Source: a virus
Taxonomy: Duplodnaviria > Caudoviricetes
Length of the DNA: 64,000 nucleotides
IMG/VR virus record: IMGVR_UViG_3300020576_006930
Coordinates: 1-64,000 of that record
Reading direction: 5' to 3' (one strand)
Shown: in pieces, positions 1 through 64,000 of the stretch
How positions within the stretch are numbered: the first letter of the stretch is position 1
How the letters are laid out: the number at the start of each line of letters is the position of its first letter
Program-made: the position numbers and the translations under genes
Notes under the pieces: generated by a model
What the model was told of the DNA's origin: nothing
What the model saw: the letters and a program-made list of their open reading frames with translations, nothing else
The model's database searches: none

Positions 1-56
1 TTTGTGTTTTGATGTCGTCTCCCACGACTTTTACGCAACCGTTGTATTGTATCAGT

Positions 57-467
57 ATGAATGAACCCGTTGGCAATTTACTATGGAACCATTTGGTTAT
101 GACCGTCAAAAAAGTAGCGCAGGTGGACGATGATTATTACATCGTCGAACTCCATATTCCTTTTACATTAGTGGCATCAGCTAAGCGTTGGGGCTTGGAA
201 AGACTTAAAAAAGAAACCTGGTTTGTCAATCGCTTGCGGGATGCCATCGAAGAAAAACTAAAGGTGGAAAAATTAGCCGATAAATTTCACGAACTATGCC
301 GCACCGTGACTTTTCCTGGGCCTGGAGGGAATGTCCCAGTCGGACATTTTAAGAAAGCTGATGTGGAGTGGTTAAAGTATAGTTTATTATGTCCCAGTGG
401 GGCTCGATTGGATGAATTTAAAATCTGGTATTGTCAACTGCGTAAACTTGACCCGATAACTTTATGA
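57..467 (+). CDS. Paralog family A member 1 (hypothetical)
   Basis: MNEPVGNLLWNHL...LHIPFTL; ATG at 57 fits the family motif better than the ORF-track start at 9. Confidence 0.75.
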   Translation: MNEPVGNLLWNHLVMTVKKVAQVDDDYYIVELHIPFTLVASAKRWGLERLKKETWFVNRLRDAIEEKLKVEKLADKFHELCRTVTFPGPGGNVPVGHFKKADVEWLKYSLLCPSGARLDEFKIWYCQLRKLDPITL

Positions 468-808
468 ACGGCGTAATTCTCTGGTCTAAAATTCAAATTG
501 GCAGTCTGGTCCCGGCACCGCAGAACAATACGGAAGTACCGGATGTGATATTGTTTGTTCCCATTCGCTTAACGAGTGTTGGAGTTAAAAAAGAATTGAA
601 TGAATTATTACCGGAAGTGAAAGAGGCGCTTATGCGCCGTTTAGAATGGGATGGAATTGAAATCGGTTGCTATTGTTGGGATAGATTGACCTATGATTAT
701 TCGCTGTATTTAAGTTCAGATAAACCATATGTGAAATATGAAGTTGGATGTTGTAATTGGTCGTGTTTGGAACATTTTCATCTATGGGCAAAACAAAAAA
801 GTATATGA
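464..808 (+). CDS. Paralog family A member 2
   Basis: MNGVILWSKI...VPIRLT; ATGA overlap with previous stop. Confidence 0.8.
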   Translation: MNGVILWSKIQIGSLVPAPQNNTEVPDVILFVPIRLTSVGVKKELNELLPEVKEALMRRLEWDGIEIGCYCWDRLTYDYSLYLSSDKPYVKYEVGCCNWSCLEHFHLWAKQKSI

Positions 809-1188
809 CCGCATTAGGTTTTATTCAATGGTCAAAAGTGGAGTTGGTCACTATGACGTTGGTGGGAGCCACCAATTCACATTACATTTGCCTCCGCGTT
901 CCCGTTCGGCTCATTCCGGCCTATCGCCCCGGACCCTTCGGTATTACAACACGCTTGGGTTGGCCCCAACAAAGGATGGAAGAAAATAAATATAAAGAGC
1001 AACTACGGGATGCGATGCGCAAAACCTTAGCCGTTAAAGTTTTTAAACACACACCCGCTCTTAATGATGAGGTCCAGTTGGAAATGAAAAGTTCATTGTG
1101 TATAACGAATGCGCACCAAACCGTGCTATATAAATTCTGGACCACTAATAAACAAGTTATTCAAGCCGTTAAAGATTATGAATGGTAA
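805..1188 (+). CDS. Paralog family A member 3
   Basis: MTALGFIQWSKV...VPVRL; ATGA overlap at 805. Confidence 0.75.
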   Translation: MTALGFIQWSKVELVTMTLVGATNSHYICLRVPVRLIPAYRPGPFGITTRLGWPQQRMEENKYKEQLRDAMRKTLAVKVFKHTPALNDEVQLEMKSSLCITNAHQTVLYKFWTTNKQVIQAVKDYEW

Positions 1189-1531
1189 ATTAATATGGTC
1201 GGGGCTAAAAATCATTCCGTCGATGGATTCGTTTGGGTCTGAGCATTTTAAATTGGAAATTCCCTTTACGTTGACAAAAGACGGAATGCGGACTGAATGG
1301 CAACATCTATATACGGCGATGGAAAAAGTAATTCAAGAACGCTTGGTTAAACAAGGCTTAAGTCTTGGACGGCAATTGTTGACGCGGCGAGTATTCTCAT
1401 CAACGATGGGGCCGAAATTCGGAGATATTATTTTGGCTACTTATACCGTTTATCCCGAAAGCCGTACGGAAGCGCATAAATATCACCTCTGGCGCTTGGA
1501 AAAATCTTTACACCCGGAGAAAAATTTATGA
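1178..1531 (+). CDS. Paralog family A member 4
   Basis: MNGKLIWSGL...EIPFTLT. Confidence 0.8.
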   Translation: MNGKLIWSGLKIIPSMDSFGSEHFKLEIPFTLTKDGMRTEWQHLYTAMEKVIQERLVKQGLSLGRQLLTRRVFSSTMGPKFGDIILATYTVYPESRTEAHKYHLWRLEKSLHPEKNL

Positions 1532-1899
1532 ATGGCAAACTAAACTGGAAAGAGATGGCAGTAATATTTGACGCGGTGGAGATTCCACCTCACCCGCAGT
1601 CTAGTGTTATTTTACAAATTCCCTATGTGTTGACGCGGCCGATTACAATGTCCACGAAAAGCTTAAAAGCCCGGATTGATCGGGCGGTCTGTGGCTGTTT
1701 AATCGAACTTGGTTTAGCGCTAGGTGATGATCCACACCCAGGGGCGCTCTGCGATCATATTAGTTTCTTTAATGATAATTGGTTGGAAAGTGATGCGTAT
1801 CCTTTAATTTTGTATTTTAAAATTTACGGCTTGACCACAGACCAGTTGGAAGCATATCGTTACTGGAACAAACAACGGAAAACGAATATTAAAATATGA
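1528..1899 (+). CDS. Paralog family A member 5
   Basis: MNGKLNWKEM...QIPYVLT. Confidence 0.8.
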   Translation: MNGKLNWKEMAVIFDAVEIPPHPQSSVILQIPYVLTRPITMSTKSLKARIDRAVCGCLIELGLALGDDPHPGALCDHISFFNDNWLESDAYPLILYFKIYGLTTDQLEAYRYWNKQRKTNIKI

Positions 1900-2231
1900 A
1901 TGGAGTAATACTATGGCATAAAATGAAGGCGGAGTCGATTGCGATCCTCACACGCAATGATGGCCCGGATATTATTTTGAATGTCCCCTGTCGCTTAACC
2001 GCTTTGGGCGCGTCTACTTCCTGGGTTTATATCGAACCCGCTTTAATCTCAGCGGTAGTTAATATTTTGACTAAACACGGACTCCGTGCGATTCGAAGCC
2101 AGATAATTATTGAACGGGGTGAATATAAACCCCACGATGATATTTACTGGACCCGCATCTGTATTCACGGCTTAACCCAATCCCAACTGAACGCGTATAG
2201 TATTTGGTTAACCAACCGCATAAAATTATGA
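1896..2231 (+). CDS. Paralog family A member 6
   Basis: MNGVILWHKM...NVPCRLT. Confidence 0.8.
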   Translation: MNGVILWHKMKAESIAILTRNDGPDIILNVPCRLTALGASTSWVYIEPALISAVVNILTKHGLRAIRSQIIIERGEYKPHDDIYWTRICIHGLTQSQLNAYSIWLTNRIKL

Positions 2232-2557
2232 ATGGTAAATTGTTATGGCATTTAACCACCTTCGGTTGTGGTAATGAACTTGGTGTCCCGCGTATAAACC
2301 TGGCCATTCCATTTTGTATTAGCGGAGGCGATATTATGTCAGAACGGGAATTAAAAAGATTAATCTATCTGGCCATCCAACATCGCCTTGAAAAATCAGC
2401 TTTGTATTACACGAATAACGACGGTTTAGAAATTATGTATCAGACCAGCAATACGCATAAAGCCTACTATGCGATTGCCGGCCTACCTGACTCGGCCTTC
2501 TTAAAATACCAACTCATCTTTAAAAATTATCCGCACTTACCACCCGACGAACAATAA
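2228..2557 (+). CDS. Paralog family A member 7
   Basis: MNGKLLWHL...AIPFCI. Confidence 0.8.
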   Translation: MNGKLLWHLTTFGCGNELGVPRINLAIPFCISGGDIMSERELKRLIYLAIQHRLEKSALYYTNNDGLEIMYQTSNTHKAYYAIAGLPDSAFLKYQLIFKNYPHLPPDEQ

Positions 2558-2561
2558 ATCT

Positions 2562-2930
2562 ATGAACGGTACATTAACCTGGTCCAAACTAAAAGTCATC
2601 CGGTTGCACGGAACAGAGCAACACAATGCCCGCAGTTTTTTCGAATGCGAAAACGATAAAATCACGATCTATGATGTCCACATTCGAATACCCTACCAAC
2701 TGACAAATAACATTTTCCGTTCATATGAAGACATTGACCCTTACCTCCTGAGCGCAATTGAAAGCCGATTAACCTATCTAGGTTTACCCATCAAAGACCC
2801 GCTGAGGGACTCTAATACATTGACCCACACGGTTCTGGGTAACGTAGATTATAAAATCTGGAATCTGAATATTCGTGAGCTAAGGATATGGCATGCGTGG
2901 TATATCGAAAAATTTTTCAAGCGACCCTGA
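2562..2930 (+). CDS. Paralog family A member 8
   Basis: MNGTLTWSKL...RIPYQLT. Confidence 0.8.
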   Translation: MNGTLTWSKLKVIRLHGTEQHNARSFFECENDKITIYDVHIRIPYQLTNNIFRSYEDIDPYLLSAIESRLTYLGLPIKDPLRDSNTLTHTVLGNVDYKIWNLNIRELRIWHAWYIEKFFKRP

Positions 2931-2939
2931 CTCTAAACT

Positions 2940-3293
2940 ATGTACGGCACACTATTATGGCACCAGATGCGCTTGACAACGCACTTAAATGTCGGCGATA
3001 CTAAGTGTTATATGCGCTTAAAGATTCCCGTGCGTCTGGACCTTTTTATGCCGATGGGGCCTATGCTCCAAAAGCTGGTGGAAAACCGCTTACGGTTGAC
3101 AATCCAAGAAAAATTAACCGTAAATAATCTCTATCACAACGGCGCGGAGGATACATTAACCATTGATTGGTCAACGAGTCCCACGGTAGCTTGTTATATC
3201 ATCAATTATACCGATTGCAACCAGGTTTTCCAATACCACGAATATATGGAGGCAAAAAATCGGCTAAACTATTGGGGTCCAATAAGAATTTAA
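2940..3293 (+). CDS. Paralog family A member 9
   Basis: MYGTLLWHQM...KIPVRL...AKNRLNYW. Confidence 0.8.
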   Translation: MYGTLLWHQMRLTTHLNVGDTKCYMRLKIPVRLDLFMPMGPMLQKLVENRLRLTIQEKLTVNNLYHNGAEDTLTIDWSTSPTVACYIINYTDCNQVFQYHEYMEAKNRLNYWGPIRI

Positions 3294-3296
3294 CTT

Positions 3297-3659
3297 ATGT
3301 ACGGCAAACTATTATGGCACCAGATGCAGCCGCAGATTTGTAAAAGTCCATATCAGGACGAAGGTTTACAACTCATTATGATTATTCCGATCAGACTTAA
3401 AGCCGGTCCAATGGTTGGAACAGCCGACAGAGAGGCTTATAAAATCAAAGTGGAAATGAGTCTGTTAGCCGCAATCCGGGCCAAATTAACCCAGTGTCAA
3501 CTGCCCAATCCCGTCTTTTCCAATGACCTGACGGTGGATTGGTATCGGGCCGACAAGGTTTGTTACACCGTCAATAAGATCACGGTCACGGATGCGCTAC
3601 GGTATCGTTCGTATTTGAAGGCAAAAAATCGCTTAAAATACTGGAAAAAACCGGTATAA
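3297..3659 (+). CDS. Paralog family A member 10
   Basis: MYGKLLWHQM...IIPIRL...AKNRLKYW; closest to member 9. Confidence 0.8.
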   Translation: MYGKLLWHQMQPQICKSPYQDEGLQLIMIIPIRLKAGPMVGTADREAYKIKVEMSLLAAIRAKLTQCQLPNPVFSNDLTVDWYRADKVCYTVNKITVTDALRYRSYLKAKNRLKYWKKPV

Positions 3660-3663
3660 CTTT

Positions 3664-4059
3664 ATGTACGGCAAACTATTATGGGCAAAAACGAAGGTGG
3701 AAATTGTGGAGGTAACCGCAAAAAAAACCGCCAAGTTAGCTAACCTCCAAGAATTCATCCGCTTGGAGATTCCCTTTGTGATAACTCCTCCGGGCTGGAA
3801 CATTATCGAAACGATGGGTCAAGCTTACTTTACCGATCAATTATTAATGGGCCTCCGGAGTCAGTTGAAGCGTGAGGGGCTCCATTACAATAAAAACTTT
3901 GACTGGTTAACGACCAATTTTAATGAATTACCCTTCGAAAGCTTTTCCGCTCTAACCTACACCGCCAAGTATATCATTCCCAACCCGTTTATGGATATGA
4001 AAATCGGTTACCAGAACTTTAAAACCAAGCTCGAAAACCGCCGTGGTAGCCCAAAATAA
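3664..4059 (+). CDS. Paralog family A member 11
   Basis: MYGKLLWAKT...EIPFVI...LKREGLHYN. Confidence 0.8.
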   Translation: MYGKLLWAKTKVEIVEVTAKKTAKLANLQEFIRLEIPFVITPPGWNIIETMGQAYFTDQLLMGLRSQLKREGLHYNKNFDWLTTNFNELPFESFSALTYTAKYIIPNPFMDMKIGYQNFKTKLENRRGSPK

Positions 4060-4068
4060 ATAAAATCT

Positions 4069-4425
4069 ATGAATAGTGGCAAATTAATCTGGTCCAAGGT
4101 AAAATGTACCATCAAACCCGTTAAGAGTCTTGACCCTACTTACGACATTAACTTAACCATCCCCTTCCGGGTCTTTGCGCAACCAGAAACCACCAACCTG
4201 ATCATCCTGGAACAAGAAATCTGTTTAGCCGTCTTAAACCAATTAGACCGTGAAGGCTTACGCTATAACATCCTCCGGGATGAACGCACTATTGATTGGG
4301 GCATGCCCGGCGGCTTTGAACCGACCCATTTCGATGGCCACAAGCTCTACCGCTACTTTTATACGATTCACGGAGCCACGCCAAATTCAGCGGCCAAGTA
4401 TTACGCTCGGTTCAACAAAATATAA
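4069..4425 (+). CDS. Paralog family A member 12
   Basis: MNSGKLIWSKV...TIPFRV...LDREGLRYN. Confidence 0.8.
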   Translation: MNSGKLIWSKVKCTIKPVKSLDPTYDINLTIPFRVFAQPETTNLIILEQEICLAVLNQLDREGLRYNILRDERTIDWGMPGGFEPTHFDGHKLYRYFYTIHGATPNSAAKYYARFNKI

Positions 4426-4431
4426 AAAGCA

Positions 4432-4773
4432 ATGAATAAAGGACACGGCAAACTATTATGGCACCGGATGCTCTTAACCTTATATGGGGACGGCGTCCGA
4501 TTAAGTGTCCCCTATACCCTCCAGCCCGTTTGGGCCAGCTTGGCAAGGTCCGATCCCAATTATCTAAAACGCAGACTCCATTACGCCATCCGTGAACAAT
4601 TATATAAATGTGGCTTGGATCCCGGCCCTGGCCAACCCTGTACCGAAATCCAACTCTGGGTCTCGATCAACGATAAAACCACTTGGGCATCCTATTATAT
4701 AAAAAGCCTACCCGAAGCCGGCCGGCAGGAATATTCCAACTATAACCAACGCCGGCAAACCCAAGCTTTATGA
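4432..4773 (+). CDS. Paralog family A member 13
   Basis: MNKGHGKLLWHRM...SVPYTL. Confidence 0.8.
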   Translation: MNKGHGKLLWHRMLLTLYGDGVRLSVPYTLQPVWASLARSDPNYLKRRLHYAIREQLYKCGLDPGPGQPCTEIQLWVSINDKTTWASYYIKSLPEAGRQEYSNYNQRRQTQAL

Positions 4774-5108
4774 AAAACCACGGCAAACTATTATGGCGCT
4801 ATCGCCTATTAACCTTTGAGAATATGGATGACATACGGCTAAGTATTCCCTATACGCTGAATCCCGATTGGACTTTCCAACCGGAAGGAACCGGATTTCT
4901 AAAACTCATGCTTTATGACGCTATTTACGCTCATTTAACCAAAGCCGGCCTGTATCCCGGAACGGAACTCCCCTCCGAACTTAAACTCTACGAAATACCA
5001 TTGGGCCGGCCGTGGGTTGGTTATTATATTAAAAACCTATCGGAGGCTCGGCGCCACGCTTACATTCTCCACGAAACCATTCGACGGGCAACCCTGACTG
5101 CTTTATGA
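4770..5108 (+). CDS. Paralog family A member 14
   Basis: MKNHGKLLWRY...SIPYTL. Confidence 0.8.
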   Translation: MKNHGKLLWRYRLLTFENMDDIRLSIPYTLNPDWTFQPEGTGFLKLMLYDAIYAHLTKAGLYPGTELPSELKLYEIPLGRPWVGYYIKNLSEARRHAYILHETIRRATLTAL

Positions 5109-5410
5109 ATAACCACGGCAAACTATTATGGACGCAAAGCCGACTCACCGCTTACGGCAGCGCACTTACTTTAACCATCCCATTCGTGGTCAACGCTGAA
5201 TGGCCGAGCCTCTTAAACGACCGGCAAAAATACCTGAAGAAACTGCTATTCGCTGCAATCCGTACACATTTATATAAATGTAACCTGTATCCCGGCGATC
5301 CCGCAACCGCAGTGCTGGATTTACACCGCCCCATTCTTCATGTCAGCTATACCATTGATCCGGCCCCACCCGTGATGATGCATAAATACTCTGAATACTT
5401 CAATCCGTAA
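5105..5410 (+). CDS. Paralog family A member 15
   Basis: MNNHGKLLWTQ...TIPFVV. Confidence 0.8.
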   Translation: MNNHGKLLWTQSRLTAYGSALTLTIPFVVNAEWPSLLNDRQKYLKKLLFAAIRTHLYKCNLYPGDPATAVLDLHRPILHVSYTIDPAPPVMMHKYSEYFNP

Positions 5411-6570
5411 TAACTCATACAACTCATTGGCCGCACACAACCTTAATTAAGCCTCCGTAATAACTCATAGGCAGTTCCGTATTTAAGCCTCCCACCCGTG
5501 GCCCAGTTCATTTCATAACCAACCCCCTATGGGGAGGGGGTACTGCCGCAGCTTTAATTACCCGCTGCCGTACCGTCCATTTTATTAAGGCGGGCGGGGG
5601 CTTATAAAATTGTTAATTGGGGTAGAGGGGGTGGGAGTGGGGCTTTGTGGGGCGGTATGGGACGGCGAATATAGAAATGGGCCAATAAGTAAAATAACTG
5701 AGCACTGCCCGTCCCCGAAGTGCCCAATTTTTTCCCGGCCTCCAGAATCAGCCTTATCCCTATCCATCCTTACTTGAGGCTTATATTTATTGACTGAACT
5801 GGTCCCCTATAACCCCTGGGCTTATTGCGCTTACTTGCTTGTGCGCTCACTGCGTTCGCTTCAATAAGTACTTAGCGTACCTAGTCTTCGTGTCATAATA
5901 ATTAATTTTATTTTTGCCCAATTTTTTTCTTTTTGATCACCACTCGCGTTTTTAGCGGAATTACCACATTTATAGCAAATTTCATTAAAAGAACTGATTA
6001 AGCTCATTAGGCTGCCTAATCGTCATGAGCCCATTAGAAGGGCTAATTTTCGGGTGGGGCCGGAGAAGCTGAGATTATGATATATAAGTAAGACTTTGTA
6101 GCATCATTACCATCTTTAATTATATAAATGACGCATAACTAATGACTTACGCATGGGCTAGATTTAATTATTAATTAGGCCTAGTAATAGTGTTATACTG
6201 CTCGGCGTAGCCGAACCTTATAGCCCAGTAGAAGTGTTAATTGTACGCGGCCCAATGATTATTAAAACTTATCACAGGGCTCGACCGACTCCATAAGTTC
6301 CGCTAACCGCCGGAAAGCTTTGGTTAAGGGCAACTAATCGCACGCGAAGAAATGCGCGAATTTCATTTGGGCAGTCGTAGTATCGACCTTCCGGGCCTTG
6401 CGGTCGCCTCTCAGCCGCCTGTTGCTTCCAGGTCGACTATGTGTACAGTCTATCAGCTTTTTATAAAAGGTCAAGCGCTTTCTTACTTTTTTTACTTTAA
6501 TCTTACCGAAATCTTACTTTAATCTTACCGTTTTTACCGAAATTAACTACTTATAGCCAACCAAGGGAGA
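5411..6570. other. Long non-coding block with G/C runs, hairpins and short repeats; left boundary of the early region
   Basis: No credible ORF; CCCCTATGGGG hairpin at ~5524; G-run cluster ~5620-5661; TACTTTAATCTTACCG twice at ~6493-6530. Confidence 0.6.
6369..6410 (-). ncRNA. Repeated small RNA motif, copy 1
   Basis: Near-identical to 20236-20278; just downstream of a minus-strand early promoter at 6451-6475. Confidence 0.5.
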
Positions 6571-6573
6571 CTT

Positions 6574-6837
6574 ATGAAACCAGGAAGACCAAAAAAATAT
6601 ACAACACTGGAGCAACTTGCTCAATCTAAAAGAGATAAGGCAAAGCGGTGGTATTACAAAAGCAAAAATAAAACGACAAAGAAAGTAGTTTCTATTATAC
6701 CAAAGCAAGTGAATGACGATGAAATTGTAGCGGTACCAATGGACGATGATGACGATTCGCCGAAAGCTACTGCTTATAAGGTGCTTAGCAATAACGCAGC
6801 GCAAAGGCTAAAAAATCGATTACTGGGCACTGGATAG
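6574..6837 (+). CDS. Small basic AT-hook-like (PGRPKK) DNA-binding protein
   Basis: N-terminal GRPK motif, K/R-rich with an acidic patch. Confidence 0.55.
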   Translation: MKPGRPKKYTTLEQLAQSKRDKAKRWYYKSKNKTTKKVVSIIPKQVNDDEIVAVPMDDDDDSPKATAYKVLSNNAAQRLKNRLLGTG

Positions 6838-6933
6838 GCGCCTATACAAGGGATATTTCACGGCAGGTTCGGTGTACAAATATTATATCAGCTTTTTTGA
6901 GCTTGTCAAGCCTTTGTTAGATAGTTATTTTGT

Positions 6934-7335
6934 ATGAGACAACGACGAAAAACAGCCAAACAATATAGGTTAGAGGCTAGGCGCAACACTTTGGAAATAG
7001 AGAAGTTACGTCTGGAAGAAATACGAAATAAAGCTAAAAAAGCCAAAAAAGTTCATACTTCAGGAGTTATTTACAAAGCGACGAATTTGTTATTGGAATA
7101 TAATAATATGTATATTGGAAAGACTTATGACCTTGAAAAGAGAAAAAAACAACATATAAGAGATGCTAATCGTGGTAGCCAATTTAAATTTCACAAAGCA
7201 CTGATGACATATGGGATAAACAATTTTAAGTGGGAAATTGTAGACCGTTTCAAATCAATAGAAGAATGTAATATAAAAGAGAGGGATTGGATTAGTCGTT
7301 ATAATGCTGTTGAATTTGGGTATAATGAAATTTGA
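6934..7335 (+). CDS. GIY-YIG homing endonuclease (Seg-like)
   Basis: GVIYKATN...YIGKT...R...H...E...GYN motifs. Confidence 0.85.
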   Translation: MRQRRKTAKQYRLEARRNTLEIEKLRLEEIRNKAKKAKKVHTSGVIYKATNLLLEYNNMYIGKTYDLEKRKKQHIRDANRGSQFKFHKALMTYGINNFKWEIVDRFKSIEECNIKERDWISRYNAVEFGYNEI

Positions 7336-7379
7336 TATCTACTGGACTGGTCAAGATTCTCCGCGTGGGCTAAATTGGG

Positions 7380-7414
7380 CTTGACAGCTTATAAAAAGCT
7401 GATAGTATTTACAG
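7380..7414 (+). promoter_or_regulatory. Representative early promoter TTGACN-N13-TGN-TANNNT; about 30 copies between 6.45 and 32.5 kb
   Basis: cTTGACAgcttataaaaagcTGaTAGTAT; copies near 7872, 9672, 10062, 22380, 23284, 24330, 25707, 28584, 29445, 30299, 30610, 31223, 31794, 32452 (+) and 6475, 6910, 17984, 18773, 19980, 21767 (-). Confidence 0.85.
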
Positions 7415-7908
7415 ATGAACGAATTTAATCGGCTCCAATTAGCCCTGGACCCTGACGGGTTCCTGGAGTCTTGCGACCGGTGTAATCGGTTAATTCACAA
7501 CTGGAACTGGATGGGCTGGTCGTTTGTCACTTTTGACGGGCGGATTATCTGTAATGATTGCCGCCGCGTGGAATTGATTGAATCTTTAAATACTGAATAA
7601 TATGGGAATGCGCATTGCCATCGGAGAAAACATGTACCGCTTTAACCCTTTCATTGTCAAGAACAAGCCGGGGTATTATACGCTCACGGAGGTCCATCGC
7701 AACAATCTTGGTGCGTGGTATCATTTCGTTAATGATAAGGGAGATGAGGCTTGTGTTAGTGGAACTTATTTGAAGTATTCCGTGGAATGTGATGTGCCCT
7801 CTAGTAAGCAATACCGCCGGGATCGCCGAGCCTTAAAGAACCGGTCCGCTCATATTAGGATGAAATAAGGCTTGACCTTTTTATAATATCCTGTAAATTG
7901 TACAAGTA

Positions 7909-8208
7909 ATGAAAACTGAATTGGCAAATTACCTCAACGCTGAAACTGAAAAGTTGAAAGCTTCCCAAAAGAAATCTATGAAAAACCTCTGTGGTAAGAC
8001 CCGGCCGAAAGATAAACCGTATGAAGTCTGGTCGAATGACTCAGGCTGGACCTGGAATGTCTTGAAGAAATACAAGTCTGACGAAGCCGAATCGGCTGAT
8101 CCGTATGCCCGTTATTTTTGTTTTGTGACATCGCCTTTTTGCCCCACTGGCGAACTCGGTGATGTATATACATCAGAGATTAAATCACAAGCCACACGGG
8201 TCTCTTGA
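7909..8208 (+). CDS. Hypothetical early protein
   Basis: ATG directly after an early promoter; W..W.VLK.Y...YARYFCFV.SP...GELGDVY. Confidence 0.7.
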   Translation: MKTELANYLNAETEKLKASQKKSMKNLCGKTRPKDKPYEVWSNDSGWTWNVLKKYKSDEAESADPYARYFCFVTSPFCPTGELGDVYTSEIKSQATRVS

Positions 8209-8654
8209 TATTGTTTAAGATATTCCGATGCCTTGATAAGCAAGTCGGGATCATCCTTAGCATATCCTATCATTCGATTGCACCAGGAGCATAACAATCC
8301 TCTGATTTGATTTGTCGAATGGTTGTGGTCCACACAAAAATGTTTTCGTTCAGTCGGGCCATTGCAAATGGCGCACTTATCGTTTTGTTTTTGCTTTTGT
8401 TTTTCATACCATTCTTGAGAATTTTCTATGCCAAATTTGTATTTTAAATTATCCCAATACCTTTTTGTTGGGTTTCTGGTCTTGGCATATTTCCTGGAAA
8501 TCTCTTTATTGGCTTCGTGATCGGCATAATATCGGTCACGTCCTTTTTTCCTATAACATATTATACAATAATTTAATGTCCATTTATTACACGATTTCCG
8601 AAACTCAGAAATTGGTTTTGATGTGTGGCAGATATTGCAGATTTTTGTTTCCAT
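8112..8654 (-). CDS. Endonuclease VII-family (HNH-like) homing nuclease
   Basis: CAIC...VDHNH...IRGLLCSWCNRMIG; N-terminal CxxC zinc finger; AT-rich and inserted antisense. Confidence 0.85.
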   Translation of the reverse strand: METKICNICHTSKPISEFRKSCNKWTLNYCIICYRKKGRDRYYADHEANKEISRKYAKTRNPTKRYWDNLKYKFGIENSQEWYEKQKQKQNDKCAICNGPTERKHFCVDHNHSTNQIRGLLCSWCNRMIGYAKDDPDLLIKASEYLKQYQETRVACDLISDVYTSPSSPVGQKGDVTKQK

Positions 8655-11168
8655 AATAATAAGTATAAGTCAACAACACAAAACCATTCATAAAAATGGT
8701 TGACAACCATATAAAATTTAGTATAATATAAAAATGAACGAAAACGAAGTTTGTAACGGCTACCACGATAATCCGTTTACGCACCGCAATTCTCAACTCT
8801 GTAATTGTGGTTCCGGCCAGGAAAGTCACTGGGTCAACGATGCGCAAGGCATCCCCTTGTGTCGTGTGTGTCCGGCCTGTAAAGCAGACAAGCTGAGCCG
8901 TTATCGGCCGGAAATCTTGAGCGGCTATACCCAGGCCGATGTAGATGAACCGATTGAGCCGGAAGATTACTAAATGGCAACTAGATTTGAAAATGTCATC
9001 CAAATGTTGGCGCGGTATCCGATCAGGAACCCCGCGTGGACTACCAGCAATGTTATGGGGGACGCAAGGCAGATTGAGTTCCTGGCGGAGGCATCGGACC
9101 TGGGCCTTTTTGCGGGTCAAGTGATTATGGCCGCGCAAGACCCGTGGAACCGGAGCTTACTATACTTTCCTGAAAAGAAATTTAATCAAGAGAATGAACT
9201 AACCCATTGGGAATGTATAACCCGTGTGGCCGGCTACGAAGTGAAATTGAAGATTTTTAATGACTGATTTATGAATAATAACCGCCAAGTAATCTCTTAC
9301 TTGACCAAGCGATGTCCCAAGTATCACTACGATTTAATTGAAATTGGTAAAAAAGGGTCAGGTTATCAGTATCCTGTGATTTTAATTGTCGGTGGTAAAT
9401 TACACCGCATTACGATTTATGGGACTGAACACGAACTGGATTGTCTGGTCCCCCGACTGAATGAGTATTTTGAGACAGGAGTTTTTGAAACCGCCACTTA
9501 TCACGAATATTATGATAATTCGGACATTAGCGCAGTTGCGGGAAGAATCTTCCGATTTGATACTAAGGAAGCTATGTGGGCGCACGTGAAGATTGTTAGG
9601 GAAACTTATCCAAATTGTGGTATTCGTGAAGTCCCCAAGCCGTTAGATGGTAATTTTGTTTAAATAAAGTCTTGACTTTTTTATAATCTCCTGTAAATTG
9701 TACAAGTAATGAAACATCCAACCCATAACTATAAATGGTCAGTTGGGCAGGTCCTACAATACCCCCAAGGCGGTTACTGGAAAGTCATATCCCACGAAAC
9801 TTTTATTGGCCGCGGCAATGTTCCATCCTATGATGTCCGTAAATGTTCCGCATCTGGTTTGGAATACAAGGCTCGCAATGGATATACCTGCGAATATGCT
9901 GATACTTGGCGTCCTGTGACTTTATCGGCTGTCGGTGAAAAGGCAAGCACGGAAGGCATTTCAGTGGGGATTCATAAGAGACGTTTATCCTCAGTGAATG
10001 CCCAACTTAAATTTCTTATGGAGAAAAAGATTGAATTGGAGAAAATACTTTCAACAAAGTCTTGACCTTTTTATAAAATCTGAGATAATATCATCAATGA
10101 AAACACAATACTTGTTTTACACGGTGCGCTACGGTTCGGTCGGTCATAAGTGGGAATTCAACTGGCCCGGTGGCCGGACGCTGTTGGTGGCTTGTAAGGG
10201 CCGCTTGATGGCGGACAAGGTGGCCCGCATCGTGGCTGGGGCGCTCAAGCGTAGTGGCAATGAACTGGATGGCTTGGCTCGCACCACCATCACCAATTTG
10301 ATTAACCAATGATTTATACCGCACTCCCGGTCACGGGTCAAGATAATAGCCTTGGAGGGTGAGACTCCCTCGGTGCGGCCAACTTAGGTCGAGAGACCTG
10401 ATACTAGAGGTATCCGTATGGGCTACGATACAGTCCACCAATTTAAAATATGAAGAAATACAGAGTTAAAGTGTACTGGGAAATGTGTGGCGAAGTGGAA
10501 GTGGAGGCAAAATCTCCAGCTGAGGCGGCGAAGCTCGCAGTTGATGCGCCGTTGCCTAGTTCAGATAATCAGGAATACGTTCCGGATTCTGCTAATGTGG
10601 ATGAGGAACTGGACGTGGATGAGGTGGATGAGGTCAATGAGCAATACCTGGCGGAGATGGACCAGGAAATGAAGGAACGGGAATAATGTATTCCGTCATT
10701 AGAGATCCAGAAACCGGCGAAGTCATCGGCTGGATGAATTAAATTTATGTCAATGAATAATTACGCCAACCACGGCTATGTGGTCCCCGCAACGAAATTA
10801 ACCGTTCTGTTGCCCAACGACAAGTGGACCAAATTTTTGGATTTGGTTAAGGAGAACGAGCCGTTGCCAGTTATCTTGGATGAGCTCCAGGAGTTTTACG
10901 ATAGCAATAGCACCTACACACCGCCGGTGGAGTTTTTCGTCCTGAATGATGAAGCAGAGTCGGATGGCCTGGAAATCGGCAAAGTCTATGCGATGTTTGA
11001 CGAAGCAGACCTGTTTGAAATGACGCCCTCAAAATTTATGGACGCATTGAATAAGGAGGGGATTCACCCCAAAAATGAGCAGTGGGTTACCTGGGGTTGA
11101 TAGTTGACAATTTAATAATTTCTGGTATAATTCCAGAATAGTAGAAAAACAAAACATAAAACGCAAAA

Positions 11169-11504
11169 ATGAATACCAAAAACAAAATCACTCGTGGTCG
11201 GCCCCGTTATCCTGTCAAGTTCCCCAAGGGCGCTTTTACGGTCGATGAGCTGTTGGCCCTGAACCAGCCCAAGGTCAAGTGTGAGCTGACGGCTCGCAAT
11301 CATATTAATCGGGGCCTGAAGGAGGGTAAGTTGGTCAAGCTGAAGGAGAAGCTGACCACGGGTACCGTCGGAGCTCCGGCCTACAAGTTCCAACTCAAGT
11401 CCGCCTATGAGTACAATCTTAATCGCCGGTTGACCAAACTCCCGGCGCTGACGCCGCCTTCTTCCGCTGATGTCGCGGCCACGATGCGGACGATTCTGAG
11501 CTAA
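11169..11504 (+). CDS. Basic putative winged-helix DNA-binding protein with GRP motif
   Basis: RGRPRYPVKFP..FTVDELLALN...GAPAYKF; resembles the C-terminus of 24365-24934. Confidence 0.5.
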   Translation: MNTKNKITRGRPRYPVKFPKGAFTVDELLALNQPKVKCELTARNHINRGLKEGKLVKLKEKLTTGTVGAPAYKFQLKSAYEYNLNRRLTKLPALTPPSSADVAATMRTILS

Positions 11505-11743
11505 TTATGAAATTGATTCCCGCCGTCCGGTCCATTAACGAGCTCCATAATCTGGCGCTCAAGGACCCAAAGTATTATCAGCTGGCCATCTTGGCCAGTA
11601 GCAACCTGGGTGGAGAAACCACGGTAAATTTGGGCAAGGCCATTAACTGGCTCCGGATTAACGCCGATGACACCGATGAGGCCGGCGTGGTGGGTGAAAT
11701 CAATTTCTGTCGGGATTTGGTAAAGTAAAAAACAAAACAAAAA

Positions 11744-12085
11744 ATGAAGACACAAAATCGCAATACGGAGTCCTTTGCGGACCCATCGAAGCCGGTCAAG
11801 ACGCCTAAGAACGCCCGCTATGCTTCCAAGAAGAATTACTTCTCCCGCAACAAGGACGGAGCGGTGAGCAAGCGCAATCGTGATCGTCGGCTGGCCCGTG
11901 TTGCCCGGCGAGCCGCTTACTGGAAGACTACGGCGGGGCAGGCCCGCAAGTTCGCCAAGTTGAATACCCTGGAAAAGACGGCCAAGGCGGCCAAGCGCAA
12001 GGTGGCGCGCGACGCACGTCGGCGGGATCGCAAGCTGGCTGAACAGCGTGGTGAGACCTCGGTTATGGTCCAGACTTTGACCTAA
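11744..12085 (+). CDS. Highly basic K/R/A-rich protein
   Basis: Composition suggests nucleic-acid binding. Confidence 0.55.
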   Translation: MKTQNRNTESFADPSKPVKTPKNARYASKKNYFSRNKDGAVSKRNRDRRLARVARRAAYWKTTAGQARKFAKLNTLEKTAKAAKRKVARDARRRDRKLAEQRGETSVMVQTLT

Positions 12086-12778
12086 TTGTTATGGGCTTCT
12101 GGGACATTGATCACTGGGTTGCCTCTGATGGGGCATCGGACTTTCGTTGGACATTGATTCAGGCCTTCGGGGTTGCGTTAATGCCGGAGGCGGAACGCAA
12201 AACCAATGTGCGCAAGGTGGTAACGAAAGAACTGGCGGACATGGCGAATAACTATAATACTCCAGGTTACCTTAATCTAGCCCTCTGTTTGGAAGTGGAA
12301 GGCAAGGACAAGGGGTACGACGAAGAGTTGCCAGTCTTTTCCCATTTACTCACCACCGCTCAGTTGCGCAAGGCGGACCGCTTGTTTACCAAGGAAATCC
12401 CTCACTGGAATCCTAAACATCGCCCGCGGCTCAAGCAACTCCATAAGGTTATTACCACGCTGATTAAACAGCGGGGCAAAGTCAAACCGTAAATCACAGG
12501 GCCTAACCAGCCCACGCGGAGAAAAAATGAAAATTACCTTTCGGCCCAGTTGGGCCCTTGTCACCGCTATTGTCCTCATCGACTTATTTTGGGCATTAGT
12601 GCTTTATAGCCTGGTGTGGTCGGTGTATAAGTTGTTATTCTGGTCTACCGCTCCGGCCTGGTATGGGGATCAGATATACTTATACCTCATATTATACGGG
12701 CTACTAAGTATCTTTTTAGACTGGAAACATAACGGATTCCGTTGACATTTACCGCCGATAGTATAATATATTGGAAGA

Positions 12779-14191
12779 ATGTTTAAGACTGGATTGCTCA
12801 TCGGCGAACAAGTCGCCCACGCTAAAACGCTACTGGATTCACTTCACCTGAACGGGGTCGCCAATGATATGAGCGACACCGGAGTTGGGAAAACTTATGT
12901 GGCGACGGCCATCGCCGGCGCACTCAAGCGGCCTGTCGTGGTTATCTGTCCCAAGCCGGTCATCCACAAGTGGACTTCCCTGCTCAATACCTACGGGATC
13001 AAGCCGGAGCTGGTCTTGAATTATGAGAAACTTATCCGGGGCAATACCAAGTACCTCAAGTACGACAAAGCGCCCATCAATCCGGTCACCAAAAAGCCCG
13101 AAGAGTTCCCCCGCTGGTGCTTGACCCGGCTCCATTTTCCTGACAATGCGCTGGTGATTTTGGATGAGGCGCACCGCTGTAAAGCGCCCGGCTCCCTGTC
13201 GGCCGGCCTCCTGATCGCCTGTAAGAAGCAGGGCTACAAACTGCTCAACCTTTCCGCCACCCTGGCCTGTAATCCGCTGGAAATGCGGGCGGTGGGTTAC
13301 GCTAACAATCTGCTCCGCAATTACGATTCAAAATCTTATAAAGCCTTTGCGGCGGACCACGGAGCCGAATGGCTGGGCCGTTGGGGCGCCTTGACCTTTA
13401 ATGCGGAGGATGAAAAGGCGCAATCCAAGATGAAGGCGCTTCACGAGAGCCTTTTCAATATTCAGAAGTGCGCCAGTCGGTTGACCCGCAAGCAGATGGC
13501 GGCTTACTTCCCCGACAATCACGTTGACGCAACGGCGTATACGATGGACGAAGTTAGCGCCCGCAAAATCCAAGCCGTTTACGATTGGCTGGAACGGGAG
13601 CTGGAAAAACATTACGAACATACGGAAAGTTTTAGCGAATGTATTCTCTCAGTCATCCTGGAAGCCCGGATGCGCATCGAACTGCTCAAAGTCCCGCTGT
13701 TTGCCGAATTGATTGAGGACTCGTTTGATGAGGGCAATTCCGTCGTGGCCTTCGTCAATTTCAATCAATCATTTGAGGCCTTGTGGACCCGTTTGAACCA
13801 CCGCAAGGATTTACAGGGCTTGATCGCCCAAATCCGGGGTGGGCAAAAGGATAAGGACCGGCAACAAGACATTGCGGACTTCCAAGCCGACCGGAAACGG
13901 ATTGTCCTGGCGAACCAGGCCGCCGGCGGCATCGCCATTGATCTTCACGATTTGAATGGCAAGTTTGCCCGGGAAGCCTTTCTGTCGCCCGACTTTTCCG
14001 CCCCGCGTGTGCTCCAAGCGCTGGGCCGGATTCACCGCCACGGCGGGTTGACCCCGTGTTATCAAACTCTGGTCTATGTGGCCGGAACGATTGAGGAACG
14101 GGCCGTGTCGAAGTGTCAGGCCAAGATTAACAATTTGGAATTGTTAAATGCGGGGGACTTGACGATGGGCTTGCGACTGATAAATGTTTGA
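12779..14191 (+). CDS. Superfamily 2 (SNF2-like, DEAH) helicase
   Basis: DTGVGKT (I), LDEAH (II), LSAT (III), QALGRIHR (VI). Confidence 0.9.
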   Translation: MFKTGLLIGEQVAHAKTLLDSLHLNGVANDMSDTGVGKTYVATAIAGALKRPVVVICPKPVIHKWTSLLNTYGIKPELVLNYEKLIRGNTKYLKYDKAPINPVTKKPEEFPRWCLTRLHFPDNALVILDEAHRCKAPGSLSAGLLIACKKQGYKLLNLSATLACNPLEMRAVGYANNLLRNYDSKSYKAFAADHGAEWLGRWGALTFNAEDEKAQSKMKALHESLFNIQKCASRLTRKQMAAYFPDNHVDATAYTMDEVSARKIQAVYDWLERELEKHYEHTESFSECILSVILEARMRIELLKVPLFAELIEDSFDEGNSVVAFVNFNQSFEALWTRLNHRKDLQGLIAQIRGGQKDKDRQQDIADFQADRKRIVLANQAAGGIAIDLHDLNGKFAREAFLSPDFSAPRVLQALGRIHRHGGLTPCYQTLVYVAGTIEERAVSKCQAKINNLELLNAGDLTMGLRLINV

Positions 14192-14894
14192 CCCGTTTTA
14201 GAGCGGAATCTCTCATTTTCGCACGGGTTTCTGAAGTGAAAATTCTTTTCTTAGCCATTTCACTCATTTTTCTTTTTGTTTCGGAAGAATGTTTTTTCCC
14301 CAACATAGGTTTTCTTCCCTTGGCTAAATCAGATAATTTTTCCCGCGTGGCATTTGAGTGTGTTTTTCCATAGAATGGATTAAGTTTACCTGACAACACC
14401 GTTGGAATTTTTTGTCCCGTGTCATACATCGCTTTAAGGGACTGTGATATTTTATCCTTGGTTTCGGTTGACATAACAACTCCTAATCTGGAATTTCTTA
14501 TTTTGTCTCTAGCAATTTTTGTATGAGTGTTACCAAACATAGGATTGAGTTTTCCTTTAAGAGATTTTGATATTTGTTTACGGATATGTAATGGGTCTAA
14601 TTGGGCATGTTTGGATTTATTGTAAAAATAATTTTTACCATAATGTTTATCCAACCAATTCTGTTCTTCGGCTAAGGCTTCCATATCTGTTTGATGTATG
14701 GAAATTATTTCAAAGGAAAATGCGGTTTGTCCGTATTTATTCCAAGCATTTTGTAGGTGTGGATTTCGATGAATGTTCTTATTAAGATTATTAATGTGGG
14801 CTGACATTCTTCTTTTGAAATTTAATGTGCTTCCAACATAAAAATGTTTTGTTATAGTGTTGACAATTTTATAAACTATTGGTATTGTACTCAT
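14127..14894 (-). CDS. GIY-YIG homing endonuclease with NUMOD3 repeats
   Basis: VYKIVN...FYVGST...R...H; NPMFGNTHT, NPFYGKTHS, GKKHSSETKRKMS repeats. Confidence 0.9.
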   Translation of the reverse strand: MSTIPIVYKIVNTITKHFYVGSTLNFKRRMSAHINNLNKNIHRNPHLQNAWNKYGQTAFSFEIISIHQTDMEALAEEQNWLDKHYGKNYFYNKSKHAQLDPLHIRKQISKSLKGKLNPMFGNTHTKIARDKIRNSRLGVVMSTETKDKISQSLKAMYDTGQKIPTVLSGKLNPFYGKTHSNATREKLSDLAKGRKPMLGKKHSSETKRKMSEMAKKRIFTSETRAKMRDSALKRVKHLSVASPSSSPPHLTIPNC

Positions 14895-15434
14895 ATCGAA
14901 TAAGTATAGTTCGATTTAACTAAAGCGTTAAAACTAATTAAAATGGATGCTCAATTAATTGTGGTATTTCAGAATGGTTATGCGGAGGCCCGTGACCCAA
15001 GGCTGCGCAATCGCTTTGAAGTGGTAAACGTCGCCGCGGCAAAGGATATTAAAAAGACTATTTGGGCCCAACTCATCCGCTTGGACCGGCAGGGGCATGT
15101 GGTAGTCAAGTGGCAGGGCGATATGTTCCTCTGTGAAATGAAACAGGACCGCAAGGGTTATAACCGAACAGAGATTGAATATCACCCGTATCAAGCTCAA
15201 TTTACAATATGAAAGTTTTAATTGTCAGTTCCGCCGAAGGCGATTGGGAAGCCCTGTATGTAGATGGGGTTAAGAAAGTGGAGAACCATACCCTGTCACC
15301 CAGGGATATTTTTAATGTTCTGGGTCTGGATGTGGAATACTATACGCATCCGGAACTGGATGATCCCGACCGGTGTGATCCGCTGATGATGTTCCCTAAT
15401 GAGTGGGATAAGAAAGTCTAATGGTTTTCCGCGT

Positions 15435-15511
15435 GGGCCCTTAGCTCAATTGGTTAGAGCGTGGTACTCATAATGCCCGGGTTATCGGTTCAAGTCCGGT
15501 AGGGCCCACCA
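15435..15511 (+). tRNA. tRNA-Ile2/Met (CAT)
   Basis: Cloverleaf, GGGCCCT/AGGGCCC-A-CCA, loop CT-CAT-AA. Confidence 0.85.
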
Positions 15512-15890
15512 ATATTTAAATGAAAATACCTATTGTTAAAAAAGAAAACGATAAAATCTTAATTGAACTGAATGAACGGCAAGCGGAAATACTTGCTATG
15601 TTATTGGGGACATTATCACCCGCCAAGGTTCGTACGATCATCAATGACTATTTCGGGCGATATTCGGTTGGAAGTTGCCCAGAGTTATGCGCATCCCACA
15701 AGTCGGTAGATGTTCCAGGCTGGCAAGAACAAGATACGATGGTAACGCACCACGTCTTCAGTGGGCTTATCAAGGAATTAAACTGGCATGAAAAATACGA
15801 CAGAGAATATCAAGGTGAAGAAGAAACGTAAGAAAAAACACATTGGCAGATAAATTAAAATTTCCGCGTGGACTGCGATACTTATAGACT

Positions 15891-16073
15891 ATGGACAATT
15901 ATATTACAAACCGAACGGGTAAAGTAGTCGGCCGGACTGATGCGGATAAAGTGTATGACCGCAGTGGCAAGCAATTAGGGCGCTTTAACAAGTCGGAGAA
16001 CCGCACTTATGATCGGAGTGGCAAATATATTGGCCAAGGCGATCAGCGGACATCTTTGATAAAAGAGAGTTGA
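15891..16073 (+). CDS. Small beta-hairpin repeat protein (YDRSGK repeats)
   Basis: Three (Y)DR(S/T)GKxxG repeats; ATACTTAT motif upstream. Confidence 0.6.
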   Translation: MDNYITNRTGKVVGRTDADKVYDRSGKQLGRFNKSENRTYDRSGKYIGQGDQRTSLIKES

Positions 16074-16173
16074 CAAACCAGTTTTGTCGTGTATAATGTA
16101 CACACGATTGAGATCGGCTATTAAGTAGTGTTCAGGGCTTCGGCCGGCGTGACACAACCAATCTCTAAGAATT

Positions 16174-16249
16174 TGCGGAGTAGAGCAGAAGCAGCTCGTC
16201 TGGCTCATAACCAGGAGGCCGTGGCGTGCAATTCCCACCTCCGCTACCA
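16174..16249 (+). tRNA. Initiator-like tRNA-fMet (CAT)
   Basis: Mismatched 1:72 pair, loop CT-CAT-AA, ACCA end. Confidence 0.8.
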
Positions 16250-16302
16250 TTTGGTCTCAAAATATATTTGTTGTTTTGAGCGCAACCAATATACTTATAT
16301 GC

Positions 16303-16758
16303 ATGAAGACATGTACAAAGTGTGGGGTTGAAAAAGAAGAAAACCGATTTAATCGCAGACGTGCTAATACCGAAAAAACGAAAAGCATATGCGTTGAGTG
16401 TGCTAGGGAATGTTCCAGAGAACATTATCGAAATCATAAAAAGATTTACATAAGCCGGGCGAAAATATTTAGTAAGAAACAACAAATTGTTAATCAACAA
16501 AAAATGGTCGAGTTTCTTAAAACGAAACGATGCGTTGATTGTGGTAATAATGATATTAGGGTTTTAGAATTTGACCATCGGAATAGAGAAGATAAGAAGG
16601 AATGTATTGCACAACTCTTAACAAGAAATTCCTGGGAACTTGTAATGAGAGAAATAAATAAGTGTGATATACGGTGCGCAAATTGTCACCGGATAAAAAC
16701 TTCTATTCAGTTTAATTGGTTTAAGAATTTTGACAACAAGCCGTTGATTCGGTTGTAA
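16303..16758 (+). CDS. HNH endonuclease
   Basis: CTKC...CVEC; CVDCG...LEFDH...KCDIRCANCHR. Confidence 0.85.
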   Translation: MKTCTKCGVEKEENRFNRRRANTEKTKSICVECARECSREHYRNHKKIYISRAKIFSKKQQIVNQQKMVEFLKTKRCVDCGNNDIRVLEFDHRNREDKKECIAQLLTRNSWELVMREINKCDIRCANCHRIKTSIQFNWFKNFDNKPLIRL

Positions 16759-17064
16759 GTCAAATCACAGACCGGAATGGCGGCTGTGAAGCCTTTAGAG
16801 GTAAAGCCTACGGCGACTTGTAAACGACCGTGGAACAAACCCTTACCGCAATACAAGTGTGGCAGGCAAGATCAATTCGGTTACTAAACGGGAATAAATT
16901 TCTCATTGAACAGCCGATCTTAAATTTTTTTGGTAAAGGTACCGCACGGTCGAAGGATAGTCAGGCGGCGAAGCTCTCAACCAGGAATTGAACCCTTTAT
17001 CAAGTAAACGCTCAGCCGGAACTTTTCGGTTGCTACGGTGGGCGCTAAAAAGTAACCGAATTTT

Positions 17065-17137
17065 GCGAGTTTGATGTAAGGAGAAGCATGGGTACTTCGG
17101 TATCATGTCCGTGGTGCGTTGCCCGGAACTCGCTCCA
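17065..17137 (+). ncRNA. tRNA-like RNA with a UUCG tetraloop in place of the anticodon loop
   Basis: GCGAGTT/AACTCGC-T-CCA acceptor stem; GGTAC-TTCG-GTATC. Confidence 0.55.
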
Positions 17138-17305
17138 ATTTCCATTCAATGGGCTAGACAATCTAGCAACAGGTCTGGAATTTATATGGGCACGCGGAAA
17201 TTTTCCGTGTTCCACCCCGCTCGCTATAGCGGACTAGAAAATATGGTCGGGTCGCTGACGTTAAAGGCCACGGTAATTATTATTATATAATATCAGATTA
17301 GATAT

Positions 17306-17350
17306 AAAAAAATCCCGCTGAGCTTTATAAGCCTAGCGGGATTTAATTTT
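17306..17350. terminator. Bidirectional intrinsic terminator between converging transcription units
   Basis: aaaaaaATCCCGCT...AGCGGGATttaattttt. Confidence 0.7.
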
Positions 17351-19014
17351 TTGCCGTTGATCGGTTTTACTTAGAGTAATTGGCGCCGAACAATTTTTTC
17401 ATAACTTCATCCGGGCCATCGGTGGAAAACTGCTTCCACTTCTGCGAGCCCTTGTAATCCCAGACACCGCAGTGTTGACCATTGGCAAAGAAGCCCCAGG
17501 AATGTTTTACCTTGTCCGGGTCATCCTCACAATTAGGTTTGAAGCCCAGAACCTTATTGATCTGGGCAACCGTGATGTTGCGTAGTGTACCTGTGCGGCC
17601 GGATCCAGGTCGATTGACAGGAACAATAGTGAGGGGCACGCCAGGTTTTTGGTTTTGTGTTTTGGTCATAAATTAAATACAGGCTTCGTACAGTTCTTCG
17701 TGGCTCGGAAATTCGGAGAAATGGGCCAGGTCCTTTTGCGTTAGATTGAACCGTTTCGGATTTTTCCGTAGGTCGCCGTAAGTCAGAACCTTATCGGAAA
17801 CGATGATATAACCGGACTCCAGCGGGTCCTCAAAAATCAGATAGCCCATCCCGACGATGAACTCCAGTAAATCGTTTCCAGATTCAGCGCTAACATAACA
17901 AGCGCCCTTAAAGGGCCGGATTTTTGGTTTGAATGTTTTGTATTTCATTTCTACTATTATCGCAGATTTTATAAAAAGGTCAAGCCTTTATTTTTCTTCG
18001 GCTAATTCTTGGGCCCGGGTGGCCGCATCTTCAAACTCTGAAAACCAGTCATCGCAGGCCTCCGTTACAGGATAACCACCGCTGGCTTGAGAAACGACAA
18101 TCCAACACTCGGTGAAGTCATCAAACTCAGCCCAGTAGAATAAGCCCGGCTGTTTTACACTTTCAAATTTCTTATTCACGCGGAAATATTATGTTCTTTC
18201 AAATCCCAGAGCCGCAGAAGGAATTCGTCGCCTTCACAATCTTCGCAAGCAATTGTGTTACCCTCTACCGTCGCCGCGCTTAAACCCTGTTCGGTAAGGA
18301 TAACGGAAAATTCCTGGCCTTCATCATCTTCCCAGGTCAATAACAGAATTTGATTTTCCGGGTCGCCCTTGATTTCGCCATCCCAGGAGATACGCACATT
18401 CTCCGCTTCCCCCGCAACTTCCACCGTATCACATTGAGCGATGTGCGTCAACAGATTATTTACTTTTGTTTTGTTTACCATAAAGTTACAAAGACGTCCA
18501 GGGCCTTGTTATTCTTAACATCAAAGCCAGGGGAGCAACCACACTGACAACCACATTTTAGGTTCCAGACGACGGGGAAGCCAACCGGCATCTTAATCTC
18601 CCGTAATACCTTGGATAAGCAATCCTTCCGGAAGCCGGCCACGGTCCAATCCCGCCGGATATTGAATACGGCGATTTTGGTGTGCCGGCGCTTCGGGTTA
18701 GTGGCCGGTTTAACTTGGATGGAACAGATTTTCATTACTTGTACAATTTACAGGACTTTTATAATAAGTCAAGCCCTTTTTAATTCTCTTTTTAGACAAA
18801 GCTCTCTGCGGTGTTTACGAATTGCTTGCTGTTTTTTGCTCATCTTTTGTGTCCAGGGCCAACACTTCAAACAGACCCAGGAACCGTGTAAACAATAGTC
18901 GGCCCGATGATTACAATTTGTACACTTTGGATAAATATTCATAATGCTGCCCAGGTGGGGGGTACTGCCCCACGCGGAAATTATCCGGTGAGGCCGTACC
19001 GTCCCCTGCGGGGG

Positions 19015-19941
19015 TTAGGCTACCACCCGTTTAACAATGTATTCCGGAGTCGCCAGAATTGCCGCCAATCGGGCGGACAACCGGACGATTTGCGCCGTGA
19101 GGTACGCCACCGTAGGGGGGAGTACCGTCCGTTTAATTTTCTTCGGCAGCGCTGCGTTAGTTTTCTTAATCGCGGCCAACTGCTTATTCCAGGACTTGCT
19201 CGCTTCGGTTCCTGTTTTCTGGACGCCGTGAACCAACAAGGCGAAGCTGTCTTCCTGAGCCCATGCGTGGCTGTCGTCATGGTCAATTTCCAGGCCCAGG
19301 GTTTCGGCTTCCATTTCGGAAAAGACGATTTTTGCGCTCTTCAAACCCGCGGCCGCGGCCAACATATCCCAACGGCTACCGACACTCGCATTGAGCTTAA
19401 AGTTAGCGGGAATGGTGGCCTGCCGCCCGACCCAGAACGGGACGCTTTTAGTGTAAGCGTAGAAAATCACGGCGGGCTTGGCTGCGGCCACCGTCATCCA
19501 GGCATTGAAATAAGCCTGGCTAAAAAAGTCGCCGCTAACGTGAACCCGGACCCGTTTCGCATCGGCGGGAAGGGATTCCAGAATGAGATTAGCTAAACTA
19601 ACTGAGTCTTGAGCCGCCTTAAGCCGGTCAAAATTGTGCCAGCGGATTTGCCGCACCGTCGGGTATACCGCCTCCTGCGACGCGGAAAAACATCGCACGG
19701 TTGCCTCCGGGCCATCGGTCAATTTACCGGATTCCCGGCCGACTTTGGCGAGGCACATGGTGGCGCCCGGACACGTCCAACCGGACGGGAGCGAAAAGGT
19801 ATAAGCATCCTTAATCTTAGCATTCTCAAAACTAAAGACCAGGGGTTTGCGAGCCAACTCGGCCGTGAAGATTTCCCGTTTCAAATGGCCAACGGTCAAT
19901 TTCAACGCCTCAATCAATTTGGTTTGTTTTTCAGTAGTCAT
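19015..19941 (-). CDS. GP88-like (phage gene 88 family) protein
   Basis: FSLPSGWTCPGA..C, RVHVSGDFFS..Y..AW, FYAYTKS. Confidence 0.7.
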   Translation of the reverse strand: MTTEKQTKLIEALKLTVGHLKREIFTAELARKPLVFSFENAKIKDAYTFSLPSGWTCPGATMCLAKVGRESGKLTDGPEATVRCFSASQEAVYPTVRQIRWHNFDRLKAAQDSVSLANLILESLPADAKRVRVHVSGDFFSQAYFNAWMTVAAAKPAVIFYAYTKSVPFWVGRQATIPANFKLNASVGSRWDMLAAAAGLKSAKIVFSEMEAETLGLEIDHDDSHAWAQEDSFALLVHGVQKTGTEASKSWNKQLAAIKKTNAALPKKIKRTVLPPTVAYLTAQIVRLSARLAAILATPEYIVKRVVA

Positions 19942-20235
19942 TTATTTGTACAATTTACAGGAGATTATAAAAAGGTCAAGCCCTATTATTGGAAAAATTC
20001 CATTTTGCCCAGTAGTTCAACTACTTCCGGCGTTAAGGCCGCCGTATTCACCACGCGGGAAAAGTCGGGTGGTTCAGGCAGTTCATCGCTGGCAATGTGG
20101 ATTTGGTCCCGGAGGTCCGATTCGGCGGAGTAATCGCTATTCATTAGGGACATATTATCAGCTTTGTCGCAATCGTCAATGCCTATTTTATAAAATCTTT
20201 CTAATCCTAACCATAAGGCAAAACGATATACACAA

Positions 20236-20278
20236 GGGCAGTTGTAGTATCTACCTTCTGGAGCCTTTCGGTCGCCTC
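20236..20278 (-). ncRNA. Repeated small RNA motif, copy 2
   Basis: Homolog of 6369-6410 with a GAAA/GCAA tetraloop swap. Confidence 0.5.
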
Positions 20279-21325
20279 ACAGGAATATAATAACATAGGC
20301 GACTGATTACACAAGCCTTTTTCTAAACTATCTTCCGTTGACTATCAGTAGCTTATGCCGGTGGTTTTTGGCGTGGTACCCGATGTACTGCGTGGACAAT
20401 CGGGATACACAGAACACTAAATACTAGCGAATTATACAACGCAAGAAAGATGGAAAATTCCGGTGCGCCATTGATGAGCAGAAAACTTACGATAAAAGAT
20501 GTGGTGAGGATAGCGCCCATGTACATGAGCCAGGTTTTGAATTGCGGGGTCATAAATTTATCGGTCGTTGAAATCGTCCGGCTCATAATTTACGATGCCG
20601 AATTTCATCTTGTAGCGTTTGGGAGTCCCAGGCTTTCTACGGCGCCACGCCTTTTCCTTCTGCATCGCTTTCTGCCGGCGATAGTTTGGTTTCTCAGTTT
20701 TCATTTGGCTAAACTAATTTTGATTTCCTTGCCCCATAGCCGGGGGTAATCCATACGGAGGATGAGCCGCACCATGCGTTTGTTAATGGTATCAATCAGG
20801 AGAGTCTCTCCCGTTTCTACCACCCTGGCTTGCCATTGTCTAACTTTCGGGATCATTGTAATTTTTCCAGTTGTTCCAGTTGTTCTTTCAATGATGTAAT
20901 ATAATCCGCAATCCACTGCGAATAAGTTTCGGCCGTCACCATTGCCCAAGCGGAATTGACAATTTTCTCATTATGATAGTCATTGCCACATTCAATGCTA
21001 TGAACCGCCTCCGCTTTGGAACTTTCATATGAATCATATTCCAGATCAAGATTCCAGAGAAAATTGTTGAGTAGCGGAGCAGGAAGTGTTTCCCAGCTTG
21101 CGGGTTTAGTTAAAAGTTTCATTTTAATAGATGATGTCAATTTCTGCGATTTCAACGATGGTTACATTGTGTAGATCCAGTCGCCGACAAAAGCGCACCG
21201 CATTACTAAAAGTTTTGAAGTCCCGAGCTTCGTCAATCAAGCCCTTACAAAAGCGCAGATGTTTGTTCTTCCGGGCCGAAATCCACTGGCCATCCAAATT
21301 ATCAATGATAAAAAATTTCATAATC

Positions 21326-21751
21326 TTACCAGCCCTTCCGGCCCGCACAAATCGGACCAATCCCCGTAACTACGGACTCGGGAGTCGTGAGTTTCCGCCC
21401 ACAACAGCAACACTTGCCCTCGTGGTGGATTTCGACTTTCTCCGGAAGGTCTGCGTCGTTGCGATGGGCCCAGATATACTCAAAAGCCTTAGCCGAAGGT
21501 GCGTCCTGACTAATACGGGCTTTCTTGCCGTGCCGATAATCGGCTTCGTTGAAAATAGTGCCCAGATAACAATAGGAATTTTCGTTGTCGGGGCCGTTCA
21601 TCAGCGCTACTGAATGCGGCCGATTCGGGTCAAACTTGGTGACTTTAAAGGTGAACCGGTTACCCGTTTTCCTGGAAACGGCAGTGAAGGTTGCGTTACC
21701 GGCCAGAGCGAATTTTTCAAGTGCGATCATCTGGGGATATATTATCAGCAA
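21326..21751 (-). CDS. DUF6011-like zinc-binding phage protein
   Basis: ATFT..S.KTG.RFTFKV...GPDNE...HEGKCCCCGRKLTTPESV..GIGPICA. Confidence 0.7.
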   Translation of the reverse strand: MLIIYPQMIALEKFALAGNATFTAVSRKTGNRFTFKVTKFDPNRPHSVALMNGPDNENSYCYLGTIFNEADYRHGKKARISQDAPSAKAFEYIWAHRNDADLPEKVEIHHEGKCCCCGRKLTTPESVVTGIGPICAGRKGW

Positions 21752-23317
21752 TCACAGGACCGTCAAGCCTTTTTTTAATATCTTTGAGTCGATTTATTTC
21801 CGCTCTAATCGGTTTGAGGTCAACGAGTAATGCCCGAACGGCCTCATTAGGATGGACACATCCATTAACAATGCCTTCTAATACGGCAAGTGTTGGTTCT
21901 AAATCTTTGGTGGTTAACATCTTACAAAACTTTTTCCAGCCAGGCCATCGCATCTTTGATGCGTTGCGCATTGTGTTCGCCACCGTTCATCGGAGCCGCA
22001 AACACAAAGTCCCAATCAATTGGCGATAAGACACTTAGGAGATTTAAGGCCGCCGTGGTCTTAGCCTTCTCCGCCATTAGTAACTCTCTTAAAATTTTAA
22101 TGTCATCCATAAGAAATTGTTTTACCTCGCCTTACCGTCAATGGGCTGCGTCCCCCGTGCAACCTTGACCAAGAGGATTTTTTGGTCAAGTCCAGCTAGA
22201 TATTTTTAGGGCTGTCTCTCTTCAGTACCGCTGCTGGTCGGTGGAGCTTTATGCCGTTTAGTTAGCGTTAATAGAATATCAGCTTGTTATAAAACGACAA
22301 GCTTTATTTTTAGATTTTTTCGCGTATTATTAAGCCTTCTACTGCTAGGATTAGGCAAACTACAATGTTACAATAAGCGTTGACACTCTATAAAAAGCTG
22401 GTATTCTTTACACGTAATGAAACAACGCATTCAATTGGAATTTTCTGTCGTGATGGTCGTGGACGTGGACGTTTCCTGGGACAGTTCCACCGGCACCCGA
22501 CCAGTTCAAGACCCGATTACTTATGCTAATCAGTTTGCGGACCTCGCTGCTTGTTCTCACGGCAACCACCAATTTGTCAAGGATGGGGTTATCGCTAATC
22601 GCCTAACCATTGTGGACACTGAAGTGACTGCGAAAAATTCGCACACCCTTTTCACCCTGTAAAATGAACATCATTGATAAATCCGCAGCTGCTCACCAGC
22701 GCAAATGTCGGCGTGAAATGGCTAATCAGCCCAAGCCAAAGCGCATCACCAAGGCTGATATCCTGAAGGACATCTTGGCGCATTTTCCGCGCACCATCGG
22801 CAAACTGGATACCACGGGGGTTATGAACAAACGGACCGGGCGGCCGAACTGGTACATTCGCATGGAAACGGATCACGGTAAAGCGGACAGGATTGGCCAG
22901 TATGCTTTGCGCGTTTATGGGAAGCAAGTGTACACTTATTCTGCTTGTCATATCTTCCGGAAGGCTCATCTGTCAATTTATTTCAAATAATTTATGAAGA
23001 AAACCAAAAACAAAAAGGGTGTGTATTGCGGCGTTGAGATCAAAGGCGCACGTGCCCACCGGTTGAAGGCGCTTAAGCAAAAAGCGGGCGATGGGCTTGA
23101 TGAACCTGTATTAGACAAGTTCATTGATGATGACACCAAGATTAACACCGATGATGCCGTCGTGACGCATCCCAGCGACTGGGACATCCGGGATGAAGTC
23201 AGCCAAATGGATGCTTTCCGGGACTACCAACAGGAGAGTCGGGGGAACGGTTTGACTTATGGTGACTATTAAGCAAAAAAGGCTTGACGCTTTATAAAAA
23301 GCTGATAGTATATCCCT

Positions 23318-23710
23318 ATGTTAAACGCTACTGAATTACAGAATACATTGTCCGGCTTCTACGGCACGGATGGTTATCACAAGCTCACCATTTTCCCCGG
23401 CATCGTCGGCACGGACGGCGTCAAATATTTGGCCCAGAAAGCAGAGTGCTTCTGGCTCATTGATGAGATTGCGATTGCCCAACGGACTGTCCCGGCCGTC
23501 CGCAAGTTGGAGGATATTCAGTTCTGGGAATTGACCGTGGCGGACCGCAAGGCTGTGTTGGTTTGTAATGAGGATGAGGGCAAGCCGGTGTACACCAAGG
23601 AAATTGGGTTTACCGACTTCCCGCTCCCGAGCCAAAAGATTTGGGTGGCCGCAGGCGGGGACCCGGACGGCAAGGTGTTCAAGGTGATGATGCTGCCGAG
23701 CGAATACTAA
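23318..23710 (+). CDS. DUF6876-like protein
   Basis: FYGTDGYH...TDGVKYLA..A.CFWLID.I...DFPL...MLPSEY. Confidence 0.65.
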   Translation: MLNATELQNTLSGFYGTDGYHKLTIFPGIVGTDGVKYLAQKAECFWLIDEIAIAQRTVPAVRKLEDIQFWELTVADRKAVLVCNEDEGKPVYTKEIGFTDFPLPSQKIWVAAGGDPDGKVFKVMMLPSEY

Positions 23711-23881
23711 TGACAGAGGGGTTGGGGCTAAGTTTCCGAAAAAAGCCTGGGAGGTTAGGTGTGAACCGAAAAAACAACCTATGATTTTTAGAGAATGGCC
23801 CGAAAGGGTGAGCAGAAAAGCCTTACAAGGGCCTAGTAACCGGTATCTGTCCTATACCGTCAACCCAGGTGAAAGCCCTGG

Positions 23882-24100
23882 ATGGACCTTAAATTTATGA
23901 AAATACCAATGAAACCGTGTCCCTTCTGTGGTTCGGAAGATGAACATTGCGGCGACTTTGAACTCCAACGAAGCACTCCGGACCGTGAAGGCGTGCCCAC
24001 CCGTGTTATCTGTGGTTGTGGTGCGGCGGGGCCCCAGGTGTATGAACCGGATGAGGAAAACTTTATGTTGGCTGTCCAGGCGTGGAACAACCGGGCTTGA
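23882..24100 (+). CDS. Lar-like restriction alleviation zinc-ribbon protein
   Basis: KPCPFCGS...C.CGA.GP...AWNNR. Confidence 0.7.
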   Translation: MDLKFMKIPMKPCPFCGSEDEHCGDFELQRSTPDREGVPTRVICGCGAAGPQVYEPDEENFMLAVQAWNNRA

Positions 24101-24364
24101 CAAATTCTCCGCGTGGTGTATAATTATGGGGTATGAAAATAACCTTTACTCGGAATGTGAATTGCGATTTTTTTGACCACAAGACCCAGGAGGAGTACCC
24201 AAAATACTTCCAGAAATGGGACACGGTTCAAGCGGAAGCGGTAGAGAAGGCTGGCGCAACCGTGAATATTGCGCTTTACGATGGCAACACCATTATGGCG
24301 GTTCCGCGTGGGGCAGTTGAAATTGGGGCTTGACATTATATAAAAAGCTGATAGCCTTATTTCA

Positions 24365-24934
24365 ATGAATATCAAAAAGCTCGAAACCGAATTTACATTA
24401 AATGCGGATAAACGGGGAGATAATGTATTTAAACAAGTAATGCGCAATGAGTTCGCGGCCATCTATCAGCGGTTTGATATGACGGGCAAGCCTCTGGAGT
24501 TTGAAGTGTTTGCGATCAAAAAGGCGGGCGGCACGGAAGTTTTTGGCAAGTATTACGAGCCCTATGAGGCTTATCCCGGCGCCGCTGCGTTCGGCCGCAC
24601 CGCGTGGTCCACGAATACGGTTCAGCGAGCCAAGCAGATTTTTGATGAGATCACGGCCGGTGAAGGGCTGCGTAAGCAGGGTCAGGCGGCTAAGCCTGTG
24701 GCGGTCAAGCTGAAGCGAGTCGGTAAAGGTCGGCCCAAGTTGGCTCGCCCGGCGCTGGTCTTCCCGAAGAAAACCTTTTGTATGAAGGACCTGTTGGCGG
24801 TGAATCCTGGTTACACGCAACCGATTCTGTACATTGACTTGATGAAACTGGTTAAGGTCAATAAGGTTGTGGAATCCGAACGGAAGAAACTGGGCCCAGG
24901 TCGGCCGGTGGTTTTTTACAAAGTAAAAGCTTGA
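24365..24934 (+). CDS. Early protein with C-terminal GRP/winged-helix-like domain
   Basis: GRPKLARP..VFPKK.F...LLAVN...GRPVVFY, similar to 11169-11504. Confidence 0.55.
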   Translation: MNIKKLETEFTLNADKRGDNVFKQVMRNEFAAIYQRFDMTGKPLEFEVFAIKKAGGTEVFGKYYEPYEAYPGAAAFGRTAWSTNTVQRAKQIFDEITAGEGLRKQGQAAKPVAVKLKRVGKGRPKLARPALVFPKKTFCMKDLLAVNPGYTQPILYIDLMKLVKVNKVVESERKKLGPGRPVVFYKVKA

Positions 24935-25286
24935 CCTTTAACAGGTCGCTGATATTATATTGTTGTCTAACATAGAGAATGTGGTGAGACTTGTAAGCGA
25001 GTATGGGCTGTCTCTTGATACATAATACGCTATGGAAATGGCCGCCGGTCCTGACGATAAACTACTACCGGTTTTAATTTGCGGGATTGGTTTGTGAAAG
25101 TGCGGGGCTGGTTACCTGTAAGACGCTTTTAAAGTGTGAACCACACTTTTCCAATTTCGCACCAATTTATGGCGAGCGGATGGCCATTGTGAGAGGTCCC
25201 ATTGAAGGCTAGTAGTCCTGGACCGGACTAAAACTAACAATGCTCACGATGAATCAGGTCTGACTCCTGATTGTCGCCACTTTTTC

Positions 25287-25428
25287 GCGTGGGTTAGGTT
25301 GTTGGGAAAAACGACATTGCGTTAACGATGTCTAACCTGAAAGGGAACAAGATCGGTTCCTGAGTAACTGAAGCGCTGTTGGCCAACGGCGTTGTAAGTC
25401 GGTGGTTCGATTCCACCCCCACGCACCA
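25287..25428 (+). ncRNA. Enlarged tRNA-like RNA (142 nt)
   Basis: GCGTGGG/CCCACGC-A-CCA plus T arm GGTGG-TTCGATT-CCACC; interior replaced by several hairpins. Confidence 0.65.
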
Positions 25429-27137
25429 TTTTCTGTTTGACAGGTATTCGTTCATCCTGTATATTTATTACCAATGAAAACATTGACCGAACGGGACGCA
25501 CTCTTAAAGCCAAAGGCAAAGGGCACACTCAATAGTAAAACGCCTAATCCTTTTGAACTGGCTTATAAGGAACTCTGGGATCTTCTCCCCGCATGGAAAA
25601 AGAAAGCCTTCGCCGATGAGAATGCGGCTAATCGCATGACTGATACTCATCATAAGTTCATCAAAGATGTCACGGACCGGGCGGAAGAATTATTTGCGAC
25701 TAAAGCTTGACACTTTATAAAAAGCTGATAGGATATTGGCGTGATGAAGAACTTAATATCTTTTGTAAGACAAAACGAAATACCAATCGCCTTAATCGCA
25801 TTCTGTACCGCCGCTGGAGGTCTGTTTGGTCATCCTGGAATTGGACTCTCAATCTCAATTGCGGTAATCGCCTTGGTTCATTTATTTCTCTAATATGAAT
25901 GAAGTCCATTATCGTCTGATCTATCCCCGGGTCGACCGGGTTCCCGCTTCCAACTCTGACCAGCCGCGGGTCATTGACGGCCATTTGAACATCGGGTGTG
26001 GCTCCTGGAAAACCAACACCGCAATGCGGAAAGGGTTCTGCGATACTATTTTCGCCGGCGCTGGCAATCACCCTTACCTTAAATCCGAAGGCGGCGAACA
26101 ATTTGATTGGTGGCGCACGGCCAAGGCGCGCTCAATGTCGGTCGGGGATATTGTGAACATTGACCCGGCGGGGCTGAACGAATTTTGGATTTGCGATAGT
26201 TGTGGCTGGTTGTTGTTGACTCCGGACCAGGCTAACTCCTGGCTGGAATTTCCACGTCAACACGGTGCGTGTAGTTCTGAACTACGTCAATGGTTGGACC
26301 TTTACGTCAATGGTTGGACCTTAATTGCCAATGAAATATATAATGTTTGAAGAGCCGTCGGGTATCCGTTGGCCTCTGATGTTCCCTGAGATTGTCCAGC
26401 ACTCTGACATTGCTCGGGCGATTAACAGCGAAACACCCGGCATTAAACCTGTGTCCGCCGGCTTTTTCTCAATGCTAAAGACCGAAGGGGAAAATGTTTA
26501 TCTGACGCACGGCAAATCCGTTTCGATGGGCCTGGACGCCAAAGCGGAGGATGCGGAAGAAATTAAAAAAACATTTGACTTCTCCTGTTAAATCGGTTAG
26601 CATATATAACAATGAAACTGGATCGCAACTACTACTTGGTTCATAACACCGCATCCGAAACCGTCACCCATTACGATGATGCCTACCGCTTAGTAGGTTG
26701 GTTAATGGGCAAGAAAACTTCGCATTTGATTATCCACGTCATCAAGGGCAACAAGGCCAAGCTGTTGGCAGTCAACACAGACCCGTTGGACTTCCAAAAA
26801 GAATTGCTCGCCACGATGGCCAGTCTATAAGTTTATGGCAAAGGATATATTCGATCACGTTATGGCAATGTCTCCCGGTGAACTGAAGAAAACCCAGGGG
26901 CAATTTTCCAAGGCTCTTCATTCCGAAAAAAATCCTGAAATGGAAAACTTCCTGGAAGGTCTGGGCATGGAAGTGTTCGGGCGCAGTCGGGAATTGGCCC
27001 GGGCATTGGACCAGTGTATTGCGTGTGGTAAACCGGCCACGGAATTTCGTGACCAGTTGAGTCACCGTGAGTATTTAATTTCACATTTGTGTCAGTCCTG
27101 TCAAGACAAAGTGTTTGAGGAACCGGAAGAGTAATTT

Positions 27138-27479
27138 ATGGCGAGAGGTCCTTCGGGCGCAAAACGGTATCGCAAAATTCGGCGTGCCCTCTGGGAAGCA
27201 AATCCCCATTGTCATTTCTGTGGTTGCTTGACTTGTTGGTGGACGAAGCCGACCGGGCCGATGCCTAGTAATGGGGCAACTTTAGAACATCTTATCTCCC
27301 GTCTGAATCCCATTAGGTATCAGTTGAAGGAATACCCCCGATCACTTTTTGTTCTGGCCTGTAACAAATGTAACCACGAACGGGGAGTTTATGAAGATCG
27401 CCGGCTGCGGCAAATGGTAAGTTGGAATTCCAAAGAACAATTAAAAAAAGTATTGACGGAATGCGTTCCGCTGGTATAA
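27138..27479 (+). CDS. HNH endonuclease
   Basis: CHFCG...ATLEHL...VLACNKCN. Confidence 0.75.
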   Translation: MARGPSGAKRYRKIRRALWEANPHCHFCGCLTCWWTKPTGPMPSNGATLEHLISRLNPIRYQLKEYPRSLFVLACNKCNHERGVYEDRRLRQMVSWNSKEQLKKVLTECVPLV

Positions 27480-28611
27480 TATCTTTATAAATGAAATATC
27501 GCAATCGTTCAAGTCATTATCTGTTCACGGTTACATACACGGGAAACGGCACGGACAGTCAGAGTGAAATCTTTTTCAAGGCCTTATGTAAGGCTAACCG
27601 TGAGGTGGGTCCGGGTCAACTTTTCCGGATGGGCCGGAAACGGGACCGCAGCGCAATAACTGACCGAGCCACCCGTTGCCGGGGTCACGTCCCGATTACC
27701 ATTTGCGACCGCTTCGATGTTTATGTGCGGATTAAGCCGGATTATTCCTGTATTCACAACTCTACTCAGGGGAATTGGACAATCTTGGGCGAAAATACCA
27801 AGAAACGCACACGGGCTCTCATCCAAAGCGCTGGCGATTTAATCGCCATTAATTGGCAGATTATTGAATATTGTAATGAGGCTCATAAGGACCTCTTCGA
27901 TAAAATATTCTATCCAAAAACCGAAATCGTTTCTATTCCTGACACCGACGAAAACAAAATTGTTTTTCCAAAGGGTATCACCCTCACCAATCAATCAAAT
28001 ATGAAATACGAACCTAAGTTCAATAACTGGGAAGTCAAACTCAGCGCAAAAGTCCGTTGTGTCGGCCCCGGTGTGGTTGCCGATGTGGACCGGTTTTTCA
28101 AGGGCATCACGGGATTGTCTGAAGTGGTTTTGACGGAAGCGACTCCGATTGATGAACACAAGGACCTTCCGCTGGTGTCGTTTCGATATCCTCCTGCTAA
28201 TAAGATTGGTTACAGCGATGTTCTTGCGGAGGAACGGTCAATCCGGGTTACCAAGATGGATGACACCTACCTGGAAGGATTCGACAGGCAACAATTCAAG
28301 AAGTTCCGCGTGGACCGTATCGTGGGTGAAATCATCTTGGTGGAATTGTCTGGTAAACAGAACTAATCTATGCTACAAACAAATCTAATCGGCCGGCAGT
28401 TCACTACTCGCAATGATAAAAGTGTGTTAACCGTGGTCGCCGTCTTTGTTAATCAGGGCCGGCTATGGCTAACAGGCGAATCGGAGCGGGGTAGTTTACT
28501 TACTTATCAGTTTGATGAAGTAAAACTAATCCCAGCCCCGCGTGGGCAGGCAGAAGATTTACGGGGAATTATATAAAAAGCTGTTGACCTTTTATACAAA
28601 GCTGATAGACT

Positions 28612-29130
28612 TTGTGTATGAAGAAAAACGATAAAGTCATTCTCAACGTTCCGGTAAAAGAAGAGTATCGGGACACTATGATTCCCGCCGGCACCGAACT
28701 GATGATCTGGAAGGCCAGTCGGGACGGGACGCTCCGTTGTTCTTACAAGGGTCGGTACGGTGCGCAATCTGTCACCGTCAAGGCAACGGCGGTTACCCCG
28801 ATACTAGGCCGCAATTGCCCAATGCCCCAAAAGGGCGACCTGTTTGTCTCCAGCTGGGGCTACGGCCAAACCAACATTGATTATTTCCAGGTCGTGGGCG
28901 TCAAGGGCAAGATGATTGAGGTCTGCCGCATCCAAGGCGCCAACCTCAGTTACGATGCCCGGTGTTTCCAGGGCACCACCAAGCCGGTTCCGAACGCATT
29001 CACCAGCGAAGCCCGCCGGTATCTGGTCCGCTTCAACGCAGAGGACAAACCTTATTTCAAGGTCGCTTCCTACGCAAATGCGTATCCCACTACGGCCGAC
29101 GCAGTTCACAATTACAGCGACGGCAACTAA
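28612..29130 (+). CDS. Hypothetical early protein
   Basis: Follows an early promoter; GDLFVSSWGYGQTNIDYFQV motif. Confidence 0.65.
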   Translation: MCMKKNDKVILNVPVKEEYRDTMIPAGTELMIWKASRDGTLRCSYKGRYGAQSVTVKATAVTPILGRNCPMPQKGDLFVSSWGYGQTNIDYFQVVGVKGKMIEVCRIQGANLSYDARCFQGTTKPVPNAFTSEARRYLVRFNAEDKPYFKVASYANAYPTTADAVHNYSDGN

Positions 29131-32100
29131 TAATGGATTATGGACAAGATAACGCACATGGGCTTGGAGCGACTGGAGGCCCTTATCGCCAGTTGGAACG
29201 GACAGAAGATCCTGGTCCGCGTGCCCTTGGTCGGCACCGCTTTTGTTGCTTTTTATGGGACATTGACGGAAGGTATGAACGACGGCGACGAGCCGCAGTT
29301 TACCATTACCCGAACGGACATGCCCTCCCCCACATTAGTTTTTCAAGCCGTCGACGTAGCTTTCATTATGAACCCTGATAAGGTACCGCAAATAGTGTTG
29401 AAAAACCCGCCGGTGCCTCCGGTCCAGAATTTTGATAATAAGGCTTGACCTTTTATACAAAGCTGATAAATTGTCCATAGATGAACGCAACAATCGCTCC
29501 GAACGAAATCGCAGTCCGCCATAGTGTTTGTAACGACTCTGAATGGCTCACCATCGATTGTCTTAATGATTGGGATGATGTTAAGAAATTGACCAAAAAG
29601 GTTCTGATCTATGATGACCGGCGTTTTACCTTTCGGATTTGGAACAGCGACCGGCACGAATGTTTCTTCGCCCGCATGCTGGACCCAAAAAGGTGCGGCG
29701 GTACTGCCAAGATCGTCGCACGCACCAAGAAAGATAAACTTCCCGTATGATTCTACGCTTACACGTCGATACCAATGATTACACGGACAAAGACGATGTT
29801 ACCATCCCGATGCTTCAGGATACCCCCTGGAACTTGTTCAAACTCCGCGTGGCCACCTTCCAGGACTGGCGTACCATTGGTCAGACTGGTTTCTGGACCA
29901 TTGATGGGGAGTCTTATTGTGGAACAGCTTACGAATGCGAAATCAACTACCGGGACGAACTCCTGCTCCGGACCTTGGTCAACCGCATCAAGGAAATCTG
30001 TGGGGACCGTTTTATCAATATGTGGATCAATGACTTGCCTGTGGGCTTTACCAAAGATGAGGGCTTATTGGTAATGAATATGAACCCGGCGTGGCTTGCG
30101 GAAATGGTTGGCAACGGAAGATATGACACTCACCCCTAGACAAATCGTCGCGGTTAAATGGCTTATCCGTTGGACGAAAGAATGCGTTCAGGAAAGGATG
30201 GATGCCTTTGAGGATATGGAGCGCACCGGAGAGATTGAAAAGGGCCATCTTGCTTATGTTCAGAGTATTATCGATGAACTGAAAAAGATAGAAGAGGCTT
30301 GACACTCTCCAGATATTTGATAATATATCACCAATGAATATCTTCGGCATCCGCAATAAACAAACCAAACAATTGATCCGTGTCAGCGCATTCTCTAATG
30401 AAGGCTGCGAAGATTGTAATAACGTCGGCGCAATCTTTGAAATGAGCGATTATGGCGACTCTTTGTATGTCGTTGCTTCGTATGGTGTTGCGTTGAAAGC
30501 CTTGGAAACCGACCCCGCCTGGTACAATTCTTCATTGGAACGGCCGCAATGGCCGGATAACTTCGATCCTGGTGCCTGGGAGGTAGTTACAATTGAAGTG
30601 AAATAATCATTGACACTTTATAAAAAGCTGATAATCTATTGATATGAAACGAGCAAGTTATATCTACGTCGGCAGCAACGACACCACGGTTTACATTTCT
30701 GATCTAAACATCGGTATGAGTGTCACTAATGATGCTGAGCGGGTGGTTGAGGAAATCATTCCCCGCTTCAAGGGTAAACGCATCGTCTACAAGGACACCG
30801 ATGGGCGCTGGGATGAGCTGGTCCACGATGGGCACCAATTCACGGGATTCGCCCCCAGCCAGGCGCCGGAAGGTATTCTGTTTTAATTGTTTATGAAAAT
30901 TACTCTTAGGCCCGCGGCTAAGCTTCGGCAAGCCACCAAAGTTAAACAATCGGAAAAAGAACCGACAATGCTTTCTGTTGTTCAACGGTTTATCAATGGC
31001 CCGTTGAAAACAAACATCGAAGATGCCTTGTGTTACACCGATAGATATGGAATTAACGAACAAGTTCCGCATGAGGCTTATCGTAATCTTCCTCTGTTTT
31101 ATAAACTTTGTAGTGAGGCACTTACGCCGCTTGGTTATTCCTGCGAAGAAAGTCACGACGGCGGCGGAATGTTTAGCACTCTGTATGTCAGTTGGGCGCC
31201 GAAGAAAAAAGTAAAATAAGTGTTGACGCTTTATAAAAAGCTGATAGACTATTGGCGTTATGAGAACCTTCAAAGAATGTCAAACCGAACTGGAACTGAA
31301 ACCCGTTGGGCAGTTCATCTTTAAGAAGGCCTGTCACTTCCCCAAATCAGGCGATACCATCCCAGCCGGGACTGAAGTCACCCTCTTTTACTCCCCCAAA
31401 GCCTACAACCGGGTATATCTTGACCGTGGTTCATTCGCAAAAACCATTAAACTGGCTAATTGCCACGGGTATTTCAAGGGCTTCTACAAGATGCCCACCA
31501 TGCGGACCTTGGAGAAGCAGGGCAACGATGCGATTGTGACGACTCCGACGGGGCACCGCGTGGAACCGGACGGCTACGGCCCCGATGGTATTCCCAGTTG
31601 GTTAATGGTGCTTGGTGTCATTTAAAAAAATATGAAGAAATGTATATTCAATTACCGTTATATGCTCATTCCTGTCGCTATCCCTTTACTGAATGATTTC
31701 TATAATGGAAAGCTAGTCACCCTTTACCGGGTGATTTTGATCTTCGGTTTCCGCGTGGCCTATTGGACGGTCAGGCAATAATAAAAAAATCATTGACGGC
31801 CTTAATAAAGCTGGTAGGATATAGATATGAAAGTTGACCACACTGGTTTCCTAAAGTATCATATGTTGGGGGAAATGATTTATAAACTCCAAACCGTCAA
31901 GAGTGACCTGGATCATCAATTTGAAATCGTCGTCCGGCGCTACATTACCGCCAACTTACCCCAACACGCTCGCTTCGCTGACCAAGCCTCAATTGACTTT
32001 ACCTGGCGTGAGGATGGGATTAATGTCTCTTATGACTATGAAGCCGATGGTTTCGGTTTTATGGATGGTCCGGAAAAACGCTCGGAATACTTCCATTTGA

Positions 32101-33271
32101 ACTACAAAGATGTTTTTGGCTGGGAAGTTGATTTCACCAAGGGCATTTCCGCCAAATGGGGCTTTGGTTATATTGACAACCTGATCAACAGCTTCCGCCC
32201 ACAACCACCCGCAATAAATTTTGATATATGATTGATTACCGCAAGAAATACAACTACCTGATTAAGGCCCTAAAAGCCTATAGGTTCGTGACTTACGGAC
32301 AATTCGATCAGGAAGATCGACATGAAGTCGAAGAAACCCAGGACGGAGCAAGGGCAATTGAAGATTTGCTGGAGGTGGTTGAGAGCCAAGCTACTGAGAT
32401 TGAAGCTCTTAGGCAACAGCTGATGGTATTGAGAGATTAATTAAATAAAGCTTGACGGTATCCTAAAATCTGATAATATATAACCAATGAATAACAAAAT
32501 CATTCGCACCGACGGCAACATCTACCGCATCATCCAGGTCCGCTTGGGTGGCAAACTTCTCACCAGTGTGGAATGTATCGCTGGCCCGGAGAAGGGTCAG
32601 GAAATCCTCAATCTCAACGCCGCTCGTTCCCGCCGGGCGAAGATCATCAAAAACGCCATCAAATTGGGCTTGGTATCCTAACTCTATGAATATGATTATC
32701 GCAACTATTACTACTTGGCCTGAAGCCTTCGCATTCTCAGTCGGCGCCATTTGCGCCGCGGCAGTAATGATTATTTTTATCAAAGAATAAGACTAATTTA
32801 TGACCATCGCAACTCTCATTGACCGTCTAAAAGACTATCCGGCCGACCAGGAAGTAATGCTTTTGGATGGTTTTAACGGCGGGGGCGAACCCCGTGAAAT
32901 CAACGTCGGGCCTTATGCTCGGGTCATTACCAAGCAAAACGCTAACAACGGGGCTGATTGTGAAGATAAGGTCGGCCAAACCGTGGTGGTAATGGGCTTC
33001 GGTTGTTACTAATAAAATATGACCTTTGAAGAATACTGGGCTACCCAACGGGAAAGCAAAGTCAACCAACTCAACCCCAGCAGCCAAGCACAACACTTTA
33101 AAGAAGTTGCTGAAGCCGCATGGGTCGAGGCGATGAATGAAGGCTACAAGTGGGGTGTAAAAGACACGGAAGTAGGACAATACGACCGTGGCCATCTGAA
33201 TCCCTAACCTATTTAAAAAGCATATGAACGATCCTCCGGCCTAACGGTTAATTGTTAAATATTATATTGAA

Positions 33272-33312
33272 GCCCCTGCTCCGCCAGAACAAAAGCGGAC
33301 AGGGGCATTTGT
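33272..33312 (+). terminator. Probable terminator closing the early region
   Basis: GCCCCTG-c-TCCGC...GCGGA-CAGGGGC-atttg. Confidence 0.55.
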
Positions 33313-33526
33313 TTGCCCCTACGGCAGGGGAGCTTTGGTGAAGGGCTAAAGCTGCCCCCTATGGTGGGGAGCATAATGGGGTTTAAATGGGGGTAAAAAG
33401 GGGGGCCTCCACCCCCAGTACCGCCGTCCGAAATGGTCAGCTTCTGGTCATTAAATGGGGGGGTCCAAGGGGCTGCCCTAAGCTGCTTTTCTATCCGGGA
33501 GTATTTTTTGGGCCCAGTTCTTTAAT

Positions 33527-33625
33527 ATGTGTGTAAGTATAAGATGTGTGTAAGTATAAGATGTGTGTAAGTATAAGATGTGTGTAAGTATAAGATGTGT
33601 GTAAGTATAAGATGTGTGTAAGTAT
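33527..33625. repeat. 17-bp tandem repeat ATGTGTGTAAGTATAAG x5.8, flanked by direct repeat GCCCAGTTCTTTAATA
   Basis: Units at 33527, 33544, 33561, 33578, 33595 and partial 33612; flanks at ~33512 and ~33640. Confidence 0.95.
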
Positions 33626-33835
33626 CATCTTGCGCTTGAGCCCAGTTCTTTAATAATATGCGGTTTTGGATAGCCAGTTTTAGCCCAATTTTAGCTCACC
33701 TTGAAAAATCCGGGAAAAATTTTTGGGTCGGTTTGGAAACAAATCCATATCGTGTTTTGTTTCTAAAAATGGAGGTTTAGTCGGCCCAAGTGCTTGCGGT
33801 AGTGGTTATTGGGGTTATTTTAACGGTTTGGGGGG

Positions 33836-35819
33836 TCACCAGAGCAGGACATCGGACTCGTAGACATTAAGTTGGTGCCCAGGAGGGAGACGACCCAGGT
33901 GGTTCGGGTTTTTCTGCCAATTATGTAGGCCGGCGTTGAGGTGGACATCGGAGGTTATCAGTTGCGCATAGAGCCGTTTGGGGGTCAGGCCCTGGAGACA
34001 ATGGTAGGTCCAGTTGTAGCGGTAGGTACCGGTTAAAATTAGCCATAATTGGGGCCGGTCGCTTAAATAGGATAAGCGACTATCCCGCTCATACTGATTC
34101 TCTGCCTTAGCTTCCAGGAAGCGGGAAACATAAGAGGAACGGCCGGTTGGTTGATGTTTAAAATCTTGTTGAAAGACAATGGTATCATAGGCGGCGTAAT
34201 AGCTTTCCACCCCCTGGGAGACCGTATACTGGCTATGGGGTTTTAAATCCCCTGCCGCGGCGAAGGTTTCGTGGTGGATTTGCCCTTCAACCTCAAGCGG
34301 TAAATTTATGCGGAAGCCTGCGAAGCGGTCTAATTCCCTTTGGAGTTGGATGTGGAACACAGGACTATAAAAAATTCCGGTATGATACTTGCCCTGGCCG
34401 TCCTTTGTTATCTGGAGTTTTTGGGGAATATTTAAAACCAAATCCAAGGTGATCATAATAACTGGCCGCCGTTTTCCCACCACTCAATGTGGTCCGGTTC
34501 AATTTTAACAATGGTATCCCGTTTAATACTGAGCTTGCCCTTGAGTTTTATCTCCAATGGTGATTGCTGCGGATCGGGATGTTGGTACATTTGTTTTAAT
34601 TGGTCTACCGTTTGGGCAATGGTGTTGTTTTTCTTGGCCCGCACTAGGAAGCGGGCCTGAAAAAATATGCGGTCGGGGGCGCAGAGTAAAAGCGGGCCAT
34701 TGCTCTGGCACGTCCAGAGCGTGACATATAGGGGGTCGGGCCGCCAGATTGCGGTGGTTAATAGGACATCCAGCGTCCCGAAAATATCATAGACACAATG
34801 GGTTAGTTCGGCATTTAATTGTTCCAGGGTCTGGTCGTAGACCAAGCGGGATAGTAAAAGGCCGTTCGGATAGCGTTGCGCAAAATCCGGAATGGCATCG
34901 GTGCTAAAATTAACGGGGAATTCGATGGTGTTTTCGGAGTTTACTCCGGTGAGGGTTGTCGTCTGGACGAGCGGGATGTACGGGGCATAGATAATTCCGC
35001 CGTTCAAGGTTCCGGTTGCGCATGGTTGATTAGGGACATTGGGGATATTGGGGAGGGTATGGGCCGTCCGGCCATTAATGGTGACGGATCGACACTGCCG
35101 GCCATTGGGGAGTTGGCTGAAATGGGTTTTTATGGTCGGGATTTTAGTTCCGCCGTAGAAACTACTGGAGGGTGGGGTAGGCATTATTTTTTAAGTTCGT
35201 ATTTGCCGGCGACGACATCGATGCCTTCAAGTTGGACGGAGAATAAACTATCGGGATCATTTTTGGCCACCTTCATTGTCCCCCGGAAAACAAAATCGTA
35301 ATCTTCCAGGTCGACGGCTTTAGTTTGTGGTTTTTGTTGGAGGGTGCCGATGGGCAGAATGGCGATCTTTTCGGTTAGGACGCCGTTGCTTTCGATGGGG
35401 ACGCTATCCACGACGATATTTAAAAAGGTCAGAGTGACACCGGTTAATTCGGGTAGGTCAAGCCCACCATTCGTCCAATTTTTATTATTTAGCCACCACG
35501 CATGAATACCCTTCCCAATGATTTTGCCGTTGGCTAGGCTTTTGCGTTTATCGCAAAAAATGTCGGTGAAGCGATACATTTTCCACGGGATCTTTATGCG
35601 CCGGGTATAAGTGTTCGGAGTTTCATTTGTGATACTATCGCTATCCGCGAAAAGCGAGGAAGTACCCATCGTGTATGGCGCAAAGCCTCCGGAAATAGTA
35701 TTATAAGAACCGGTTATAATATAAGAGGATGACGCAGTTGCGATGGGACTGGTATTGCCAAACAAACCGGAAAAAGGATTTTTTTTGCTTGCCATAAAAT
35801 TGTGGTAATAGGTTATCAT
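33836..35819 (-). CDS. Three hypothetical ~210-240 aa genes (33836-34483, 34453-35184, 35184-35819); paralog family B
   Basis: Abutting ORFs sharing a weak C-terminal hhxG motif. Confidence 0.6.
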
Positions 35820-35852
35820 TTATCAATTTCACGCACAACATATTATATTTGA

Positions 35853-37578
35853 TTGACAACGGAAAAATCTGTGATAAAATATGGTGGTATGATTCAAAAA
35901 CCGGATGACATGGAGGACCTGTATCAGAGGATGGCAGAGATTCTTGAAGCACGCAAGGCTTCTAATTATATGAAAAATAATGGTATTCATATTGATTCCA
36001 TTGATAGATACAAATCGGAGTATGACATCAATGGCGATCTGAAAGACCTATACAATTCTTACTCTGATTATACAAAAAAGCTAAAAGAGAAAGTCGGACA
36101 TTTCTATCCTGTGACATTGCCTGTTTCCGTTACACGTCGTGCGATTCACGCCACGGAAGAAAAAATCGTGCGCGACGCAGTTAAGGTGTTTAATCAAACA
36201 ATTCCGACACCGGGGATAAACTTCGACCCCCGGGCGGTCTATTCTGCGAGCTCCATTTTGCGCCGGGCCACCTTTTGGGATTTGAATTGGAACTGGTTCG
36301 GTTCCAATACCTTCAATGTCACGGCACGTATAAGTAGTCCGGATGGCAAGGTCGAAGAAATCCCCGAAATTAAAGTGGCGGGGTCCCTAAAATTAAAAAA
36401 ATCCGCAGATCGTATCATTCAATGCGTTATTGAACGGGTTTATTTTCCAACGACAAGCCGGAACGGTTCTGAAATGACTTTACACGAAATTATATGAGCA
36501 AAACTGATAATAAACCTGATACGATGGTATTTGATAAATGGCGGAAGGCTTTGAAAAAGAAAGACGTGAAGTTGTTTAACGTACTGCCGCCGGTAACGAA
36601 GCCCGTATTTTCCTCTGATGTTTTTACTTTTTCGGAACCACCCATCAATAAAACCACCCACACGCATGTCCAGGAATGGTGGAAGATTAATTTTCCAAAA
36701 ATCGCGGAGGATTTAATTGAACCCGGAGAATTTCGGAAAAATGTCGGTCGCGCGGTATCATTGTTTATGCGGATTAATTTTCCGCTCGACATTAATCTGC
36801 CCGCCGGCGTGGTTTTCTCCGCATCAAGTATGTCCGTAAATGAGAGTGGTTATAATGTTTACCCCGTCGTCATGCTCCAGCCCACGATCACCGGCCCATA
36901 CGTCCGGGTCCAAGAATTTCTCAAACCATTTAAAACGTGGTCAGGCTTCGAACTTTATTGGAAGGGCTCATTTCTTAAAAATAAAACCACGGGAAAAATT
37001 TCCGGTATGCGTTTAACCGATTTGGCTTATAATATTCCCGATAAAATGGTTGGCGGCCAACCTGCTTCCTATACCGAGCATACTCTATTATGAGTAACTC
37101 TCCGAAAAAATCACATTGGAACCCCACCTGGGAAACGAATTACCCACCTTATTCTTCTCAGGAATCCTACTCCAAATTCAAGGCCGCTCTGGAGGAACTT
37201 GTTTTACAATCTTGTTTGGAAACGTGTACATTACCCATCGGTTTTAAAAAGCCTATGATTTTATCGGCCAGTGAAGAGAAGGTCATCCGACGTTCTCTTG
37301 AGAAGATGTTGAAAAAAATTGATGCGAAAGATTTTAAACTTGCTCCGAATTTCAAATTGGTAAAAATAGAATATACGGCCGGAGAACAAAAAGATTTACC
37401 GTTTCCCCTAATGAAATTGACGATTGGTTATCCGAAGGGTTTTAAACCGGTCAGTGGATTTTATCTATCGGGTATTTTTCAAAAAGAGCGCGCCATGCGT
37501 GAAATTGTTAAAGCCAAGATTAATTATATTGTCTACACCCTTGAGAATGGCAATGAAGTAACTTTGCTGGAGTTATAA
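35853..37578 (+). CDS. Three hypothetical genes (35853-36497, 36494-37093, 37090-37578); paralog family B
   Basis: ATGA-coupled ORFs divergent from the minus-strand trio; same C-terminal pattern. Confidence 0.6.
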
Positions 37579-37653
37579 AAATATTTTCTAATTGACAATT
37601 TTACTCTGGTCAGCGATACTTATGTCAACACTGGTATCAGTGGTAATAAAATT

Positions 37654-38232
37654 ATGACTATGAATAAAATAACTAAATTGCTCGCCGGCGGCCTGTGTGC
37701 CCTGGCGCTTACAACCATTGCGGCCTCTGCGGCAACGGTAAATCTAACAACTCCCACCGTTACTCCCACTTCCTTTTATAATGCTAAGGAATTTGGTTTG
37801 ACCGTCGGATCAGGTTATACGCTTGGTGGCGCCGATACTATTGGTGCGGCTACTTTTCAACAACCCTACTCATTCAATTTGAATGCCGGGGCCTTTTACT
37901 TTCCGTGGCGCAATCTTGGTTTTGAAGCCAGTGTGCCTTTCTATCAAACCAAAGGCGTATCCGTCAGTGAAGTCCAAGCGGGCCTGCTTTTTCGTCTGCC
38001 GCTCGCTAAAGAAACCGCGATCTTGAAGGACCTGTCTCCCTATGTTGGAGCCGGGGGAGTTTATAATTGGAACTCGGCGCAAGAATGGGCTTATATCGGC
38101 AAAGTTGGATTGGAATTCCGGATTAATAAGAAATGGGGTACATTTGTCGAAGGACAGTACCGTAATTCTGAATTTAAGAACTGGGGTTCTGGCCAATGTT
38201 CGCTCGTCGGTGGTCTACATCTAGTATTCTAA
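37654..38232 (+). CDS. Outer-membrane beta-barrel protein
   Basis: Signal peptide, alternating amphipathic strands (SPYVGAGG, VGLEFRI, FVEGQY), C-terminal Phe. Confidence 0.8.
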   Translation: MTMNKITKLLAGGLCALALTTIAASAATVNLTTPTVTPTSFYNAKEFGLTVGSGYTLGGADTIGAATFQQPYSFNLNAGAFYFPWRNLGFEASVPFYQTKGVSVSEVQAGLLFRLPLAKETAILKDLSPYVGAGGVYNWNSAQEWAYIGKVGLEFRINKKWGTFVEGQYRNSEFKNWGSGQCSLVGGLHLVF

Positions 38233-38273
38233 TTTGCTGAATAAGCAATGGTGGAAGGGCTAACCGCCCCCAT

Positions 38274-38304
38274 AAAACCCCGCTCTTCGGAGTGGGGTTT
38301 TTTC
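38274..38304 (+). terminator. Intrinsic terminator
   Basis: AAAACCCCGCTC-TTCG-GAGTGGGGTTTT followed by T run. Confidence 0.85.
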
Positions 38305-38368
38305 TTATGCGGTGAATATGCGGTGAATATGCGGTGAATAGTTAATGGGCAACATGCGTCTAATCTAT

Positions 38369-38584
38369 ATGAAACTGAAATATTTAATGGGCGGTTTAAG
38401 TTTGTTAATTTTAACGGGCTGCGCAACCGGTGGTTATGTTGCGCCCGTCGTTTATTATGACCCCTATCCCTATTGGATTGTTCCGCCGCCTGTGGTGGTT
38501 TATCGACCGTATTATCATCCACCCCATTATCGGCCTGGTCCAATTTTGCCTGCGCCCCGCGGCCGCCCGCCAATTCGGCATTGA
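38369..38584 (+). CDS. Small Pro/Tyr-rich lipoprotein
   Basis: MKLK...LILTG-C lipobox, PPPVVVYRPYY. Confidence 0.7.
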   Translation: MKLKYLMGGLSLLILTGCATGGYVAPVVYYDPYPYWIVPPPVVVYRPYYHPPHYRPGPILPAPRGRPPIRH

Positions 38585-38623
38585 CATTCTCAATTTTTCC
38601 TGTATACTTATTACTTAACGGTT

Positions 38624-39026
38624 GGGGCTGTAATGGTTTCGACCAAGTTCTTTGAGTGTTAGGAGCATGTAGAGGATGATTACTTGGCCTCTTAAAAAAT
38701 GTAATTGAAAAATCAAATGCCAAATCTCTAAACAGACTGGCCAACCTTGGATTCGCATTCAATCTGAATGCGACTGAAGTTGCTGTAGCGGCCTAATTCG
38801 GCCGTTCCGTGTTGGGTGATAATTCTCACTAATTATCCAATGCGCAATTTAGTGAGACGACTGGATGTGGTTGTAATACATTCCTGATAGGCGCCTCTGA
38901 TAGGCGCATATATTCTTCAACGACTTGTTGATTCATCCGGAGAATGAAATTCTGAATTAACTAAACATGTAGGGCTTGATACACTAAAAATTTGGCACCC
39001 GGGTTCGACTCCCGGCAGCTCCACCA
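38624..39026 (+). ncRNA. ssrA: tmRNA
   Basis: 5' GGGGCTGTAATGGTTTCGAC, 3' GGGTTCGACTCCCGGCAGCTCCACCA (G3:U70); tag ORF 38719-38796 ending VAVAA*. Confidence 0.95.
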
Positions 39027-39839
39027 CTTCAATCTTTGTAAGCCCCCTTCAAATATCTTTCCCAAACCGTGCGTATTTCTTGGGCTTGTTTATTGATTAT
39101 CACGCCCGATGCGGATAACTTACCATTTTCTGATTTACACCAATCAAATGATTCGTTGAGAATTTCTTTTAAGGCCTCATCAATAATTTCAAGAGCTTGT
39201 TTCTTATTCATTCCTGTAAATATTACTCACCAATGTCTTTTGTTTATATTTATTTGTGGATCATTATGATTAAACTTACTGAAATATGCGAATCGTTGGG
39301 AGCGGACCGGCTGGTTGCGTTGGATAAAGAATTTGCCGCCAAACCAAAAATTCCGGATTTGACCCCGGCGGAAATTCAACAAACGGTTCAACAATTTAAA
39401 ATTTTGCCAAGTGAGAAACGCCGGCAAATTGTTCGGGCTATTCAACGACCGTGTGCGTATTGTGAAAAGGAATTTAAACTGCCAACGACCGGAAAATCGC
39501 ATGGTATTTGTTTACGGCATTTTGAAGAACAATTTAAAGCTATGGGTATGAAAGCGCCAACAAAAAACGTAAAAGACGCTTCCGCTGATCTTAAAGAATT
39601 GTCTGATGCGGAAAGAAAACTGGTAGTAAATCTCTTCGCCATCTCCCGCAAACGAAAACAAAATCCGTCACCTGCGAAATAACCAATTTCTATTTTGTTG
39701 GTAATGAATAGGTTATAACTAAAATGAAAAAAGGCTTGACCTTTTCCAAAAGTATGAGATAATTATTCCCGTAATCAAGATAGTGAATTGATTATTTGAG
39801 GAACGCATCTTCAAAAAAAGAATTTTAGTTTTTGATCTT

Positions 39840-40730
39840 TGTAGCATAGAATTTACGGGGGGTATGGCCTCCATTATCATCCGCAAGGGTGGTATAAAGA
39901 TAAACCGTGGCGACACGGCCAAAGGGACACTCCCTAACGGGTGCCCACCAATTCGCAAGGATTGGACAACTATACAACTAACAAGGTCTTTAAACATCGC
40001 CCAAAAGGTTGGTGTTATGTCTGAAGTTGGGGAGAAAAATGCTGGCCCAGGGTAACTCCGCAAGCTGGCTACTAACGACGCCGACGAGCTCTATCTCCCG
40101 CTAAGCGCAACAATTAAGAATGAGACTTCAAGTTAAACATCAATGGTATGACCCGCAAGGAAACGCTTTGATGTAGTTTGAGAGAAACCGGGCACGGCTT
40201 ATACTGAGCACGGAATCTTGAAAGACGGAACGAGTACCGCAAGGAAAGGTCAGGACTGGTGTTGGATTTTGTAGACCGAAAGGCTTACGAAACAACAAGC
40301 ACCGCACCAGTTTGTTAGGTTCGAAAATAGCTCAAAAGTAGAGCAATTGTCTTTAGAACAATAGGTTGTGGTGTCAAAGCCACTTTCATTAAAAGCAAAG
40401 CCGGTGCTAATTATACTTGAAAAGGTATTAATACAGAGGCTCGCAAGAGTAACTTTGTCAATCGTAGCCCGCAAGGCGAAAGTTGTTCGTGTAGAAGTGA
40501 ACGGTGTGGTTAGCGCCACTTGTTGCTCGCAAGGTAAACGTTTGAAGAAACGCGGAATAAGGTATAGTTATGATGGAAAGGCCACCATCTAAAAATAGGC
40601 ATACCTATCAGATTCATCTTACGAGCCCCGTGTTCGGAGAATGAGGATGAAGAGGAAGGCGATCTCGCAAGGTCGTGATAATCTCTGACGGCTGATACGC
40701 AACGGTGTAATCTCAACCGAAGCACCTTCA
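39840..40730 (+). ncRNA. Large structured ncRNA, GOLLD-like
   Basis: ~0.9 kb with no credible CDS behind a TTGACC..GATAAT promoter; at least nine CGCAAG (GCAA tetraloop) sites; near tRNA/tmRNA genes. Confidence 0.6.
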
Positions 40731-40869
40731 ATTTCCTGTAAAGAAGACATTTGGAACTTTTAGTGAAATCCTTTACTTGACATTGAAATTTTCCTACCAA
40801 ATTTAGTTTTTGTGTTTTTGAACATATACTTATCATTATAAATGGTATTATATGGTGGAGGTTCAAATT

Positions 40870-41520
40870 ATGTATTGTGAATTATGTAAAAAAACACACG
40901 ACGGAAATTATGGAAGTGGAAGGTTCTGCTCACCTCAATGTTCTAGGTCGTTTTCAACCAGATATAAACGGGATGAAATTAATAAAAAAACATCAGCTAC
41001 TTTATGTCAAAAATTCGCGTGTGGAGAAATTAAACCAACGGTCGGTGGATTTAAAAAAGGATTCGACGTACGCCGTCATAAATTTTCTAAAGAAGACAAA
41101 CAAAAAAAATTACACGCTTTAAAGGAATATTATAGAAATAAAGAGTTGTCGACTCCGTTTGAATCAATGGGAATCGGAAAAAAAAGAAAATTGATTATCG
41201 TTTCACAGAACGGAAAATGTGATATGTGTGGAATTTCAAAATGGAATAACAAATGCCTAACTCTTCAGTTGGATCATATAGATGGAAATAGAAATAATAA
41301 TATACGGAAAAATTTAAGAGCATTATGCCCAAATTGTCATTCTCAGACAGATACATATTGTTCAAAAAACAAAGCGCGTTTCACTAGAAAGATATCAGAT
41401 GAACAATTGATTGGAGCATTGAAACAATCAAACGGAAATATTCACAAATCACTGAATTTGGTTGGCTTAAACAAGCGAGGGCATTACAGAGCAAAAAAAC
41501 TTTTAGATAAAATAAATTGA
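40870..41520 (+). CDS. HNH homing endonuclease
   Basis: YGSGRFCS..C; CDMCGI..WN...LQLDHIDGN..NN...NLRALCPNCHSQT. Confidence 0.9.
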   Translation: MYCELCKKTHDGNYGSGRFCSPQCSRSFSTRYKRDEINKKTSATLCQKFACGEIKPTVGGFKKGFDVRRHKFSKEDKQKKLHALKEYYRNKELSTPFESMGIGKKRKLIIVSQNGKCDMCGISKWNNKCLTLQLDHIDGNRNNNIRKNLRALCPNCHSQTDTYCSKNKARFTRKISDEQLIGALKQSNGNIHKSLNLVGLNKRGHYRAKKLLDKIN

Positions 41521-41571
41521 ATTTTTTGTATCGGTGATGTACTATTCCTGAAATCAGATATCTTTATACAT

Positions 41572-42171
41572 ATGAAAAAACTAATTCTTATCGTTCTCAC
41601 CGCAGTATCGTTATTCACAATCTCCGCCGCGGGTCAATCAACGCTTGGTGTGGTCTGGAACAGTGGTACGGGCTGGAACACAAACAGCACGATGACTTAT
41701 CTATATGTTTCCTCCAATGAGGTGTCACGGCTCAGTCCCCGAATCACTAATGCGCCTTTGGTTACGACTTACACCAATATCCCGATCACTACGAATCAGT
41801 TATATTCCATGTTCGTAACCGGAGCCGAAACGAATGCGCCCACTATTGAAAGCGATGTTTCCAATCAAATCCGGTTTCAACTGCTACCTTATGTGCGGGG
41901 GACGGCCAGCAAAACATTTACTATGTTGAGTTATACAAATGTTTCCTGGGCTAGTTTCCAACTTATCCAAGCGCCGACCAATGGTGTTCTTTCCGGAACG
42001 CCTCCCAACATTACTTACACCCCAACCAATGGCACGGGTTTCAATCGGGATCGTTTTGTTTACAAGTCTCCTGAAATGGCCGGTGGGACAAATATCACTT
42101 ACAATTACGGCATATATTTCTATTGGTTCAATTCTGCGCCGGCCCTCAGGGACGCGTTCCAGGTAAACTAA
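41572..42171 (+). CDS. Secreted T/N-rich protein with an Ig/cadherin-like (Big_9-type) segment
   Basis: Signal peptide; PTNGVLSGTPPNITYTP...D.F.Y. Confidence 0.6.
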   Translation: MKKLILIVLTAVSLFTISAAGQSTLGVVWNSGTGWNTNSTMTYLYVSSNEVSRLSPRITNAPLVTTYTNIPITTNQLYSMFVTGAETNAPTIESDVSNQIRFQLLPYVRGTASKTFTMLSYTNVSWASFQLIQAPTNGVLSGTPPNITYTPTNGTGFNRDRFVYKSPEMAGGTNITYNYGIYFYWFNSAPALRDAFQVN

Positions 42172-43971
42172 GGTTGTTGGGTTGGACATCATCCGGCTTT
42201 GTTTTAATATGATTATATCCGTGAACCCCAAATGTCCCCGGTGTAATATAGAAATGTCATATATCACTGAGGTTTATCCGTGGAGCGATGAACACTGGCA
42301 ATGCTCGGAATGTGATGGGACATATTGTATTTTTCAATTCTGTCCGGAGTGTGGGAAAGAACTGACGGCTCCGTGGGAATGTGATTGTGACAAAGTATGA
42401 AACCTGATAATAGAAAAGAATTGCGTGATGCCTTGCTCGGCCAGCAAATTACGGATGTGGTTTTCCATGACTCTCATGGATTGGTTATTGACATTGTATT
42501 AGAGGATGGCCACAAAATGTCGGTTTGTACCTATGAGGGCGATGACGCTATTCGTTCAGGATTGTTTGGGGATTTTTATGTATCACTGGATGGAAAGGAA
42601 TTATGAAAAAGAAATGGTGTAAACATATCACATGGACAACAAATAATAGCGTAGGTGTCTCATGGTGGAGATTCCATACCGTCAATAATTGTATAACGGT
42701 AGAGAATCATTGGAAGGTATGCCCGATTTGCGAGGCGGAACGCCCTACCAAGTCCAATATCGCATCGGCACGGTTGCGAGCGGCTATGGATAATGATTAA
42801 TTATGAAAGCAAGTATTCATTGTTGGGAAGAAATTAGCGCGGTTGCCTCCGTGAAGGTGACGAAGAAAGCCAAATTAAAAAGGGTAAAAGACAAGGTGGT
42901 TGGACCACATGGCATGTCTTGGCCATCAAATCCAAGAGTTTGTCAGCACAATTTTGTCCACCCAGACGACTGGGAATTTTTTAGTCTTGAAGAGGGAACC
43001 AAAACTGAGTTTGATGAATTTCTCTGTCCCCATGGTTGCTTTGAGATAAATATCAAATACAAAGGCAAATTAAAATAACTTACCAATTTCTGAAATTCAG
43101 GTACAATGATTAGAAATGACATTTCCCGATTACACATTATTCAATGACGATCTGGTCGATTTTGAACATTTGTGGTTGGATGAAATCCAATACTTCAAGG
43201 AAGTGCCTTATCATAACAATGTCCGCTCCAAAAAAGCAAAAGAATTTGCGGCAAGGGTATACGCTCTTGCCATCGAAAAACAAAAAAACAAAAACTAAAC
43301 TATGAGTAAAATCGCCATCGATGAAGTTGAAAGTGTTCTATTACAGCAAAAAGTTGATCCCTCCAAGGTCAACCAAATCGTAAAAGATTTGGAAAAGATT
43401 GTGGAAGAATTGACGGAGGAACGCAAGGCCAATGCGGAAGATCGCCAGAAATGGGAACATGTTATTATCTTGAATGACAAGGAAGGTCTGCTGAAGGGGA
43501 AGGAAATCGCCGGGTGGGTGGTCCAGCAACCTGAAGGTGAGGATGCCAATACCATTATCGCCAAGATTGAGAAGGCGGCCAAAACGCAGAATGAGGCGTC
43601 TAAACGTAAAAAGAATTGCGTCAATACTCTCATCGAAATCTTTGAAGGTCTCAAGGCAAAGTATTTGGAAAAAAAGATCCGCATCAAGACCAAGGAGTTG
43701 ACCCGGGTTGTAATCGTCAATCAATAACCTAACCAAGTATGGATGAAGAAGTTATCGCCCAAAAAATCCTTATGGCATGTGATAAACATGAACTTCGTTG
43801 TGAAGATAAGGAAACGATTATCAACTGGGCGGATCATGCCATACTGGAATATGGTTTATTGAAAAACATTGAAATGGACTTGGTGGAGATTTGTGGAATC
43901 CGCGATGGGGAAGTATTGTTTCAGTTGACTGAGACAGGTAAGCAGCACGCCTCTGAGATATTTAAAAAATA

Positions 43972-45123
43972 ATGAACATATCGAAATACTTTGGTACTTT
44001 AGCGGAGTTATTTGACAGCGATCCCCACCAAGTCCGGGCGGAAATGTACCGCTCATTTTTCGGAGGCTATTCCACTCATGCGGCGGAATACACGAAAATT
44101 CTTGTAAAAAATTTGGGTGAAGTAATTGCCGCCGTTGAGAAACGTGGGTATGTCCAGATTCATGTCCGGGATTCGGGATTTACCGATGGGCATGAAAAAC
44201 GAATCTTATATCTTATCAATCGTGAAAAACAAGCAATGGTTTGCGCGATGATCCAGGAAAAAGATATTGTGCGGGCGAAGATCTCTGATCCATTTTTTGA
44301 TCTTGACGATGAAAGAGAATATGATGGCCGGCGCTTTAATTTTTTAGCGATCCAATCTTCCTCTGTGGAAGAATACATCTGGTTCAAAAAGTTTGTTCAC
44401 GATTCAAAATTGGTGGAAGATACCAAGAACAAACTTTTTATGATGAAGAGCACGGAATACTCCGGAATCGAACTAGACCCCTTTCCGATGGAGAATGTGG
44501 TTTGTGATATTGCCTTAAACTATGGCTCGAATTTTGTAAATATTCATAACAAAGTCGTGGAGAATCTCAAAGAGAAAAACTCCGGATTATACATTTTTCA
44601 CGGCCCTCCAGGAACAGGTAAAACCTCTTATATCAAATACCTGACGACCCAGGTATCCAATCGCAGATTTATTTTGGTACCCAATGGTCTGGTGGCCTCT
44701 CTATTTTCTCCGAAGATGATCCAAAGCATTTACACTTTTAAGGATAGTGTCTTGATATTGGAAGATGCTGAGCTCTGTGTTTTTAAACGGGATGGTCAAA
44801 ATAATGAATTGGTTTCAGGAATATTAAATATAACCGATGGGCTGTTAAAAGACTTACTGAACATTTCTATCTTTGTTACTTTCAATTCCAGTAAGATTGA
44901 CGAATTGGATAAAGCTCTCTTGCGTAAGGGGCGATTGAAAACGATGTACAAGTTCGACGCGTTGGCCACCGCCGATGCGCAAAAACTGTTGAACCAACTT
45001 GGTAAAAAGCACATTGCGTCTGGTCCGATGACCTTGGCGGAAATTTATAATATTGACGAAGAAGTGGATTTGGGTGGCGAAACGGTGCCCACGGATAAGA
45101 TTATCGGTTTTGGAAAGGCGTAA
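43972..45123 (+). CDS. AAA+ ATPase
   Basis: GPPGTGKT, LILEDAE, ILNITDGLL, DKALLRKGRL. Confidence 0.9.
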   Translation: MNISKYFGTLAELFDSDPHQVRAEMYRSFFGGYSTHAAEYTKILVKNLGEVIAAVEKRGYVQIHVRDSGFTDGHEKRILYLINREKQAMVCAMIQEKDIVRAKISDPFFDLDDEREYDGRRFNFLAIQSSSVEEYIWFKKFVHDSKLVEDTKNKLFMMKSTEYSGIELDPFPMENVVCDIALNYGSNFVNIHNKVVENLKEKNSGLYIFHGPPGTGKTSYIKYLTTQVSNRRFILVPNGLVASLFSPKMIQSIYTFKDSVLILEDAELCVFKRDGQNNELVSGILNITDGLLKDLLNISIFVTFNSSKIDELDKALLRKGRLKTMYKFDALATADAQKLLNQLGKKHIASGPMTLAEIYNIDEEVDLGGETVPTDKIIGFGKA

Positions 45124-45473
45124 TATGTATTATACGATGCGCCCAGATTTATATCTCAATTCTTCTCGCCGAAATGTCATAGACGGTTATTACGACATAA
45201 TTAACGAAAAGTTTGGTTCTCTTAAAGACGCCGCTGTTTTTGCAAAATTGACTCGTGTGGCATTAAGAGAATGTAATTGGCAAGTTCACGAACATCGATT
45301 CTTAACAAAGGTGAGAATTCCGTTAAAAACTATGTTTGATATGGGACTATTTTCTGATAAAATTAGTAAGGATAATTTAGGGGAATACTATCATTGGAAA
45401 GATTAATATCGGATTGTCAAAATAACCATTGACACTTTTCTTTTCTCCTGTATACTTATTTGTAGTTAGTGAT

Positions 45474-45547
45474 GGCAGCGTAGTTCAATAGTAGAACAAT
45501 GGTTTCATAAGCCGAAGACGGCGGGGCAGTACCGCCCGTTGCTACCA
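45474..45547 (+). tRNA. tRNA-Met (CAT)
   Basis: Loop TT-CAT-AA, atypical T loop; ~18 nt after a TTGACA/TATACT promoter. Confidence 0.75.
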
Positions 45548-45556
45548 ATTTTTAAT

Positions 45557-45634
45557 GGCGCTGTAGCCCAATTGGCAGGAGGCATCTGACTTAGGATCAG
45601 AGCAGTGAGGGTTCGACTCCCTTCGGCGCTACCA
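45557..45634 (+). tRNA. tRNA-Leu (TAG), short variable arm
   Basis: TCTGA-CTTAGGA-TCAGA. Confidence 0.85.
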
Positions 45635-45648
45635 ATTTTAGTTAGAAT

Positions 45649-45725
45649 GGCATCGTAGCCCAACGGCAGGAGGCGCTTCACTCAAAACGAAGACAGTGCT
45701 GGTTCAAATCCAGTCGATGCTACCA
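45649..45725 (+). tRNA. tRNA-Leu (CAA), short variable arm
   Basis: Loop CT-CAA-AA. Confidence 0.85.
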
Positions 45726-45734
45726 AATTTTCAA

Positions 45735-45808
45735 GCCGGTGTAGTATAGTGATATTATAACGCATTGGTAATGCGATGACGGGAGTTTGATTCTCCCCGC
45801 TGGCTCCA
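45735..45808 (+). tRNA. tRNA-Thr (GGT)
   Basis: CGCA-TTGGTAA-TGCG. Confidence 0.85.
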
Positions 45809-45815
45809 ATTTTAA

Positions 45816-45891
45816 GCCGCTGTGGCTCGACCGACAAGGCGCCTCATTTGTAATGAGGTTTATGCGGGTTTAATTCCTGCCAGCGGCTCCA
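45816..45891 (+). tRNA. tRNA-Thr (TGT)
   Basis: CCTCA-TTTGTAA-TGAGG. Confidence 0.85.
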
Positions 45892-45895
45892 ATTT

Positions 45896-45970
45896 GCCTC
45901 TTTGGTGATAATGGCAGCATTTCTGTTTCGTACTCAGAAGGTATTAGTTCGATTCTAATAAGAGGCTCCA
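45896..45970 (+). tRNA. tRNA-Thr (CGT)
   Basis: Loop TT-CGT-AC. Confidence 0.8.
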
Positions 45971-45975
45971 ATTTT

Positions 45976-46049
45976 CGTTCGTTAGTTCACGGTAGAATAC
46001 CTAGTCGAAAGACTGGGAGAAGGTGGCTCTAACCCATCACGAACGACCA
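45976..46049 (+). ncRNA. tRNA-like RNA with a GAAA tetraloop in place of the anticodon loop
   Basis: CGTTCGT/ACGAACG-A-CCA; D arm intact; CCTAGTC-GAAA-GACTGGG. Confidence 0.7.
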
Positions 46050-46051
46050 AC

Positions 46052-46127
46052 GTACCGTTAGGCAAATGGGAAGTCGGCAGTCTGCAAAACTGCTTTTGAG
46101 TTGGTTCGATTCCAACACGGTACTCCA
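46052..46127 (+). tRNA. tRNA-Cys (GCA)
   Basis: GCAGT-CTGCAAA-ACTGC, U73. Confidence 0.9.
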
Positions 46128-47005
46128 ATTTTATTTTACCCTATATGAAGTATGATTAAACTCAAACGAGTTATAGAAGAAAGTAAATACGATCTCCATC
46201 AAGCGAAGGAACTGACTTTCATTACTTACGGTGGCTTATCCGCCACCAAACAATTGGGTTATTCCAATGGAAAAGACCCAACTTTCCACGCTCCGCCGGC
46301 TAAACGGGGAATTTACGCCTTCGTCTGGCCTTACATAGAAAAATTTTTGTTAAGCGGTGGTCTCCCTGACCCGAAGAAGAGAAAAAAAGGTCAGCGGCAA
46401 CGGGCATCATATTTAAAAGATAAACACGGAAATGTAATTGCTTCCGGCCATCCAGATTTTGAGAAATTTTCAGACCGGAAACCTAGTTTTGCCAGGACCA
46501 AGAGCAATGAACCGTGGGATCCTGAAAAACACGATTGGCAAAAGGACACTCCGGTTCATGTATTATACAATCACGCAAACCGAAAAAAGTTTAAATACAG
46601 CGGAGAAATTTGGCACCATCTGGGTGAATTCTGTCCTGAGTGGACGATTTTTAATCGTCACGGTTCTTGGGTAAAAACGGATATGAATACTTTTGCTATG
46701 GCCTTTAAAAAGGAAATCGCCTTATCTCAGATACCCTCAGAGAGGCACCCGTTTACTTCGACGATGGACCACTTAGAAGTGTTTATTGATGAAAAAATAT
46801 GAAAATGTTAATTACGCAATGGTTATCGGCTCTGTTCGCATTAGTGTTCGTGGTAGGTCTTACAATTTTTTTCTTATCCCATCCCAAGATTATAGCGATT
46901 ACGTTATCGATTTCTTTTATATGGGTGGTCGTGTGGAAGATCAAGTGTTTCATATTTGACCCTCCCGAGCCATAATAAAATGATTGCGTCATTCTCATCA
47001 CTATT

Positions 47006-47395
47006 ATGAGTTTTATGAAAACCCCCGACTTTACGGTACCTGAAATTCACCCGAAGGGGTGGGGTTACGAATTATGGTTGGTGAATAACAACAAGTATTG
47101 CGGTAAAATTCTTCATTTCAATAACGGCAAGCGATGTTCCTTTCATTACCATAAATTGAAAGAGGAACATTTTTATTGTTCTTCTGGGTCTTTCCTATTA
47201 AAATTGTCCTGGGGCGATGATATTACCAAGGCAGAAGAACGATTATTTGAATCGGGGCAAGTGGTAGAAATTCCCATAGGGTTAAGACATCAGATGATTG
47301 CTTTGCAAGATGGTAGTCAATTGATTGAAATATCCACCCAACATCTTGAGGATGATTCGTATCGGGTGGCTCCGGGAGATAGTCAGAAAGTATGA
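47006..47395 (+). CDS. Cupin domain protein (mannose-6-phosphate isomerase-like)
   Basis: PKGWGYELW...SFHYHKLKEEHFY...IP.GLRHQM. Confidence 0.8.
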   Translation: MSFMKTPDFTVPEIHPKGWGYELWLVNNNKYCGKILHFNNGKRCSFHYHKLKEEHFYCSSGSFLLKLSWGDDITKAEERLFESGQVVEIPIGLRHQMIALQDGSQLIEISTQHLEDDSYRVAPGDSQKV

Positions 47396-47798
47396 GTTGC
47401 CATTCTATATTTATAGAATATGCCACTATTCAAAAAAATATCCGAAAACTGCTTTGAGGTGAATGAGGTCAAAGACTCATTATTGAAACAATTAGAAGCA
47501 AAGATCAAACAAAAATATCCCAATGTCGTGACATCGATTGATACTGATAGTGAGGGGAATCCAATTTTGGATATTGATACCGGCGAAACGAATTTTTATG
47601 TCAGTCAAGGACCAAATGAAAAATTTTCAGTTAGTGCGGTTTGGTCAAAAGATGAAAAAGGTAAAAAGAATTTAGATACGGATTCGATGGTGAAAGCAGT
47701 ATCGAGCATACCGGGAATGACTTAGAAATAAATTTTCAAAAAGCTTGACAAAAACAGGAAGTATGAGATACTTATTCCTGTAAGTGAGAAATAACAAT

Positions 47799-47849
47799 AT
47801 GAACAATCGCTGGTTTAATAATATTCGTAGAAGGAATGGCGGAGGCTGA
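47799..47849 (+). CDS. Leader peptide 1, MNNRWFNNIRRRNGGG
   Basis: 16-codon ORF between promoter (TTGACA 47745, GATACT 47767) and terminator; below the ORF-track cutoff. Confidence 0.85.
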   Translation: MNNRWFNNIRRRNGGG

Positions 47850-47910
47850 ATAAGCCTACCGATAGCGAAAGCTTTCGCCCGCCACTCCAAAAGGGTGGCG
47901 GGCTTTTTGT
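47837..47910 (+). promoter_or_regulatory. Transcription attenuator 1 heading the Trp/Arg/Asn/Phe/Ile tRNA operon
   Basis: Terminator GCCCGCCACTC-caaaa-GGGTGGCGGGC-TTTTT (47877-47908); leader TGGCGG (47837-42) is complementary to its 5' arm. Confidence 0.85.
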
Positions 47911-47929
47911 TTGTTCTTTGTCAATTTAT

Positions 47930-48003
47930 ATGTAGTTCGTATAATGGTATTACCTTCCTCTCCAAAAGGAAAGACAGGGGTTCGATTCCTCTACTACATG
48001 CCA
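47930..48003 (+). tRNA. tRNA-Trp (CCA)
   Basis: TTCCT-CTCCAAA-AGGAA, G73. Confidence 0.85.
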
Positions 48004-48013
48004 ATTTTTAGAT

Positions 48014-48088
48014 GCTCTTATAGTGAAATGGACATCACGGGACCCTGCGAAGGTCTAATTCCAAGTTCGAATCTTGGTAAGAGCGCCA
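48014..48088 (+). tRNA. tRNA-Arg (GCG)
   Basis: GGACC-CTGCGAA-GGTCT. Confidence 0.85.
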
Positions 48089-48097
48089 AATTTAAAT

Positions 48098-48174
48098 GCA
48101 CCCGTGGCGCAACTGGACAGCGCAAACGGCTTCTATCCGTAAGGTTGGGGGTTCGACTCCCTCCGGGTGTACCA
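48098..48174 (+). tRNA. tRNA-Arg (TCT)
   Basis: ACGG-CTTCTAT-CCGT. Confidence 0.9.
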
Positions 48175-48355
48175 ATTTTGAGTGTGTGACCGATAAAGCT
48201 TAGTGGTAGATCGGCCTTGAACTGAGGCTCGGAACACATAGGTTCAAATCCTATCGCGCTCACCAATTTCAGATGAACGAAAGTTCCCTAGTCTTGTGTA
48301 TTGGGCCGGTAAAAACTTTAGATTCCGGTATCTGATAAGAATTTTGTTTTAGGAT

Positions 48356-48431
48356 TCCTCTTTAGCATAACTGGTAATGCAGCACACTGTTAATGTGCCC
48401 TATGTTGGTTCAAATCCAACGGGAGGAGCCA
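48356..48431 (+). tRNA. tRNA-Asn (GTT)
   Basis: GCACA-CTGTTAA-TGTGC. Confidence 0.9.
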
Positions 48432-48492
48432 ATTTTAATAGCATAAAAAGTAGTAATTTTTCACAGGTAGTATATACTTATACTTGTGTGCT

Positions 48493-49089
48493 ATGAATAA
48501 AATATTACTAAAAAGATATGTTGATGAAGGACTTTCTATAAATGACATTTGTAAGAAGGTAGGTAAGGGAAACACCAGTATAAGATACTGGTTAAAAAAA
48601 TATAAACTAAAAACAAATTGGAAAGGTTCATTGGAAAGGAAAGTGCCAGATAATGAATTACTAAAAATAGCAAAAAATTCAAAAAGTTTTACTGATTGTT
48701 TGTTGAGAGTGAACGGAAATGCTGGCGGAGGTTCGTATTACTTTTACAAGAAAAGATTAGAAAAATTAAATTTTGATTTTTCAATATACAAAAATTTAAA
48801 CAGAATACCACTTTTTTTGGTTAGAAGCAATCAAGAAGCTATACAAAGAAAAAGAGGGTATAGGATCAGAAGAGAAAAATTACATTTGTATTTAAAATAC
48901 AATAATGTGGAATATAAATGTAGTAAATGCGGAATCTGTGAGTGGGAAGGGAAAAATTTGTTATTACATATTCATCATAAAGATGAAAATTCACAGAATA
49001 ATAAATTGGACAATTTATGTTATCTTTGCCCAAATTGTCATAATATACATCATTATAATGATGGTAAATTGGCTAACAAACTAATCTAG
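48493..49089 (+). CDS. HNH homing endonuclease with N-terminal HTH
   Basis: KCSKCGICEW...LHIHHKD.N..NN..NL..LCPNCH; stop codon lies inside tRNA-Phe. Confidence 0.85.
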   Translation: MNKILLKRYVDEGLSINDICKKVGKGNTSIRYWLKKYKLKTNWKGSLERKVPDNELLKIAKNSKSFTDCLLRVNGNAGGGSYYFYKKRLEKLNFDFSIYKNLNRIPLFLVRSNQEAIQRKRGYRIRREKLHLYLKYNNVEYKCSKCGICEWEGKNLLLHIHHKDENSQNNKLDNLCYLCPNCHNIHHYNDGKLANKLI

Positions 49090-49146
49090 TGAAAGTGCAT
49101 CCCTGAAGAGGATGAAAGCTCCGGGCAGAACGGAGGTTAGCCACCA
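49071..49146 (+). tRNA. tRNA-Phe (GAA), atypical D and T loops
   Basis: GGCTAAC/GTTAGCC-A-CCA; CATCC-CTGAAGA-GGATG. Confidence 0.75.
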
Positions 49147-49156
49147 ATTTTTAAAT

Positions 49157-49231
49157 CCCGGGATAGTGTTAATGGAAGCACGTTAGATTGAAACCCTAAC
49201 AGAGACGGTTCGAATCCGTTATCCGGGACCA
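49157..49231 (+). tRNA. tRNA-Phe (GAA), second copy
   Basis: TTAG-a-TTGAAAC-c-CTAA; canonical T arm. Confidence 0.7.
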
Positions 49232-49295
49232 ATTACGTAGTTTTTCTACTTTCTACGACCCCAGCGTAACGGCTGAATCAAATAAAGTGGAATAT

Positions 49296-49370
49296 GCACC
49301 CATAGTGAAATGAATATCACGTTGCGCTTCGAACGCAACATTTCGGGTTTGAATCCTGATGGGTGTACCA
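49296..49370 (+). tRNA. tRNA-Arg (TCG)
   Basis: TTGCG-CTTCGAA-CGCAA. Confidence 0.9.
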
Positions 49371-49629
49371 ATTTAGTAATGTAGTTAAAAGGTAGAATAT
49401 GGTCCGTGGAGGATAATAAGTTGCAACTTAATTCATTGACTATGCCGGCGGCGGGTTTGTCTGCTAATCGGTTGTGAGGTTCAAATCCACACCATTACTT
49501 TAATTTATGACCGAAGACGATGAGATACTGATTGAATGTAGTTGTTGCCATGACCTGTTCGATTTGGAACAGATGCGGATGAATGAAAATGGAAAATCGG
49601 TATCTTGTGATGAGTGTCGATCTGAAAAT

Positions 49630-49705
49630 GGTAGTGTAGCTCAGTTGGCAGAGCGTAGTCTTGATAAGGCTCGGGTCGGGGGTTCGACTCCCTCCACTAC
49701 CACCA
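49630..49705 (+). tRNA. tRNA-Ile (GAT)
   Basis: Loop TT-GAT-AA, canonical arms. Confidence 0.9.
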
Positions 49706-49717
49706 ATTTTTAAAAAC

Positions 49718-49794
49718 GCAACGGTAGCTCAATTGGATAGAGCGTTAGCCTCCGAAGCTAAAGGTTGTGGGTTCGACTCCCGCTCGTTGCACCA
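49718..49794 (+). tRNA. tRNA-Arg (CCG)
   Basis: TTAGC-CTCCGAA-GCTAA. Confidence 0.9.
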
Positions 49795-50227
49795 AAATAA
49801 AATGAAATTGGAATTAATCAAGCAAAAAAACAAAATATCATCGTATAAAATTAATGGCGAACACACTGAGTATGAGGTAGAGGGTCATGTTTTTTATGTA
49901 AAAGGGTACCCAGCATTTATGATTTTGGAGAATGGCGAAATCAATCCCATTACACCTAATGGAATGGTTATCTATTATGATAATAAAAAAGAATGCGATG
50001 AATGGTTGAAAAATGAAGCAATTAACTACCGAACAATTTAAAAAATACATGTCGAACCCATTGACCAATGACGAAAAAGTTCGAAGTTGGTGTTCATTGC
50101 CGGACAATCGTTACTACACAGTTTCGGTTTGGCCTGAGGCAAGAGCGGGGCAGGTAAGAGTTTCAGAAAACTTGTTTCGGGATGTAAAAGTAAAGAAGAT
50201 ATCCAAATCGGATCAACCATAAAAGTT

Positions 50228-51262
50228 ATGAACATTCTATTGGACAGAGACACATTCCGCAATGGGGTGTTCATGCGTGACAAAAACAAATGTGTCATTT
50301 GTGGGCAACCGGCTCAGGATGCGCATCACATTATTGAACGTAGATTATTTGACGATGGTGGTTATTATCTTGACAATGGCGCTTCATTATGTGCGACGTG
50401 TCATATTAAGGCCGAATCTACTGAGATTAGTTGCGAAGCTATCAGAGCAGGAGCTGGAATCGTGGACATTGTTTTGCCGCTTCACTTATATCGGGATAAT
50501 GTTTACGATAAGTGGGGCAACATAATCAATGTCAATGGCACGCGGCTGAAAGGCGAATTATTCGGTGATGTCAGTGTTCAGAAGATTTTGAAACAGGGTG
50601 GAGTTCTTAGCAAGTTTGTGGATTATGTAAAATATCCCCGCACTTACCATTTACCTTGGAGTGACGGTTTGACGAATGATGATCGGGTAATGACTCCGGA
50701 GGATTTAAAATTTTTAGAAGATAGTTCGGTGGTCGCTACGGAAAAAATGGATGGAGAAAATACCACCATTTATACCGATTACATTCACGCTCGTTCGGTG
50801 GATAGTCGTTCACATTGGACACAATCATATGTGCGCCAATTACAAAGTAAAATTGGACATGATATCCCAAAGGGTTGGCGGATTTGTGGTGAGAATCTTT
50901 ATGCCAAACATTCCATCAAGTATGATAAATTGGAAGATTTCTTTCTGATGTTTTCGATTTGGGATGACAAAAATCAGTGTTTGAGTTGGTTGGAAACCGT
51001 GGAATGGGCAAAGTTGTTGGGATTAAAAGTGGTAGACGTGTTCTTTGTCGGGCCGTGTTGGAAAGACACGGTACATAAGCTATATGAGGGCAATTCAAAA
51101 CATAAGCCCATTGAAGGTTATGTGGTCAGGACATTGAACGGTTTCTCTTATGGTAATTTTAGAAAATGTACTGGTAAATTTGTTAGAAAAAACCACGTCC
51201 AGACCAGTCACCACTGGCGGTTTGAGAAGATCGAAAAGAATGAGTTATCGTCCGTAGGGTGA
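50228..51262 (+). CDS. HNH domain fused to an ATP-dependent RNA ligase
   Basis: N-terminal CVICG...DAHHI...NGASLC..CH; C-terminal KYPRTYHLPWS, TEKMDGEN (motif I), GENLYA, EGYVVR, K.VR. Confidence 0.85.
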   Translation: MNILLDRDTFRNGVFMRDKNKCVICGQPAQDAHHIIERRLFDDGGYYLDNGASLCATCHIKAESTEISCEAIRAGAGIVDIVLPLHLYRDNVYDKWGNIINVNGTRLKGELFGDVSVQKILKQGGVLSKFVDYVKYPRTYHLPWSDGLTNDDRVMTPEDLKFLEDSSVVATEKMDGENTTIYTDYIHARSVDSRSHWTQSYVRQLQSKIGHDIPKGWRICGENLYAKHSIKYDKLEDFFLMFSIWDDKNQCLSWLETVEWAKLLGLKVVDVFFVGPCWKDTVHKLYEGNSKHKPIEGYVVRTLNGFSYGNFRKCTGKFVRKNHVQTSHHWRFEKIEKNELSSVG

Positions 51263-51423
51263 ATTTTAAATAAACTAATCGTAAAAAAGTTTCGAAAGTT
51301 GTTGACGAAAAGTTAAAATGGTATATACTTATTCTTGAGTTGAGACGGCATCGGTAAAGACAACGAATAAAAAACGGTGCTTGACAACAAAGAATTTCGG
51401 TGTACAATATACACCATAAGAAA

Positions 51424-51483
51424 ATGAATATTAGTTCAAAACATCAATATAAGGATAGTGAACCAGCAGGAGGCGGTGCATAA
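51424..51483 (+). CDS. Leader peptide 2, MNISSKHQYKDSEPAGGGA
   Basis: 19-codon ORF after promoter TTGACA 51381 / TACAAT 51403 and before a terminator. Confidence 0.85.
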   Translation: MNISSKHQYKDSEPAGGGA

Positions 51484-51550
51484 AGCACATCCTGAAGCGT
51501 AAAGCTTTATGACCGCCATCCTCTAATACAGGGTGGCGGTTTTTTATTTT
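51469..51550 (+). promoter_or_regulatory. Transcription attenuator 2 heading the Lys/Tyr/Asp/Gln/Glu/Asn/His/Pro/Ser tRNA region
   Basis: Terminator ACCGCCATCCT-ctaatac-AGGGTGGCGGT-TTTTT (51512-51545); leader GGAGGCGGT (51469-77) is complementary to its 5' arm. Confidence 0.85.
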
Positions 51551-51763
51551 TAAGAGTAGTAAAGTCAAGCTGGACTTAAAACGGAGTATGAGATAGCACT
51601 CAAGAAACGCTGTTCGTTGAAACCGAAAGGTAGTGAACGATAAATCCATAAAGCAGACGGCTCACGCGATTCCGTCGTTTATGGCTTCAAAAAGAAGGCG
51701 TGATTGAGTGAAAGCCCACCCGGAAGTAGGCTTGACGTTAGCGGAGAGACGCTTTTTAATTTC

Positions 51764-51849
51764 GCGAGTATGCGCCGAGCTGGCCGATGGCACCGGACTT
51801 TTAATCCGGTATATAAACACCGTGGGTTCGAATCCCACTGCTCGCACCA
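51764..51849 (+). tRNA. tRNA-Lys (TTT), enlarged variable region
   Basis: CCGGA-CTTTTAA-TCCGG. Confidence 0.8.
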
Positions 51850-51902
51850 TTTTACTTTTAAGATTTTTTGTATTTTAAAAGTCATTCATGATATTTATAT
51901 GT

Positions 51903-52370
51903 ATGAAGAAATGCTATACATGCCAACAAGAAAAAGAAACGGTGGAATTTAACAAAAGTAAATGTCGTAAAGACGGGTTGAATTCTATTTGTAAAGAATG
52001 TTCTAAAAAACGGAGTAAACAATATTACAAGGAAAATACCGAATATCATAGAAAAGCGGTCTATCGAAATAAACAACAGTACGGAGAACAATTGAGGGGC
52101 TGGATATCCGATTTAAAATCGGGAGGGTGTTGTATATGTGGTGAGAAAGAGATATGTTGTTTGGATTTTCATCATATCGATTCAAAAACAAAAGATTTTG
52201 CTATTTCAAGTTTGGTATACAATCTATCCAGAAAAAAACTAGGGAATGAATTGACTAAGTGTGCAATAGTGTGCTCAAATTGTCACAGAAAAATTCACAT
52301 AGGCGTTTTAAAAAACCCTATTGATAAAAAACTAGAAAACATATCCATACCGAATTTAACAGTGAATTAA
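51903..52370 (+). CDS. HNH endonuclease (paralog of 16303-16758)
   Basis: CYTC...CKEC; CCICGE...LDFHH...KCAIVCSNCHR. Confidence 0.85.
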   Translation: MKKCYTCQQEKETVEFNKSKCRKDGLNSICKECSKKRSKQYYKENTEYHRKAVYRNKQQYGEQLRGWISDLKSGGCCICGEKEICCLDFHHIDSKTKDFAISSLVYNLSRKKLGNELTKCAIVCSNCHRKIHIGVLKNPIDKKLENISIPNLTVN

Positions 52371-52399
52371 TTTTCAAACGAATTCAAAACAATTTTAAT

Positions 52400-52476
52400 G
52401 CAGTTGAAGCCATGATGGACCGGCACCCGGCTTTTACCCGGATATGGAGTGGGTTCGATTCTCACCGACTGCACCA
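52400..52476 (+). tRNA. tRNA-Lys (TTT)
   Basis: CCGG-CTTTTAC-CCGG. Confidence 0.8.
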
Positions 52477-52485
52477 ATTTTAAAC

Positions 52486-52562
52486 GCGCTCGATGCTACA
52501 GTGGATCGGCACCCGGCTCTTACCCGGATATGATGAGGTTTCAACTACCTCCGAGCGCACCA
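52486..52562 (+). tRNA. tRNA-Lys (CTT)
   Basis: CCGG-CTCTTAC-CCGG. Confidence 0.75.
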
Positions 52563-52918
52563 ATTTCTGATTCCCCCATATCAACAATCACCGTTTTTCC
52601 CAACGGTTCAAATTTGTTGACCAAATCCGGATTTATTTCCCGTGGGGGAATCAATTTTAATTTAACAATTTTGCCTCAGTCCAGACGGCCTACTTCTAGT
52701 TAAGCACAGACGAAGTAATGAAGAAATGGAGTCTGGGTGCTCTGAGTGCAAATTCATTCGCCAGTTATCTAATCTGGTGCCAACAGCAATCAGGAAAATT
52801 AAAACATTCGTAGGAAGCTATGCTGACCGCAAGAGTGTTTTGGTTGGAATGGTTGGGCCGCTGTTCTGAAAACAAAATTATACGGGGCCGTTCACACCCC
52901 GTTGACAAAGTGAACAAT

Positions 52919-53005
52919 GGTAGGGTATCCAAATGGCTAAAGGACACGGTCTGTAAAACCGCCGCTCAAAAGGCTTTGTGAGTTCGAATCTCATCCCTAC
53001 CACCA
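52919..53005 (+). tRNA. tRNA-Tyr (GTA)
   Basis: CGGT-CTGTAAA-ACCG, long variable arm. Confidence 0.9.
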
Positions 53006-53010
53006 ATTTA

Positions 53011-53064
53011 AAGATGCCAACAGCAAACAAAAATTCAATTATAATGAAAAAAAGATGGCATCTT
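53011..53064 (+). ncRNA. ACAGCAA-scaffold small RNA
   Basis: AAGATGCCA/TGGCATCTT stem, ACAGCAA, inner TTCA-ATTATAA-TGAA hairpin. Confidence 0.65.
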
Positions 53065-53103
53065 GTTTTAGAACCCTCTATTTATATGGGAGAGGTCTAA
53101 TTT

Positions 53104-53529
53104 ATGAAAAAATTTAATTGTTTATATTGTAAAAAAGAAAAAACACACCAATCGTCTCAGTCTATGGGGAAATATTGTTCGGCAAAATGTCAACAAAATT
53201 TTCAAATAGAGAAAAAAATGGAAAGTGGAAATTGTTTGTATACTCCGGGAATAAGAAATTGGTGTTATAATAATTTAAAACAGGTATGTGATGTGTGTGA
53301 TACGGGATTAATATGGAATAATAAACCGCTGAGATTACAAGTCGATCACAGAAATGGAAATTCCAGAGATAACCGTAGAAATAATTTAAGAATGATTTGT
53401 CCCAATTGTCACACCCAAACCGAAAATTGGGGGATAAAAAACGCATCTCCTGAGGGAGTTGAAAAAATGGTAGTTGCGGGGAAATTAACACAAAAGAATT
53501 TTTGGTCATATAAAGTAATAGTAACCTAA
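53104..53529 (+). CDS. HNH homing endonuclease
   Basis: KYCS.KCQ; CDVC...LQVDHRNGN..DN...NLRMICPNCHTQT; stop codon inside tRNA-Asp. Confidence 0.85.
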   Translation: MKKFNCLYCKKEKTHQSSQSMGKYCSAKCQQNFQIEKKMESGNCLYTPGIRNWCYNNLKQVCDVCDTGLIWNNKPLRLQVDHRNGNSRDNRRNNLRMICPNCHTQTENWGIKNASPEGVEKMVVAGKLTQKNFWSYKVIVT

Positions 53530-53577
53530 CGCACTGTCTATGCGAAGTCCGGGGAGCGTAACCCCGTATGACCGCCA
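53504..53577 (+). tRNA. tRNA-Asp (GTC)
   Basis: GGTCATA/TATGACC-G-CCA; CGCA-CTGTCTA-TGCG. Confidence 0.8.
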
Positions 53578-53763
53578 TTTTGATCTGTTGGCTAATCCAC
53601 CTTGCTACGCATTGAGTATGGATCGTAGAGCACGCGGACGGTTTGAATGAATCCCGAACAAGTAGGCTACTAACCGAAAAGTAAGGCTGAGTGAGAAAAC
53701 CGGTGCTTGAAACTGATGATTGGCTTAGTAACCAATAAGCGTTCTGACAGATTAATTTTTTAT

Positions 53764-53837
53764 ACCCCTTTGTTGTAGTGGTAGCAAAGTTCTCTTTGAA
53801 AGAAAAAGTGGTGGTTCGATTCCATCAAGGGGTGCCA
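53764..53837 (+). tRNA. tRNA-Gln (TTG)
   Basis: TTCT-CTTTGAA-AGAA. Confidence 0.8.
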
Positions 53838-54041
53838 ATTTAATGGGTGTACAGTAGTTCAATAAATGGGATAGACATAAAAAGTCTGGGTAGCGCCTCA
53901 GTCCAATTATGGAACCAGTATGAAATCCCCTAGTCGTTGAGAATCTGAGAACACAGAATGAGATAGACGTTCACGCTGAACGGAATATTGTGAAATCCTC
54001 TAGTAAGTGATACGCTGTAAATCAGCGGCCCCATATTTTAT

Positions 54042-54115
54042 GTTCCGGTCGATTAATGGTAGGTCACTGCCCTTTCAAGGCGGGAGCGGGAGTTCGATTC
54101 TCCCTCGGAACACCA
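54042..54115 (+). tRNA. tRNA-Glu (TTC)
   Basis: CTGCC-CTTTCAA-GGCGG. Confidence 0.9.
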
Positions 54116-54123
54116 TTTTTAAT

Positions 54124-54196
54124 GCTCCTATGATGTAATGCAACATCTTCGGCCGATTACCGAAGCTTGGTGGTTCAAGTCCACCTGGGAGTACCA
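54124..54196 (+). tRNA. Atypical tRNA-Ile-like (GAT) with C33
   Basis: TTCGG-CCGATTA-CCGAA; full cloverleaf with ACCA. Confidence 0.55.
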
Positions 54197-54202
54197 ATTT
54201 AC

Positions 54203-54279
54203 GGCCCCATCGTCTATATGTGTTAGGACATCATGTTCTCAACATGAAAAATAGGGTTCAAATCCCAATGGGGCTACCA
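54203..54279 (+). tRNA. tRNA-Glu (CTC)
   Basis: TCATG-TTCTCAA-CATGA. Confidence 0.85.
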
Positions 54280-54361
54280 ATTTCGAATTCCCTGAGTGAG
54301 TCCGCAATTCTATACCGTGATATTCGACGGTGAATGTGGGTTAAACACACCGGGCATTTAC

Positions 54362-54437
54362 GGCCCCGTCGTCTAGAGGACAAGGATTGCGGATTCTCAA
54401 TTCGCGGAACTCGGTTTGATCCCGAGCGGGGCTACCA
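54362..54437 (+). tRNA. tRNA-Glu (CTC), second copy
   Basis: GCGGA-TTCTCAA-TTCGC. Confidence 0.85.
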
Positions 54438-54848
54438 ATTTACATGGGCTTTTTCCATTCCTCAGACTCTTTCAATTCTTTTATAAATTGTTCGTGACGA
54501 TTAAGCCCGACAAGATTTTCATATAATTTTAAGGCTTCAGCGGACATACAATTTACTGACGCATTTTGGATTTTCTTTTGGGTGGTGTATTTTGATGAAT
54601 TTGTAATCATAATTTTTTCAGTGATATTCCGTTTACGGGATGTAATATCAAGGTGGGAAGTATATCTCATTCTTGAAAAGAAGATATGGGGTTAAACCCC
54701 ATTAGGTAATACCCTACTAATCCAATTTCCATAAGCTATGAACCAACAAATAAACAACGGCATTAGATGGTTGTAACGGGTGCGAAGTCCGACCCAATGA
54801 ACATAATTCATTGGTGTAAGCCAGACATAGTAAAGTGGAAAGATTTAT

Positions 54849-54923
54849 TCCAGAGTAGTGTCAAAGTAGCACACGCGGCTGTTAACCGTGTTAGTGTTGG
54901 TGCGAGTCCAACTTCTGGAGCCA
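54849..54923 (+). tRNA. tRNA-Asn (GTT)
   Basis: CGCGG-CTGTTAA-CCGTG. Confidence 0.85.
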
Positions 54924-55192
54924 ATTTTTGTTGCGCTAACGGGCTAGAGTAAAGTAACTCAGTCGCCTTTATAAGCGAAAGATAGTAGGTTAACGCCCTA
55001 TATGACCCGCAGGTATCTCTAAGACATGAGGTCGCAACAAAACGATTTTCAACACCGATAAATAACGATGCTGTTATATTTCCGGACCAACGGTTGACCG
55101 ACAAAAACAGCATCGGTTTTGAACCTATTAGTTCAACGCATGATGAATGTGAGGATGAGAAGTTAGCTCACGATAAAATCTTCTCCACTTTT

Positions 55193-55247
55193 AAGATGCC
55201 AACAGCAACCAAATCACTTGCCTGTTAAGCAAAAAAGATGGCATCTT
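55193..55247 (+). ncRNA. ACAGCAA-scaffold small RNA displaying an Asn-type anticodon loop
   Basis: Same outer stem as 53011; inner TTGC-CTGTTAA-GCAA. Confidence 0.65.
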
Positions 55248-55772
55248 GTTTTTATGGTCGGCGTCTGAATCTGCTGGTGAGGTTAGCTTCATAGGATGAT
55301 AATAATGACGAGTTAACCCGGCCGCCGATTTTTTGAAGGAACTGGCGGACTGAGATGTGTATAGTTGAGGTCCGATAGACAATGCCAGCCTTCAATTTTA
55401 TGGTGATATTCATTTGATTTTTTTGTTTTGGTGATGATATTTATCAGCAAATACGTCGTATTTACGATGTCAAAACAAAGGTTTAAATGAAAAAATATCA
55501 AGAAATTAGTCATTATATCAAATTTAAAGCTCGTAATGGAGATGGAGAAGTGATATCGATAGTAGAGGATGTAGATAAAGCGAAATTTATTTATGATTCT
55601 TTAGAAGAAATCCCCCCGTTCGGTCCAGATAAAATTATGGTAGAAAATAATAGAATGTGGAAAGTAATTAAACAAGACGGATTAACTATTCTAGCCAAAA
55701 CTCTAAAATAATTTAGTAAAAAATACGGATTCAAATCGGTTTTTCCTCCCCATCGATAATACTTATTGGCAT

Positions 55773-56678
55773 ATGAAAATGGGAGTCGTAAAATGTAGTC
55801 GGTGTCGTAAAGAATTCGAAAAACCCCAATCTGAGATTAAGAGAATGGTAAAAAGAAAATGGGTAAACCATTTTTGTGGTACCAAATGTCTTTCTGAATT
55901 CGGCGTGGTGTTTCGGAAGAAACTTTCCGATGAAAGAATAAAATCGTATTATCTTTCTCCTAAGAAATGTCCAAATTGTGATTCAGTCATTCCACACGAA
56001 GACAAATCACAAAAAACATATTGTTCATCAAAATGTTTCGGTATCCATTCTCAAAAAAACGGTGGCCATTGTCATTGGTCAGATGAAGATAAAGAACGCT
56101 TACGGCAACAAGCCAAAAACAATCCCAAATTTGTTCCGGGGTGGAATAGAGGGAAACGGTATGCTCCAACAATTACATTAAAATGTAGAAATTGTGGGGG
56201 TGATTTTATACAAACAATTTCCAAAATAAATTCTAATAAAACGCAAACTTGCGGAAAAGAATGTAGAAGAAAATTACAATCTATCAATTTACTTAACCAG
56301 TACAAAAATGGGAAGAAAGTATATGGCGGAACAACCAAGTGGTTAAAATACAAAGATATAAAAGTTCAGGGCTCATATGAATATAGAACTTGTCAAATCT
56401 TAGACCGTTGGCAACAGGTCAATAAAATTAAAAAATGGGAATATACAAACGATAGATTTGAGTATATAGGAACTGACGGGAATAACCACAATTACTTGAT
56501 GGATTTCAAGATATGGAATAACGATGGTTCTTTTTATTATCTAGAAACTAAAGGATATGAAAAAGAAAATGATAGGTTGAAATGGAAATCTGTCGTGGAT
56601 GCCGGATACAAATTGGATGTGTGGTTTGATCCTGATATTAGACAGAGAGAAAAAGAATTTATGGAGGTTGTAGCATAA
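55773..56678 (+). CDS. Zinc-finger repeat protein with a C-terminal PD-(D/E)xK nuclease domain (homing endonuclease-like)
   Basis: Three CxxC...CxxxC modules; GSYE...YLMDF...YLETKG; stop codon inside tRNA-His. Confidence 0.75.
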   Translation: MKMGVVKCSRCRKEFEKPQSEIKRMVKRKWVNHFCGTKCLSEFGVVFRKKLSDERIKSYYLSPKKCPNCDSVIPHEDKSQKTYCSSKCFGIHSQKNGGHCHWSDEDKERLRQQAKNNPKFVPGWNRGKRYAPTITLKCRNCGGDFIQTISKINSNKTQTCGKECRRKLQSINLLNQYKNGKKVYGGTTKWLKYKDIKVQGSYEYRTCQILDRWQQVNKIKKWEYTNDRFEYIGTDGNNHNYLMDFKIWNNDGSFYYLETKGYEKENDRLKWKSVVDAGYKLDVWFDPDIRQREKEFMEVVA

Positions 56679-56741
56679 CTGGTTAATGTCCTAGGTTGTG
56701 AACCTAGTTTTATGCGGATTCGAATTCCGTCAACCTCCCCA
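56663..56741 (+). tRNA. tRNA-His (GTG) with G-1
   Basis: CTAGG-TTGTGAA-CCTAG; G-1:C73. Confidence 0.9.
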
Positions 56742-57052
56742 ATTTCAGCGGACTCAGTCGCATAGCTACGACTGGATACAACACAACTGAGCCACGACGC
56801 GGAGATGAAGCTCGAGCTTTAATAAGTCAATGTGATCGCAGTTGAAACCGCTGTCGTATTTCCAATGGAATGAGTATCTGATTAAAAACACAAGGAGAGA
56901 GATTGTTCCGCTGCAGCGGACAGACCTCCGTGAAATCCTCCCGAAGTTTAGGAGAAAGTTCCTTTTTAGTTTACGCCAGGTTAGGGATGGATTATTCCTC
57001 ACGGAAGTCTCAATTGACAAGCGAGCGTCCAGAAACCCACTGGCTGAAATTT

Positions 57053-57165
57053 TAGATGCGGACAGCAAGCAATCGATTATGTCAAACTCTTAGTGTGGGT
57101 TCGAATCCCATGTATGGTGTAATGGTAGCACAGGAGTCCCGCAAGGGAATCAAAAAACGCATCTA
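57053..57165 (+). ncRNA. ACAGCAA-scaffold RNA carrying a permuted tRNA elbow (T arm before D arm)
   Basis: TAGATGCG/CGCATCTA stem; GTGGG-TTCGAAT-CCCAT then TGGTGTAATGGTAGCAC, closed by ACTCT/GGAGT. Confidence 0.7.
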
Positions 57166-57351
57166 GTTTTTCGAGTAGTAATAATAGGAAGTGACCAATC
57201 GGTATCCGCCTCATGAATGTAACCCAGGACTGGTAGCCTGTCGTGCGAGCAAGTTAATCCCTCGCTGGTGAAAGGGTAGGACAAGTTGATACCGGCGTAT
57301 TATTATGAGCGGTAGTTGGGACCTGATAAGTTCACAAACCATTCGATTTAT

Positions 57352-57425
57352 GGCCCATTCGTCTATCAGCAGGACCACTCGTTTTCAGCGAGAAGAGGCC
57401 GGAGCGTCACCGGCATGGGCTACCA
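57352..57425 (+). tRNA. tRNA-Glu (TTC)
   Basis: CTCG-TTTTCAG-CGAG. Confidence 0.75.
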
Positions 57426-57779
57426 CTTTCGGCAGTCATAGGGAGTCATGACCTTAGAACACTCATGTTGTGTTATGCTCTGAAATAAAGTCACATTAAA
57501 AATTAAGATAAATACATGTATAATCAAAATAAGTAGATGTGATGGACACGTAAGAGAGACTGCGACCATTTCGGGTATGTCTTGGGAGAGTTATCGGGTT
57601 CAATTCCCGAATAGTCCACCATACGGGCTATGGGATGGTCCTGTCGCTAGCGACAAAAGCGGGTTCGATCCCCGTCATATCCATTGATTTGACCCGGAGA
57701 ATATCCGATAAATACGACACTTGGTTGGGTGCTATTCCAGAAGCTTAAAATACCCTTCAAAAGACGGGTCACCAATTTC

Positions 57780-57854
57780 GCAGTATTGATGCTAGTGGCA
57801 ACATGCGGCTTTCCCAAAGCTGATTCGTCAGTTCGATTCTGATATACTGCTCCA
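57780..57854 (+). tRNA. tRNA-Gly (CCC)
   Basis: CGGCT-TTCCCAA-AGCTG, U73. Confidence 0.85.
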
Positions 57855-58130
57855 TTTCGCCGGTTTGGTCTAACCACCTCTTAATCGGGGACGGACGGTT
57901 TGGAAAGACGGCCGGGTTAGCCCCGGACAACGTAGGTTCAAATCCTACAATCGGCTCGAATTTACGGGGTTACAAGGAAAGGTTCGGTAAACGAAAACTA
58001 GGCCCATTTCAACAAACGCAAGCTCCGGAATAATGTACAACCCTTGCCTGAGATGGATTGGTGGTGAACACCATTTAAGTAGACCGTTACTGATCAGCGG
58101 TTCGATTCCGCTTATCTCCACCATTTATAA

Positions 58131-58206
58131 CGGAGTGTCGCCTAGTGGTATGGCGCTTGTTTCGGGAACAAGAATAACGGGAGTTCGATTCTCCCCACTC
58201 CGACCA
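58131..58206 (+). tRNA. tRNA-Pro (CGG)
   Basis: CTTGT-TTCGGGA-ACAAG. Confidence 0.9.
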
Positions 58207-58212
58207 GTTTAT

Positions 58213-58289
58213 CGCCTGATCGTTTAAAAAACTAAGACACCGACCCTTGGGGTCGGAAATGCCAAGGTAAAGTCTGGCAAAGGCGACCA
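58213..58289 (+). tRNA. Degenerate Pro(TGG)- or Gln(TTG)-like tRNA
   Basis: C1:G72 and A73; CCGAC-CCTTGGG-GTCGG; poor T loop. Confidence 0.4.
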
Positions 58290-58446
58290 TTTATGCCATC
58301 CAGGATCGGGTGCAATTCCCTTTACACAGAGTACTCTAGCGTGAATCTGTGGGTGGCCCATTTTAACGGACTTGTCTTTTGATAAGGATGTAATGTAACC
58401 AGACACCAAATCGTGGGCCTGATAATCCCGTTCCGTTTTACTATTT

Positions 58447-58878
58447 ATGAATATGGAGTACAAATCGTTTTTCAATTATCTAAAAGAAGGTGTGGAAAAA
58501 TATCTCATTTGGCAGCCGACCGGAATTTTCCGGGCGATGGTTGATTATTTAGATACTTTAACCTCATCAAACAACGAGGTCTATCGGGGAGCCTCCGATA
58601 AGGAAATTTCTATATTGAAAAATACCAAAGTTTTTAAATCCAACGGCAAAGGTAATACCCGGGATAATGCCGGGACATATGTTTCCGCAGATATCCATTT
58701 AGCCGCCGCTTTTGCGCTGAGATATTACCGGGATGGCCACGGAGGTTCGGTGCTCGTTTTAGAAAAGAGCAAATTACCTGAATTAGTCGCCCGCGATCCT
58801 GGAAATTTTACCGTGGACCATGTTCCACTGGAAGCGGTAAAACGCATCATCAATTTAAAAGACTTTACCGGTCGATGA
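58447..58878 (+). CDS. Possible ADP-ribosyltransferase-fold protein
   Basis: VYRG...YVSAD...A..FA...VL pattern; weak. Confidence 0.4.
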   Translation: MNMEYKSFFNYLKEGVEKYLIWQPTGIFRAMVDYLDTLTSSNNEVYRGASDKEISILKNTKVFKSNGKGNTRDNAGTYVSADIHLAAAFALRYYRDGHGGSVLVLEKSKLPELVARDPGNFTVDHVPLEAVKRIINLKDFTGR

Positions 58879-59137
58879 AGGAAAGACAATACTGGCTGGG
58901 GTGAGATTCCCCTCATAAGGCCAATTATTGGAAAGAGAAGCACCTTCCAGGGTGTGATGGTACGACGGTACCGTAGTGAAATCCCTTCGTCAAATGTAAA
59001 AATGAGAGAGATAATAGATGGGAACCTGATGTGGTGTAATTGGCAGCACAGCCTTTAAAGGCAGGTTGAGGTTCAATTCCTCACGACTAGGCCATCTTAA
59101 TGAACATTCGTGAAATCCTCATCTAATTTTTTAGTTC

Positions 59138-59214
59138 GGGGTGGTAGCTTAATTGGTTAAAGCGGCAGCCTGTCACGTTGTAGACTGGGGGTTCGAGTCC
59201 CCTTCATCCCGCCA
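59138..59214 (+). tRNA. tRNA-Asp (GTC)
   Basis: GCAGC-CTGTCAC-GTTGT. Confidence 0.9.
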
Positions 59215-59545
59215 TTTTATGATTGAGTCCGGAGCCATCGTCCGCGGTGATGGCCGGAGAGTTCCAAACTGAACACTCAATCGCCACTTTAGTTACAAAG
59301 AGAAGATGGAGCTGGTAATAATTATTGTCATTATATTACCCCTCTCCGTGAAAGATGATTCCTGTGTAGAAAGCCAGGACAGATTGTAGTTGCACTGGTA
59401 AATGGTGCAATCGATTGGTTTGACAACCAAAGCAAAGAATACCTTGCATAAAGGTCGGAAACTATAACAACACCTAACTAATGTTGTAGGAGGTTCCCGT
59501 AAAGGTGCTTGTAATATAGCCTAGCAATCCTTTGTAACTTATTTT

Positions 59546-59682
59546 GCCATGCTAGTTCAATGTAGAACCCATCTCTTAAAAAGCCGATAGTCTCCCTGAA
59601 CGGAGAAGTTAGTGGGGTGTTTGCCCTGCGATGTAATTAGGCCAGATGAACTGCTAGTGCCAAGTCTAGCGCATGGCTCCCA
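59546..59682 (+). ncRNA. tRNA body with a ~60-nt insertion in the anticodon loop
   Basis: GCCATGC/GCATGGC acceptor, D arm, CATCT...AGATG stem, T arm. Confidence 0.6.
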
Positions 59683-59883
59683 TTTTGGACAACCCTGGCC
59701 TTTGACGCCGGGGGCTGATGAAGGACGAGTCTCTCCGATTGAATATCGCAGGTGTTAGACCACTTAGATATTCGTTTCAGTGTCCGATCTTTTTTCCAAA
59801 TTTTTTATTGATTAGTTTAAAGTATATAACTCAATTCATACTTGAACTATTACGATAATCCTAATCAATTGATTTAACAAATT

Positions 59884-60732
59884 ATGTATAAAACCAACCG
59901 TGCCTTTACGCTCATCGAACTTTTAGTCGTCATTGCCATAATAGGCATCCTGGCGGTCATGCTGCTGCCCACCTTGACCAGGAGCAAGAATACCGCTAAT
60001 GGTATAATCTGTATGAATAATGGGCGCCAACTTTCTCTGGGTTGGTTAATGTATGCACACGATAACAACGAACGAATTGTCTATGCGAGTGATGATGGTC
60101 TGGGTCCAGTTAATCCACTAAATCAATTTGCCTGGACACAGAGTCATATGGATTATGACCCAAACAACCAAGCAAACTGGGATATCACCATTGATATTAT
60201 GGTCGGCCCCCTGTGGAGTTACAATCGTAACGCTAAAATTTACAAATGTCCTGGAGATAAATCCGTCGTCTTGGTAGATGGGGTAGAAAAGCCACGTGTA
60301 CGTAGCATCTGTATGAATTTGTATATGGGAGGTTATGCTGGAACCGACGGTGGATCGTGGTATGTCCGGCAAAACTATGTTTATTTGAAAACCACCGATT
60401 TAAATCTACGCACCTCCCCCGGCCCAGCTAAAACCTTTTTGTTTTTGGATCAGCGTGAAGATACAATCAACTGGGGAAATTTTCAAGTTCATATGATTGG
60501 TTACATTAACCATAATGGTAGTATGTATGGTTTTTATCAAGATATGCCTGGAATGTATCATAATAACGCAGCCGGGATAAGTTTTGCGGATGGGCACTCG
60601 GAAATTCACAAATGGAAAGATCCCCGGACGACGCCGCCCATTCAGAAAAACATCGCCGTAATTGGATATGTGGAATCCCAATATAACAAAGATGTTGAGT
60701 GGCTACAAGAACGAGCCACTAGGCCAAAATAA
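59884..60732 (+). CDS. Prepilin-type N-terminal methylation domain protein with H-X9-DG C-terminal motif (PVC type)
   Basis: RAFTLIELLVVIAIIGILAVMLLPTL; YKCPGD; YHNNAAGISFADGHSE. Confidence 0.9.
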   Translation: MYKTNRAFTLIELLVVIAIIGILAVMLLPTLTRSKNTANGIICMNNGRQLSLGWLMYAHDNNERIVYASDDGLGPVNPLNQFAWTQSHMDYDPNNQANWDITIDIMVGPLWSYNRNAKIYKCPGDKSVVLVDGVEKPRVRSICMNLYMGGYAGTDGGSWYVRQNYVYLKTTDLNLRTSPGPAKTFLFLDQREDTINWGNFQVHMIGYINHNGSMYGFYQDMPGMYHNNAAGISFADGHSEIHKWKDPRTTPPIQKNIAVIGYVESQYNKDVEWLQERATRPK

Positions 60733-60738
60733 TTTTAT

Positions 60739-60894
60739 GCTCGTGAGTAAGGAACTACCCGTTGAACTCCCAGATCGTGCCCAAGCTAAGATCTTCGAAT
60801 CTGGTGGTGGACTGCTGCTAATCCCAGTGAAGTTACCATTTTGGAGGAATGCCTCATGCACGGATTGTCAGTTCGATTCTGACTGCGAGCTCCA
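60739..60894 (+). ncRNA. Enlarged tRNA-like RNA (156 nt)
   Basis: GCTCGTG/TGCGAGC-T-CCA; GTCAG-TTCGATT-CTGAC. Confidence 0.65.
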
Positions 60895-61052
60895 TTTCTT
60901 TTATATTTATATAAAGTCAAGAGAATAATTTATGGAAAGTGAAATGACAGGATCATTAACAAAACCGAAGCGTGAAATACCGTGGTATGATCCAGAGTGG
61001 TATCAGGAATGGCTTCGGCAACAAAGACAAAAAAACATTTCCATCAATCAAA

Positions 61053-61130
61053 CAGAATGTAGTGTAGCTTGGCCAACACGCTAGTCTGGGGGACTAGAAA
61101 CCGGGAGTTCAAATCTCCCCATTCTGACCA
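61053..61130 (+). tRNA. tRNA-Pro (GGG)
   Basis: CTAGT-CTGGGGG-ACTAG. Confidence 0.9.
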
Positions 61131-61354
61131 TTTTATGAAGCAGAAAACACATAAGAAAAACCGGTTCCATCTAGTCGCTTTTTTAAAAGATATTGTCCGG
61201 CAGCCCATTGTAAAAAAAGCCTTGGGTTATCTTGTGGTCGCGTTGATCGGCTATGTTGTCAATCACATCCAGACCGATTCGACTATTAATAAGTTAAAAA
61301 CGGATAATACCGATTTAACATGGGCAGTGGACTATTTTCGTAAGTAACATTTAC

Positions 61355-61429
61355 GGACCTATGGTGAAATGAATATCACTGGGATTTCCTAAATCTCTAT
61401 TTCCGGTTTGACTCCGGATAGGTCTACCA
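61355..61429 (+). tRNA. tRNA-Arg (CCT)
   Basis: GGGAT-TTCCTAA-ATCTC. Confidence 0.85.
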
Positions 61430-61480
61430 ATTTACCATTGACTTTATGTCGTGGTTCATATATACTTATTTGTTGAATAT

Positions 61481-61568
61481 GGAAGGTTGTCAGAGTGGTA
61501 ATGAGACGGTCTTGAAAATCGTAGCCAGGGTAAAACCTGCGGGGGTTCGATCCCCTCACCTTCCGCCA
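61481..61568 (+). tRNA. tRNA-Ser (TGA)
   Basis: ACGGT-CTTGAAA-ATCGT, long variable arm, G73. Confidence 0.9.
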
Positions 61569-61625
61569 ATACACGGTTCGAATATTATTTTTAATTTTTT
61601 TCGAACCCCTCTTATACTTATTGAC

Positions 61626-62129
61626 ATGAAAGAAAACATTTTAAAGTTAAGAGCGGATGGCAAATCTTACAACGAAATACGAAAAATATTGGGATGTTCA
61701 AAAGGAACGATAGCATATCATTGTGGATTTGGTCAAAAAGAAAAATTAAAAAGTAGAGTTAAAAACTATAAAAAAACTCTTCCGGGAATTTTAAAGAGAA
61801 AAAAGGATAATTTTTCTTTTTCAAATGGAAAGAGAGTTGGGAGAGGGAGACGAGTACATCTGGCATTCTCTCTTAGAGATTTTGTAAAAAAATTACAACT
61901 CAACTCTAAATGTTATTTAACCGGAAGAAAAATTGATTTATATCAACCAAAAACATATCAATGTGACCATATTATTCCTGTCAGCAAGGGGGGAAAATCT
62001 ACATTAGATAATCTGGGATTGGTGTGTAGAGACGCAAATATGTCTAAATCTGATATGACGGTTGATGAATTTTTTTCTTTATGTAAAGAAATTTTGACCA
62101 ACAATGGATTCAAGGTTGAAAAAATTTAA
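61626..62129 (+). CDS. HNH endonuclease with N-terminal HTH
   Basis: G.SYNEI...LGCSKGTIAYH; CYLTG...DHIIPVSKGG.STLDNLGL. Confidence 0.85.
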   Translation: MKENILKLRADGKSYNEIRKILGCSKGTIAYHCGFGQKEKLKSRVKNYKKTLPGILKRKKDNFSFSNGKRVGRGRRVHLAFSLRDFVKKLQLNSKCYLTGRKIDLYQPKTYQCDHIIPVSKGGKSTLDNLGLVCRDANMSKSDMTVDEFFSLCKEILTNNGFKVEKI

Positions 62130-62135
62130 TAGTTT

Positions 62136-62223
62136 GGAGGGTTGCTAGAGCGGTAATAGGATGGCTTGCTAAGCCATAGCCTGGGTAAAACCAGCACAGG
62201 TTCGATTCCTGTACCCTCCGCCA
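62136..62223 (+). tRNA. tRNA-Ser (GCT)
   Basis: ATGGC-TTGCTAA-GCCAT, long variable arm. Confidence 0.9.
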
Positions 62224-62231
62224 CTTTATAA

Positions 62232-62305
62232 GGTCGCTTAGTTTATCGGCAGAATAATTCATTCACACTGAATAGAGAATGGTTCAATTCCATTAGTGAC
62301 CACCA
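62232..62305 (+). tRNA. tRNA-Val (CAC)
   Basis: ATTCA-TTCACAC-TGAAT. Confidence 0.85.
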
Positions 62306-62307
62306 AT

Positions 62308-62381
62308 GGGTGATTAGTATAAAAGAAAAACAATTCACTGACACTGAATAGTCGATGGAGCGTTACCATCATCGCCCACCA
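62308..62381 (+). tRNA. tRNA-Val (GAC)
   Basis: ATTCA-CTGACAC-TGAAT. Confidence 0.75.
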
Positions 62382-62835
62382 ATTTTAAAAAAGTTATGAA
62401 ACCAAACAAAAAAGTTATGAAACGTTACTTGGGTACGGAAGAGATCAATGCCCAGTGTTATCCTTTTGATAAATCCAAAAATCTACGACTTCTTTCTCAC
62501 GACGAATTAAAGCGTTGTAAGAAGGGAGTCGTTTTGTTTTCGGTAGGCGGTAAAAAGATTGTCGTTGGAACGGATGTTATAGACACCGACACTACGGTTT
62601 TCGGCAAATCCAAATATGGTCAGTAAAATCAAGACACGTTACAAATATGTAATTGCGTTTGCTTCCGGAATTTTAACCGGAGGATCGACTTTATTTTTCT
62701 GTTATTATTACCAATTCATTAACTATCCCGCAGTCGCTTTTGTCCATTGGCCAAATCTCATCGCCTTGGGAGTGGTGTGTTTGTTTATTTGGAGCATAAT
62801 ATTTTTATACAATCGCACGAAGATCGTCAAATCTT

Positions 62836-63567
62836 ATGAAAACCATAACTATCGCTTCCATTGCCGGCAACAAGATAAATGAACATGCGGAGGCGATTTT
62901 AAAGACCGCTTCGAAAATTCCCCACCCCTGTCAAATGCTTTTGTTTTCGCCTCAGAGGCCAACAATTGACATGCCGTGGGTGTTTATTCCTGACTGGGGA
63001 ACGGATCGTCAATTATTTTTTGAAGAAATTGGATTGTTTACTCTTTACAAGTTACCCAATTATATTCACACGGATGTTTGTATTATTGTTCAAGCGGACG
63101 GTTATGGGGTGAACAAAACTGCTTGGTCGGATGAATTTTTGGATTGGGACTATATCGGAGCACCCTGGCCATTATGGGAAACCTTGTCTTTGAAAGGCAA
63201 TCCTTTGCGCCGGGTTGGTAGTGGGGGTTTTAATCTGCGCACTAAAAAATTTTTGAACACCTCACTAACTTCTCCGAAACCAGCCATTGGGGTTGGTGAA
63301 GACATATCAACCCCACGCATCCAGTATAAACATTTCGAATCCTGTGGTTGTCGTTTTGCTCCTGTCCCCGTCGCGTTAAAGTGGTGTATGGAACATAAAT
63401 TGGAAGATTATCCCCGTTGGAAGCCAGAAAACAGCTTCGGGCAACACGGATTTTATCACGGCGTGCCAATGGCGGAAGTATCACCTTTAAAAGCATTTTA
63501 CTTCGCATGTCGCAAATCCCTAAAACAGGGCCGTCTAAAACGTTTCAATCCTCTAAAAAAGATATGA
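62836..63567 (+). CDS. DUF5672-like glycosyltransferase-related protein
   Basis: QADGY..N...W.DEFL.WDYIGAPW...VG.GGFNLR.KKFL...ED. Confidence 0.75.
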   Translation: MKTITIASIAGNKINEHAEAILKTASKIPHPCQMLLFSPQRPTIDMPWVFIPDWGTDRQLFFEEIGLFTLYKLPNYIHTDVCIIVQADGYGVNKTAWSDEFLDWDYIGAPWPLWETLSLKGNPLRRVGSGGFNLRTKKFLNTSLTSPKPAIGVGEDISTPRIQYKHFESCGCRFAPVPVALKWCMEHKLEDYPRWKPENSFGQHGFYHGVPMAEVSPLKAFYFACRKSLKQGRLKRFNPLKKI

Positions 63568-63953
63568 CCAACACCAATAAACTTTCAATAATCAATGTCA
63601 TTTTAACCTGGACGACACTAATATTAGTATTCATAATGCTCATTGCTCAGGCTACAGCTATTCAACACGAAAGAACCATAAACAACCAATTGTCCAAACG
63701 GTTGTCAGAATTGGAAACGAATCAGTTAGCTATTGTCATTACCTGGGAAAAACTTTCCAAGGAAAACGATCAATTTAACAAGCTATTTATTGAAAAAGTG
63801 AAGCAAGCGGATGATATTCTTGACAAAAAAATCTCTCAATTACAGGAATTCGATTTCGTTGTGGTTGAACGACTTAAAGCGGTTTCTGAAGCGCAAAACG
63901 CGGTGATAAAAACAATAATCGGGCTATCAATCACAAATAGTGTTGACAAATGA
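63564..63953 (+). CDS. Membrane-anchored coiled-coil protein
   Basis: N-terminal transmembrane helix then heptad-like sequence; ATGA overlap at 63564. Confidence 0.6.
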   Translation: MTNTNKLSIINVILTWTTLILVFIMLIAQATAIQHERTINNQLSKRLSELETNQLAIVITWEKLSKENDQFNKLFIEKVKQADDILDKKISQLQEFDFVVVERLKAVSEAQNAVIKTIIGLSITNSVDK

Positions 63954-64000
63954 CCCGGCGTAATATATATTGTACACATAAATGAAGAACAATCTTCCAA

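What the first reader, a model, noticed from the sequence alone, without database searches (positions are those of the whole stretch)
7361..31758. Octamer CCGCGTGG over-represented, strand-biased and confined to the early region
SEEN: + strand at 7361, 7564, 9032, 14343, 15429, 15864, 24109, 24304, 24600, 28306, 28538, 29845, 31556 and 31751; - strand at 12512, 18970 and 20051, with near matches at ~17190 and ~18177. A rough composition estimate gives under one expected copy in this interval, and I saw none in the rest of the window by eye. It often follows TT or TTCT, occurs both within and between genes, and is mostly co-oriented with local transcription. INFERENCE: a Chi-like protective site, a translocase or DNA-entry signal, or a protein-binding or antitermination site.
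Basis: partly seen in the sequence, partly recalled or inferred. Interest (0 to 1): 0.72.

Follow-up and report, generated by a model that had tools for sequence, protein, structure and literature searches.

The report
Oriented 13-bp early-region phage motif
An uncultured freshwater jumbo phage and its relatives carry about one copy per 1.4 kb of a 13-letter DNA word (core CCGCGTGG) in their early genes only, nearly always pointing the way the genes are read, and it is most likely the docking site of a phage regulator protein rather than a Chi-like site.

Summary
All 17 listed positions are exact matches, against about 1 expected. The window is the first 64 kb of a 139-kb phage contig. There are only 2 further copies in the other 112 kb, and both lack the flank that all 17 share.

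The real motif is longer and asymmetric: A-W-T-Y-T-CCGCGT-G-G. It has no dyad symmetry and no fixed distance to a promoter element or start codon.

Sites follow the local gene strand: 15 of 17 in the window and about 48 of 52 in eight related metagenomic contigs. They use all three codon phases and favour intergenic DNA and gene ends. Their positions turn over between relatives while density is kept.

The motif occurs only in the phage clade that encodes a close homolog (at least 55% identity) of the 189-aa early protein at 24365-24934. That protein has a predicted C-terminal winged helix with RGRP (AT-hook-like) motifs. Its operon carries a site inside its own promoter spacer and two more sites.

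Best reading (about 0.4): dispersed asymmetric binding sites of this early regulator, acting in an orientation-dependent way on early transcription.

Rivals are an ops-like pause or loading signal, an RNA decay tag, Chi and nick sites. Chi and translocase readings are weakened because orientation flips with gene blocks. The host is unknown, so they are not excluded.

The parts
7361..7368 (+). Site; intergenic, 26 nt after the GIY-YIG gene 6934-7335 and 12 nt upstream of the -35 TTGACA of the promoter at 7381
7564..7571 (+). Site; last 20% of ORF 7415-7600, phase 3; 38 nt (motif start to ATG) before the ATG at 7602
9032..9039 (+). Site; coding, gene 8974-9267, phase 2
12512..12519 (-). Site; intergenic and antisense to the + gene block. 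This is one of the two exceptions. Its complement overlaps a GGAG just before the ATG at 12527.
14343..14350 (+). Site on the + strand inside the inserted minus-strand GIY-YIG/NUMOD3 homing-endonuclease gene 14127-14894. It is co-oriented with the flanking + block.
15429..15436 (+). Site abutting tRNA-Met; its last GG are tRNA bases 1-2. The relative L230:183 also has TTTTCCGCGT at a likely tRNA 5' end (read by eye, not run through ARAGORN), in another register.
15864..15871 (+). Site; intergenic, 27 nt (motif start to ATG) before the ATG at 15891. The orthologous sites L230:467 and L231:445 read CCGCGTGC.
17190..17197 (-). Near-site TTT-CCGCGTGC, co-oriented with the minus gene block
18176..18183 (-). 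Near-site TTT-CCGCGTGA, co-oriented with the minus gene block
18970..18977 (-). Site forming the 3' arm of a strong intercistronic hairpin after the GP88-family gene. Conserved in L013:3194, L120:4226 and L230:3081.
20051..20058 (-). Site in small ORF 19986-20144(-), phase 3; conserved in L013:1947 and L120:3147
24097..24124 (+). Consensus sigma70-type promoter (TTGACA, 16 nt, TATAAT; 12 of 12) whose spacer holds the site at 24109-24116. It drives genes 24133-24333 and 24365-24934. The same arrangement is seen at L149:3250 and L230:6536. In L236/L237 the site overlaps the start region instead.
24304..24311 (+). Site at the end of gene 24133-24333 (phase 1), 19 nt upstream of the -35 TTGACA of the promoter at 24330. 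Conserved at L149:3054; a variant is at L236:401.
24600..24607 (+). Site inside the candidate reader gene (phase 2, codons T-A-W). Six of seven clade orthologs keep at least one site in this gene, at four different positions.
24365..24934 (+). Candidate reader: 189-aa early protein. N-terminal beta-rich domain, basic linker with KGRP/RGRP, and a C-terminal winged helix whose wing carries GRGRP in most homologs.
11169..11504 (+). 111-aa protein sharing the RGRP...FPK..F..(D/E)LLA.N module with the C-terminal half of the 189-aa protein; a second candidate reader
25285..25292 (+). Near-site TTTT-TCGCGTGG, co-oriented
28306..28313 (+). Site; last 7% of gene 27491-28366, phase 3; not conserved in L124/L173
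28538..28545 (+). Site; end of gene 28370-28576, phase 1, 38 nt upstream of the promoter at 28584; not conserved in L124/L173
29845..29852 (+). Site; coding, gene 29747-30139, phase 3; not conserved in L124/L173
31556..31563 (+). Site; last 20% of gene 31260-31625, phase 3; L173 reads CCACGTGG here
31751..31758 (+). Site; intergenic, after a terminator-like hairpin (31715-31736) and 34 nt upstream of the promoter at 31793

Best explanation
CCGCGTGG is the GC-rich core of an asymmetric site of about 13 bp, 5'-A-W-T-Y-T-CCGCGT-G-G-3'. I propose it is the recognition site of a phage-encoded early DNA-binding protein.

The best candidate is the 189-aa product of 24365-24934. In this model its winged-helix recognition helix reads the GC core in the major groove. 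Its RGRP-bearing wing or linker (AT-hook-like) reads the adjoining A/T run in the minor groove.

The protein would regulate its own operon through the site in the spacer of promoter 24097-24124 and the sites at 24304 and 24600. It would also bind about once per 1.4 kb across the sigma70-driven early region. There it would act in an orientation-dependent way on transcription, for example by repressing or insulating early promoters or by forming a polar roadblock.

Shown: the motif, its flanks, its confinement to the early region, its orientation rule, its turnover with kept density, its restriction to one clade, and the fold prediction.

Inferred: that this protein binds the site, and what that binding does.
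For: 1. The motif is sharp, asymmetric and about 13 nt long. CCGCGT was the search anchor. Next to it, G follows in 57 and then 46 of 65 sites. Upstream, T is found at -3 in 44 of 65, A or T at -4, and A at -5 in 36 of 65. There is no dyad and no fixed-distance -10, -35 or ATG. This matches the footprint of a single winged helix with a minor-groove wing.

2. The 189-aa protein has a confident model (pLDDT 78). Its residues 115-189 align only to winged-helix DNA-binding domains such as PadR, MarR, Fur, ArsR and MecI. Z is 5.6-7.1 with rmsd about 2-3 A over 55-66 residues; Foldseek local probability is about 1.0. Most homologs carry RGRPR in the linker and GRGRP at the wing tip.

3. One site lies in the spacer of a perfect TTGACA-16-TATAAT promoter that drives this operon. 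The same arrangement occurs in L149 and L230. In L236/L237 the site overlaps the start region instead. The operon holds 3 sites within 500 bp.

4. Six of seven clade orthologs keep at least one site inside the gene. The sites sit at four different codon positions and in different phases. Where T/S-A-W is encoded by other codons, the site lies elsewhere in the gene or, in L231, is absent. This suggests the site is kept at the nucleotide level.

5. All nine loci that encode a homolog at 55% identity or more have 0.3-1.2 CCGCGTG per kb. About 30 loci with only distant homologs (30-43%), or with no detected homolog, have 0.23 per kb or less, although they share the same promoter type.

6. About 12 sites lie 2-38 nt upstream of a -35 element, in the promoter's orientation.

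7. There is a precedent. Phage P1 C1 repressor has 22 dispersed, asymmetric 17-bp operators and represses its own promoters (PMC8546580).
Against: - Binding was not tested, and no tool here docks protein to DNA.
- The protein-motif co-occurrence (point 5) is confounded by shared descent. Any clade-specific gene would show it.
- Strict co-orientation with genes, including 9 of 10 coding sites, is not required of an ordinary operator. It fits signals read by transcribing RNA polymerase or on RNA at least as well.
- Most sites are not at promoters.
- The promoter-associated sites of the operon are missing in L231, L233 and L235.
- Three sites within 500 bp is not significant on its own.
- Z below 8 can reflect only a common fold.
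- In the window's own protein the two motifs read KGRP and PGRP, not the canonical RGRP.
Confidence: 0.4

Rival explanations
1. An ops-like pause or loading signal. The site would be read in the non-template strand (or the nascent RNA) by host RNA polymerase transcribing early units. RNA polymerase would pause at the U of ...GCGU|G. The pyrimidine/T-rich stretch 6-11 nt upstream would be read by a pro-pausing NusG or by a phage elongation factor.
For: - Sense-strand orientation: 15 of 17 in the window and about 48 of 52 in relatives.
- The core shares GCGTG with E. coli ops (GGCGGTAGCGTG), including the pause-inducing TG at positions 11-12 (PMC5995543).
- With T as -1, the pyrimidine/T run falls at about -7 to -10. 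This overlaps the -11 TTNTTT -6 NusG pause motif (PMC9963633).
- Orthologous sites tolerate loss of the last G but keep TG (L230:467 and L231:445 against window 15864).
Against: - There is no G at -10/-11, which the E. coli consensus pause has.
- Position -6 is an invariant C, not T.
- Sites are not placed in operon leaders; distances to the upstream promoter run from +93 to +1566 (my reckoning).
- Pause signals are degenerate, whereas this core is strict.
- No NusG-family gene was found on the contig. The contig is only 39% of the genome, so this is weak.
- The conserved site in a promoter spacer has no obvious role in this model.
Confidence: 0.2
2. A Chi-like hotspot. The octamer would be the Chi sequence of the unknown host's RecBCD/AddAB enzyme, accumulated to protect or recombine the first-entering DNA, as in Chi-rich lambdoid phages.
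For: - The pattern strongly resembles phage LLS (23 Chi sites, 20:3 orientation, clustered near one end, one per 1.9 kb, the most frequent octamer) and MD8 (32:0). [quoted passage not shown]
- Here there are 17 sites at 14:3, clustered, one per 1.4 kb, with turnover between relatives.
- The word resembles known Chi sequences: it shares GTGG with E. coli Chi and CGCGTG with Lactococcus GCGCGTG (the latter from my own knowledge).
Against: - Orientation follows local gene blocks rather than one DNA end. Minus-block sites are minus in the window, L013, L230 and L231, and lone opposite-strand genes carry opposite-strand sites.
- The 5' A/T-pyrimidine flank is part of the signal, which is not a Chi feature.
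- Orthologous sites tolerate changes in the last base.
- None of 400 sampled Pseudomonadota exceeds about 2x a reversed-word control. Pirellulales counts equal Markov expectation.
- The phage encodes an SbcCD-like nuclease.
Confidence: 0.12
3. An RNA-level tag on early transcripts. The site would be the target of a sequence-specific endoribonuclease or RNA-binding protein that processes or inactivates early mRNAs, analogous to T4 RegB at GGAG or RNase III sites in T7 early RNA.
For: - Sense orientation, confinement to the early region, flexible positions and all three phases.
- Bias to intercistronic positions and gene ends (12 of 17, permutation p = 0.002).
- One site, and probably a second, sits exactly at a tRNA 5' boundary.
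- Some sites lie in conserved intercistronic hairpins.
Against: - There is no common RNA structure. Most sites fold no better than shuffled sequence.
- No RegB family match was found, but the control genomes also gave no match, so this is uninformative.
- Cleavage inside conserved genes, including the regulator's own, would be costly.
- The promoter-spacer site is better explained at the DNA level.
- No RNA data exist for this phage.
Confidence: 0.1
4. Recognition sites of a phage nickase, giving localized single-strand interruptions as in T5 (R/GCGCRGG) or Pseudomonas phage tf (TACT/RTGMC).
For: Phage tf has 14 copies of a 9-mer, all on one strand of a 46-kb genome. The T5 nick consensus is GC-rich and contains GCGC (PMC3517423). 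Two GIY-YIG endonuclease genes lie in the region, one of them 26 nt from the site at 7361.
Against: Known nick sites sit on one DNA strand regardless of gene direction; tf has convergent transcription units. Here the strand flips with gene blocks. The motif is confined to the early region rather than spread genome-wide.
Confidence: 0.05

Closest known systems
Phage P1 C1 repressor operators (asymmetric 17-bp consensus ATTGCTCTAATAAATTT; 22 dispersed sites)
   Same: Many copies of an asymmetric, non-palindromic site are scattered over a phage genome. The regulator's own promoters carry sites (PMC8546580).
   Different: P1 operators mostly overlap promoters and belong to a lysogeny switch. Here most sites lie in coding DNA or at gene ends, are confined to the early region of a probably lytic jumbo phage, and follow the gene strand. 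The proposed reader is a wHTH/AT-hook protein unrelated to C1, and binding has not been tested.
Chi-rich lambdoid phages (LLS, MD8) and phage P1
   Same: An octamer is the most frequent GC-rich word, at about 1 per 1.5-2 kb, is strongly strand-biased (20:3, 32:0), is clustered in one region, and turns over in evolution (PMC12315714).
   Different: Chi polarity is set by the DNA end, whereas here it flips with gene blocks. A 5' A/T flank is required here. The host word is unknown and was not found enriched in any sampled genome.
ops element / RfaH, and NusG-dependent TTNTTT pauses
   Same: These are strand-specific signals read in the non-template strand. They share the GCGTG 3' part with the TG pause dinucleotide and have a T/pyrimidine-rich segment upstream.
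   Different: There is no G-10/-11, the sites are not placed in operon leaders, the core is far stricter than a pause signal, there are many copies per region, and no NusG paralog was found.
T4 MotA boxes of middle promoters
   Same: A 9-bp asymmetric box is read by a two-domain phage protein. Boxes lie within the early region, are co-oriented with transcription, and often sit inside upstream genes (from my own knowledge of T4).
   Different: The MotA box sits at a fixed -30, with a -10 element 12-13 bp downstream. No fixed-distance -10 follows this motif.
Localized nick sites of phages T5, tf/LUZ24 and phiKMV
   Same: These are over-represented, strand-specific 7-9-mers in phage DNA (PMC3517423).
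   Different: They lie on one strand only, irrespective of transcription, and are spread genome-wide.

Membership tests
Chi (RecBCD/AddAB hotspot) | The same word is over-represented and strand-skewed in the host chromosome | tested here: inconclusive
   The host is unknown. In 400 Pseudomonadota the count never exceeded about 2x a reversed-word control. In Pirellulales G006 and G051, 28 and 27 copies were observed against 21-27 expected under Markov models. An apparent strand skew in G010 was an artefact of how the tool listed hits.
Chi (RecBCD/AddAB hotspot) | One polarity relative to the DNA end, independent of gene direction | tested here: not met
   Minus-strand gene blocks carry minus-strand sites in the window, L013, L230 and L231. 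A lone opposite-strand gene carries an opposite-strand site.
Dispersed asymmetric operator of a phage regulator (P1 C1 type) | Asymmetric consensus present at many dispersed places | tested here: met
   13-nt asymmetric consensus without dyad symmetry. There are 17 sites in the window and 65 non-identical sites across the clade.
Dispersed asymmetric operator of a phage regulator (P1 C1 type) | Sites overlap promoters, including the regulator's own | tested here: inconclusive
   One site lies in the spacer of the promoter of the operon encoding the wHTH protein. This holds in the window, L149 and L230, and at the start region in L236/L237. It is missing in L231, L233 and L235. About 12 sites lie 2-38 nt upstream of a -35, but most sites are not at promoters.
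Dispersed asymmetric operator of a phage regulator (P1 C1 type) | The protein binds the site specifically | not testable with these tools
   Only a fold prediction is available: a winged helix with Z 5.6-7.1.
ops / NusG-paralog loading site | Consensus pause (G-10/-11 ... Y-1 G+1) on the non-template strand | tested here: inconclusive
   TG is present, GCGTG is shared with ops, and orientation is sense. However, -10/-11 are A/T, not G.
ops / NusG-paralog loading site | A cognate NusG-family factor is encoded | tested here: inconclusive
   PF02357 was not found on the contig, and the controls gave matches as they should. The contig is only about 39% of the genome.
T4 MotA-box middle promoter | Box at -30 with a -10 element at a fixed 12-13 bp downstream | tested here: not met
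   No offset between +8 and +55 has TAnnnT in 6 or more of the 65 sites.
Intrinsic terminator | GC-rich hairpin followed directly by a U run | tested here: not met
   The T run precedes the GC core. Most sites have no hairpin. Terminator-like hits in the region do not exceed the number in shuffled sequence.
Localized nick sites (T5, tf) | All sites on one DNA strand | tested here: not met
   Strand split is 14+/3- and flips with gene blocks.
Localized nick sites (T5, tf) | A physical nick in virion DNA | not testable with these tools
   Only assembled contigs of public runs were available.
Known RNA family (Rfam) | A covariance-model match over the sites | tested here: not met
   Only tRNA-Met touches a site. 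No other family matches in 6-33 kb.

The most novel reading that the evidence does not exclude
The sites would be polar signals read only by machinery moving in the direction of transcription. A phage winged-helix/AT-hook protein would bind an asymmetric 13-mer written about once per 1.4 kb into the sense strand of every early unit. It would either load onto elongating host RNA polymerase or form a one-way barrier. This would give the phage a direction-sensitive switch over its whole early region. Such genome-wide, orientation-coded elongation control has not been described for phages.
Probability: 0.15. Interest if true: 0.85.

Novelty: new variant of a known kind. Interest (0 to 1): 0.55.

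Why it matters
Uncultured jumbo phages are almost entirely made of genes of unknown function. Here a sequence signal by itself defines an early regulon, its boundaries (6.3-33 kb), a testable 13-bp site and a specific candidate reader protein, all without a cultured host.

The strict link between site orientation and gene direction is unusual for an operator. If it reflects polar action on RNA polymerase, it would be a new way for a phage to time or insulate early transcription.

The work also shows how to tell a transcription-linked word from a Chi-like one. Chi-rich phages look very similar at first sight in copy number, strand bias, clustering and turnover.

Tried and rejected
- **Close relatives in phage collections.** None were found by megablast, with the helicase protein or with a 24-nt promoter pattern in IMG/VR. 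A shorter promoter 15-mer returned only random single hits.
- **Chance or codon usage.** Rejected.
- **Copies of a longer repeat or mobile element.** Rejected: flanks beyond -5/+3 are unrelated.
- **Common RNA structure.** Only the sites after the GP88 gene sit in a hairpin.
- **Known RNA family.** None.
- **Promoter element (-35, -10 or MotA-like).** No fixed spacing.
- **Intrinsic terminators.** Rejected.
- **Complement in a phage ncRNA (tmRNA, GOLLD).** None.
- **Pirellulales as host.** A MAG with a distant GP88 homolog holds 671 copies. The excess over the reversed-word control is compositional: two other Pirellulales genomes match Markov expectation. An apparent 67:0 strand skew in G010 came from the tool listing + and - hits to different depths.
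- **400 Pseudomonadota.** No Chi-like excess. This set includes the unpublished genome G445, on which no claim rests.
- **Genes on the contig.** RegB, T7-type RNAP, RNAP beta subunit and NusG were not found. Absence on a 39%-complete contig is uninformative.
- **Sequencing runs.** No RNA holder was listed. Contigs of four runs were laid on 13-33 kb and showed only identical DNA, with no information on ends or nicks.
- **Co-variation of motif with reader across clades.** Distant ortholog clades B-G gave no clear replacement motif. Pooled counts there were inflated by near-identical loci.
- **L140's GTTTTACGCGTC repeats.** At first taken as a dialect of the motif. They appear to be upstream elements of opposite-strand CTTGAC promoters, so they are treated as a separate phenomenon.
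- **Pfam on about 40 early proteins.** Almost all are ORFans.
- **Literature search for the word itself.** Only primers turned up.

Full report
**What the sequence is.** The window is the first 64 kb of a 139,132-bp IMG/VR phage contig that CheckV rates about 39% complete. It carries 34 tRNA genes called by ARAGORN, a tmRNA and a GOLLD RNA. It has baseplate and SbcCD-like genes but almost no other recognisable proteins. Public runs that hold it are riverine metagenomes. Between about 6.4 and 32.5 kb lie about 30 sigma70-type promoters with an unusually conserved form: GGCTTGAC, two bases, TTTATAAAAAGCTGATAnnnT. Each is followed 6-9 nt later by an ATG. This is an early region transcribed by host RNA polymerase, apparently as leaderless mRNAs.

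All 17 positions are exact matches, against 1.3 expected with 0 of 100 shuffles reaching 17. The contig has 19 copies. The early region has 17 against 0.6-1.9 expected. The other 112 kb has 2 against 2.3-3.4 expected (p = 9e-11). Only a tRNA T-loop word is more over-represented in the contig.

**The signal is longer than the octamer.** Position -2 is a pyrimidine in 17 of 17 window sites and in 30 of 30 when three relatives are added. Position -1 is a pyrimidine in 26 of 30. I then pooled 65 non-identical sites from the clade, anchored on CCGCGT with part of the flank fixed by the search. In these, T is at -3 in 44, A or T at -4, and A at -5 in 36. G follows the core in 57 and then in 46. The consensus is A-W-T-Y-T-CCGCGT-G-G. 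The two copies outside the early region both have a purine at -2, so they look like background.

**Where the sites lie.** Flanks beyond this consensus are unrelated, so the sites are not copies of a repeat. There is no dyad symmetry, and no -10, -35 or ATG at a fixed distance. No shared RNA fold exists and no Rfam family covers the sites. Coding sites use phases 1, 2 and 3, with ordinary codons. Twelve of 17 sites are intergenic or in the last fifth of a gene (permutation p = 0.002).

**Orientation follows genes, not the molecule.** Fifteen of 17 sites are co-oriented with the local gene (p = 0.002). One of the two exceptions, 14343, lies in an inserted minus-strand homing-endonuclease gene within a plus-strand block. 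The minus block at 17.3-22.1 kb holds only minus-strand sites and near-sites.

**Relatives show the same orientation rule.** I found relatives in three ways: through the GP88-family protein, through a promoter pattern in metagenomes, and through the 189-aa protein.

| Relative | Co-oriented sites |
|---|---|
| L013 | 6 of 6 |
| L120 | 4 of 4 |
| L230 | 14 of 15 |
| L231 | 7 of 9 |
| L233 | 7 of 7 |
| L235 | 4 of 4 |
| L236 | 6 of 7 |

A lone minus-strand gene in L231 carries a minus-strand site (9902). One conserved anti-oriented pair exists (L230:4256; L231:4497 and 4540). This rule argues against signals whose polarity is set by a DNA end, such as Chi, KOPS-like words or entry signals. It also argues against one-strand nick sites.

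**Evolution of the sites.** At 72-82% nucleotide identity, five window sites are kept exactly while their flanks diverge. These are 18970, 20051, 24109, 24304 and 24600. Four others are lost in L124/L173 (28306, 28538, 29845, 31556). Relatives also have sites that the window lacks, some of them inside small insertions. Density is kept at 0.3-1.4 per kb. Orthologous sites can lose the last G: window 15864 reads CCGCGTGG where L230:467 and L231:445 read CCGCGTGC. The family-level core is therefore TTTTCCGCGTG. One site abuts the 5' end of tRNA-Met (window 15429). L230:183 appears to abut a second tRNA in a different register, judged by eye from the D-arm sequence.

**A candidate reader.** The densest stretch holds sites at 24109, 24304 and 24600. 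It begins with a site inside the spacer of a perfect TTGACA-16-TATAAT promoter. That promoter drives a 66-aa gene and the 189-aa gene at 24365-24934. The spacer site recurs in L149 and L230. In L236/L237 a variant lies between the -10 element and the ATG.

**The candidate's structure.** The 189-aa protein has 25 homologs, all without annotation. The AlphaFold model built on their alignment has pLDDT 78. It shows a beta-rich N-terminal domain, a disordered basic linker and a C-terminal beta-alpha-alpha-beta-beta unit. That unit matches only winged-helix DNA-binding domains. Foldseek gives local probability about 1.0, and VIA-align gives Z 5.6-7.1 across its top 50 rows.

**The RGRP motifs.** Most homologs have RGRPR in the linker and GRGRP at the wing tip. 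Both are AT-hook-like cores, which bind A/T minor grooves; that property is from my own knowledge. A recognition helix on the GC core plus a wing on the adjoining A/T run would explain the two-part, asymmetric 13-mer. A 111-aa early protein (11169-11504) shares the RGRP...FPK..F..LLA.N module.

**Sites inside the candidate's own gene.** Six of seven clade orthologs keep a site within the gene, at four different positions. Where T/S-A-W is encoded by non-motif codons, the site lies elsewhere in the gene or, in L231, is absent.

**Clade restriction.** Every locus with a homolog at 55% identity or more has the motif. About 30 loci with only 30-43% homologs, or with no detected homolog, lack it, even though they share the same promoters. 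This last point is confounded by common descent. I could not find replacement motifs in the distant clades.

**Weighing the readings.** The DNA-binding reading explains three things: the shape of the site, the promoter-spacer site, and the frequent placement 2-38 nt upstream of -35 elements. It does not by itself explain why coding sites also obey the orientation rule. That points to action on, or by, transcribing RNA polymerase.

**The ops-like rival.** The core shares GCGTG, including the pause-inducing TG, with ops (PMC5995543). Its pyrimidine/T run overlaps the position of the NusG pause motif -11 TTNTTT -6 (PMC9963633). So an ops-like pause or loading site is the main rival.

**The Chi rival.** Chi-rich phages look very similar in copy number, bias, clustering and turnover (PMC12315714). 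They fail on polarity and flank. No sampled genome shows the word as Chi-like, but the host is unknown.

**Odds.**

| Reading | Odds |
|---|---|
| Regulator binding site | 0.40 |
| ops-like pause or loading signal | 0.20 |
| Chi-like hotspot | 0.12 |
| RNA decay or processing tag | 0.10 |
| Nick sites | 0.05 |
| Something else | remainder |

**Closest known analogue.** The closest described analogue in behaviour is the set of 22 dispersed asymmetric C1 operators of phage P1 (PMC8546580). This case differs from it in four ways: the early-region confinement, the coding-sequence sites, the orientation rule and the type of protein.

**Earlier scan notes.** A note on another genome (e1-137525) led me to the Chi-rich lambdoid paper. 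Same-genome notes on the bipartite GC-rich hairpin (e1-5750420) and on the GOLLD RNA agree with what I saw. The scan had not noted this word elsewhere.

Noticed in passing
window 6400-32500, e.g. 7381-7417, 23284-23320, 25707-25745: About 30 sigma70-type promoters share a long consensus: GGCTTGAC, two bases, TTTATAAAAAGCTGATAnnnT. This includes a conserved spacer, which is unusual. The ATG follows the -10 element by only 6-9 nt, so early mRNAs appear to be leaderless.
   Followed up: partly
whole contig (G000:C1): There is strong depletion of TGCA (95 observed per strand against 525 expected). CATG (166), CTAG (142) and GTAC (183) are also depleted. HIP1 (GCGATCGC) and GCGCGTG do not occur at all. 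This looks like restriction-site avoidance and may be a clue to the host.
   Followed up: no
G000:C1 80000-131000 (late genes): Long late genes mostly lack a Shine-Dalgarno sequence. Many have a TATATTTAT-like word 10-15 nt before the start codon. This may be a late promoter with very short leaders.
   Followed up: no
window 40252-40719 and 38624-39026: A GOLLD RNA (Rfam RF02032, 157 bits) and a one-piece tmRNA (126 bits) lie beside the tRNA arrays.
   Followed up: yes
window 6934-7335(+) and 14127-14894(-): There are two GIY-YIG endonuclease genes. The first has the catalytic domain only. The second has three NUMOD3 motifs and is inserted antisense in a plus-strand block.
   Followed up: partly
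window 23909-24100: A 63-aa Lar-like restriction-alleviation protein (PF14354, E = 2e-7) lies just upstream of the candidate regulator operon.
   Followed up: no
window 5510-5590(-) and 18940-19020(-); L013:3150-3230: A hairpin scaffold GGTACnGC...GCAGTACC recurs. Its inner part is either the CCGCGTGG site or, at 5555, TAATTAAAGCTGC, which resembles the promoter spacer word.
   Followed up: partly
L140:589-733 and 4188-4285: A more distant relative has eight copies of GTTTTACGCGTC in two tandem arrays. Six are preceded by GTCAAG plus 8 nt. Read on the other strand, this is GACGCGTAAAAC just upstream of CTTGAC -35 elements.
   Followed up: partly
L129, L157, L175: Another clade of relatives carries repeated GGGTAGGG...CCCTACCC hairpins in intergenic DNA.
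   Followed up: no
L231:7386-7967 and L232: The homolog of the 189-aa protein in these Logan contigs equals the database protein only if TGA is read as Trp. This may reflect recoding or a gene-calling artefact in a relative.
   Followed up: no
G000:C1 76995-77666: A 223-aa protein has a weak Sigma70 region 2 match (E = 0.002, 15 bits, below the family cut-off). It could be a phage sigma factor placed ahead of the structural genes.
   Followed up: no
window 7415-33200: Intrinsic-terminator-like hairpins are no more frequent in the early region than in shuffled sequence (18 against 17.4, and 15 against 16.9), despite about 30 promoters.
   Followed up: no

Follow-up and report, generated by a model that had tools for sequence, protein, structure and literature searches.

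The tRNA genes of large phages number in the tens, and both the reason for their presence and their control are, to our knowledge, an open question. It is posed in a concrete form by two tRNA arrays in the window analysed here, a stretch of 64,000 nucleotides of DNA from an uncultured phage (IMGVR_UViG_3300020576_006930:1-64000). Each array is preceded by a short open reading frame (ORF) and a strong terminator. The original prediction held that translation of a multi-codon leader selects either an antiterminator or a terminator and thereby governs the tRNA genes that match it. All computational tests that were run support this core inference. Established in silico are the sequence anatomy, the alternative, mutually exclusive terminator and antiterminator folds, the dependence of the switch on ribosome position and the co-variation of leaders and arrays across phages; to these are added the matching of amino acids and codons and the independent recurrence of the arrangement. 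The two units are likely to be ribosome-mediated (leader-peptide) transcription attenuators that gate read-through into phage tRNA arrays, and each tRNA set is probably made only while its codons are decoded slowly. The best reading of the modelled switch is thus multivalent ribosome-mediated attenuation, which would provide feedback control over phage tRNA supply. The prediction's author knew of no report of attenuation of phage tRNA arrays, and our literature search likewise found no published description of leader-peptide attenuation controlling tRNA genes.

The predicted parts, namely a promoter, a tiny ORF, two small hairpins and a terminator before the first tRNA, are all in place in both units, on the plus strand. 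The promoter of unit 1 (47745-47772) lies downstream of the stop codon of the preceding ORF (47420-47725). It is of the sigma-70 type, with TTGACA, a 16-nt spacer, GATACT and an upstream TG, and scores 10 of 12 matches in a consensus scan. Leader ORF 1 runs from the ATG at 47799 to the TGA at 47849 and has 16 codons; an in-frame GTG at 47784 would extend it by Arg-Asn-Asn-Asn-Met (47784-47849). It is followed by a hairpin across the stop codon (47843-47857, AGGCU/AGCCU), an AGC-GAAA-GCU hairpin (47864-47873) and an intrinsic terminator (47877-47913). The terminator hairpin (47877-47903) has an 11-bp stem with nine G-C pairs, its T-tract extends to 47913, and 27 nt separate the hairpin end from tRNA-Trp. 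The array (47930-49794), identified with ARAGORN and Rfam, comprises eight tRNAs in the order Trp(CCA), beginning at 47930, Arg(GCG), Arg(UCU), Asn(GUU), Phe(GAA), Arg(UCG), Ile(GAU) and Arg(CCG), and contains an HNH-like ORF detected with Pfam (48484-49089). Further downstream is an ORF with HNH and RNA ligase matches (50228-51262; PF09414, Pfam E = 2.9e-29). A terminator scan found no strong plus-strand terminator between 47903 and the end of this ORF, which is probably co-transcribed as the last gene of transcription unit 1.

Unit 2 has two promoters, at 51302-51329 and 51381-51408, with 10 and 11 of 12 consensus matches; the second is again of the sigma-70 type (TTGACA, a 16-nt spacer, TACAAT). 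Leader ORF 2 (51424-51483) has 19 codons, and its start context is A-rich, as in real phage genes, most of which (61 of 75) do without a Shine-Dalgarno sequence. An in-frame GTG at 51400 would be usable from the upstream promoter only. Hairpins across the stop codon and an AGC-GUAAA-GCU hairpin are present as in unit 1, and the terminator (51511-51552) consists of a 12-pair hairpin (51511-51541) and a T-tract. The spacer of about 210 nt to the first tRNA (51553-51763) has no Rfam match. Relatives have a conserved RNA motif at the spacer position, which is not clearly common to this window. Array 2 (51764-62381), whose first tRNA begins at 51764, is interspersed with ORFs and includes tRNA-like genes with inserts. 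Its order is Lys x3, Tyr, Ser, Glu, Ile, Glu x2, Asn, His, Gly, Pro, Asp, Pro, Arg, Ser x2 and Val x2. Possible internal promoters are found at 55766, 57496 and 61438, so that the distal part may escape the switch.

Not every array is arranged in this way. The Met/Leu/Thr/Cys block at 45474, said to have a promoter about 18 nt upstream and no leader, was found as described: on the plus strand at 45429-46127, the promoter (45429-45456) is followed directly by Met(CAU), Leu x2, Thr x3 and Cys. Outside the two units, three tRNA arrays of this genome lack an attenuator leader.

Each transcript was truncated at the terminator 5' arm for folding, and the ribosome was simulated by a masked footprint, without kinetics. 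In both units the 5' strand of the predicted antiterminator is the Gly-codon end of the ORF, and its partner is the terminator 5' arm, a pairing that excludes the terminator. The complementarity of the Gly codons to that arm had been noted and holds in unit 1 (47833-47842 with 47879-47888) and in unit 2 (51468-51477 with 51512-51522). Antiterminator domain 1 (47833-47888) has the first of these helices as its outer helix, which encloses both small hairpins, the AGC-GAAA-GCU hairpin forming an arm at 47860-47877; domain 2 (51468-51522) has an additional helix of 51479-51486 with 51504-51511. The small hairpins do not compete with the antiterminator; both are internal arms of a three-way antiterminator domain. 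The calculated energy of antiterminator 1 is -26.7 kcal/mol (z = -5.3, with none of 200 shuffles as good) and that of antiterminator 2 is -25.0 kcal/mol (z = -5.1); the terminators fold at -22.3 kcal/mol in unit 1 and at -19.9 kcal/mol (z = -5.9) in unit 2. Folding the full-length transcript always gave the terminator as the structure of lowest energy. The switch must therefore be kinetic, which is beyond what folding can show.

Masking the ribosome footprint gave the outcome expected of an attenuator: the antiterminator is kept when the ribosome stands at the matching codons and is lost at the end of the ORF. It is intact for A-site codons 2-9 of leader 1 but not closer to the stop; by the mask model, stalling at AGA, AGG or AAU, three matching codons at positions 11-13, would block it. 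The corresponding range in leader 2 is codons 2-12, with loss from codon 14. When no ribosome is masked, the cut transcripts of both units fold into the antiterminator, which makes read-through the predicted default. Folding predicts no region 1:2 protector pairing of the trp/his style in either leader.

Homology between the two switches covers their 3' halves, while the sensing codons differ. In the terminator 5' arm, position 2 has changed from C to A between them, the partner in the 3' arm has changed from G to T to match, and the antiterminator strand of leader 2 likewise has T opposite the changed position. These sequence relationships suggest that the two switches share a common origin.

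Could these be chance short ORFs in front of ordinary terminators of upstream genes, with the arrays driven from other promoters? Ordinary-looking terminators before arrays that have their own promoter downstream do exist in relatives (L012-8220, L019, L028, L095 and L024), and in unit 1 a promoter-like site with 11 of 12 matches (47918-47945) lies 3' of the terminator. If real, it would bypass the unit 1 switch; it is probably a false positive, because its -10 box is within tRNA-Trp. In both units, however, a promoter stands between the upstream gene and the leader. Terminators as strong as these two number only a handful in the 139-kb genome, and pairing of the 5' arm with upstream sequence is enriched among the leader terminators, which rank 1, 2, 5, 9 and 10 among 59 strong terminators (z ~ -3.3). 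The composition statistics and the recurrence given below are strongly opposed to coincidence as well, and we regard this explanation as very improbable.

The amino acids of each leader had been noted to match the downstream tRNAs. The composition of leader 1 is Asn x5, Arg x4, Trp, Phe and Ile, then Gly x3; with the final three Gly set aside, this is precisely the five-amino-acid set of array 1. Twelve of the 15 residues after Met belong to the array-1 set, all five members of which are used (set background 0.22, binomial P = 3.6e-6), and all 16 matched codons, including those of the GTG extension, are readable by array-1 anticodons. Leader 2 reads, after Met, Asn, Ile, Ser, Ser, Lys, His, Gln, Tyr, Lys, Asp, Ser, Glu, Pro-Ala-Gly-Gly-Gly-Ala. 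Its Asn, Ile, Ser (two codon families), Lys (two codons), His, Tyr, Asp and Glu are each served by array 2. The match of 15 of 18 residues (P = 0.09) falls short of significance by itself, two thirds of amino-acid usage being covered by array 2. At the codon level, 11 of the 12 codons at positions 2-13, that is, all those matched by amino acid, are readable by array-2 tRNAs; AGU and UCA cover two Ser families, and AAA and AAG cover two Lys tRNAs. The Gln codon CAA has no tRNA in array 2. The Gly and Pro codons of leader 2, which no array tRNA reads, are exactly those of the antiterminator strand. The sensing codons differ between the units, in agreement with the claim that the two leaders draw on largely different sets. 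Leu, Thr, Cys and Val occur in neither leader, as had been noted, though array 2 ends in two Val tRNAs.

The matching recurs elsewhere. A search of related phages, proposed earlier as a check, found, in other uncultured jumbo phages and also in cultured ones, unrelated leaders that are each in step with their own array. The L006 leader contains Arg, Glu, His, Phe, Asp and Ile and precedes an array of Phe, Asp, Ile, Glu x2, Arg, His and Arg; 16 of its 18 residues are matched (P = 3.9e-7), and it has a 10-bp antiterminator. L192 has 13 consecutive Ile, Leu, Ser or Tyr codons before an array of Tyr, Leu x5, Ser x4 and Ile, and its rare ATA codon is matched by tRNA-Ile(UAU). An unbiased scan of 185 array starts gave top scores of 9.2, 7.8, 7.8 and 6.2 on the sense strand and a maximum of 3.8 in the antisense control. 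When arrays were permuted among nine leaders, none of 200,000 permutations matched as well as the observed pairing. The same arrangement is found in the cultured Caulobacter phage CcrBL9 and Ralstonia phage RsoM2USA. One such leader ORF of CcrBL9 is annotated as a hypothetical protein.

These data also bear on what the device reports. It might signal translation capacity in general, for instance ribosome loading or host shut-off, with the codon match as mere fine-tuning; an untranslated leader is predicted to read through by default, and leader 2 covers so many amino acids that it is almost a general sensor. A sensor of that kind needs no array-restricted leaders, yet leader 1, L006, L192, L183 and L181 are restricted to the amino acids of their own arrays (P from 1e-4 to 1e-10), and leaders fit their own array better than other arrays. 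A general signal is therefore unlikely.

That the short ORFs encode functional micro-proteins, for instance regulators or toxins, with an incidental codon match, is hardly credible in spite of the CcrBL9 annotation. The peptides are not conserved between phages, each tracks its own array, and their C-terminal residues are set by RNA pairing. Homologous leaders occur in L014, L022 and L096; in the L014/L022 pair many residues differ and still remain inside the set of the array. In these two the antiterminator strand lies about 20 nt upstream of the stop codon, so that a terminating ribosome could block it only sterically. L183, L181 and L193 have matching leaders without a canonical T-tract terminator, and simple intrinsic-terminator attenuation thus cannot explain every case. 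They fit a positive or post-transcriptional action, in which translation would raise output by shielding the transcript from Rho or nucleases or by guiding the processing of the first tRNA. Both leaders of this window, however, precede canonical strong terminators, and pairing between the terminator 5' arm and the ORF 3' end gives termination upon completed translation; moreover, a positive loop makes no regulatory sense for tRNAs that are already well supplied. We give such an action little credence.

Under multivalent attenuation, leader translation, the timing of the switch and its physiological signal would, we infer, be related as follows. Host RNA polymerase would initiate at the sigma-70-type promoter and transcribe the short ORF. 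Its first 9-12 codons would act as sensing codons, taken from those read by the tRNAs encoded downstream, and the Gly-rich (GGN) last codons would form the antiterminator 5' strand, pairing with the terminator 5' arm. When the sensing codons are read fast, the ribosome would cover this strand as the terminator is made, the hairpin would form and transcription would end before the first tRNA. When the ribosome stalls at any sensing codon for shortage of the cognate charged tRNA, or when no ribosome is loaded, the antiterminator would form and polymerase would enter the array and, in unit 1, probably the RNA ligase gene too. The net effect would be negative feedback: a tRNA set is switched on when its own codons are decoded slowly and off once supply returns.

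A more tentative possibility is that the leaders serve as per-codon surveillance against host defences that target tRNA. The trigger, speculatively, would be depletion of any tRNA on the roster by an anticodon nuclease or by infection-induced tRNA decay; the stall would induce the matching replacement tRNAs and, in unit 1, the RNA ligase, which could reseal cleaved tRNAs. If so, phage tRNA arrays would be inducible counter-defence modules and not constitutive codon-usage aids. The feedback reading itself would mean that phages gauge, for each codon, how fast it is decoded and tune their tRNA supply by feedback. Classical attenuation would then reach tRNA genes, as a form of autoregulation in which the product class controls its own synthesis, and the leader would be a roster, readable from sequence, of the tRNAs that the phage handles as one regulatory unit. 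Such a leader would also offer synthetic biology a compact multi-input sensor of tRNA status. The presence of the arrangement in CcrBL9 and RsoM2USA, both cultured and both infecting laboratory hosts, makes the idea directly testable.

Several known systems resemble these units. The T-box riboswitch needs no translation: the RNA itself binds uncharged tRNA, by means of a specifier codon and the T-box sequence. There, too, tRNA status flips a terminator/antiterminator in a leader RNA and translation-related genes are controlled, whereas sensing in the phage units is proposed to occur through the translating ribosome; the T-box covariance model (RF00230) gave no match even at permissive E-values. 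The curated Rfam leader families (His, Trp, Thr, Leu and others) gave none over 45300-64000 at E <= 0.05 and none over the leader 2 region 51380-51900 at E <= 1. The attenuator of pheST, which encodes phenylalanyl-tRNA synthetase in E. coli, senses one amino acid and controls the synthetase. It likewise ties a component of the translation machinery to charged tRNA supply by a leader peptide; the phage units, in contrast, control tRNA genes themselves, sense many amino acids and sit in a phage.

The units also resemble the attenuators of enterobacterial amino-acid operons (trp, his, leu, pheA), among which multivalent leaders are known: that of ilvGMEDA senses Ile, Leu and Val and that of thr senses Thr and Ile. 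Both have, on the proposed reading, a short leader that is translated and dense in regulatory codons. In both, the 5' arm of the intrinsic terminator has an upstream pairing partner as its alternative, a stall at a hungry codon would lead to read-through, and one leader senses several amino acids. The predicted trp/his-type logic thus stands as regards leader, terminator and antiterminator. It does not extend to the untranslated leader, which in the phage units is predicted to read through for want of a 1:2 protector, where trp and his terminate; the missing protector is a variant design, and some known attenuators also lack one. The phage element is viral, its leaders sample up to about ten amino acids, mostly once each and not in runs, and its antiterminator takes in the stop codon and forms a three-way junction. 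Enterobacterial attenuators regulate biosynthetic enzymes, whereas the phage units regulate tRNA genes, with an RNA ligase, and the phage sensor would therefore measure its own product class directly.

Two tRNA arrays of the phage are each preceded by a unit with the predicted anatomy of a promoter, a tiny ORF and a terminator placed before the first tRNA. In unit 1, the promoter (47745-47772) is followed by leader ORF 1 (47799-47849, 16 codons) and by a terminator hairpin of 11 pairs, 9 of them G-C (47877-47903), with a T-tract running to 47913. Array 1 starts at 47930 with tRNA-Trp, which is overlapped by a promoter-like site, and its order is Trp, Arg, Arg, Asn, Phe, Arg, Ile, Arg. Beyond its Met, the leader consists of five Asn, four Arg, and one each of Trp, Phe and Ile, followed by three Gly. 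The match to the downstream tRNAs claimed in the original prediction is thus strong for this leader: 12 of the 15 residues are in the array-1 set against a background of 0.22 (P = 3.6e-6), and five of the five amino acids are used. The frame begins at a GTG at 47784, immediately 3' of a stop codon, and the four additional codons upstream of the ATG likewise encode Arg and Asn. By standard wobble rules, all 16 matched codons of leader 1 are read by the anticodons of array 1.

In unit 2, two promoters (51302 and 51381) stand ahead of a leader ORF of 19 codons (51424-51483), which is followed by a terminator hairpin (51511-51541) and its T-tract. Some 210 nt of spacer separate the terminator from the first tRNA of array 2, a tRNA-Lys(UUU) of the unusual length of 86 nt (51764-51849). 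The 12 codons that follow the Met specify Asn, Ile, Ser(AGU), Ser(UCA), Lys(AAA), His, Gln, Tyr, Lys(AAG), Asp, Ser and Glu. Array-2 tRNAs can read 11 of these 12, including both Ser families and both Lys anticodons, the exception being the Gln codon CAA; a candidate tRNA-Gln(UUG) at 59025-59091 is a borderline tRNA-like match with a poor acceptor stem and was rejected. The claimed match holds for leader 2 at the level of codon readability and is not significant as an amino-acid match alone (P = 0.09), since the amino acids served by array 2 make up about two thirds of usage. The two leaders were also said to use largely different amino acids. Asn and Ile are common to both leaders, and tRNA-Asn and tRNA-Ile are present in both arrays.

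The minimum-energy fold of the complete leader is always the terminator, with any ribosome mask. Such a full-length fold is to be expected of a kinetic switch and uninformative about it, and the transcripts were therefore folded as they would be before the 3' arm of the terminator is made. The complementarity of the Gly codons to the 5' arm of the terminator was found in both units. In unit 1, the Asn-Gly-Gly codons at 47833-47842 pair with 47879-47888, and in the fold of the cut transcript this helix surrounds the stop-codon hairpin and the AGC-GAAA-GCU hairpin, which form arms of a three-way junction. The corresponding helix of unit 2 joins 51468-51477 to 51512-51522 and is lengthened by a second helix. 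The energies of the antiterminators, -26.7 and -25.0 kcal/mol in units 1 and 2, are comparable to those of the terminators, -22.3 and -19.9 kcal/mol. Compared to shuffled sequence, the antiterminators have z-scores of -5.3 and -5.1, and none of 200 shuffles was as good.

A translating ribosome was represented by masking a footprint that begins 15 nt upstream of the first A-site base and ends 11 or 14 nt downstream of it, a check proposed with the original prediction. The antiterminator is kept when the A-site is at any of codons 2-9 in leader 1 or codons 2-12 in leader 2, and is gone in both leaders once the masked ribosome reaches the Gly codons and the stop. These folds indicate that the codons which permit antitermination on a stall are those matching the array; positions 11-13 of leader 1, all of them matching codons, fall where a stall should block the antiterminator. 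The structural strand consists of non-matching codons (Gly, Pro, Ala), and its Gly codons are read by no phage tRNA of array 1 or 2. Since the antiterminator also forms without a ribosome, the predicted default state is read-through, which differs from the default of the trp and his attenuators.

Chance pairing was assessed with 59 strong terminators found in 746 kb of DNA from the phage and its relatives, by pairing each 5' arm with the sequence 12-95 nt ahead of it. Among the 59, the five detected terminators of leader units take ranks 1, 2, 5, 9 and 10 in pairing energy (rank-sum z ~ -3.3). A megablast search of 50,697 deposited phage records found no close relative of 47700-52000, an exact-pattern search of IMG/VR found no match to the leader-1 switch, and BLASTN found no homologues of either leader in 2.3 Mb of related loci. 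Direct covariation is therefore limited to a comparison of the two paralogues. The 3' halves of the two switches are paralogous and their sensing codons, the early codons matched to array tRNAs, have diverged. Position 2 of the terminator 5' arm changes from C to A between the switches, its 3'-arm partner changes from G to T to match, and a T stands opposite this position in the leader-2 antiterminator strand as well.

Related phages were reached through homologues of the HNH-RNA ligase (50228-51262), which gave 80 IMG/VR loci and 80 metagenome loci, the latter mainly short contigs with few arrays; tRNA-rich regions were taken from ten large relatives. When units were selected by structure only, as a strong terminator near a tRNA with no promoter between them, unrelated leaders were found to match their own arrays, as the original prediction requires. 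The leader at locus L006, of Arg, Glu, His, Phe, Asp and Ile, precedes an array of Phe, Asp, Ile, Glu, Glu, Arg, His, Arg (16/18, P = 3.9e-7), and its 10-bp antiterminator is kept for stalls at codons 2-11. At L192, 13 Ile, Leu, Ser and Tyr codons in a row stand ahead of Tyr, five Leu, four Ser and Ile; every Ser isoacceptor is sampled, and tRNA-Ile(UAU) matches the rare ATA codon. Homologous leaders of 42-43 codons precede large arrays at L014, L022 and L096, and in L022 36 of 41 residues are within the array set. The amino acids missing from the sensing codons of these three leaders (Leu, Ala, Gly, Pro and Tyr) are served by other arrays of the same phages.

A composition-only scan compared the sense and antisense strands of the same segments at 185 array starts. 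The top sense-strand scores were 9.2, 7.8, 7.8, 6.2, 5.2 and 4.9, whereas no antisense score exceeded 3.8. The scan added L183, with a Leu/Ser/Pro leader ahead of Pro, Pro, Leu, Ser, Pro and four Leu; L181, with an Ala/Thr/Asp leader ahead of three Ala, Cys, two Asp and three Thr; and L193. The diagonal of a leader-by-array matrix was dominant, its observed sum being reached in 0 of 200,000 permutations; three of the nine units and the two of the window were chosen partly for their match, and the unbiased part of the matching evidence comes from the units selected by structure and from the scan that compared the two strands.

Cultured jumbo phages were reached through the ligase gene as well. 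Caulobacter phage CcrBL9 (NC_048047.1) has a 39-codon ORF (81307-81426), annotated as encoding a hypothetical protein, immediately upstream of an array of Pro, Thr, Lys, three Leu, His, Ala, three Ser and Trp; of its residues, 33 of 38 match the array (P = 2.7e-8), and the unit spans about 81307-81545. Another CcrBL9 unit, at about 88798-89128, combines a promoter with a leader in which Arg, Gln, Phe, Val, Ile and Asn are frequent, before an array of Val, Ile, Val, Gln, Asn, Arg, Phe, and the 3' arm of its strong terminator recurs within the leader. A similar unit is found in Ralstonia phage RsoM2USA (21/24, P = 4.7e-6).

Not every array has such a unit. Arrays 45429, 63943 and 65701 of this genome have no matching leader. 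Terminators at L095, L012-8220, L019, L028 and L024 have a promoter 3' of them and were counted as ordinary terminators, and no matching ORF accompanies the L088-4764 terminator, which lies before Val, Tyr, Gly and Leu. Some of the leaders that match have no T-tract terminator after them, so that the output mechanism may vary. L192 (1880-1900) and L193 (minus strand, 2190-2215), the two units of one phage, share a non-sigma-70 motif, TCGCTAATTAACCTTTTT, about 30-40 nt upstream of the leader ATG, which may be a phage-specific promoter. A motif conserved in sequence and structure, about 200 nt long and with no Rfam match, separates the attenuator terminator from the first tRNA at L014:15245-15462, L022:11688-11889 and L096:3040-3238, with a partial copy at L088:4611-4835; the equivalent spacer of the window, 51553-51763, is not clearly homologous to it.

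The whole contig is 139,132 bp long (43.6% G+C), the window being its first 64 kb, and ARAGORN finds 43 tRNA genes on it, 33 of them inside the window. Its promoters are of the sigma-70 type, a Shine-Dalgarno motif is missing in 61 of 75 long ORFs, and the 45 long ORFs listed are all on the + strand. A phage-type tmRNA (38624-39026) and a GOLLD RNA (40252-40719; 157 bits, marginally above the gathering score) precede the tRNA arrays by a few kb. HNH endonuclease-like ORFs occur among the tRNA genes at 48484-49089, 50228-51262 and 53104-53529; the second is the RNA ligase, whose N-terminal HNH domain is a fusion kept in many jumbo phages. Array 2 contains a 282-aa ORF (59884-60732) with a type IV pilin-like N-terminal methylation motif (PF07963, E = 2e-8). 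The intron mode of ARAGORN reports tRNA-like genes with large inserts of 137 and 62 nt at 57887-58123 and 59546-59680, the former also having a weak tmRNA-like Rfam match. At the window end, a 7-codon ORF that starts at 63982 and has a TAG stop lies behind a strong promoter (63943-63971); about 55 nt after the ORF, just beyond the window, comes an amber-suppressor tRNA with anticodon CUA (64060-64135). The presence of tRNA(CUA) in several related phages hints at stop-codon recoding.

The best reading of the units, and a probable one, is multivalent ribosome-mediated attenuation giving feedback control of phage tRNA supply. Unit 1 probably drives the RNA ligase gene too, which fits, without showing it, a connection with host nucleases that damage tRNA; we consider such a connection rather unlikely. 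The leaders contain no Rfam family and no T-box. A full-text literature search turned up no account of tRNA genes under leader-peptide attenuation, an absence that is not proof because most subscription journals lie outside the search, and a term search of the XacN1 tRNA paper (PMC5852040) gave none either. The ilvGMEDA, thr and pheST attenuators are established systems with the same working principle as that proposed here. Unlike them, the phage units would target the tRNA genes themselves, belong to a virus, have leaders of a 'one codon per isoacceptor' design and have no predicted protector pairing.

Follow-up and report, generated by a model that had tools for sequence, protein, structure and literature searches.

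How does a phage decide when its own tRNA genes are transcribed? Phage tRNAs are commonly viewed as constitutive supplements to the host pool, and little seems to be known about how the genes for them are controlled. This question is raised by a locus in a 64,000-nt stretch (hereafter the window) of a 139-kb Caudoviricetes record, where a short open reading frame (ORF) and a hairpin precede a block of tRNA genes that leads into an RNA ligase gene. We consider it likely that this tRNA operon is gated by a ribosome-mediated (leader-peptide) transcription attenuator, with the ligase gene in the same transcript. The attenuator that was originally predicted was borne out in silico by its promoter-leader-antiterminator-terminator anatomy, a paralogous copy, analogues in four phages, and a permutation test.

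Attenuator 1 (all features on the + strand) begins with a promoter (47745–47772) composed of a −35 TTGACA, a 16-nt spacer, and a TG-extended −10 (GATACT) with the phage motif CTTAT after it. The motif TTGACA-N16/17-TATACTTAT was also found upstream of the tmRNA gene and of other tRNA units. The leader ORF (MNNRWFNNIRRRNGGG and a stop, 47799–47849, 16 codons) reads ATG AAC AAT CGC TGG TTT AAT AAT ATT CGT AGA AGG AAT GGC GGA GGC TGA. Codons 2–13 (Asn, Arg, Trp, Phe, and Ile only) form the sensor, and codons 14–16 (GGC GGA GGC) are structural. Rereading of the sequence agreed with the original prediction that AAC/AAT, CGC, TGG, TTT, ATT, CGT, AGA, and AGG precede the Gly tail and that four different Arg codons are used (CGC, CGT, AGA, AGG). 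Given that Shine-Dalgarno sequences are generally absent from the genes of this phage, the weak one before leader 1 is normal here.

The end of the leader carries the antiterminator 5′ arm TGGCGG (47837–47842), which pairs with CCGCCA (47879–47884) and closes a three-way junction that encloses two small hairpins. The first, AGGCT-GAATA-AGCCT (47843–47857), spans the TGA stop codon of leader 1, and the second, AGC-GAAA-GCT (47864–47873), has a counterpart at the same position in attenuator 2. The intrinsic terminator (47877–47913) has an 11-bp stem with 9 G-C pairs (−22.3 kcal/mol) followed by a T-run, and is among the five strong + strand terminators in the 139-kb record, two of which are preceded by leaders. 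It lies downstream of the consensus promoter and 27 nt 5′ of tRNA-Trp, the first tRNA. Directly 3′ of the terminator is a promoter-like site, TTGTCA-16-TATAAT (47918–47945, 11/12 match), with its −10 within the tRNA-Trp D arm. This site is without the phage CTTAT extension and could be a bypass promoter.

Eight canonical tRNAs were identified between 47930 and 49794 using ARAGORN and Infernal, and neither program found further canonical tRNAs in this interval. On the + strand, tRNA-Trp(CCA), tRNA-Arg(GCG), and tRNA-Arg(TCT) (47930–48174) are followed by tRNA-Asn(GTT) (48356–48431), tRNA-Phe(GAA) (49157–49231, with a 9-nt anticodon loop in the minimum free energy (MFE) fold) and tRNA-Arg(TCG) (ending at 49370), and then tRNA-Ile(GAT) and tRNA-Arg(CCG) (49630–49794). 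The amino acids are thus Trp, Arg, Asn, Phe, and Ile and no others, as had been claimed. Of the two Phe tRNAs originally counted, one was called by the programs (49157–49231); the second (49071–49147, + strand) was missed by both and is an atypical cloverleaf, recognized by eye and folding only, with a GAA (Phe) anticodon loop (CUGAAGA) and an atypical D arm and T loop. An HNH homing-endonuclease-like ORF (197 aa, 48496–49089, + strand) is inserted in the array, and a −10-like TATACTTAT without a −35 lies ahead of it at 48473. The block also holds two tRNA-like scaffolds, one at 48180–48265 (+ strand) with an acceptor stem and T arm only, and the other at 49378–49500. For the first, ARAGORN at a relaxed threshold gave Gln(TTG); this identity was not adopted, other registers having given GAA or AAC and the MFE loop being 5 nt. 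These scaffolds could break the exact five-amino-acid match.

The correspondence between leader 1 and its block was then quantified. Each of the 12 residues after Met falls in the set {Asn, Arg, Trp, Phe, Ile}, and none of the block's five amino acids is left unused; the joint probability of this is 8.6e-9 under the genome's own amino-acid frequencies; the in-set probability alone was 1.3e-7 under a local nucleotide-composition null. The 139-kb record contains 1020 short ORFs that start with ATG, and leader 1 was the only one with a 100% match. By standard wobble rules, the anticodons of block 1 can read every one of the 12 sensor codons. Counting against the attenuator, leader 1 lacks codons cognate to tRNA-Arg(TCG) and tRNA-Arg(CCG).

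A second attenuator (51381–51541, + strand), consisting of a promoter, a leader (MNISSKHQYKDSEPAGGGA and a stop, 51424–51483), and a terminator (51511–51541), also closes the unit begun at attenuator 1. The −35, GGCGG, CCGCCA, GGGTGGCGG, and T-run are conserved between the two and the sensor codons are rewritten; judged by their sequences, the two attenuators are paralogs. When leader 2 was compared to its own tRNA block, 12/14 residues were in the set and 9/11 amino acids were covered (P about 0.005).

In order to relate ribosome position to RNA structure, both leaders were folded with the ribosome-covered segment masked. The Gly codons of leader 1 (GGCGG) paired with the terminator 5′ arm (CCGCC). 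The antiterminator formed with the A site at codon ≤ 10 (attenuator 1) or ≤ 12 (attenuator 2) and was lost in both when the ribosome was at the Gly or stop codons. The antiterminator gain was −11.9 kcal/mol for attenuator 2 and −6.8 kcal/mol for attenuator 1, the latter value applying before the terminator 3′ arm is transcribed. Codons 2–9 of leader 1 include all five sensed amino acids, and sensor codons 11–13 are too near the antiterminator arm to act (+15 nt footprint). The attenuator 1 antiterminator is short (closing helix of 5–6 bp), and its terminator wins at equilibrium, so the switch would rest on kinetics. A ribosome-free transcript up to the terminator 5′ arm adopted the antiterminator fold. 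Folding revealed no separate 1:2 pause/anti-antiterminator hairpin in attenuator 1, and the stop-codon hairpin coexists with the antiterminator without competition. With the antiterminator arm inside the ORF end and no such separate hairpin seen, a leader that is not translated would be expected to give read-through, not super-attenuation.

We propose that RNA polymerase would start at the promoter at 47745 and transcribe the 16-codon leader. If codons 2–10 are read fast, the ribosome would cover the Gly/stop segment, the terminator would form, and transcription would end ahead of tRNA-Trp. With no ribosome present, or with one that slows or stalls at a codon for Asn, Arg, Trp, Phe, or Ile, the antiterminator would hold the terminator 5′ arm, and read-through would extend over the eight tRNA genes, both small ORFs, and the gene for the HNH-RNA ligase as far as attenuator 2. 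The operon products are the tRNAs reading the sensor codons, so the circuit would be a negative feedback on decoding capacity. The tRNA block and ligase gene are probably made only when ribosomes slow on the sensor codons. The anatomy, the statistics, the fold energies, and the recurrence in other phages are observed, and we infer the rest, namely that leader 1 is translated, that the switch operates, that the ligase gene is co-transcribed, and whatever the ligase may do to tRNA.

Four other huge phages were found to carry the same design with unrelated leaders, and in these the terminator 3′ arm is copied inside the 3′ end of the short ORF. Because a relaxed hairpin scan of the relatives gave many weak false candidates, only hairpins of −17 kcal/mol or stronger with a T-run were kept. 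The ribosome-dependent antiterminator logic was the same upon folding in three genomes (G002, G003, and G005). In G005, the sensor RREHREFDIIE precedes Phe, Asp, Ile, Glu, Glu, Arg, His, and Arg tRNAs (11/11 residues, 6/6 amino acids), and leader residues fell within their own tRNA sets in 20/20 (G003_A), 19/22 (G003_B), and 27/33 (G002) cases. When the amino-acid sets of the leaders were permuted against the tRNA sets, the true assignment was the best of 720 permutations, in line with the match first noted at attenuator 1. One structural candidate (G002 104762) did not match its own block; with it retained, the true assignment was reached by 4/5040 (in-set fraction) or 1/5040 (Jaccard) permutations. 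Comparison of the homologous G001 and G002 leaders gave three indels within the ORF, each of 3 nt, with the stops aligned and a post-stop indel of 10 nt; the terminator stem carries compensatory changes. Each of the two G003 terminators has a consensus promoter after it. Together with the promoter-like site after the attenuator 1 terminator, these suggest that attenuation may only add to basal transcription.

Three loci (L021, L026, and L030) were considered as leader-plus-terminator units before Thr-Phe tRNAs and rejected, as each is the end of a Gly/Asn/His-rich gene with a promoter behind it. A search of IMG/VR with the back-translated leader 1 pattern gave no match. With the structural pattern GGCGG...CCGCCA...GGTGGCGG, at least 118 matches were obtained; among 80 of these (nearly all small contigs), one had a T-rich tail, and it was not followed by a tRNA within 1.5 kb. 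Judged by its ligase, the closest phage was only 60% identical.

Could the hairpin merely terminate or insulate the unit upstream (promoter 45429 through ORF 47420–47725), with the tRNAs transcribed from the 47918 site and the leader composition coincidental? The interval from 45429 to 47877 is terminator-free, so upstream transcripts would end at the 47877 hairpin, and the 11/12 promoter-like match after it resembles both the terminator-then-promoter order of G003 and the plain terminator-promoter-tRNA units of L021, L026, and L030. However, a coincidence of ~1e-8 would then have to recur in attenuator 2, G003, G005, and G002, transcripts from 47918 would begin within tRNA-Trp, and the consensus promoter between the upstream gene and the leader would be needless for an end-of-operon terminator. 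The conservation of the ORF frame between G001 and G002 also speaks against this explanation, which we regard as very unlikely. A T-box-like element seems still more improbable, to the point that we give it hardly any weight. Here the leader RNA would be read directly by tRNAs without translation, and the codon array or UGGC motifs would bind uncharged tRNA and stabilize the antiterminator. T-boxes bind uncharged tRNA directly, are translation-free, and control aminoacyl-tRNA synthetase and amino-acid genes; like them, the phage element would sense tRNA status and set transcription by competition between a terminator and an antiterminator hairpin. In each of the two terminators the 3′ arm includes GGGUGGCGG, which we take to be reminiscent of the T-box core, and UGGC is able to pair with a GCCA 3′ end. 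Nevertheless, neither a T-box (RF00230) nor another Rfam model matched in 44500–64000 (E up to 1), the attenuators included, and Stem I and a specifier loop are absent. The codons also lie in one frame between ATG and stop, and this frame is kept across the G001/G002 indels.

Under the favored attenuator, the unit extends into a gene (50228–51262, + strand) for a 344-aa protein with HNH (PF01844, 27.7 bits) and RNA_ligase (PF09414, 102.8 bits, cut-off 27) domains, which matched phrog_24030 at full length (E 1e-128 over residues 4–341). Between it and the last tRNA lie two mutually overlapping ORFs without a family match, ORF79 and ORF69 (79 and 69 aa, 49802–50222, + strand); these were evaluated as conserved ligase partners and were not conserved. 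The genes are tightly packed: tRNA-Arg ends at 49794, ORF79 starts at 49802 and is overlapped by ORF69, and the ligase ATG is 5 nt past the ORF69 stop. The genes follow one another without gaps from 49718 to 51262, with internal promoter-like sites of only 9/12. No terminator was found between 47904 and 51510, and the hairpin at the ligase stop codon was only −2.9 kcal/mol, so the earlier observation of no terminator between the tRNAs and the ligase holds. With no terminator or strong promoter in between, the ligase gene is likely co-transcribed with the block 1 tRNAs.

The attenuator may be real and the ligase a passenger that lies at the end of this unit by chance. The tRNA island would then be a site where mobile genes with HNH domains settle, and the ligase would be no tRNA repair enzyme, uncoupled from a shortage of the five tRNAs; we lean against this possibility and still take it seriously. 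It is favored by two other HNH ORFs within the island (48496–49089 and 53104–53529), by the lack of conservation of ORF79 and ORF69 as partners, and by the varied contexts of the gene. Among the relatives, G003 is the only one with the ligase within an attenuated block; an attenuator comes just after the ligase in G001, G002, and G005, the gene follows a plain promoter in L021, L026, and L030, and about half of the full-length loci have no tRNA within 10 kb. The AF2 model (pLDDT 90.7) matched RNA ligase nucleotidyltransferase (NTase) domains, and this match was limited to the generic NTase domain of Rnl5, Rnl3, and Rnl2, which also fits a passenger; the sequence matched no PDB chain, and T4 Rnl1 was a weak structural match (E 2e-3, rank 48). 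A Pfam scan of the protein gave PF09414 and HNH alone, with no Rnl1-family ligase domain, and a Pnkp-like end-healing kinase/phosphatase (PF13671, PF08645) was not found in the 139-kb record, which is ~39% of the genome. On the other side, the other half of the full-length loci do have tRNAs within 10 kb, more than the fifth or so given by a rough estimate (tRNA island, ~300-kb genome), Arg tRNAs flank the gene in G004, and in G003 it is embedded in an Asn/Arg/Leu tRNA block. Residues K173-M-D-G (motif I KxDG), C22, C25, H33, H34, N50, C55, and H59 were invariant in 20 homologs, and this invariance of the HNH and ligase catalytic residues points to a maintained enzyme. The original proposal that tRNA replacement and tRNA repair are induced together was not supported, given a ligase that is not of the Rnl1 type, no Pnkp-like gene in 139 kb, and the varied contexts.

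Multivalent leader-peptide attenuators are known from enterobacteria, in which thrL senses Thr/Ile and the ilvGMEDA leader Ile/Val/Leu; trpL, hisL, and pheL are further leaders of this kind. The phage unit resembles these in its promoter-proximal short ORF rich in regulatory codons, its terminator before the structural genes, its ribosome-position-dependent alternative hairpin, and the sensing of more than one amino acid per leader. The geometry is simpler, with the antiterminator arm within the ORF end and no separate 1:2 anti-antiterminator, and a single leader samples five amino acids (up to ~14 in other phages) versus enterobacterial runs of one to three. Whereas enterobacterial attenuators control biosynthetic enzymes, the phage unit would regulate tRNA genes and an RNA ligase, the product feeding back on sensor decoding; downstream of attenuator 1 are tRNAs, scaffolds, an HNH ORF, small ORFs, and the ligase, with no amino-acid biosynthesis, transport, or aminoacyl-tRNA synthetase genes. 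A protein gene that shares its transcript with a tRNA array ahead of it, and is freed by tRNA processing, is also seen in the Escherichia coli thrU-tyrU-glyT-thrT-tufB operon and the phage T4 tRNA cluster, and we know of no leader-peptide attenuator upstream of either. As in T4 tRNA repair (Pnkp and Rnl1 versus the PrrC anticodon nuclease), a phage ATP-dependent RNA ligase is genetically tied to tRNA function; unlike in T4, it is a predicted HNH and PF09414 ligase (phrog_24030) rather than Rnl1 (PF09511), and a search of the 139-kb record found no Pnkp.

A literature search found no published description of leader-peptide attenuation of tRNA genes. On a bolder view, giant phages would carry closed-loop tRNA controllers, each block's leader sampling the codons of its own tRNAs, and the HNH-RNA ligase would here be driven as well, so that host attack on these tRNAs (e.g., by an anticodon nuclease) would trigger replacement and rejoining from one sensor; we consider this doubtful. 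If the attenuator operates as proposed, the phage would gauge decoding capacity per codon set and top up only what is short, which would explain how it might cope with hosts of differing codon usage or with defences that deplete or cut tRNAs. In uncultured phages, the leaders may also help to delimit tRNA operons from sequence alone. Classical attenuation, known from amino-acid metabolism, would then also cover a circuit in which the sensed stall is directly relieved by the output.

The leader ORF of attenuator 1 (47799-47849, + strand) was read as originally predicted: ATG AAC AAT CGC TGG TTT AAT AAT ATT CGT AGA AGG AAT GGC GGA GGC TGA. Eight canonical tRNAs were identified downstream (47930-49794), with ARAGORN and Infernal in agreement: Trp(CCA), Arg(GCG), Arg(TCT), Asn(GTT), Phe(GAA), Arg(TCG), Ile(GAT), and Arg(CCG). 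The 12 sensor residues, encoded between the start codon and the structural Gly codons GGC GGA GGC, use only W, R, N, F, and I, and the claimed identity of leader set and tRNA set thus held among the canonical calls. By standard wobble rules, all sensor codons (12/12) are readable by the anticodons of the block. When amino-acid frequencies were taken from the long ORFs of the record itself, the chance of all 12 residues falling in the set and covering all five amino acids came to 8.6e-9; a local nucleotide-composition null gave an in-set probability of 1.3e-7. The record contains 1020 ORFs of 10-30 codons that start with ATG, and leader 1 was the sole 100% match among them (runner-up 89%).

The tRNA block was also predicted to carry two Phe genes, of which one (49157-49231) was called by the programs but the other, a cloverleaf at 49071-49147, was missed by them. 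In this cloverleaf the anticodon loop is canonical (CUGAAGA, anticodon GAA) and the D arm and T loop are atypical; in the adjacent called Phe(GAA) the arms are canonical, and the minimum free energy fold gives an anticodon loop of 9 nt. HNH homing-endonuclease-like ORFs were observed between tRNA genes at 48496-49089, overlapping the 5′ end of the Phe-like cloverleaf, and at 53104-53529. Odd tRNA-like scaffolds with an acceptor stem and T arm and non-standard cores or inserts were located at 45474-45544 (CAT anticodon, unusual T arm), 48180-48265, and 49378-49500. The latter two have no assignable anticodon and constitute the main uncertainty in the claim that the block serves these five amino acids and no others.

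Upstream of leader 1, a consensus promoter was found at 47745-47772 (+ strand; TTGACA, 16 nt, TG-extended GATACT), placing the leader start ~20 nt past the expected transcription start. The terminator at 47877-47913 (+ strand) consists of an 11-bp hairpin with 9 G-C pairs and a T-run, and is followed by tRNA-Trp from 47930. A strict scan of the + strand of the whole record returned only five such terminators, two of which (47877 and 51511) follow short leaders within the tRNA island. Nascent RNA was folded with a ribosome mask reaching from 12 nt before to 15 nt after the P site, at every A-site position, for attenuator 1 and for its paralog, attenuator 2. In these folds, the Gly-codon segment GGCGG pairs with the terminator 5′ arm CCGCC before the terminator 3′ arm exists. 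The predicted antiterminator closes a three-way junction over two small hairpins in attenuator 1 (-6.8 kcal/mol) and forms an 18-bp helix running through the stop codon in attenuator 2 (-11.9 kcal/mol). Because the terminator wins at equilibrium (-22.3 and -19.9 kcal/mol, respectively), the switch must be kinetic.

The modeled antiterminator was present with the A site at or before codon 10 (attenuator 1) or codon 12 (attenuator 2) and was lost when the ribosome reached the Gly or stop codons. Codons 2-9 of leader 1 form the effective zone, in which all five amino acids are found. This dependence on ribosome position implies termination upon fast decoding and read-through upon slow or no decoding: a ribosome quick on the sensor codons would permit the terminator to form, and with a slow or absent ribosome, polymerase would read through. 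Unlike trpL, neither module has a separate anti-antiterminator, and therefore an untranslated leader should read through. Taken as a whole, the sequence observation on leader 1 and its block was confirmed, and we consider it likely that this region functions as an attenuator.

Attenuator 2 (51381-51541, + strand; terminator from 51511) encodes the leader MNISSKHQYKDSEPAGGGA, followed by a stop. In an alignment of the two modules, the -35, GGCGG, stop region, CCGCCA, GGGTGGCGG, and T-run were shared, and the sensor codons did not align. For attenuator 2, the downstream block was taken to extend as far as 61438, where the next consensus promoter lies; its tRNAs are Lys x3, Tyr, Ser, Glu x3, Ile, Asn, His, Gly, Pro x2, Asp, and Arg(CCT). 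Leader 2 matched its own block in 12 of 14 sensor residues, with nine of 11 amino acids covered (P ~0.005). The only residues common to both leaders are Asn and Ile, for which tRNAs are present in both blocks; Leu, Thr, and Cys are absent from both leaders, and their tRNAs lie in the unattenuated unit at 45429-46127. Two tandem promoters (51302 and 51381) lie upstream of the attenuator 2 terminator, and ~220 nt of structured RNA separates this terminator from tRNA-Lys at 51764.

The tRNA island as a whole (45.4 to 68.0 kb) contains 42 ARAGORN tRNAs within an IMG/VR virus record of 139,132 bp, the window being its first 64 kb. CheckV completeness was ~39%, and the phage genome is therefore probably ~350 kb. 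This phage's promoters have the motif TTGACA-N16/17-TATACTTAT in common, and its genes showed no Shine-Dalgarno preference over random positions. Other features observed in the record include a 17-nt unit (TATACTTACACACATCT) repeated five times in tandem on the - strand (33541-33625), which holds the phage's -10 motif, and a 282-aa ORF amid the island (59884-60732) that carries the type IV pilin-like motif PF07963 (prokaryotic N-terminal methylation). A phage-encoded tmRNA is located separately at 38624 (feature 38603-39026, tag end AVAA), with its own consensus promoter and directly after a strong terminator at 38278. A CTA-anticodon (amber suppressor) tRNA lies 60 nt past the window end (64060-64135 of the record), preceded by a consensus promoter at 63943; such tRNAs also occur in the ligase loci L009, L016, L040, and L078, and hint that TAG may be recoded in this phage group.

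With the ligase as query, 80 loci were retrieved from IMG/VR, together with larger stretches of four records, and scanned by structure only (a strong hairpin followed by a T-run, a segment further upstream that could pair with the 5′ arm, and a short ORF over that segment). In phage record G005, the leader MAMRREHREFDIIE-RPEGHRD precedes tRNAs for Phe Asp Ile Glu Glu Arg His Arg (11/11 residues, 6/6 amino acids, P 5e-7). Two leaders in G003 matched their blocks, G003_A (MDIFVSADFSKVAKPEQQYSV...) in 20/20 residues (P 1.6e-4) and G003_B in 19/22 (P 2e-5); they divide the amino acids between their blocks, and pairing each leader with the other block gave matches of just 0.05 and 0.18. A G002 leader matched in 27/33 residues (P 1e-3), and G001 carries its homolog. 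In the permutation test of leaders versus blocks proposed with the original prediction, the true assignment was the best of 720 by both in-set fraction and Jaccard index. One structural candidate, at 104762 in G002, does not match its block; when it was included and a strict block was used for attenuator 2, the observed value was reached by 4/5040 permutations (fraction) and 1/5040 (Jaccard). Three indels, each of 3 nt, separate the homologous G001 and G002 leaders within the ORF, and their stop codons are aligned. Past the stop, the first indel measures 10 nt, and compensatory changes are seen in the terminator stem. Of the sequence evidence for translation of such leaders, this preserved reading frame is the strongest. 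A conserved ~200-nt stretch between the attenuator terminator and the first tRNA-His in both phages (L024 11700-11890, L034 15250-15460) is possibly another structured RNA.

Transcription of the tRNAs from promoters past the terminator was also considered. A TTGTCA-16-TATAAT site (47918-47945) directly follows the attenuator 1 terminator. It is without the phage's CTTAT extension, a single match of this kind could well arise by chance in 19.5 kb, and its -10 lies within the tRNA-Trp D arm, so that its transcripts would lack functional Trp. A -10-like TATACTTAT without a -35 occurs at 48473, ahead of the inserted HNH ORF. In G003, a perfect or near-perfect sigma-70 promoter immediately follows both terminators (L014 8220-8294; G003 ~81536-81480), giving the order promoter, leader, terminator, promoter, tRNAs. 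Some phages may therefore use attenuation on top of a basal promoter and not as the sole gate.

The HNH-RNA ligase gene (50228-51262, + strand, 344 aa) follows in tight packing: tRNA-Arg(CCG) ends at 49794, ORF79 begins at 49802 and overlaps ORF69, and 5 nt separate the ORF69 stop from the ligase ATG. As predicted, no obvious terminator precedes the ligase; no terminator-like hairpins of any strength were found from 47904 to 51510, the hairpin at the ligase stop reaching only -2.9 kcal/mol. The best promoter-like site inside the unit scored 9/12. Packing, the lack of a terminator, and weak internal promoters make co-transcription with at least the last tRNAs the economical reading, and we lean toward it. 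The unit would end at attenuator 2 or be re-examined there. Among relatives, the ligase lies within the attenuated Asn/Arg/Leu block in G003, between Arg tRNAs in G004, and just upstream of an attenuator in G001, G002, and G005; a plain promoter precedes it in L021, L026, and L030. These placements link the ligase to tRNA islands; in this phage, attenuator 1 probably controls it.

The ligase combines an HNH domain (PF01844) with an RNA_ligase domain (PF09414) and matches phrog_24030 ("RNA ligase") along its entire length; its HNH and KxDG residues are invariant across 20 homologs. Its predicted fold is confident (pLDDT 90.7); by fold comparison, the nucleotidyltransferase domain resembles Rnl5, Rnl3, Rnl2, and Trl1 without specific assignment, and a sequence search against the PDB gave no match. 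No Pnkp-like kinase or phosphatase was found in 139 kb of this ~39% complete genome. Of the proposal that tRNA replacement and repair are induced together, the probable placement of the ligase under attenuator 1 stands, but joint induction of repair is only inferred; that the ligase acts in tRNA repair and is co-induced for that purpose seems doubtful.

Full-text literature searches, covering mainly non-subscription journals and including work on jumbo/huge phages, returned no account of tRNA genes controlled by a leader peptide. The mechanism belongs to a classical type, ribosome-mediated attenuation, in which the multivalent thrL and ilv leaders come closest. The novelty lies in tRNA genes as the target, in the feedback topology, in a leader of panel type, and in a simplified geometry.

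Follow-up and report, generated by a model that had tools for sequence, protein, structure and literature searches.

How does a large phage control a block of about twenty same-strand tRNA genes, and does the short sequence that precedes the block set their expression according to how well their codons are decoded? The locus lies in a 64,000-nucleotide stretch of viral DNA (IMGVR_UViG_3300020576_006930:1-64000), hereafter the window, which forms part of a 139-kb genome. The original prediction proposed a leader-peptide attenuator whose leader samples one codon per downstream isoacceptor, and this interpretation is supported by the present analysis, although the leader was read as ending at codon 15, whereas the ORF has 19 sense codons. 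In the absence of transcript or ribosome data, the unit, termed att2, is best regarded as a probable ribosome-mediated attenuator.

All elements of the unit are located on the plus strand at 51302–51549. The main promoter (TTGACA-16-TACAAT, 51381–51408) matches 11/12 consensus positions and has an expected start near 51415, about 9 nt before the ATG, while a second promoter-like site (TTGACG-16-TATACT, 51302–51329) matches 10/12. The leader ORF starts with the ATG at 51424 and ends with TAA at 51481–51483; after Pro-Ala, it continues with Gly-Gly-Gly-Ala. It lacks a Shine-Dalgarno sequence; however, this is general among the genes of the phage, and the context before the leader ATG resembles theirs. 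The ORF is followed by a strong intrinsic terminator (51511–51549), which comprises a 12-bp GC-rich stem (51511–51522/51530–51541), a 7-nt loop, and a T-run, with a hairpin energy of -19.9 kcal/mol. The terminator is placed 220 nt before the first tRNA gene, and the spacer (51550–51763) is moderately structured (z -2.4).

This arrangement bears directly on whether the hairpin is merely an operon-end terminator for the upstream RNA ligase gene, followed by an unrecognized promoter for the tRNAs. The ligase ORF ends at 51262 with no strong terminator of its own, and the order of terminator, promoter, and tRNA does exist in related phages, at the loci denoted L012, L019, and L028. However, two promoter-like sites lie between the ligase stop and the terminator, not after it, and no listed promoter-like site is present at 51541–51764. 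Furthermore, in 20 kb of same-strand tRNA region, the two clearly strongest plus-strand terminator-like hairpins in the scan are those of att2 and of a paralogous unit, att1, and both sit between a promoter and tRNAs rather than at an operon end. The att1 terminator ends 27 nt before tRNA-Trp, leaving no room for a promoter. This reading would also leave the ORF, the codon match, and the antiterminator unexplained, and it is the least likely of the alternatives considered.

The tRNA genes were identified with ARAGORN and Rfam. The block begins with an atypical 86-nt tRNA-Lys(UUU) with a long variable region (51764–51849), followed by tRNA-Lys(UUU) (52400–52476), tRNA-Lys(CUU) (52486–52562), and tRNA-Tyr(GUA) (52919–53005). 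A 74-nt tRNA (53764–53837) precedes tRNA-Glu(UUC) (54042–54115), an atypical Ile(GAU)-like tRNA with C33 (54124–54196), two Glu(CUC) genes (54203–54279 and 54362–54437), tRNA-Asn(GUU) (54849–54923), and tRNA-His(GUG) (56664–56741). These are followed by tRNA-Gly(CCC) (57780–57854), tRNA-Pro(CGG) (58131–58206), tRNA-Asp(GUC) (59138–59214), tRNA-Pro(GGG) (61053–61130), tRNA-Arg(CCU) (61355–61429), tRNA-Ser(UGA) (61481–61568), tRNA-Ser(GCU) (62136–62223), Val(CAC) (62232–62305), and Val(GAC) (62308–62378), the last of which was found by Rfam only.

The sensing codons are codons 2–13 (51427–51462; Asn Ile Ser Ser Lys His Gln Tyr Lys Asp Ser Glu), and all are readable by tRNAs encoded at 51764–62378, touching 11 different anticodons, although the Gln match needs a re-read tRNA and the Ile match uses an atypical tRNA. 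As originally predicted, AAA and AAG match the two Lys(UUU) genes and Lys(CUU), AGT and TCA match Ser(GCU) and Ser(UGA), and CAT, TAT, GAT, GAA, and AAT match His, Tyr, Asp, Glu(UUC), and Asn, respectively. ATT matches the atypical Ile(GAU)-like tRNA. The match of CAA to Gln(UUG) depends on the 74-nt tRNA, which ARAGORN calls Ser(UGA); however, this tRNA has no long variable arm, and shifting the register by one base gives a canonical loop with anticodon UUG, such that Gln is plausible but not proven. Contrary to the suggested match with the Pro group, CCA is not read by the in-window Pro(CGG) or Pro(GGG). Its cognate Pro(UGG), together with three Ala tRNAs, lies beyond the window at 66047–67575 of the same contig. 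Pro-Ala-Gly-Gly-Gly-Ala is best read as the RNA-switch part of the leader and not as sensing codons.

The match exceeds chance expectation. A score of 12/12 readable codons has P about 1e-3 against both real ORF windows and stop-free shuffles, and with the additional requirement of at least 11 distinct anticodon classes, it was reached by 0 of 200,000 ORF windows and about 3e-6 of composition-matched shuffles. It is the only one of 161,763 stop-free 12-codon windows in the genome to reach this level; dropping Gln gives 8 of 161,763, and dropping Gln and the odd Ile gives 42 of 161,763. At the amino-acid level alone, however, the att2 match is weak (16/18 in a set covering 69% of usage, P about 0.05), and its significance rests on the codon-level and distinct-class statistic, which followed the description given in the original prediction. 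Each codon occurs only once or twice, and sensitivity per tRNA may therefore be low. In addition, Arg(CCU), Val(CAC/GAC), Gly(CCC), Pro(CGG/GGG), and Glu(CUC) have no dedicated leader codon, as the original prediction had noted for Arg and Val.

The RNA folds into mutually exclusive structures. The 3′ end of the leader (51465–51486), which extends from the end of codon 14 through the stop codon and 3 nt beyond, can pair with 51504–51524 to form a 20-bp antiterminator with 3 one-base bulges that covers the whole 5′ arm of the terminator. A local hairpin over the last codons and stop (P1, 51471–51493), which forms first during transcription and is a candidate pause hairpin, is followed by a small hairpin of the terminated conformation (51494–51508), whose 3′ half joins the antiterminator in the other conformation and which has a counterpart in att1. 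As the 5′ arm of the terminator emerges, the MFE of the nascent transcript flips from P1 plus the small hairpin (-18) to the antiterminator (-30.7), and once the 3′ arm is out, it flips to the terminator (-37.7). The duplex between the leader and the 5′ arm is -17.1 kcal/mol, with 3 of 1000 dinucleotide shuffles doing as well, and the whole unit folds with z -4.8. No close homologue of att2 itself was found; consequently, base-pair covariation does not back this particular helix.

Interestingly, the register of the switch coincides with that of the codon match. With a modeled ribosome footprint, stalls at codons 2–13 keep the antiterminator, whereas at later positions, the stop included, it is lost at all but two codons, and this in silico boundary is the same as that between the tRNA-matched codons 2–13 and the six unmatched codons 14–19. 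We propose that RNA polymerase starts at the promoter(s) and transcribes the leader, and that a ribosome translating smoothly to its end covers the 5′ strand of the antiterminator, allowing the terminator to form and transcription to stop before the tRNAs. If the ribosome stalls at any of codons 2–13, the antiterminator persists, and polymerase reads through into the block. The unit would therefore act as an OR gate over about 11 decoding activities and would give negative feedback, in which phage tRNAs are made when those codons are decoded slowly and are shut off once supply is restored. This is the reading in which we have considerable, though not complete, confidence; translation of the leader, the direction of the switch in vivo, and the downstream reach of the control are inferred. 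Promoter-like sites at 52891–52918 and 61438–61466, the latter located between Arg(CCU) and Ser(UGA), as well as strong ones at 63943 and 65701, may drive distal tRNAs independently. Notably, without any translation, the model predicts read-through rather than the super-attenuation of the trp operon.

Direct sensing of tRNA by the RNA in the manner of a T-box, or of a small ligand, with the ORF being irrelevant, was also considered, since the downstream genes are tRNAs and T-boxes show that leader RNAs can read tRNAs. However, no T-box or other cis-regulatory Rfam family, including the Trp, His, Leu, and Thr leaders, matched at the gathering threshold or at E up to 1 over 47700–64000. A T-box binds one uncharged tRNA directly through a single specifier, needs no translation, and cannot explain a panel of 11 codons, and the leader is too short to hold a Stem I platform. 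Although both systems involve a terminator/antiterminator decision dependent on tRNA status, this explanation is very unlikely.

The panel design recurs with different peptides before different tRNA blocks. The paralogous att1 (47745–47910, plus strand) comprises a promoter (47745–47772), a 16-codon leader (47799–47849), an antiterminator (47833–47842/47879–47888), and a terminator (47877–47903), and precedes tRNA-Trp and the Arg, Arg, Asn, Phe, Arg, Ile, Arg block. In att1, 12/12 codons fall in the set Trp, Arg, Asn, Phe, Ile (0 of 200,000 and 0 of 300,000 controls), although the att1 duplex alone is not significant (126 of 1000). The same design was found in three complete 335–368 kb uncultured phages and in the cultured Salicola phage SCTP-2. 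In the leader denoted L006, 16/18 residues match before Phe, Asp, Ile, Glu, Glu, Arg, His, Arg, and two leaders in each of the phages G001 and G003 divide the amino acids as their two tRNA blocks do (30/31 and 36/41 in G003). Three annotated small ORFs of SCTP-2 (gp335, gp351, and gp364) match their own block with -log10P 3.0–4.5 and other blocks with 0–0.2. Additionally, in the units L006, L014, L022, and L248 and in SCTP-2, a segment late in the leader copies the 3′ arm of the terminator, and the L014 and L022 leaders are homologous peptides that differ by synonymous changes and in-frame indels.

These comparisons weigh against two further alternatives, both of which appear unlikely. The first is a generic translation or growth sensor, in which the leader is translated and controls the terminator but reports overall ribosome or elongation capacity, the codon match simply reflecting phage codon usage. 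The att2 block covers 13 amino acids, such that many ordinary peptides would match it fairly well, and single codons give weak specificity. However, leaders in the same phage differ sharply in composition, and each fits only its own block, as observed for att1 against att2, for the paired leaders of G001 and of G003, and for the SCTP-2 ORFs; the att2 codons match the att1 block at only 2/12, and composition-matched shuffles and real ORF windows rarely reach 12/12. The second is a constitutive leaky terminator or a small-RNA gene producing a roughly 130-nt RNA, or merely damping tRNA transcription, with an untranslated ORF and a coincidental match. The missing Shine-Dalgarno sequence, the 5′ leader of only about 9 nt from the main promoter, and the lack of expression data favor this possibility, and composition scans alone do yield false positives, such as L076 and L035. 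On the contrary, the codon window is unique in the genome, the antiterminator is significant and overlaps the stop codon, in-frame conservation occurs in L014/L022, and the design recurs in at least five phages with peptide and tRNA set changing together.

Leader-peptide attenuation itself is well established in enterobacterial amino-acid operons, such as ilvGMEDA for Ile/Leu/Val and thr for Thr/Ile, as well as trpL, hisL, leuL, and pheL. These leaders likewise combine a promoter-proximal short ORF, an intrinsic terminator, and a mutually exclusive antiterminator; a ribosome stalled at the regulatory codons favors read-through, one reaching the stop favors termination, and more than one amino acid can be sensed by a single leader. 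In att2, however, the regulated genes are tRNAs and not biosynthetic enzymes, the regulatory codons form a mixed panel in which only Ser-Ser are adjacent instead of tandem runs, and the signal most directly restored by the output is tRNA supply rather than amino-acid supply. Moreover, the unit is phage-borne, occurs several times per genome with a different peptide each time, and shows no sequence similarity to the Rfam leader families. The Phe-rich leader of the pheST (phenylalanyl-tRNA synthetase) operon similarly controls a component of the translation apparatus according to the decoding of its own codons, but it senses a single amino acid and regulates a protein-coding target in a host chromosome. 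No published description of such control for tRNA genes was found in our literature searches.

It is tempting to speculate, although this remains doubtful, that the attenuators are damage sensors in a counter-defense circuit. When host anticodon nucleases or infection-induced tRNA decay deplete Lys, Tyr, Asn, His, Asp, Gln, or Glu tRNAs, ribosomes would stall on the leader, and the phage would switch on its own replacement tRNAs, including the unusual 86-nt tRNA-Lys placed first, while att1 would likewise switch on the RNA ligase. Each block would thus be an inducible, self-limiting repair module addressed by its own codon roster; any link to specific anticodon nucleases, as raised in the original prediction, is speculation. 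Phage tRNA genes are described as a counter-measure to host tRNA loss, as for the phage T5 tRNA-Lys variant that escapes PARIS/AriB (PMC11464382) and in relation to Retron-Eco7, which degrades tRNA-Tyr (PMC12673091); these papers describe what the tRNAs do and not how their expression is regulated, and no sensing leader is reported there. The block behind att2 begins with three tRNA-Lys genes and tRNA-Tyr and also holds Asn, His, Asp, Gln, and Glu tRNAs, species known to be nuclease targets, and an RNA ligase gene lies just upstream.

The record from which the window derives is 139,132 bp in length with 43.6% G+C and carries a tmRNA (38624-39026) and a GOLLD RNA (40252-40719; Rfam 157 bits, with an embedded tRNA-like hit at 40325-40386), which lie just upstream of about 36 tRNA genes located on the + strand from 45474 to 62378. 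The array continues outside the window to 68016, with a CUA-anticodon tRNA and Val, Pro(UGG), three Ala, Leu, and two Ser tRNAs. HNH endonuclease ORFs are scattered among the tRNAs (48484-49089, 50228-51262, 53104-53529, and 61446-62129); one of these domains is fused to the N-terminus of the RNA ligase encoded just upstream of the attenuator-like unit (50228-51262), while the ORF listed from 61446 overlaps tRNA-Ser(UGA), so that its real start is probably further downstream. The long ORFs of this phage generally lack a Shine-Dalgarno sequence and display A/T-rich sequence before the ATG, whereas its promoters look sigma70-like.

All elements described in the original prediction for this unit, here termed att2, are present. 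Promoter-like sites are located at 51302-51329 (10/12) and 51381-51408 (11/12), followed by an ORF at 51424-51483 and a terminator consisting of a 12-bp stem plus T-run at 51511-51549. However, the ORF contains 19 sense codons rather than the 15 originally listed, since these are followed by Gly-Gly-Gly-Ala and TAA. The codon-tRNA pairs were checked one by one. The Gln(UUG) assignment rests on reading the 74-nt tRNA at 53764-53837 one base out of the register chosen by ARAGORN, which calls it Ser(UGA); however, this tRNA has no long variable arm, and the shifted register gives a canonical loop and a one-base junction. The Ile(GAU)-like tRNA at 54124-54196 is likewise atypical, with C instead of U at position 33. 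CCA and GCA are served only by Pro(UGG) at 66047 and Ala(UGC) at 66135, both of which are outside the window and lie behind other strong promoters. The first tRNA after the terminator (51764-51849) is an 86-nt tRNA with anticodon UUU (Lys) but a long, poorly paired variable region and a type-II-like D arm. The same anticodon-arm sequence occurs in 16 IMG/VR contigs, five of them as 85-88-nt forms, usually followed by Lys(CUU), and it could represent a nuclease-resistant tRNA-Lys variant.

Codons 2-13 of the leader (Asn Ile Ser Ser Lys His Gln Tyr Lys Asp Ser Glu) are all readable under standard wobble by tRNAs encoded at 51764-62378 and touch 11 distinct anticodon classes. Among 200,000 twelve-codon windows drawn from the long ORFs of the phage itself, 12/12 readable codons were reached at a frequency of 9.5e-4, and none of the 200,000 additionally touched at least 11 classes; in stop-free shuffles of the same nucleotides, the corresponding frequencies were 1.5e-3 and 3e-6. 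Of all 161,763 stop-free windows of the genome, in any frame and on both strands, 46 were fully readable, and only one, the leader itself, also reached 11 classes. When the Gln reading was left out, 8 windows qualified, and 42 windows qualified when the odd Ile was left out as well. At the amino-acid level, the match is weak (16/18, P about 0.05), because the block covers 13 amino acids; the same codons match the preceding tRNA block at only 2/12.

The full transcript folds into a local hairpin P1 (51471-51493), a small hairpin (51494-51508), and the terminator, with an energy of -40.4 kcal/mol and z -4.8. Stepwise folding revealed that once the 5' arm of the terminator is out, the MFE becomes a 20-bp helix between 51465-51486 and 51504-51524 (-30.7 against about -18 for the local hairpins), and that only when the 3' arm is complete does the terminator conformation win (-37.7). 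This antiterminator helix includes the stop codon and the last five codons of the leader, and the duplex between the leader and the 5' arm (-17.1) is matched by 3 of 1000 dinucleotide shuffles. With a modeled ribosome footprint, a stall at codons 2-13 leaves the antiterminator in place, whereas at later positions, including the stop, it is lost at all but two codons. Interestingly, this boundary coincides with that between the matched codons (2-13) and the unmatched ones (Pro, Ala, three Gly codons that Gly(CCC) cannot read, and Ala). The unmatched codons are therefore best read as being under RNA-pairing constraint.

A sister unit within the window, att1 (47745-47910), has the same architecture and shares the -35 box, the Gly-codon motif, and the terminator arms with att2. 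Its 12 codons before the Gly tail use only Asn, Arg, Trp, Phe, and Ile, and the tRNAs located between it and att2 are Trp, Arg, Arg, Asn, Phe, Arg, Ile, and Arg; 12/12 codons are readable, as compared with 0 of 200,000 and 0 of 300,000 controls. The att1 terminator ends 27 nt before tRNA-Trp (47930-48003). An 11/12 promoter-like hit at 47918-47945 is a false positive, since its -10 hexamer lies inside the D-loop of this tRNA.

Further units were found by a blind scan of 80 IMG/VR loci (denoted by L) around RNA-ligase homologues, followed by extra regions of three complete 335-368 kb phages. In locus L006, 16/18 leader residues match a block of Phe, Asp, Ile, Glu, Glu, Arg, His, and Arg. The leaders of L014/L032 and L022 are homologous, differ by synonymous changes and in-frame indels, and precede blocks of 20-31 tRNAs. 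A second leader in each of those phages (L240 and L248) spells Leu, Ser, Thr, Tyr, Pro, Ala, Val, Gly, and Ile before blocks of just those tRNAs (25/27 and 30/31). In a 7 x 7 matrix of leaders and blocks, each leader fits best its own block or the homologous block of the related phage. Additionally, in L006, L014, L022, and L248, a segment late in the leader is complementary to the 5' arm of the terminator, for which shuffles give 0, 2, and 2 of 1000 for L006, L014, and L022, respectively. A conserved RNA element of about 60-200 nt without an Rfam match lies between the terminator and the first tRNA in four units of two of these phages, G001 and G003 (L014 15250-15462, L022 11690-11889, L240 4680-4760, and L248, reverse strand, about 2590-2670). 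The att2 spacer (51550-51763) is structured, but its alignment with the conserved spacers of L014 and L022 gave no convincing homology.

The design also occurs in the cultured Salicola phage SCTP-2 (MF360958.1; locus L252), in which three annotated hypothetical proteins precede tRNA blocks and look like attenuator leader peptides, namely gp335 (2536-2670) before Asp, His, Met, Ile, and Met; gp351 (9695-9826) before Lys, Phe, Trp, Val, Ser, and Gly; and gp364 (14742-14855) before Ser, Glu, and Thr. Each is enriched in the amino acids of its own block (-log10P 3.5, 3.0, and 4.5, respectively; other blocks 0-0.2), and each ends in a copy of the 3' arm of a shared terminator.

Close homologues of att2 itself were sought in four ways, and none was found. 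Synteny with the RNA ligase gene was examined in IMG/VR (best 60% identity) and in metagenomes (best 68%, mostly the same contigs), and the ORF at 51888-52370 yielded no relatives. A degenerate pattern for the terminator shared by att1 and att2 retrieved 29 loci, all of which were ordinary terminators with no tRNA downstream. The anticodon arm of the odd tRNA-Lys retrieved 16 dense tRNA arrays from other phage types, none with a matching leader (best P 6e-4 in 1495 tests), which serves as a negative control. Composition-only scans produced two artifacts, which were rejected on inspection: L076 7025-7123 is an Arg-rich off-frame ORF inside a gene, and L035 1867-1965 is the C-terminus of a gene. 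Binomial P values alone are therefore not enough, and we rely on the combination of position, terminator, antiterminator, and own-versus-other block matching. The possibility of an ordinary terminator followed by a promoter and tRNAs was also considered. This arrangement is found at L012, L019, and L028, where the terminators are followed by strong promoters and the ORFs match poorly.

Two further promoter units of this genome, at 63943 (before the CUA tRNA) and at 65701 (before Val, Pro, Ala, and others), show no convincing terminator/antiterminator and no matched leader. The strong promoter of the former (63943-63971) is followed by a 7-codon mini-ORF (63982-64005) ending in TAG, directly before a tRNA whose anticodon CUA would read TAG (unit continuing at 64001-64135 of the record). 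The start of this unit resembles att2, and it might sense suppressor activity.

Taken computationally, the original interpretation is supported, and with fairly high confidence the most likely reading is a classical ribosome-mediated attenuation that has been re-purposed. In this inferred mechanism, smooth translation to the end of the leader masks the antiterminator strand and transcription terminates, whereas a stall at any sensing codon allows read-through into the tRNA block, resulting in feedback on the decoding capacity for those codons; in the absence of translation, the model predicts read-through. Translation of the leader, the direction of the switch in vivo, and pausing at P1 are inferred, as is the reach of the control; promoter-like sites at 52891-52918 and 61438-61466 may free the distal tRNAs, both Ser tRNAs among them.

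The unit would work like the multivalent leaders of the ilv and thr operons and like the pheST leader, although it is not a sequence member of any Rfam leader family and no Rfam cis-regulatory family matches. It differs in its target (tRNA genes), in its codon logic (a panel), and in its carrier (phages, with several units per genome). Full-text searches found no description of attenuation of tRNA genes, the paper on the tRNAs of the jumbo phage XacN1 does not contain the words attenuator, leader, or terminator, and the upstream region of E. coli pheV shows a promoter directly before the tRNA and no leader. Phage tRNA genes are usually treated as constitutive add-ons for codon usage or as decoys against tRNA-cleaving defences. 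A leader that audits decoding of exactly the codons served by the block behind it would mean that these phages measure the tRNA pool of the host and dose their own tRNAs by feedback, and would extend attenuation to a new class of regulated gene and to a multiplexed panel rather than a run of one codon. It would also provide compact natural sensors of the availability of individual tRNAs and give annotators a rule, whereby small hypothetical proteins before tRNA arrays, such as gp335, gp351, and gp364, are probably leaders. Additionally, work on PARIS (PMC11464382) and Retron-Eco7 (PMC12673091) makes a counter-defence role conceivable.
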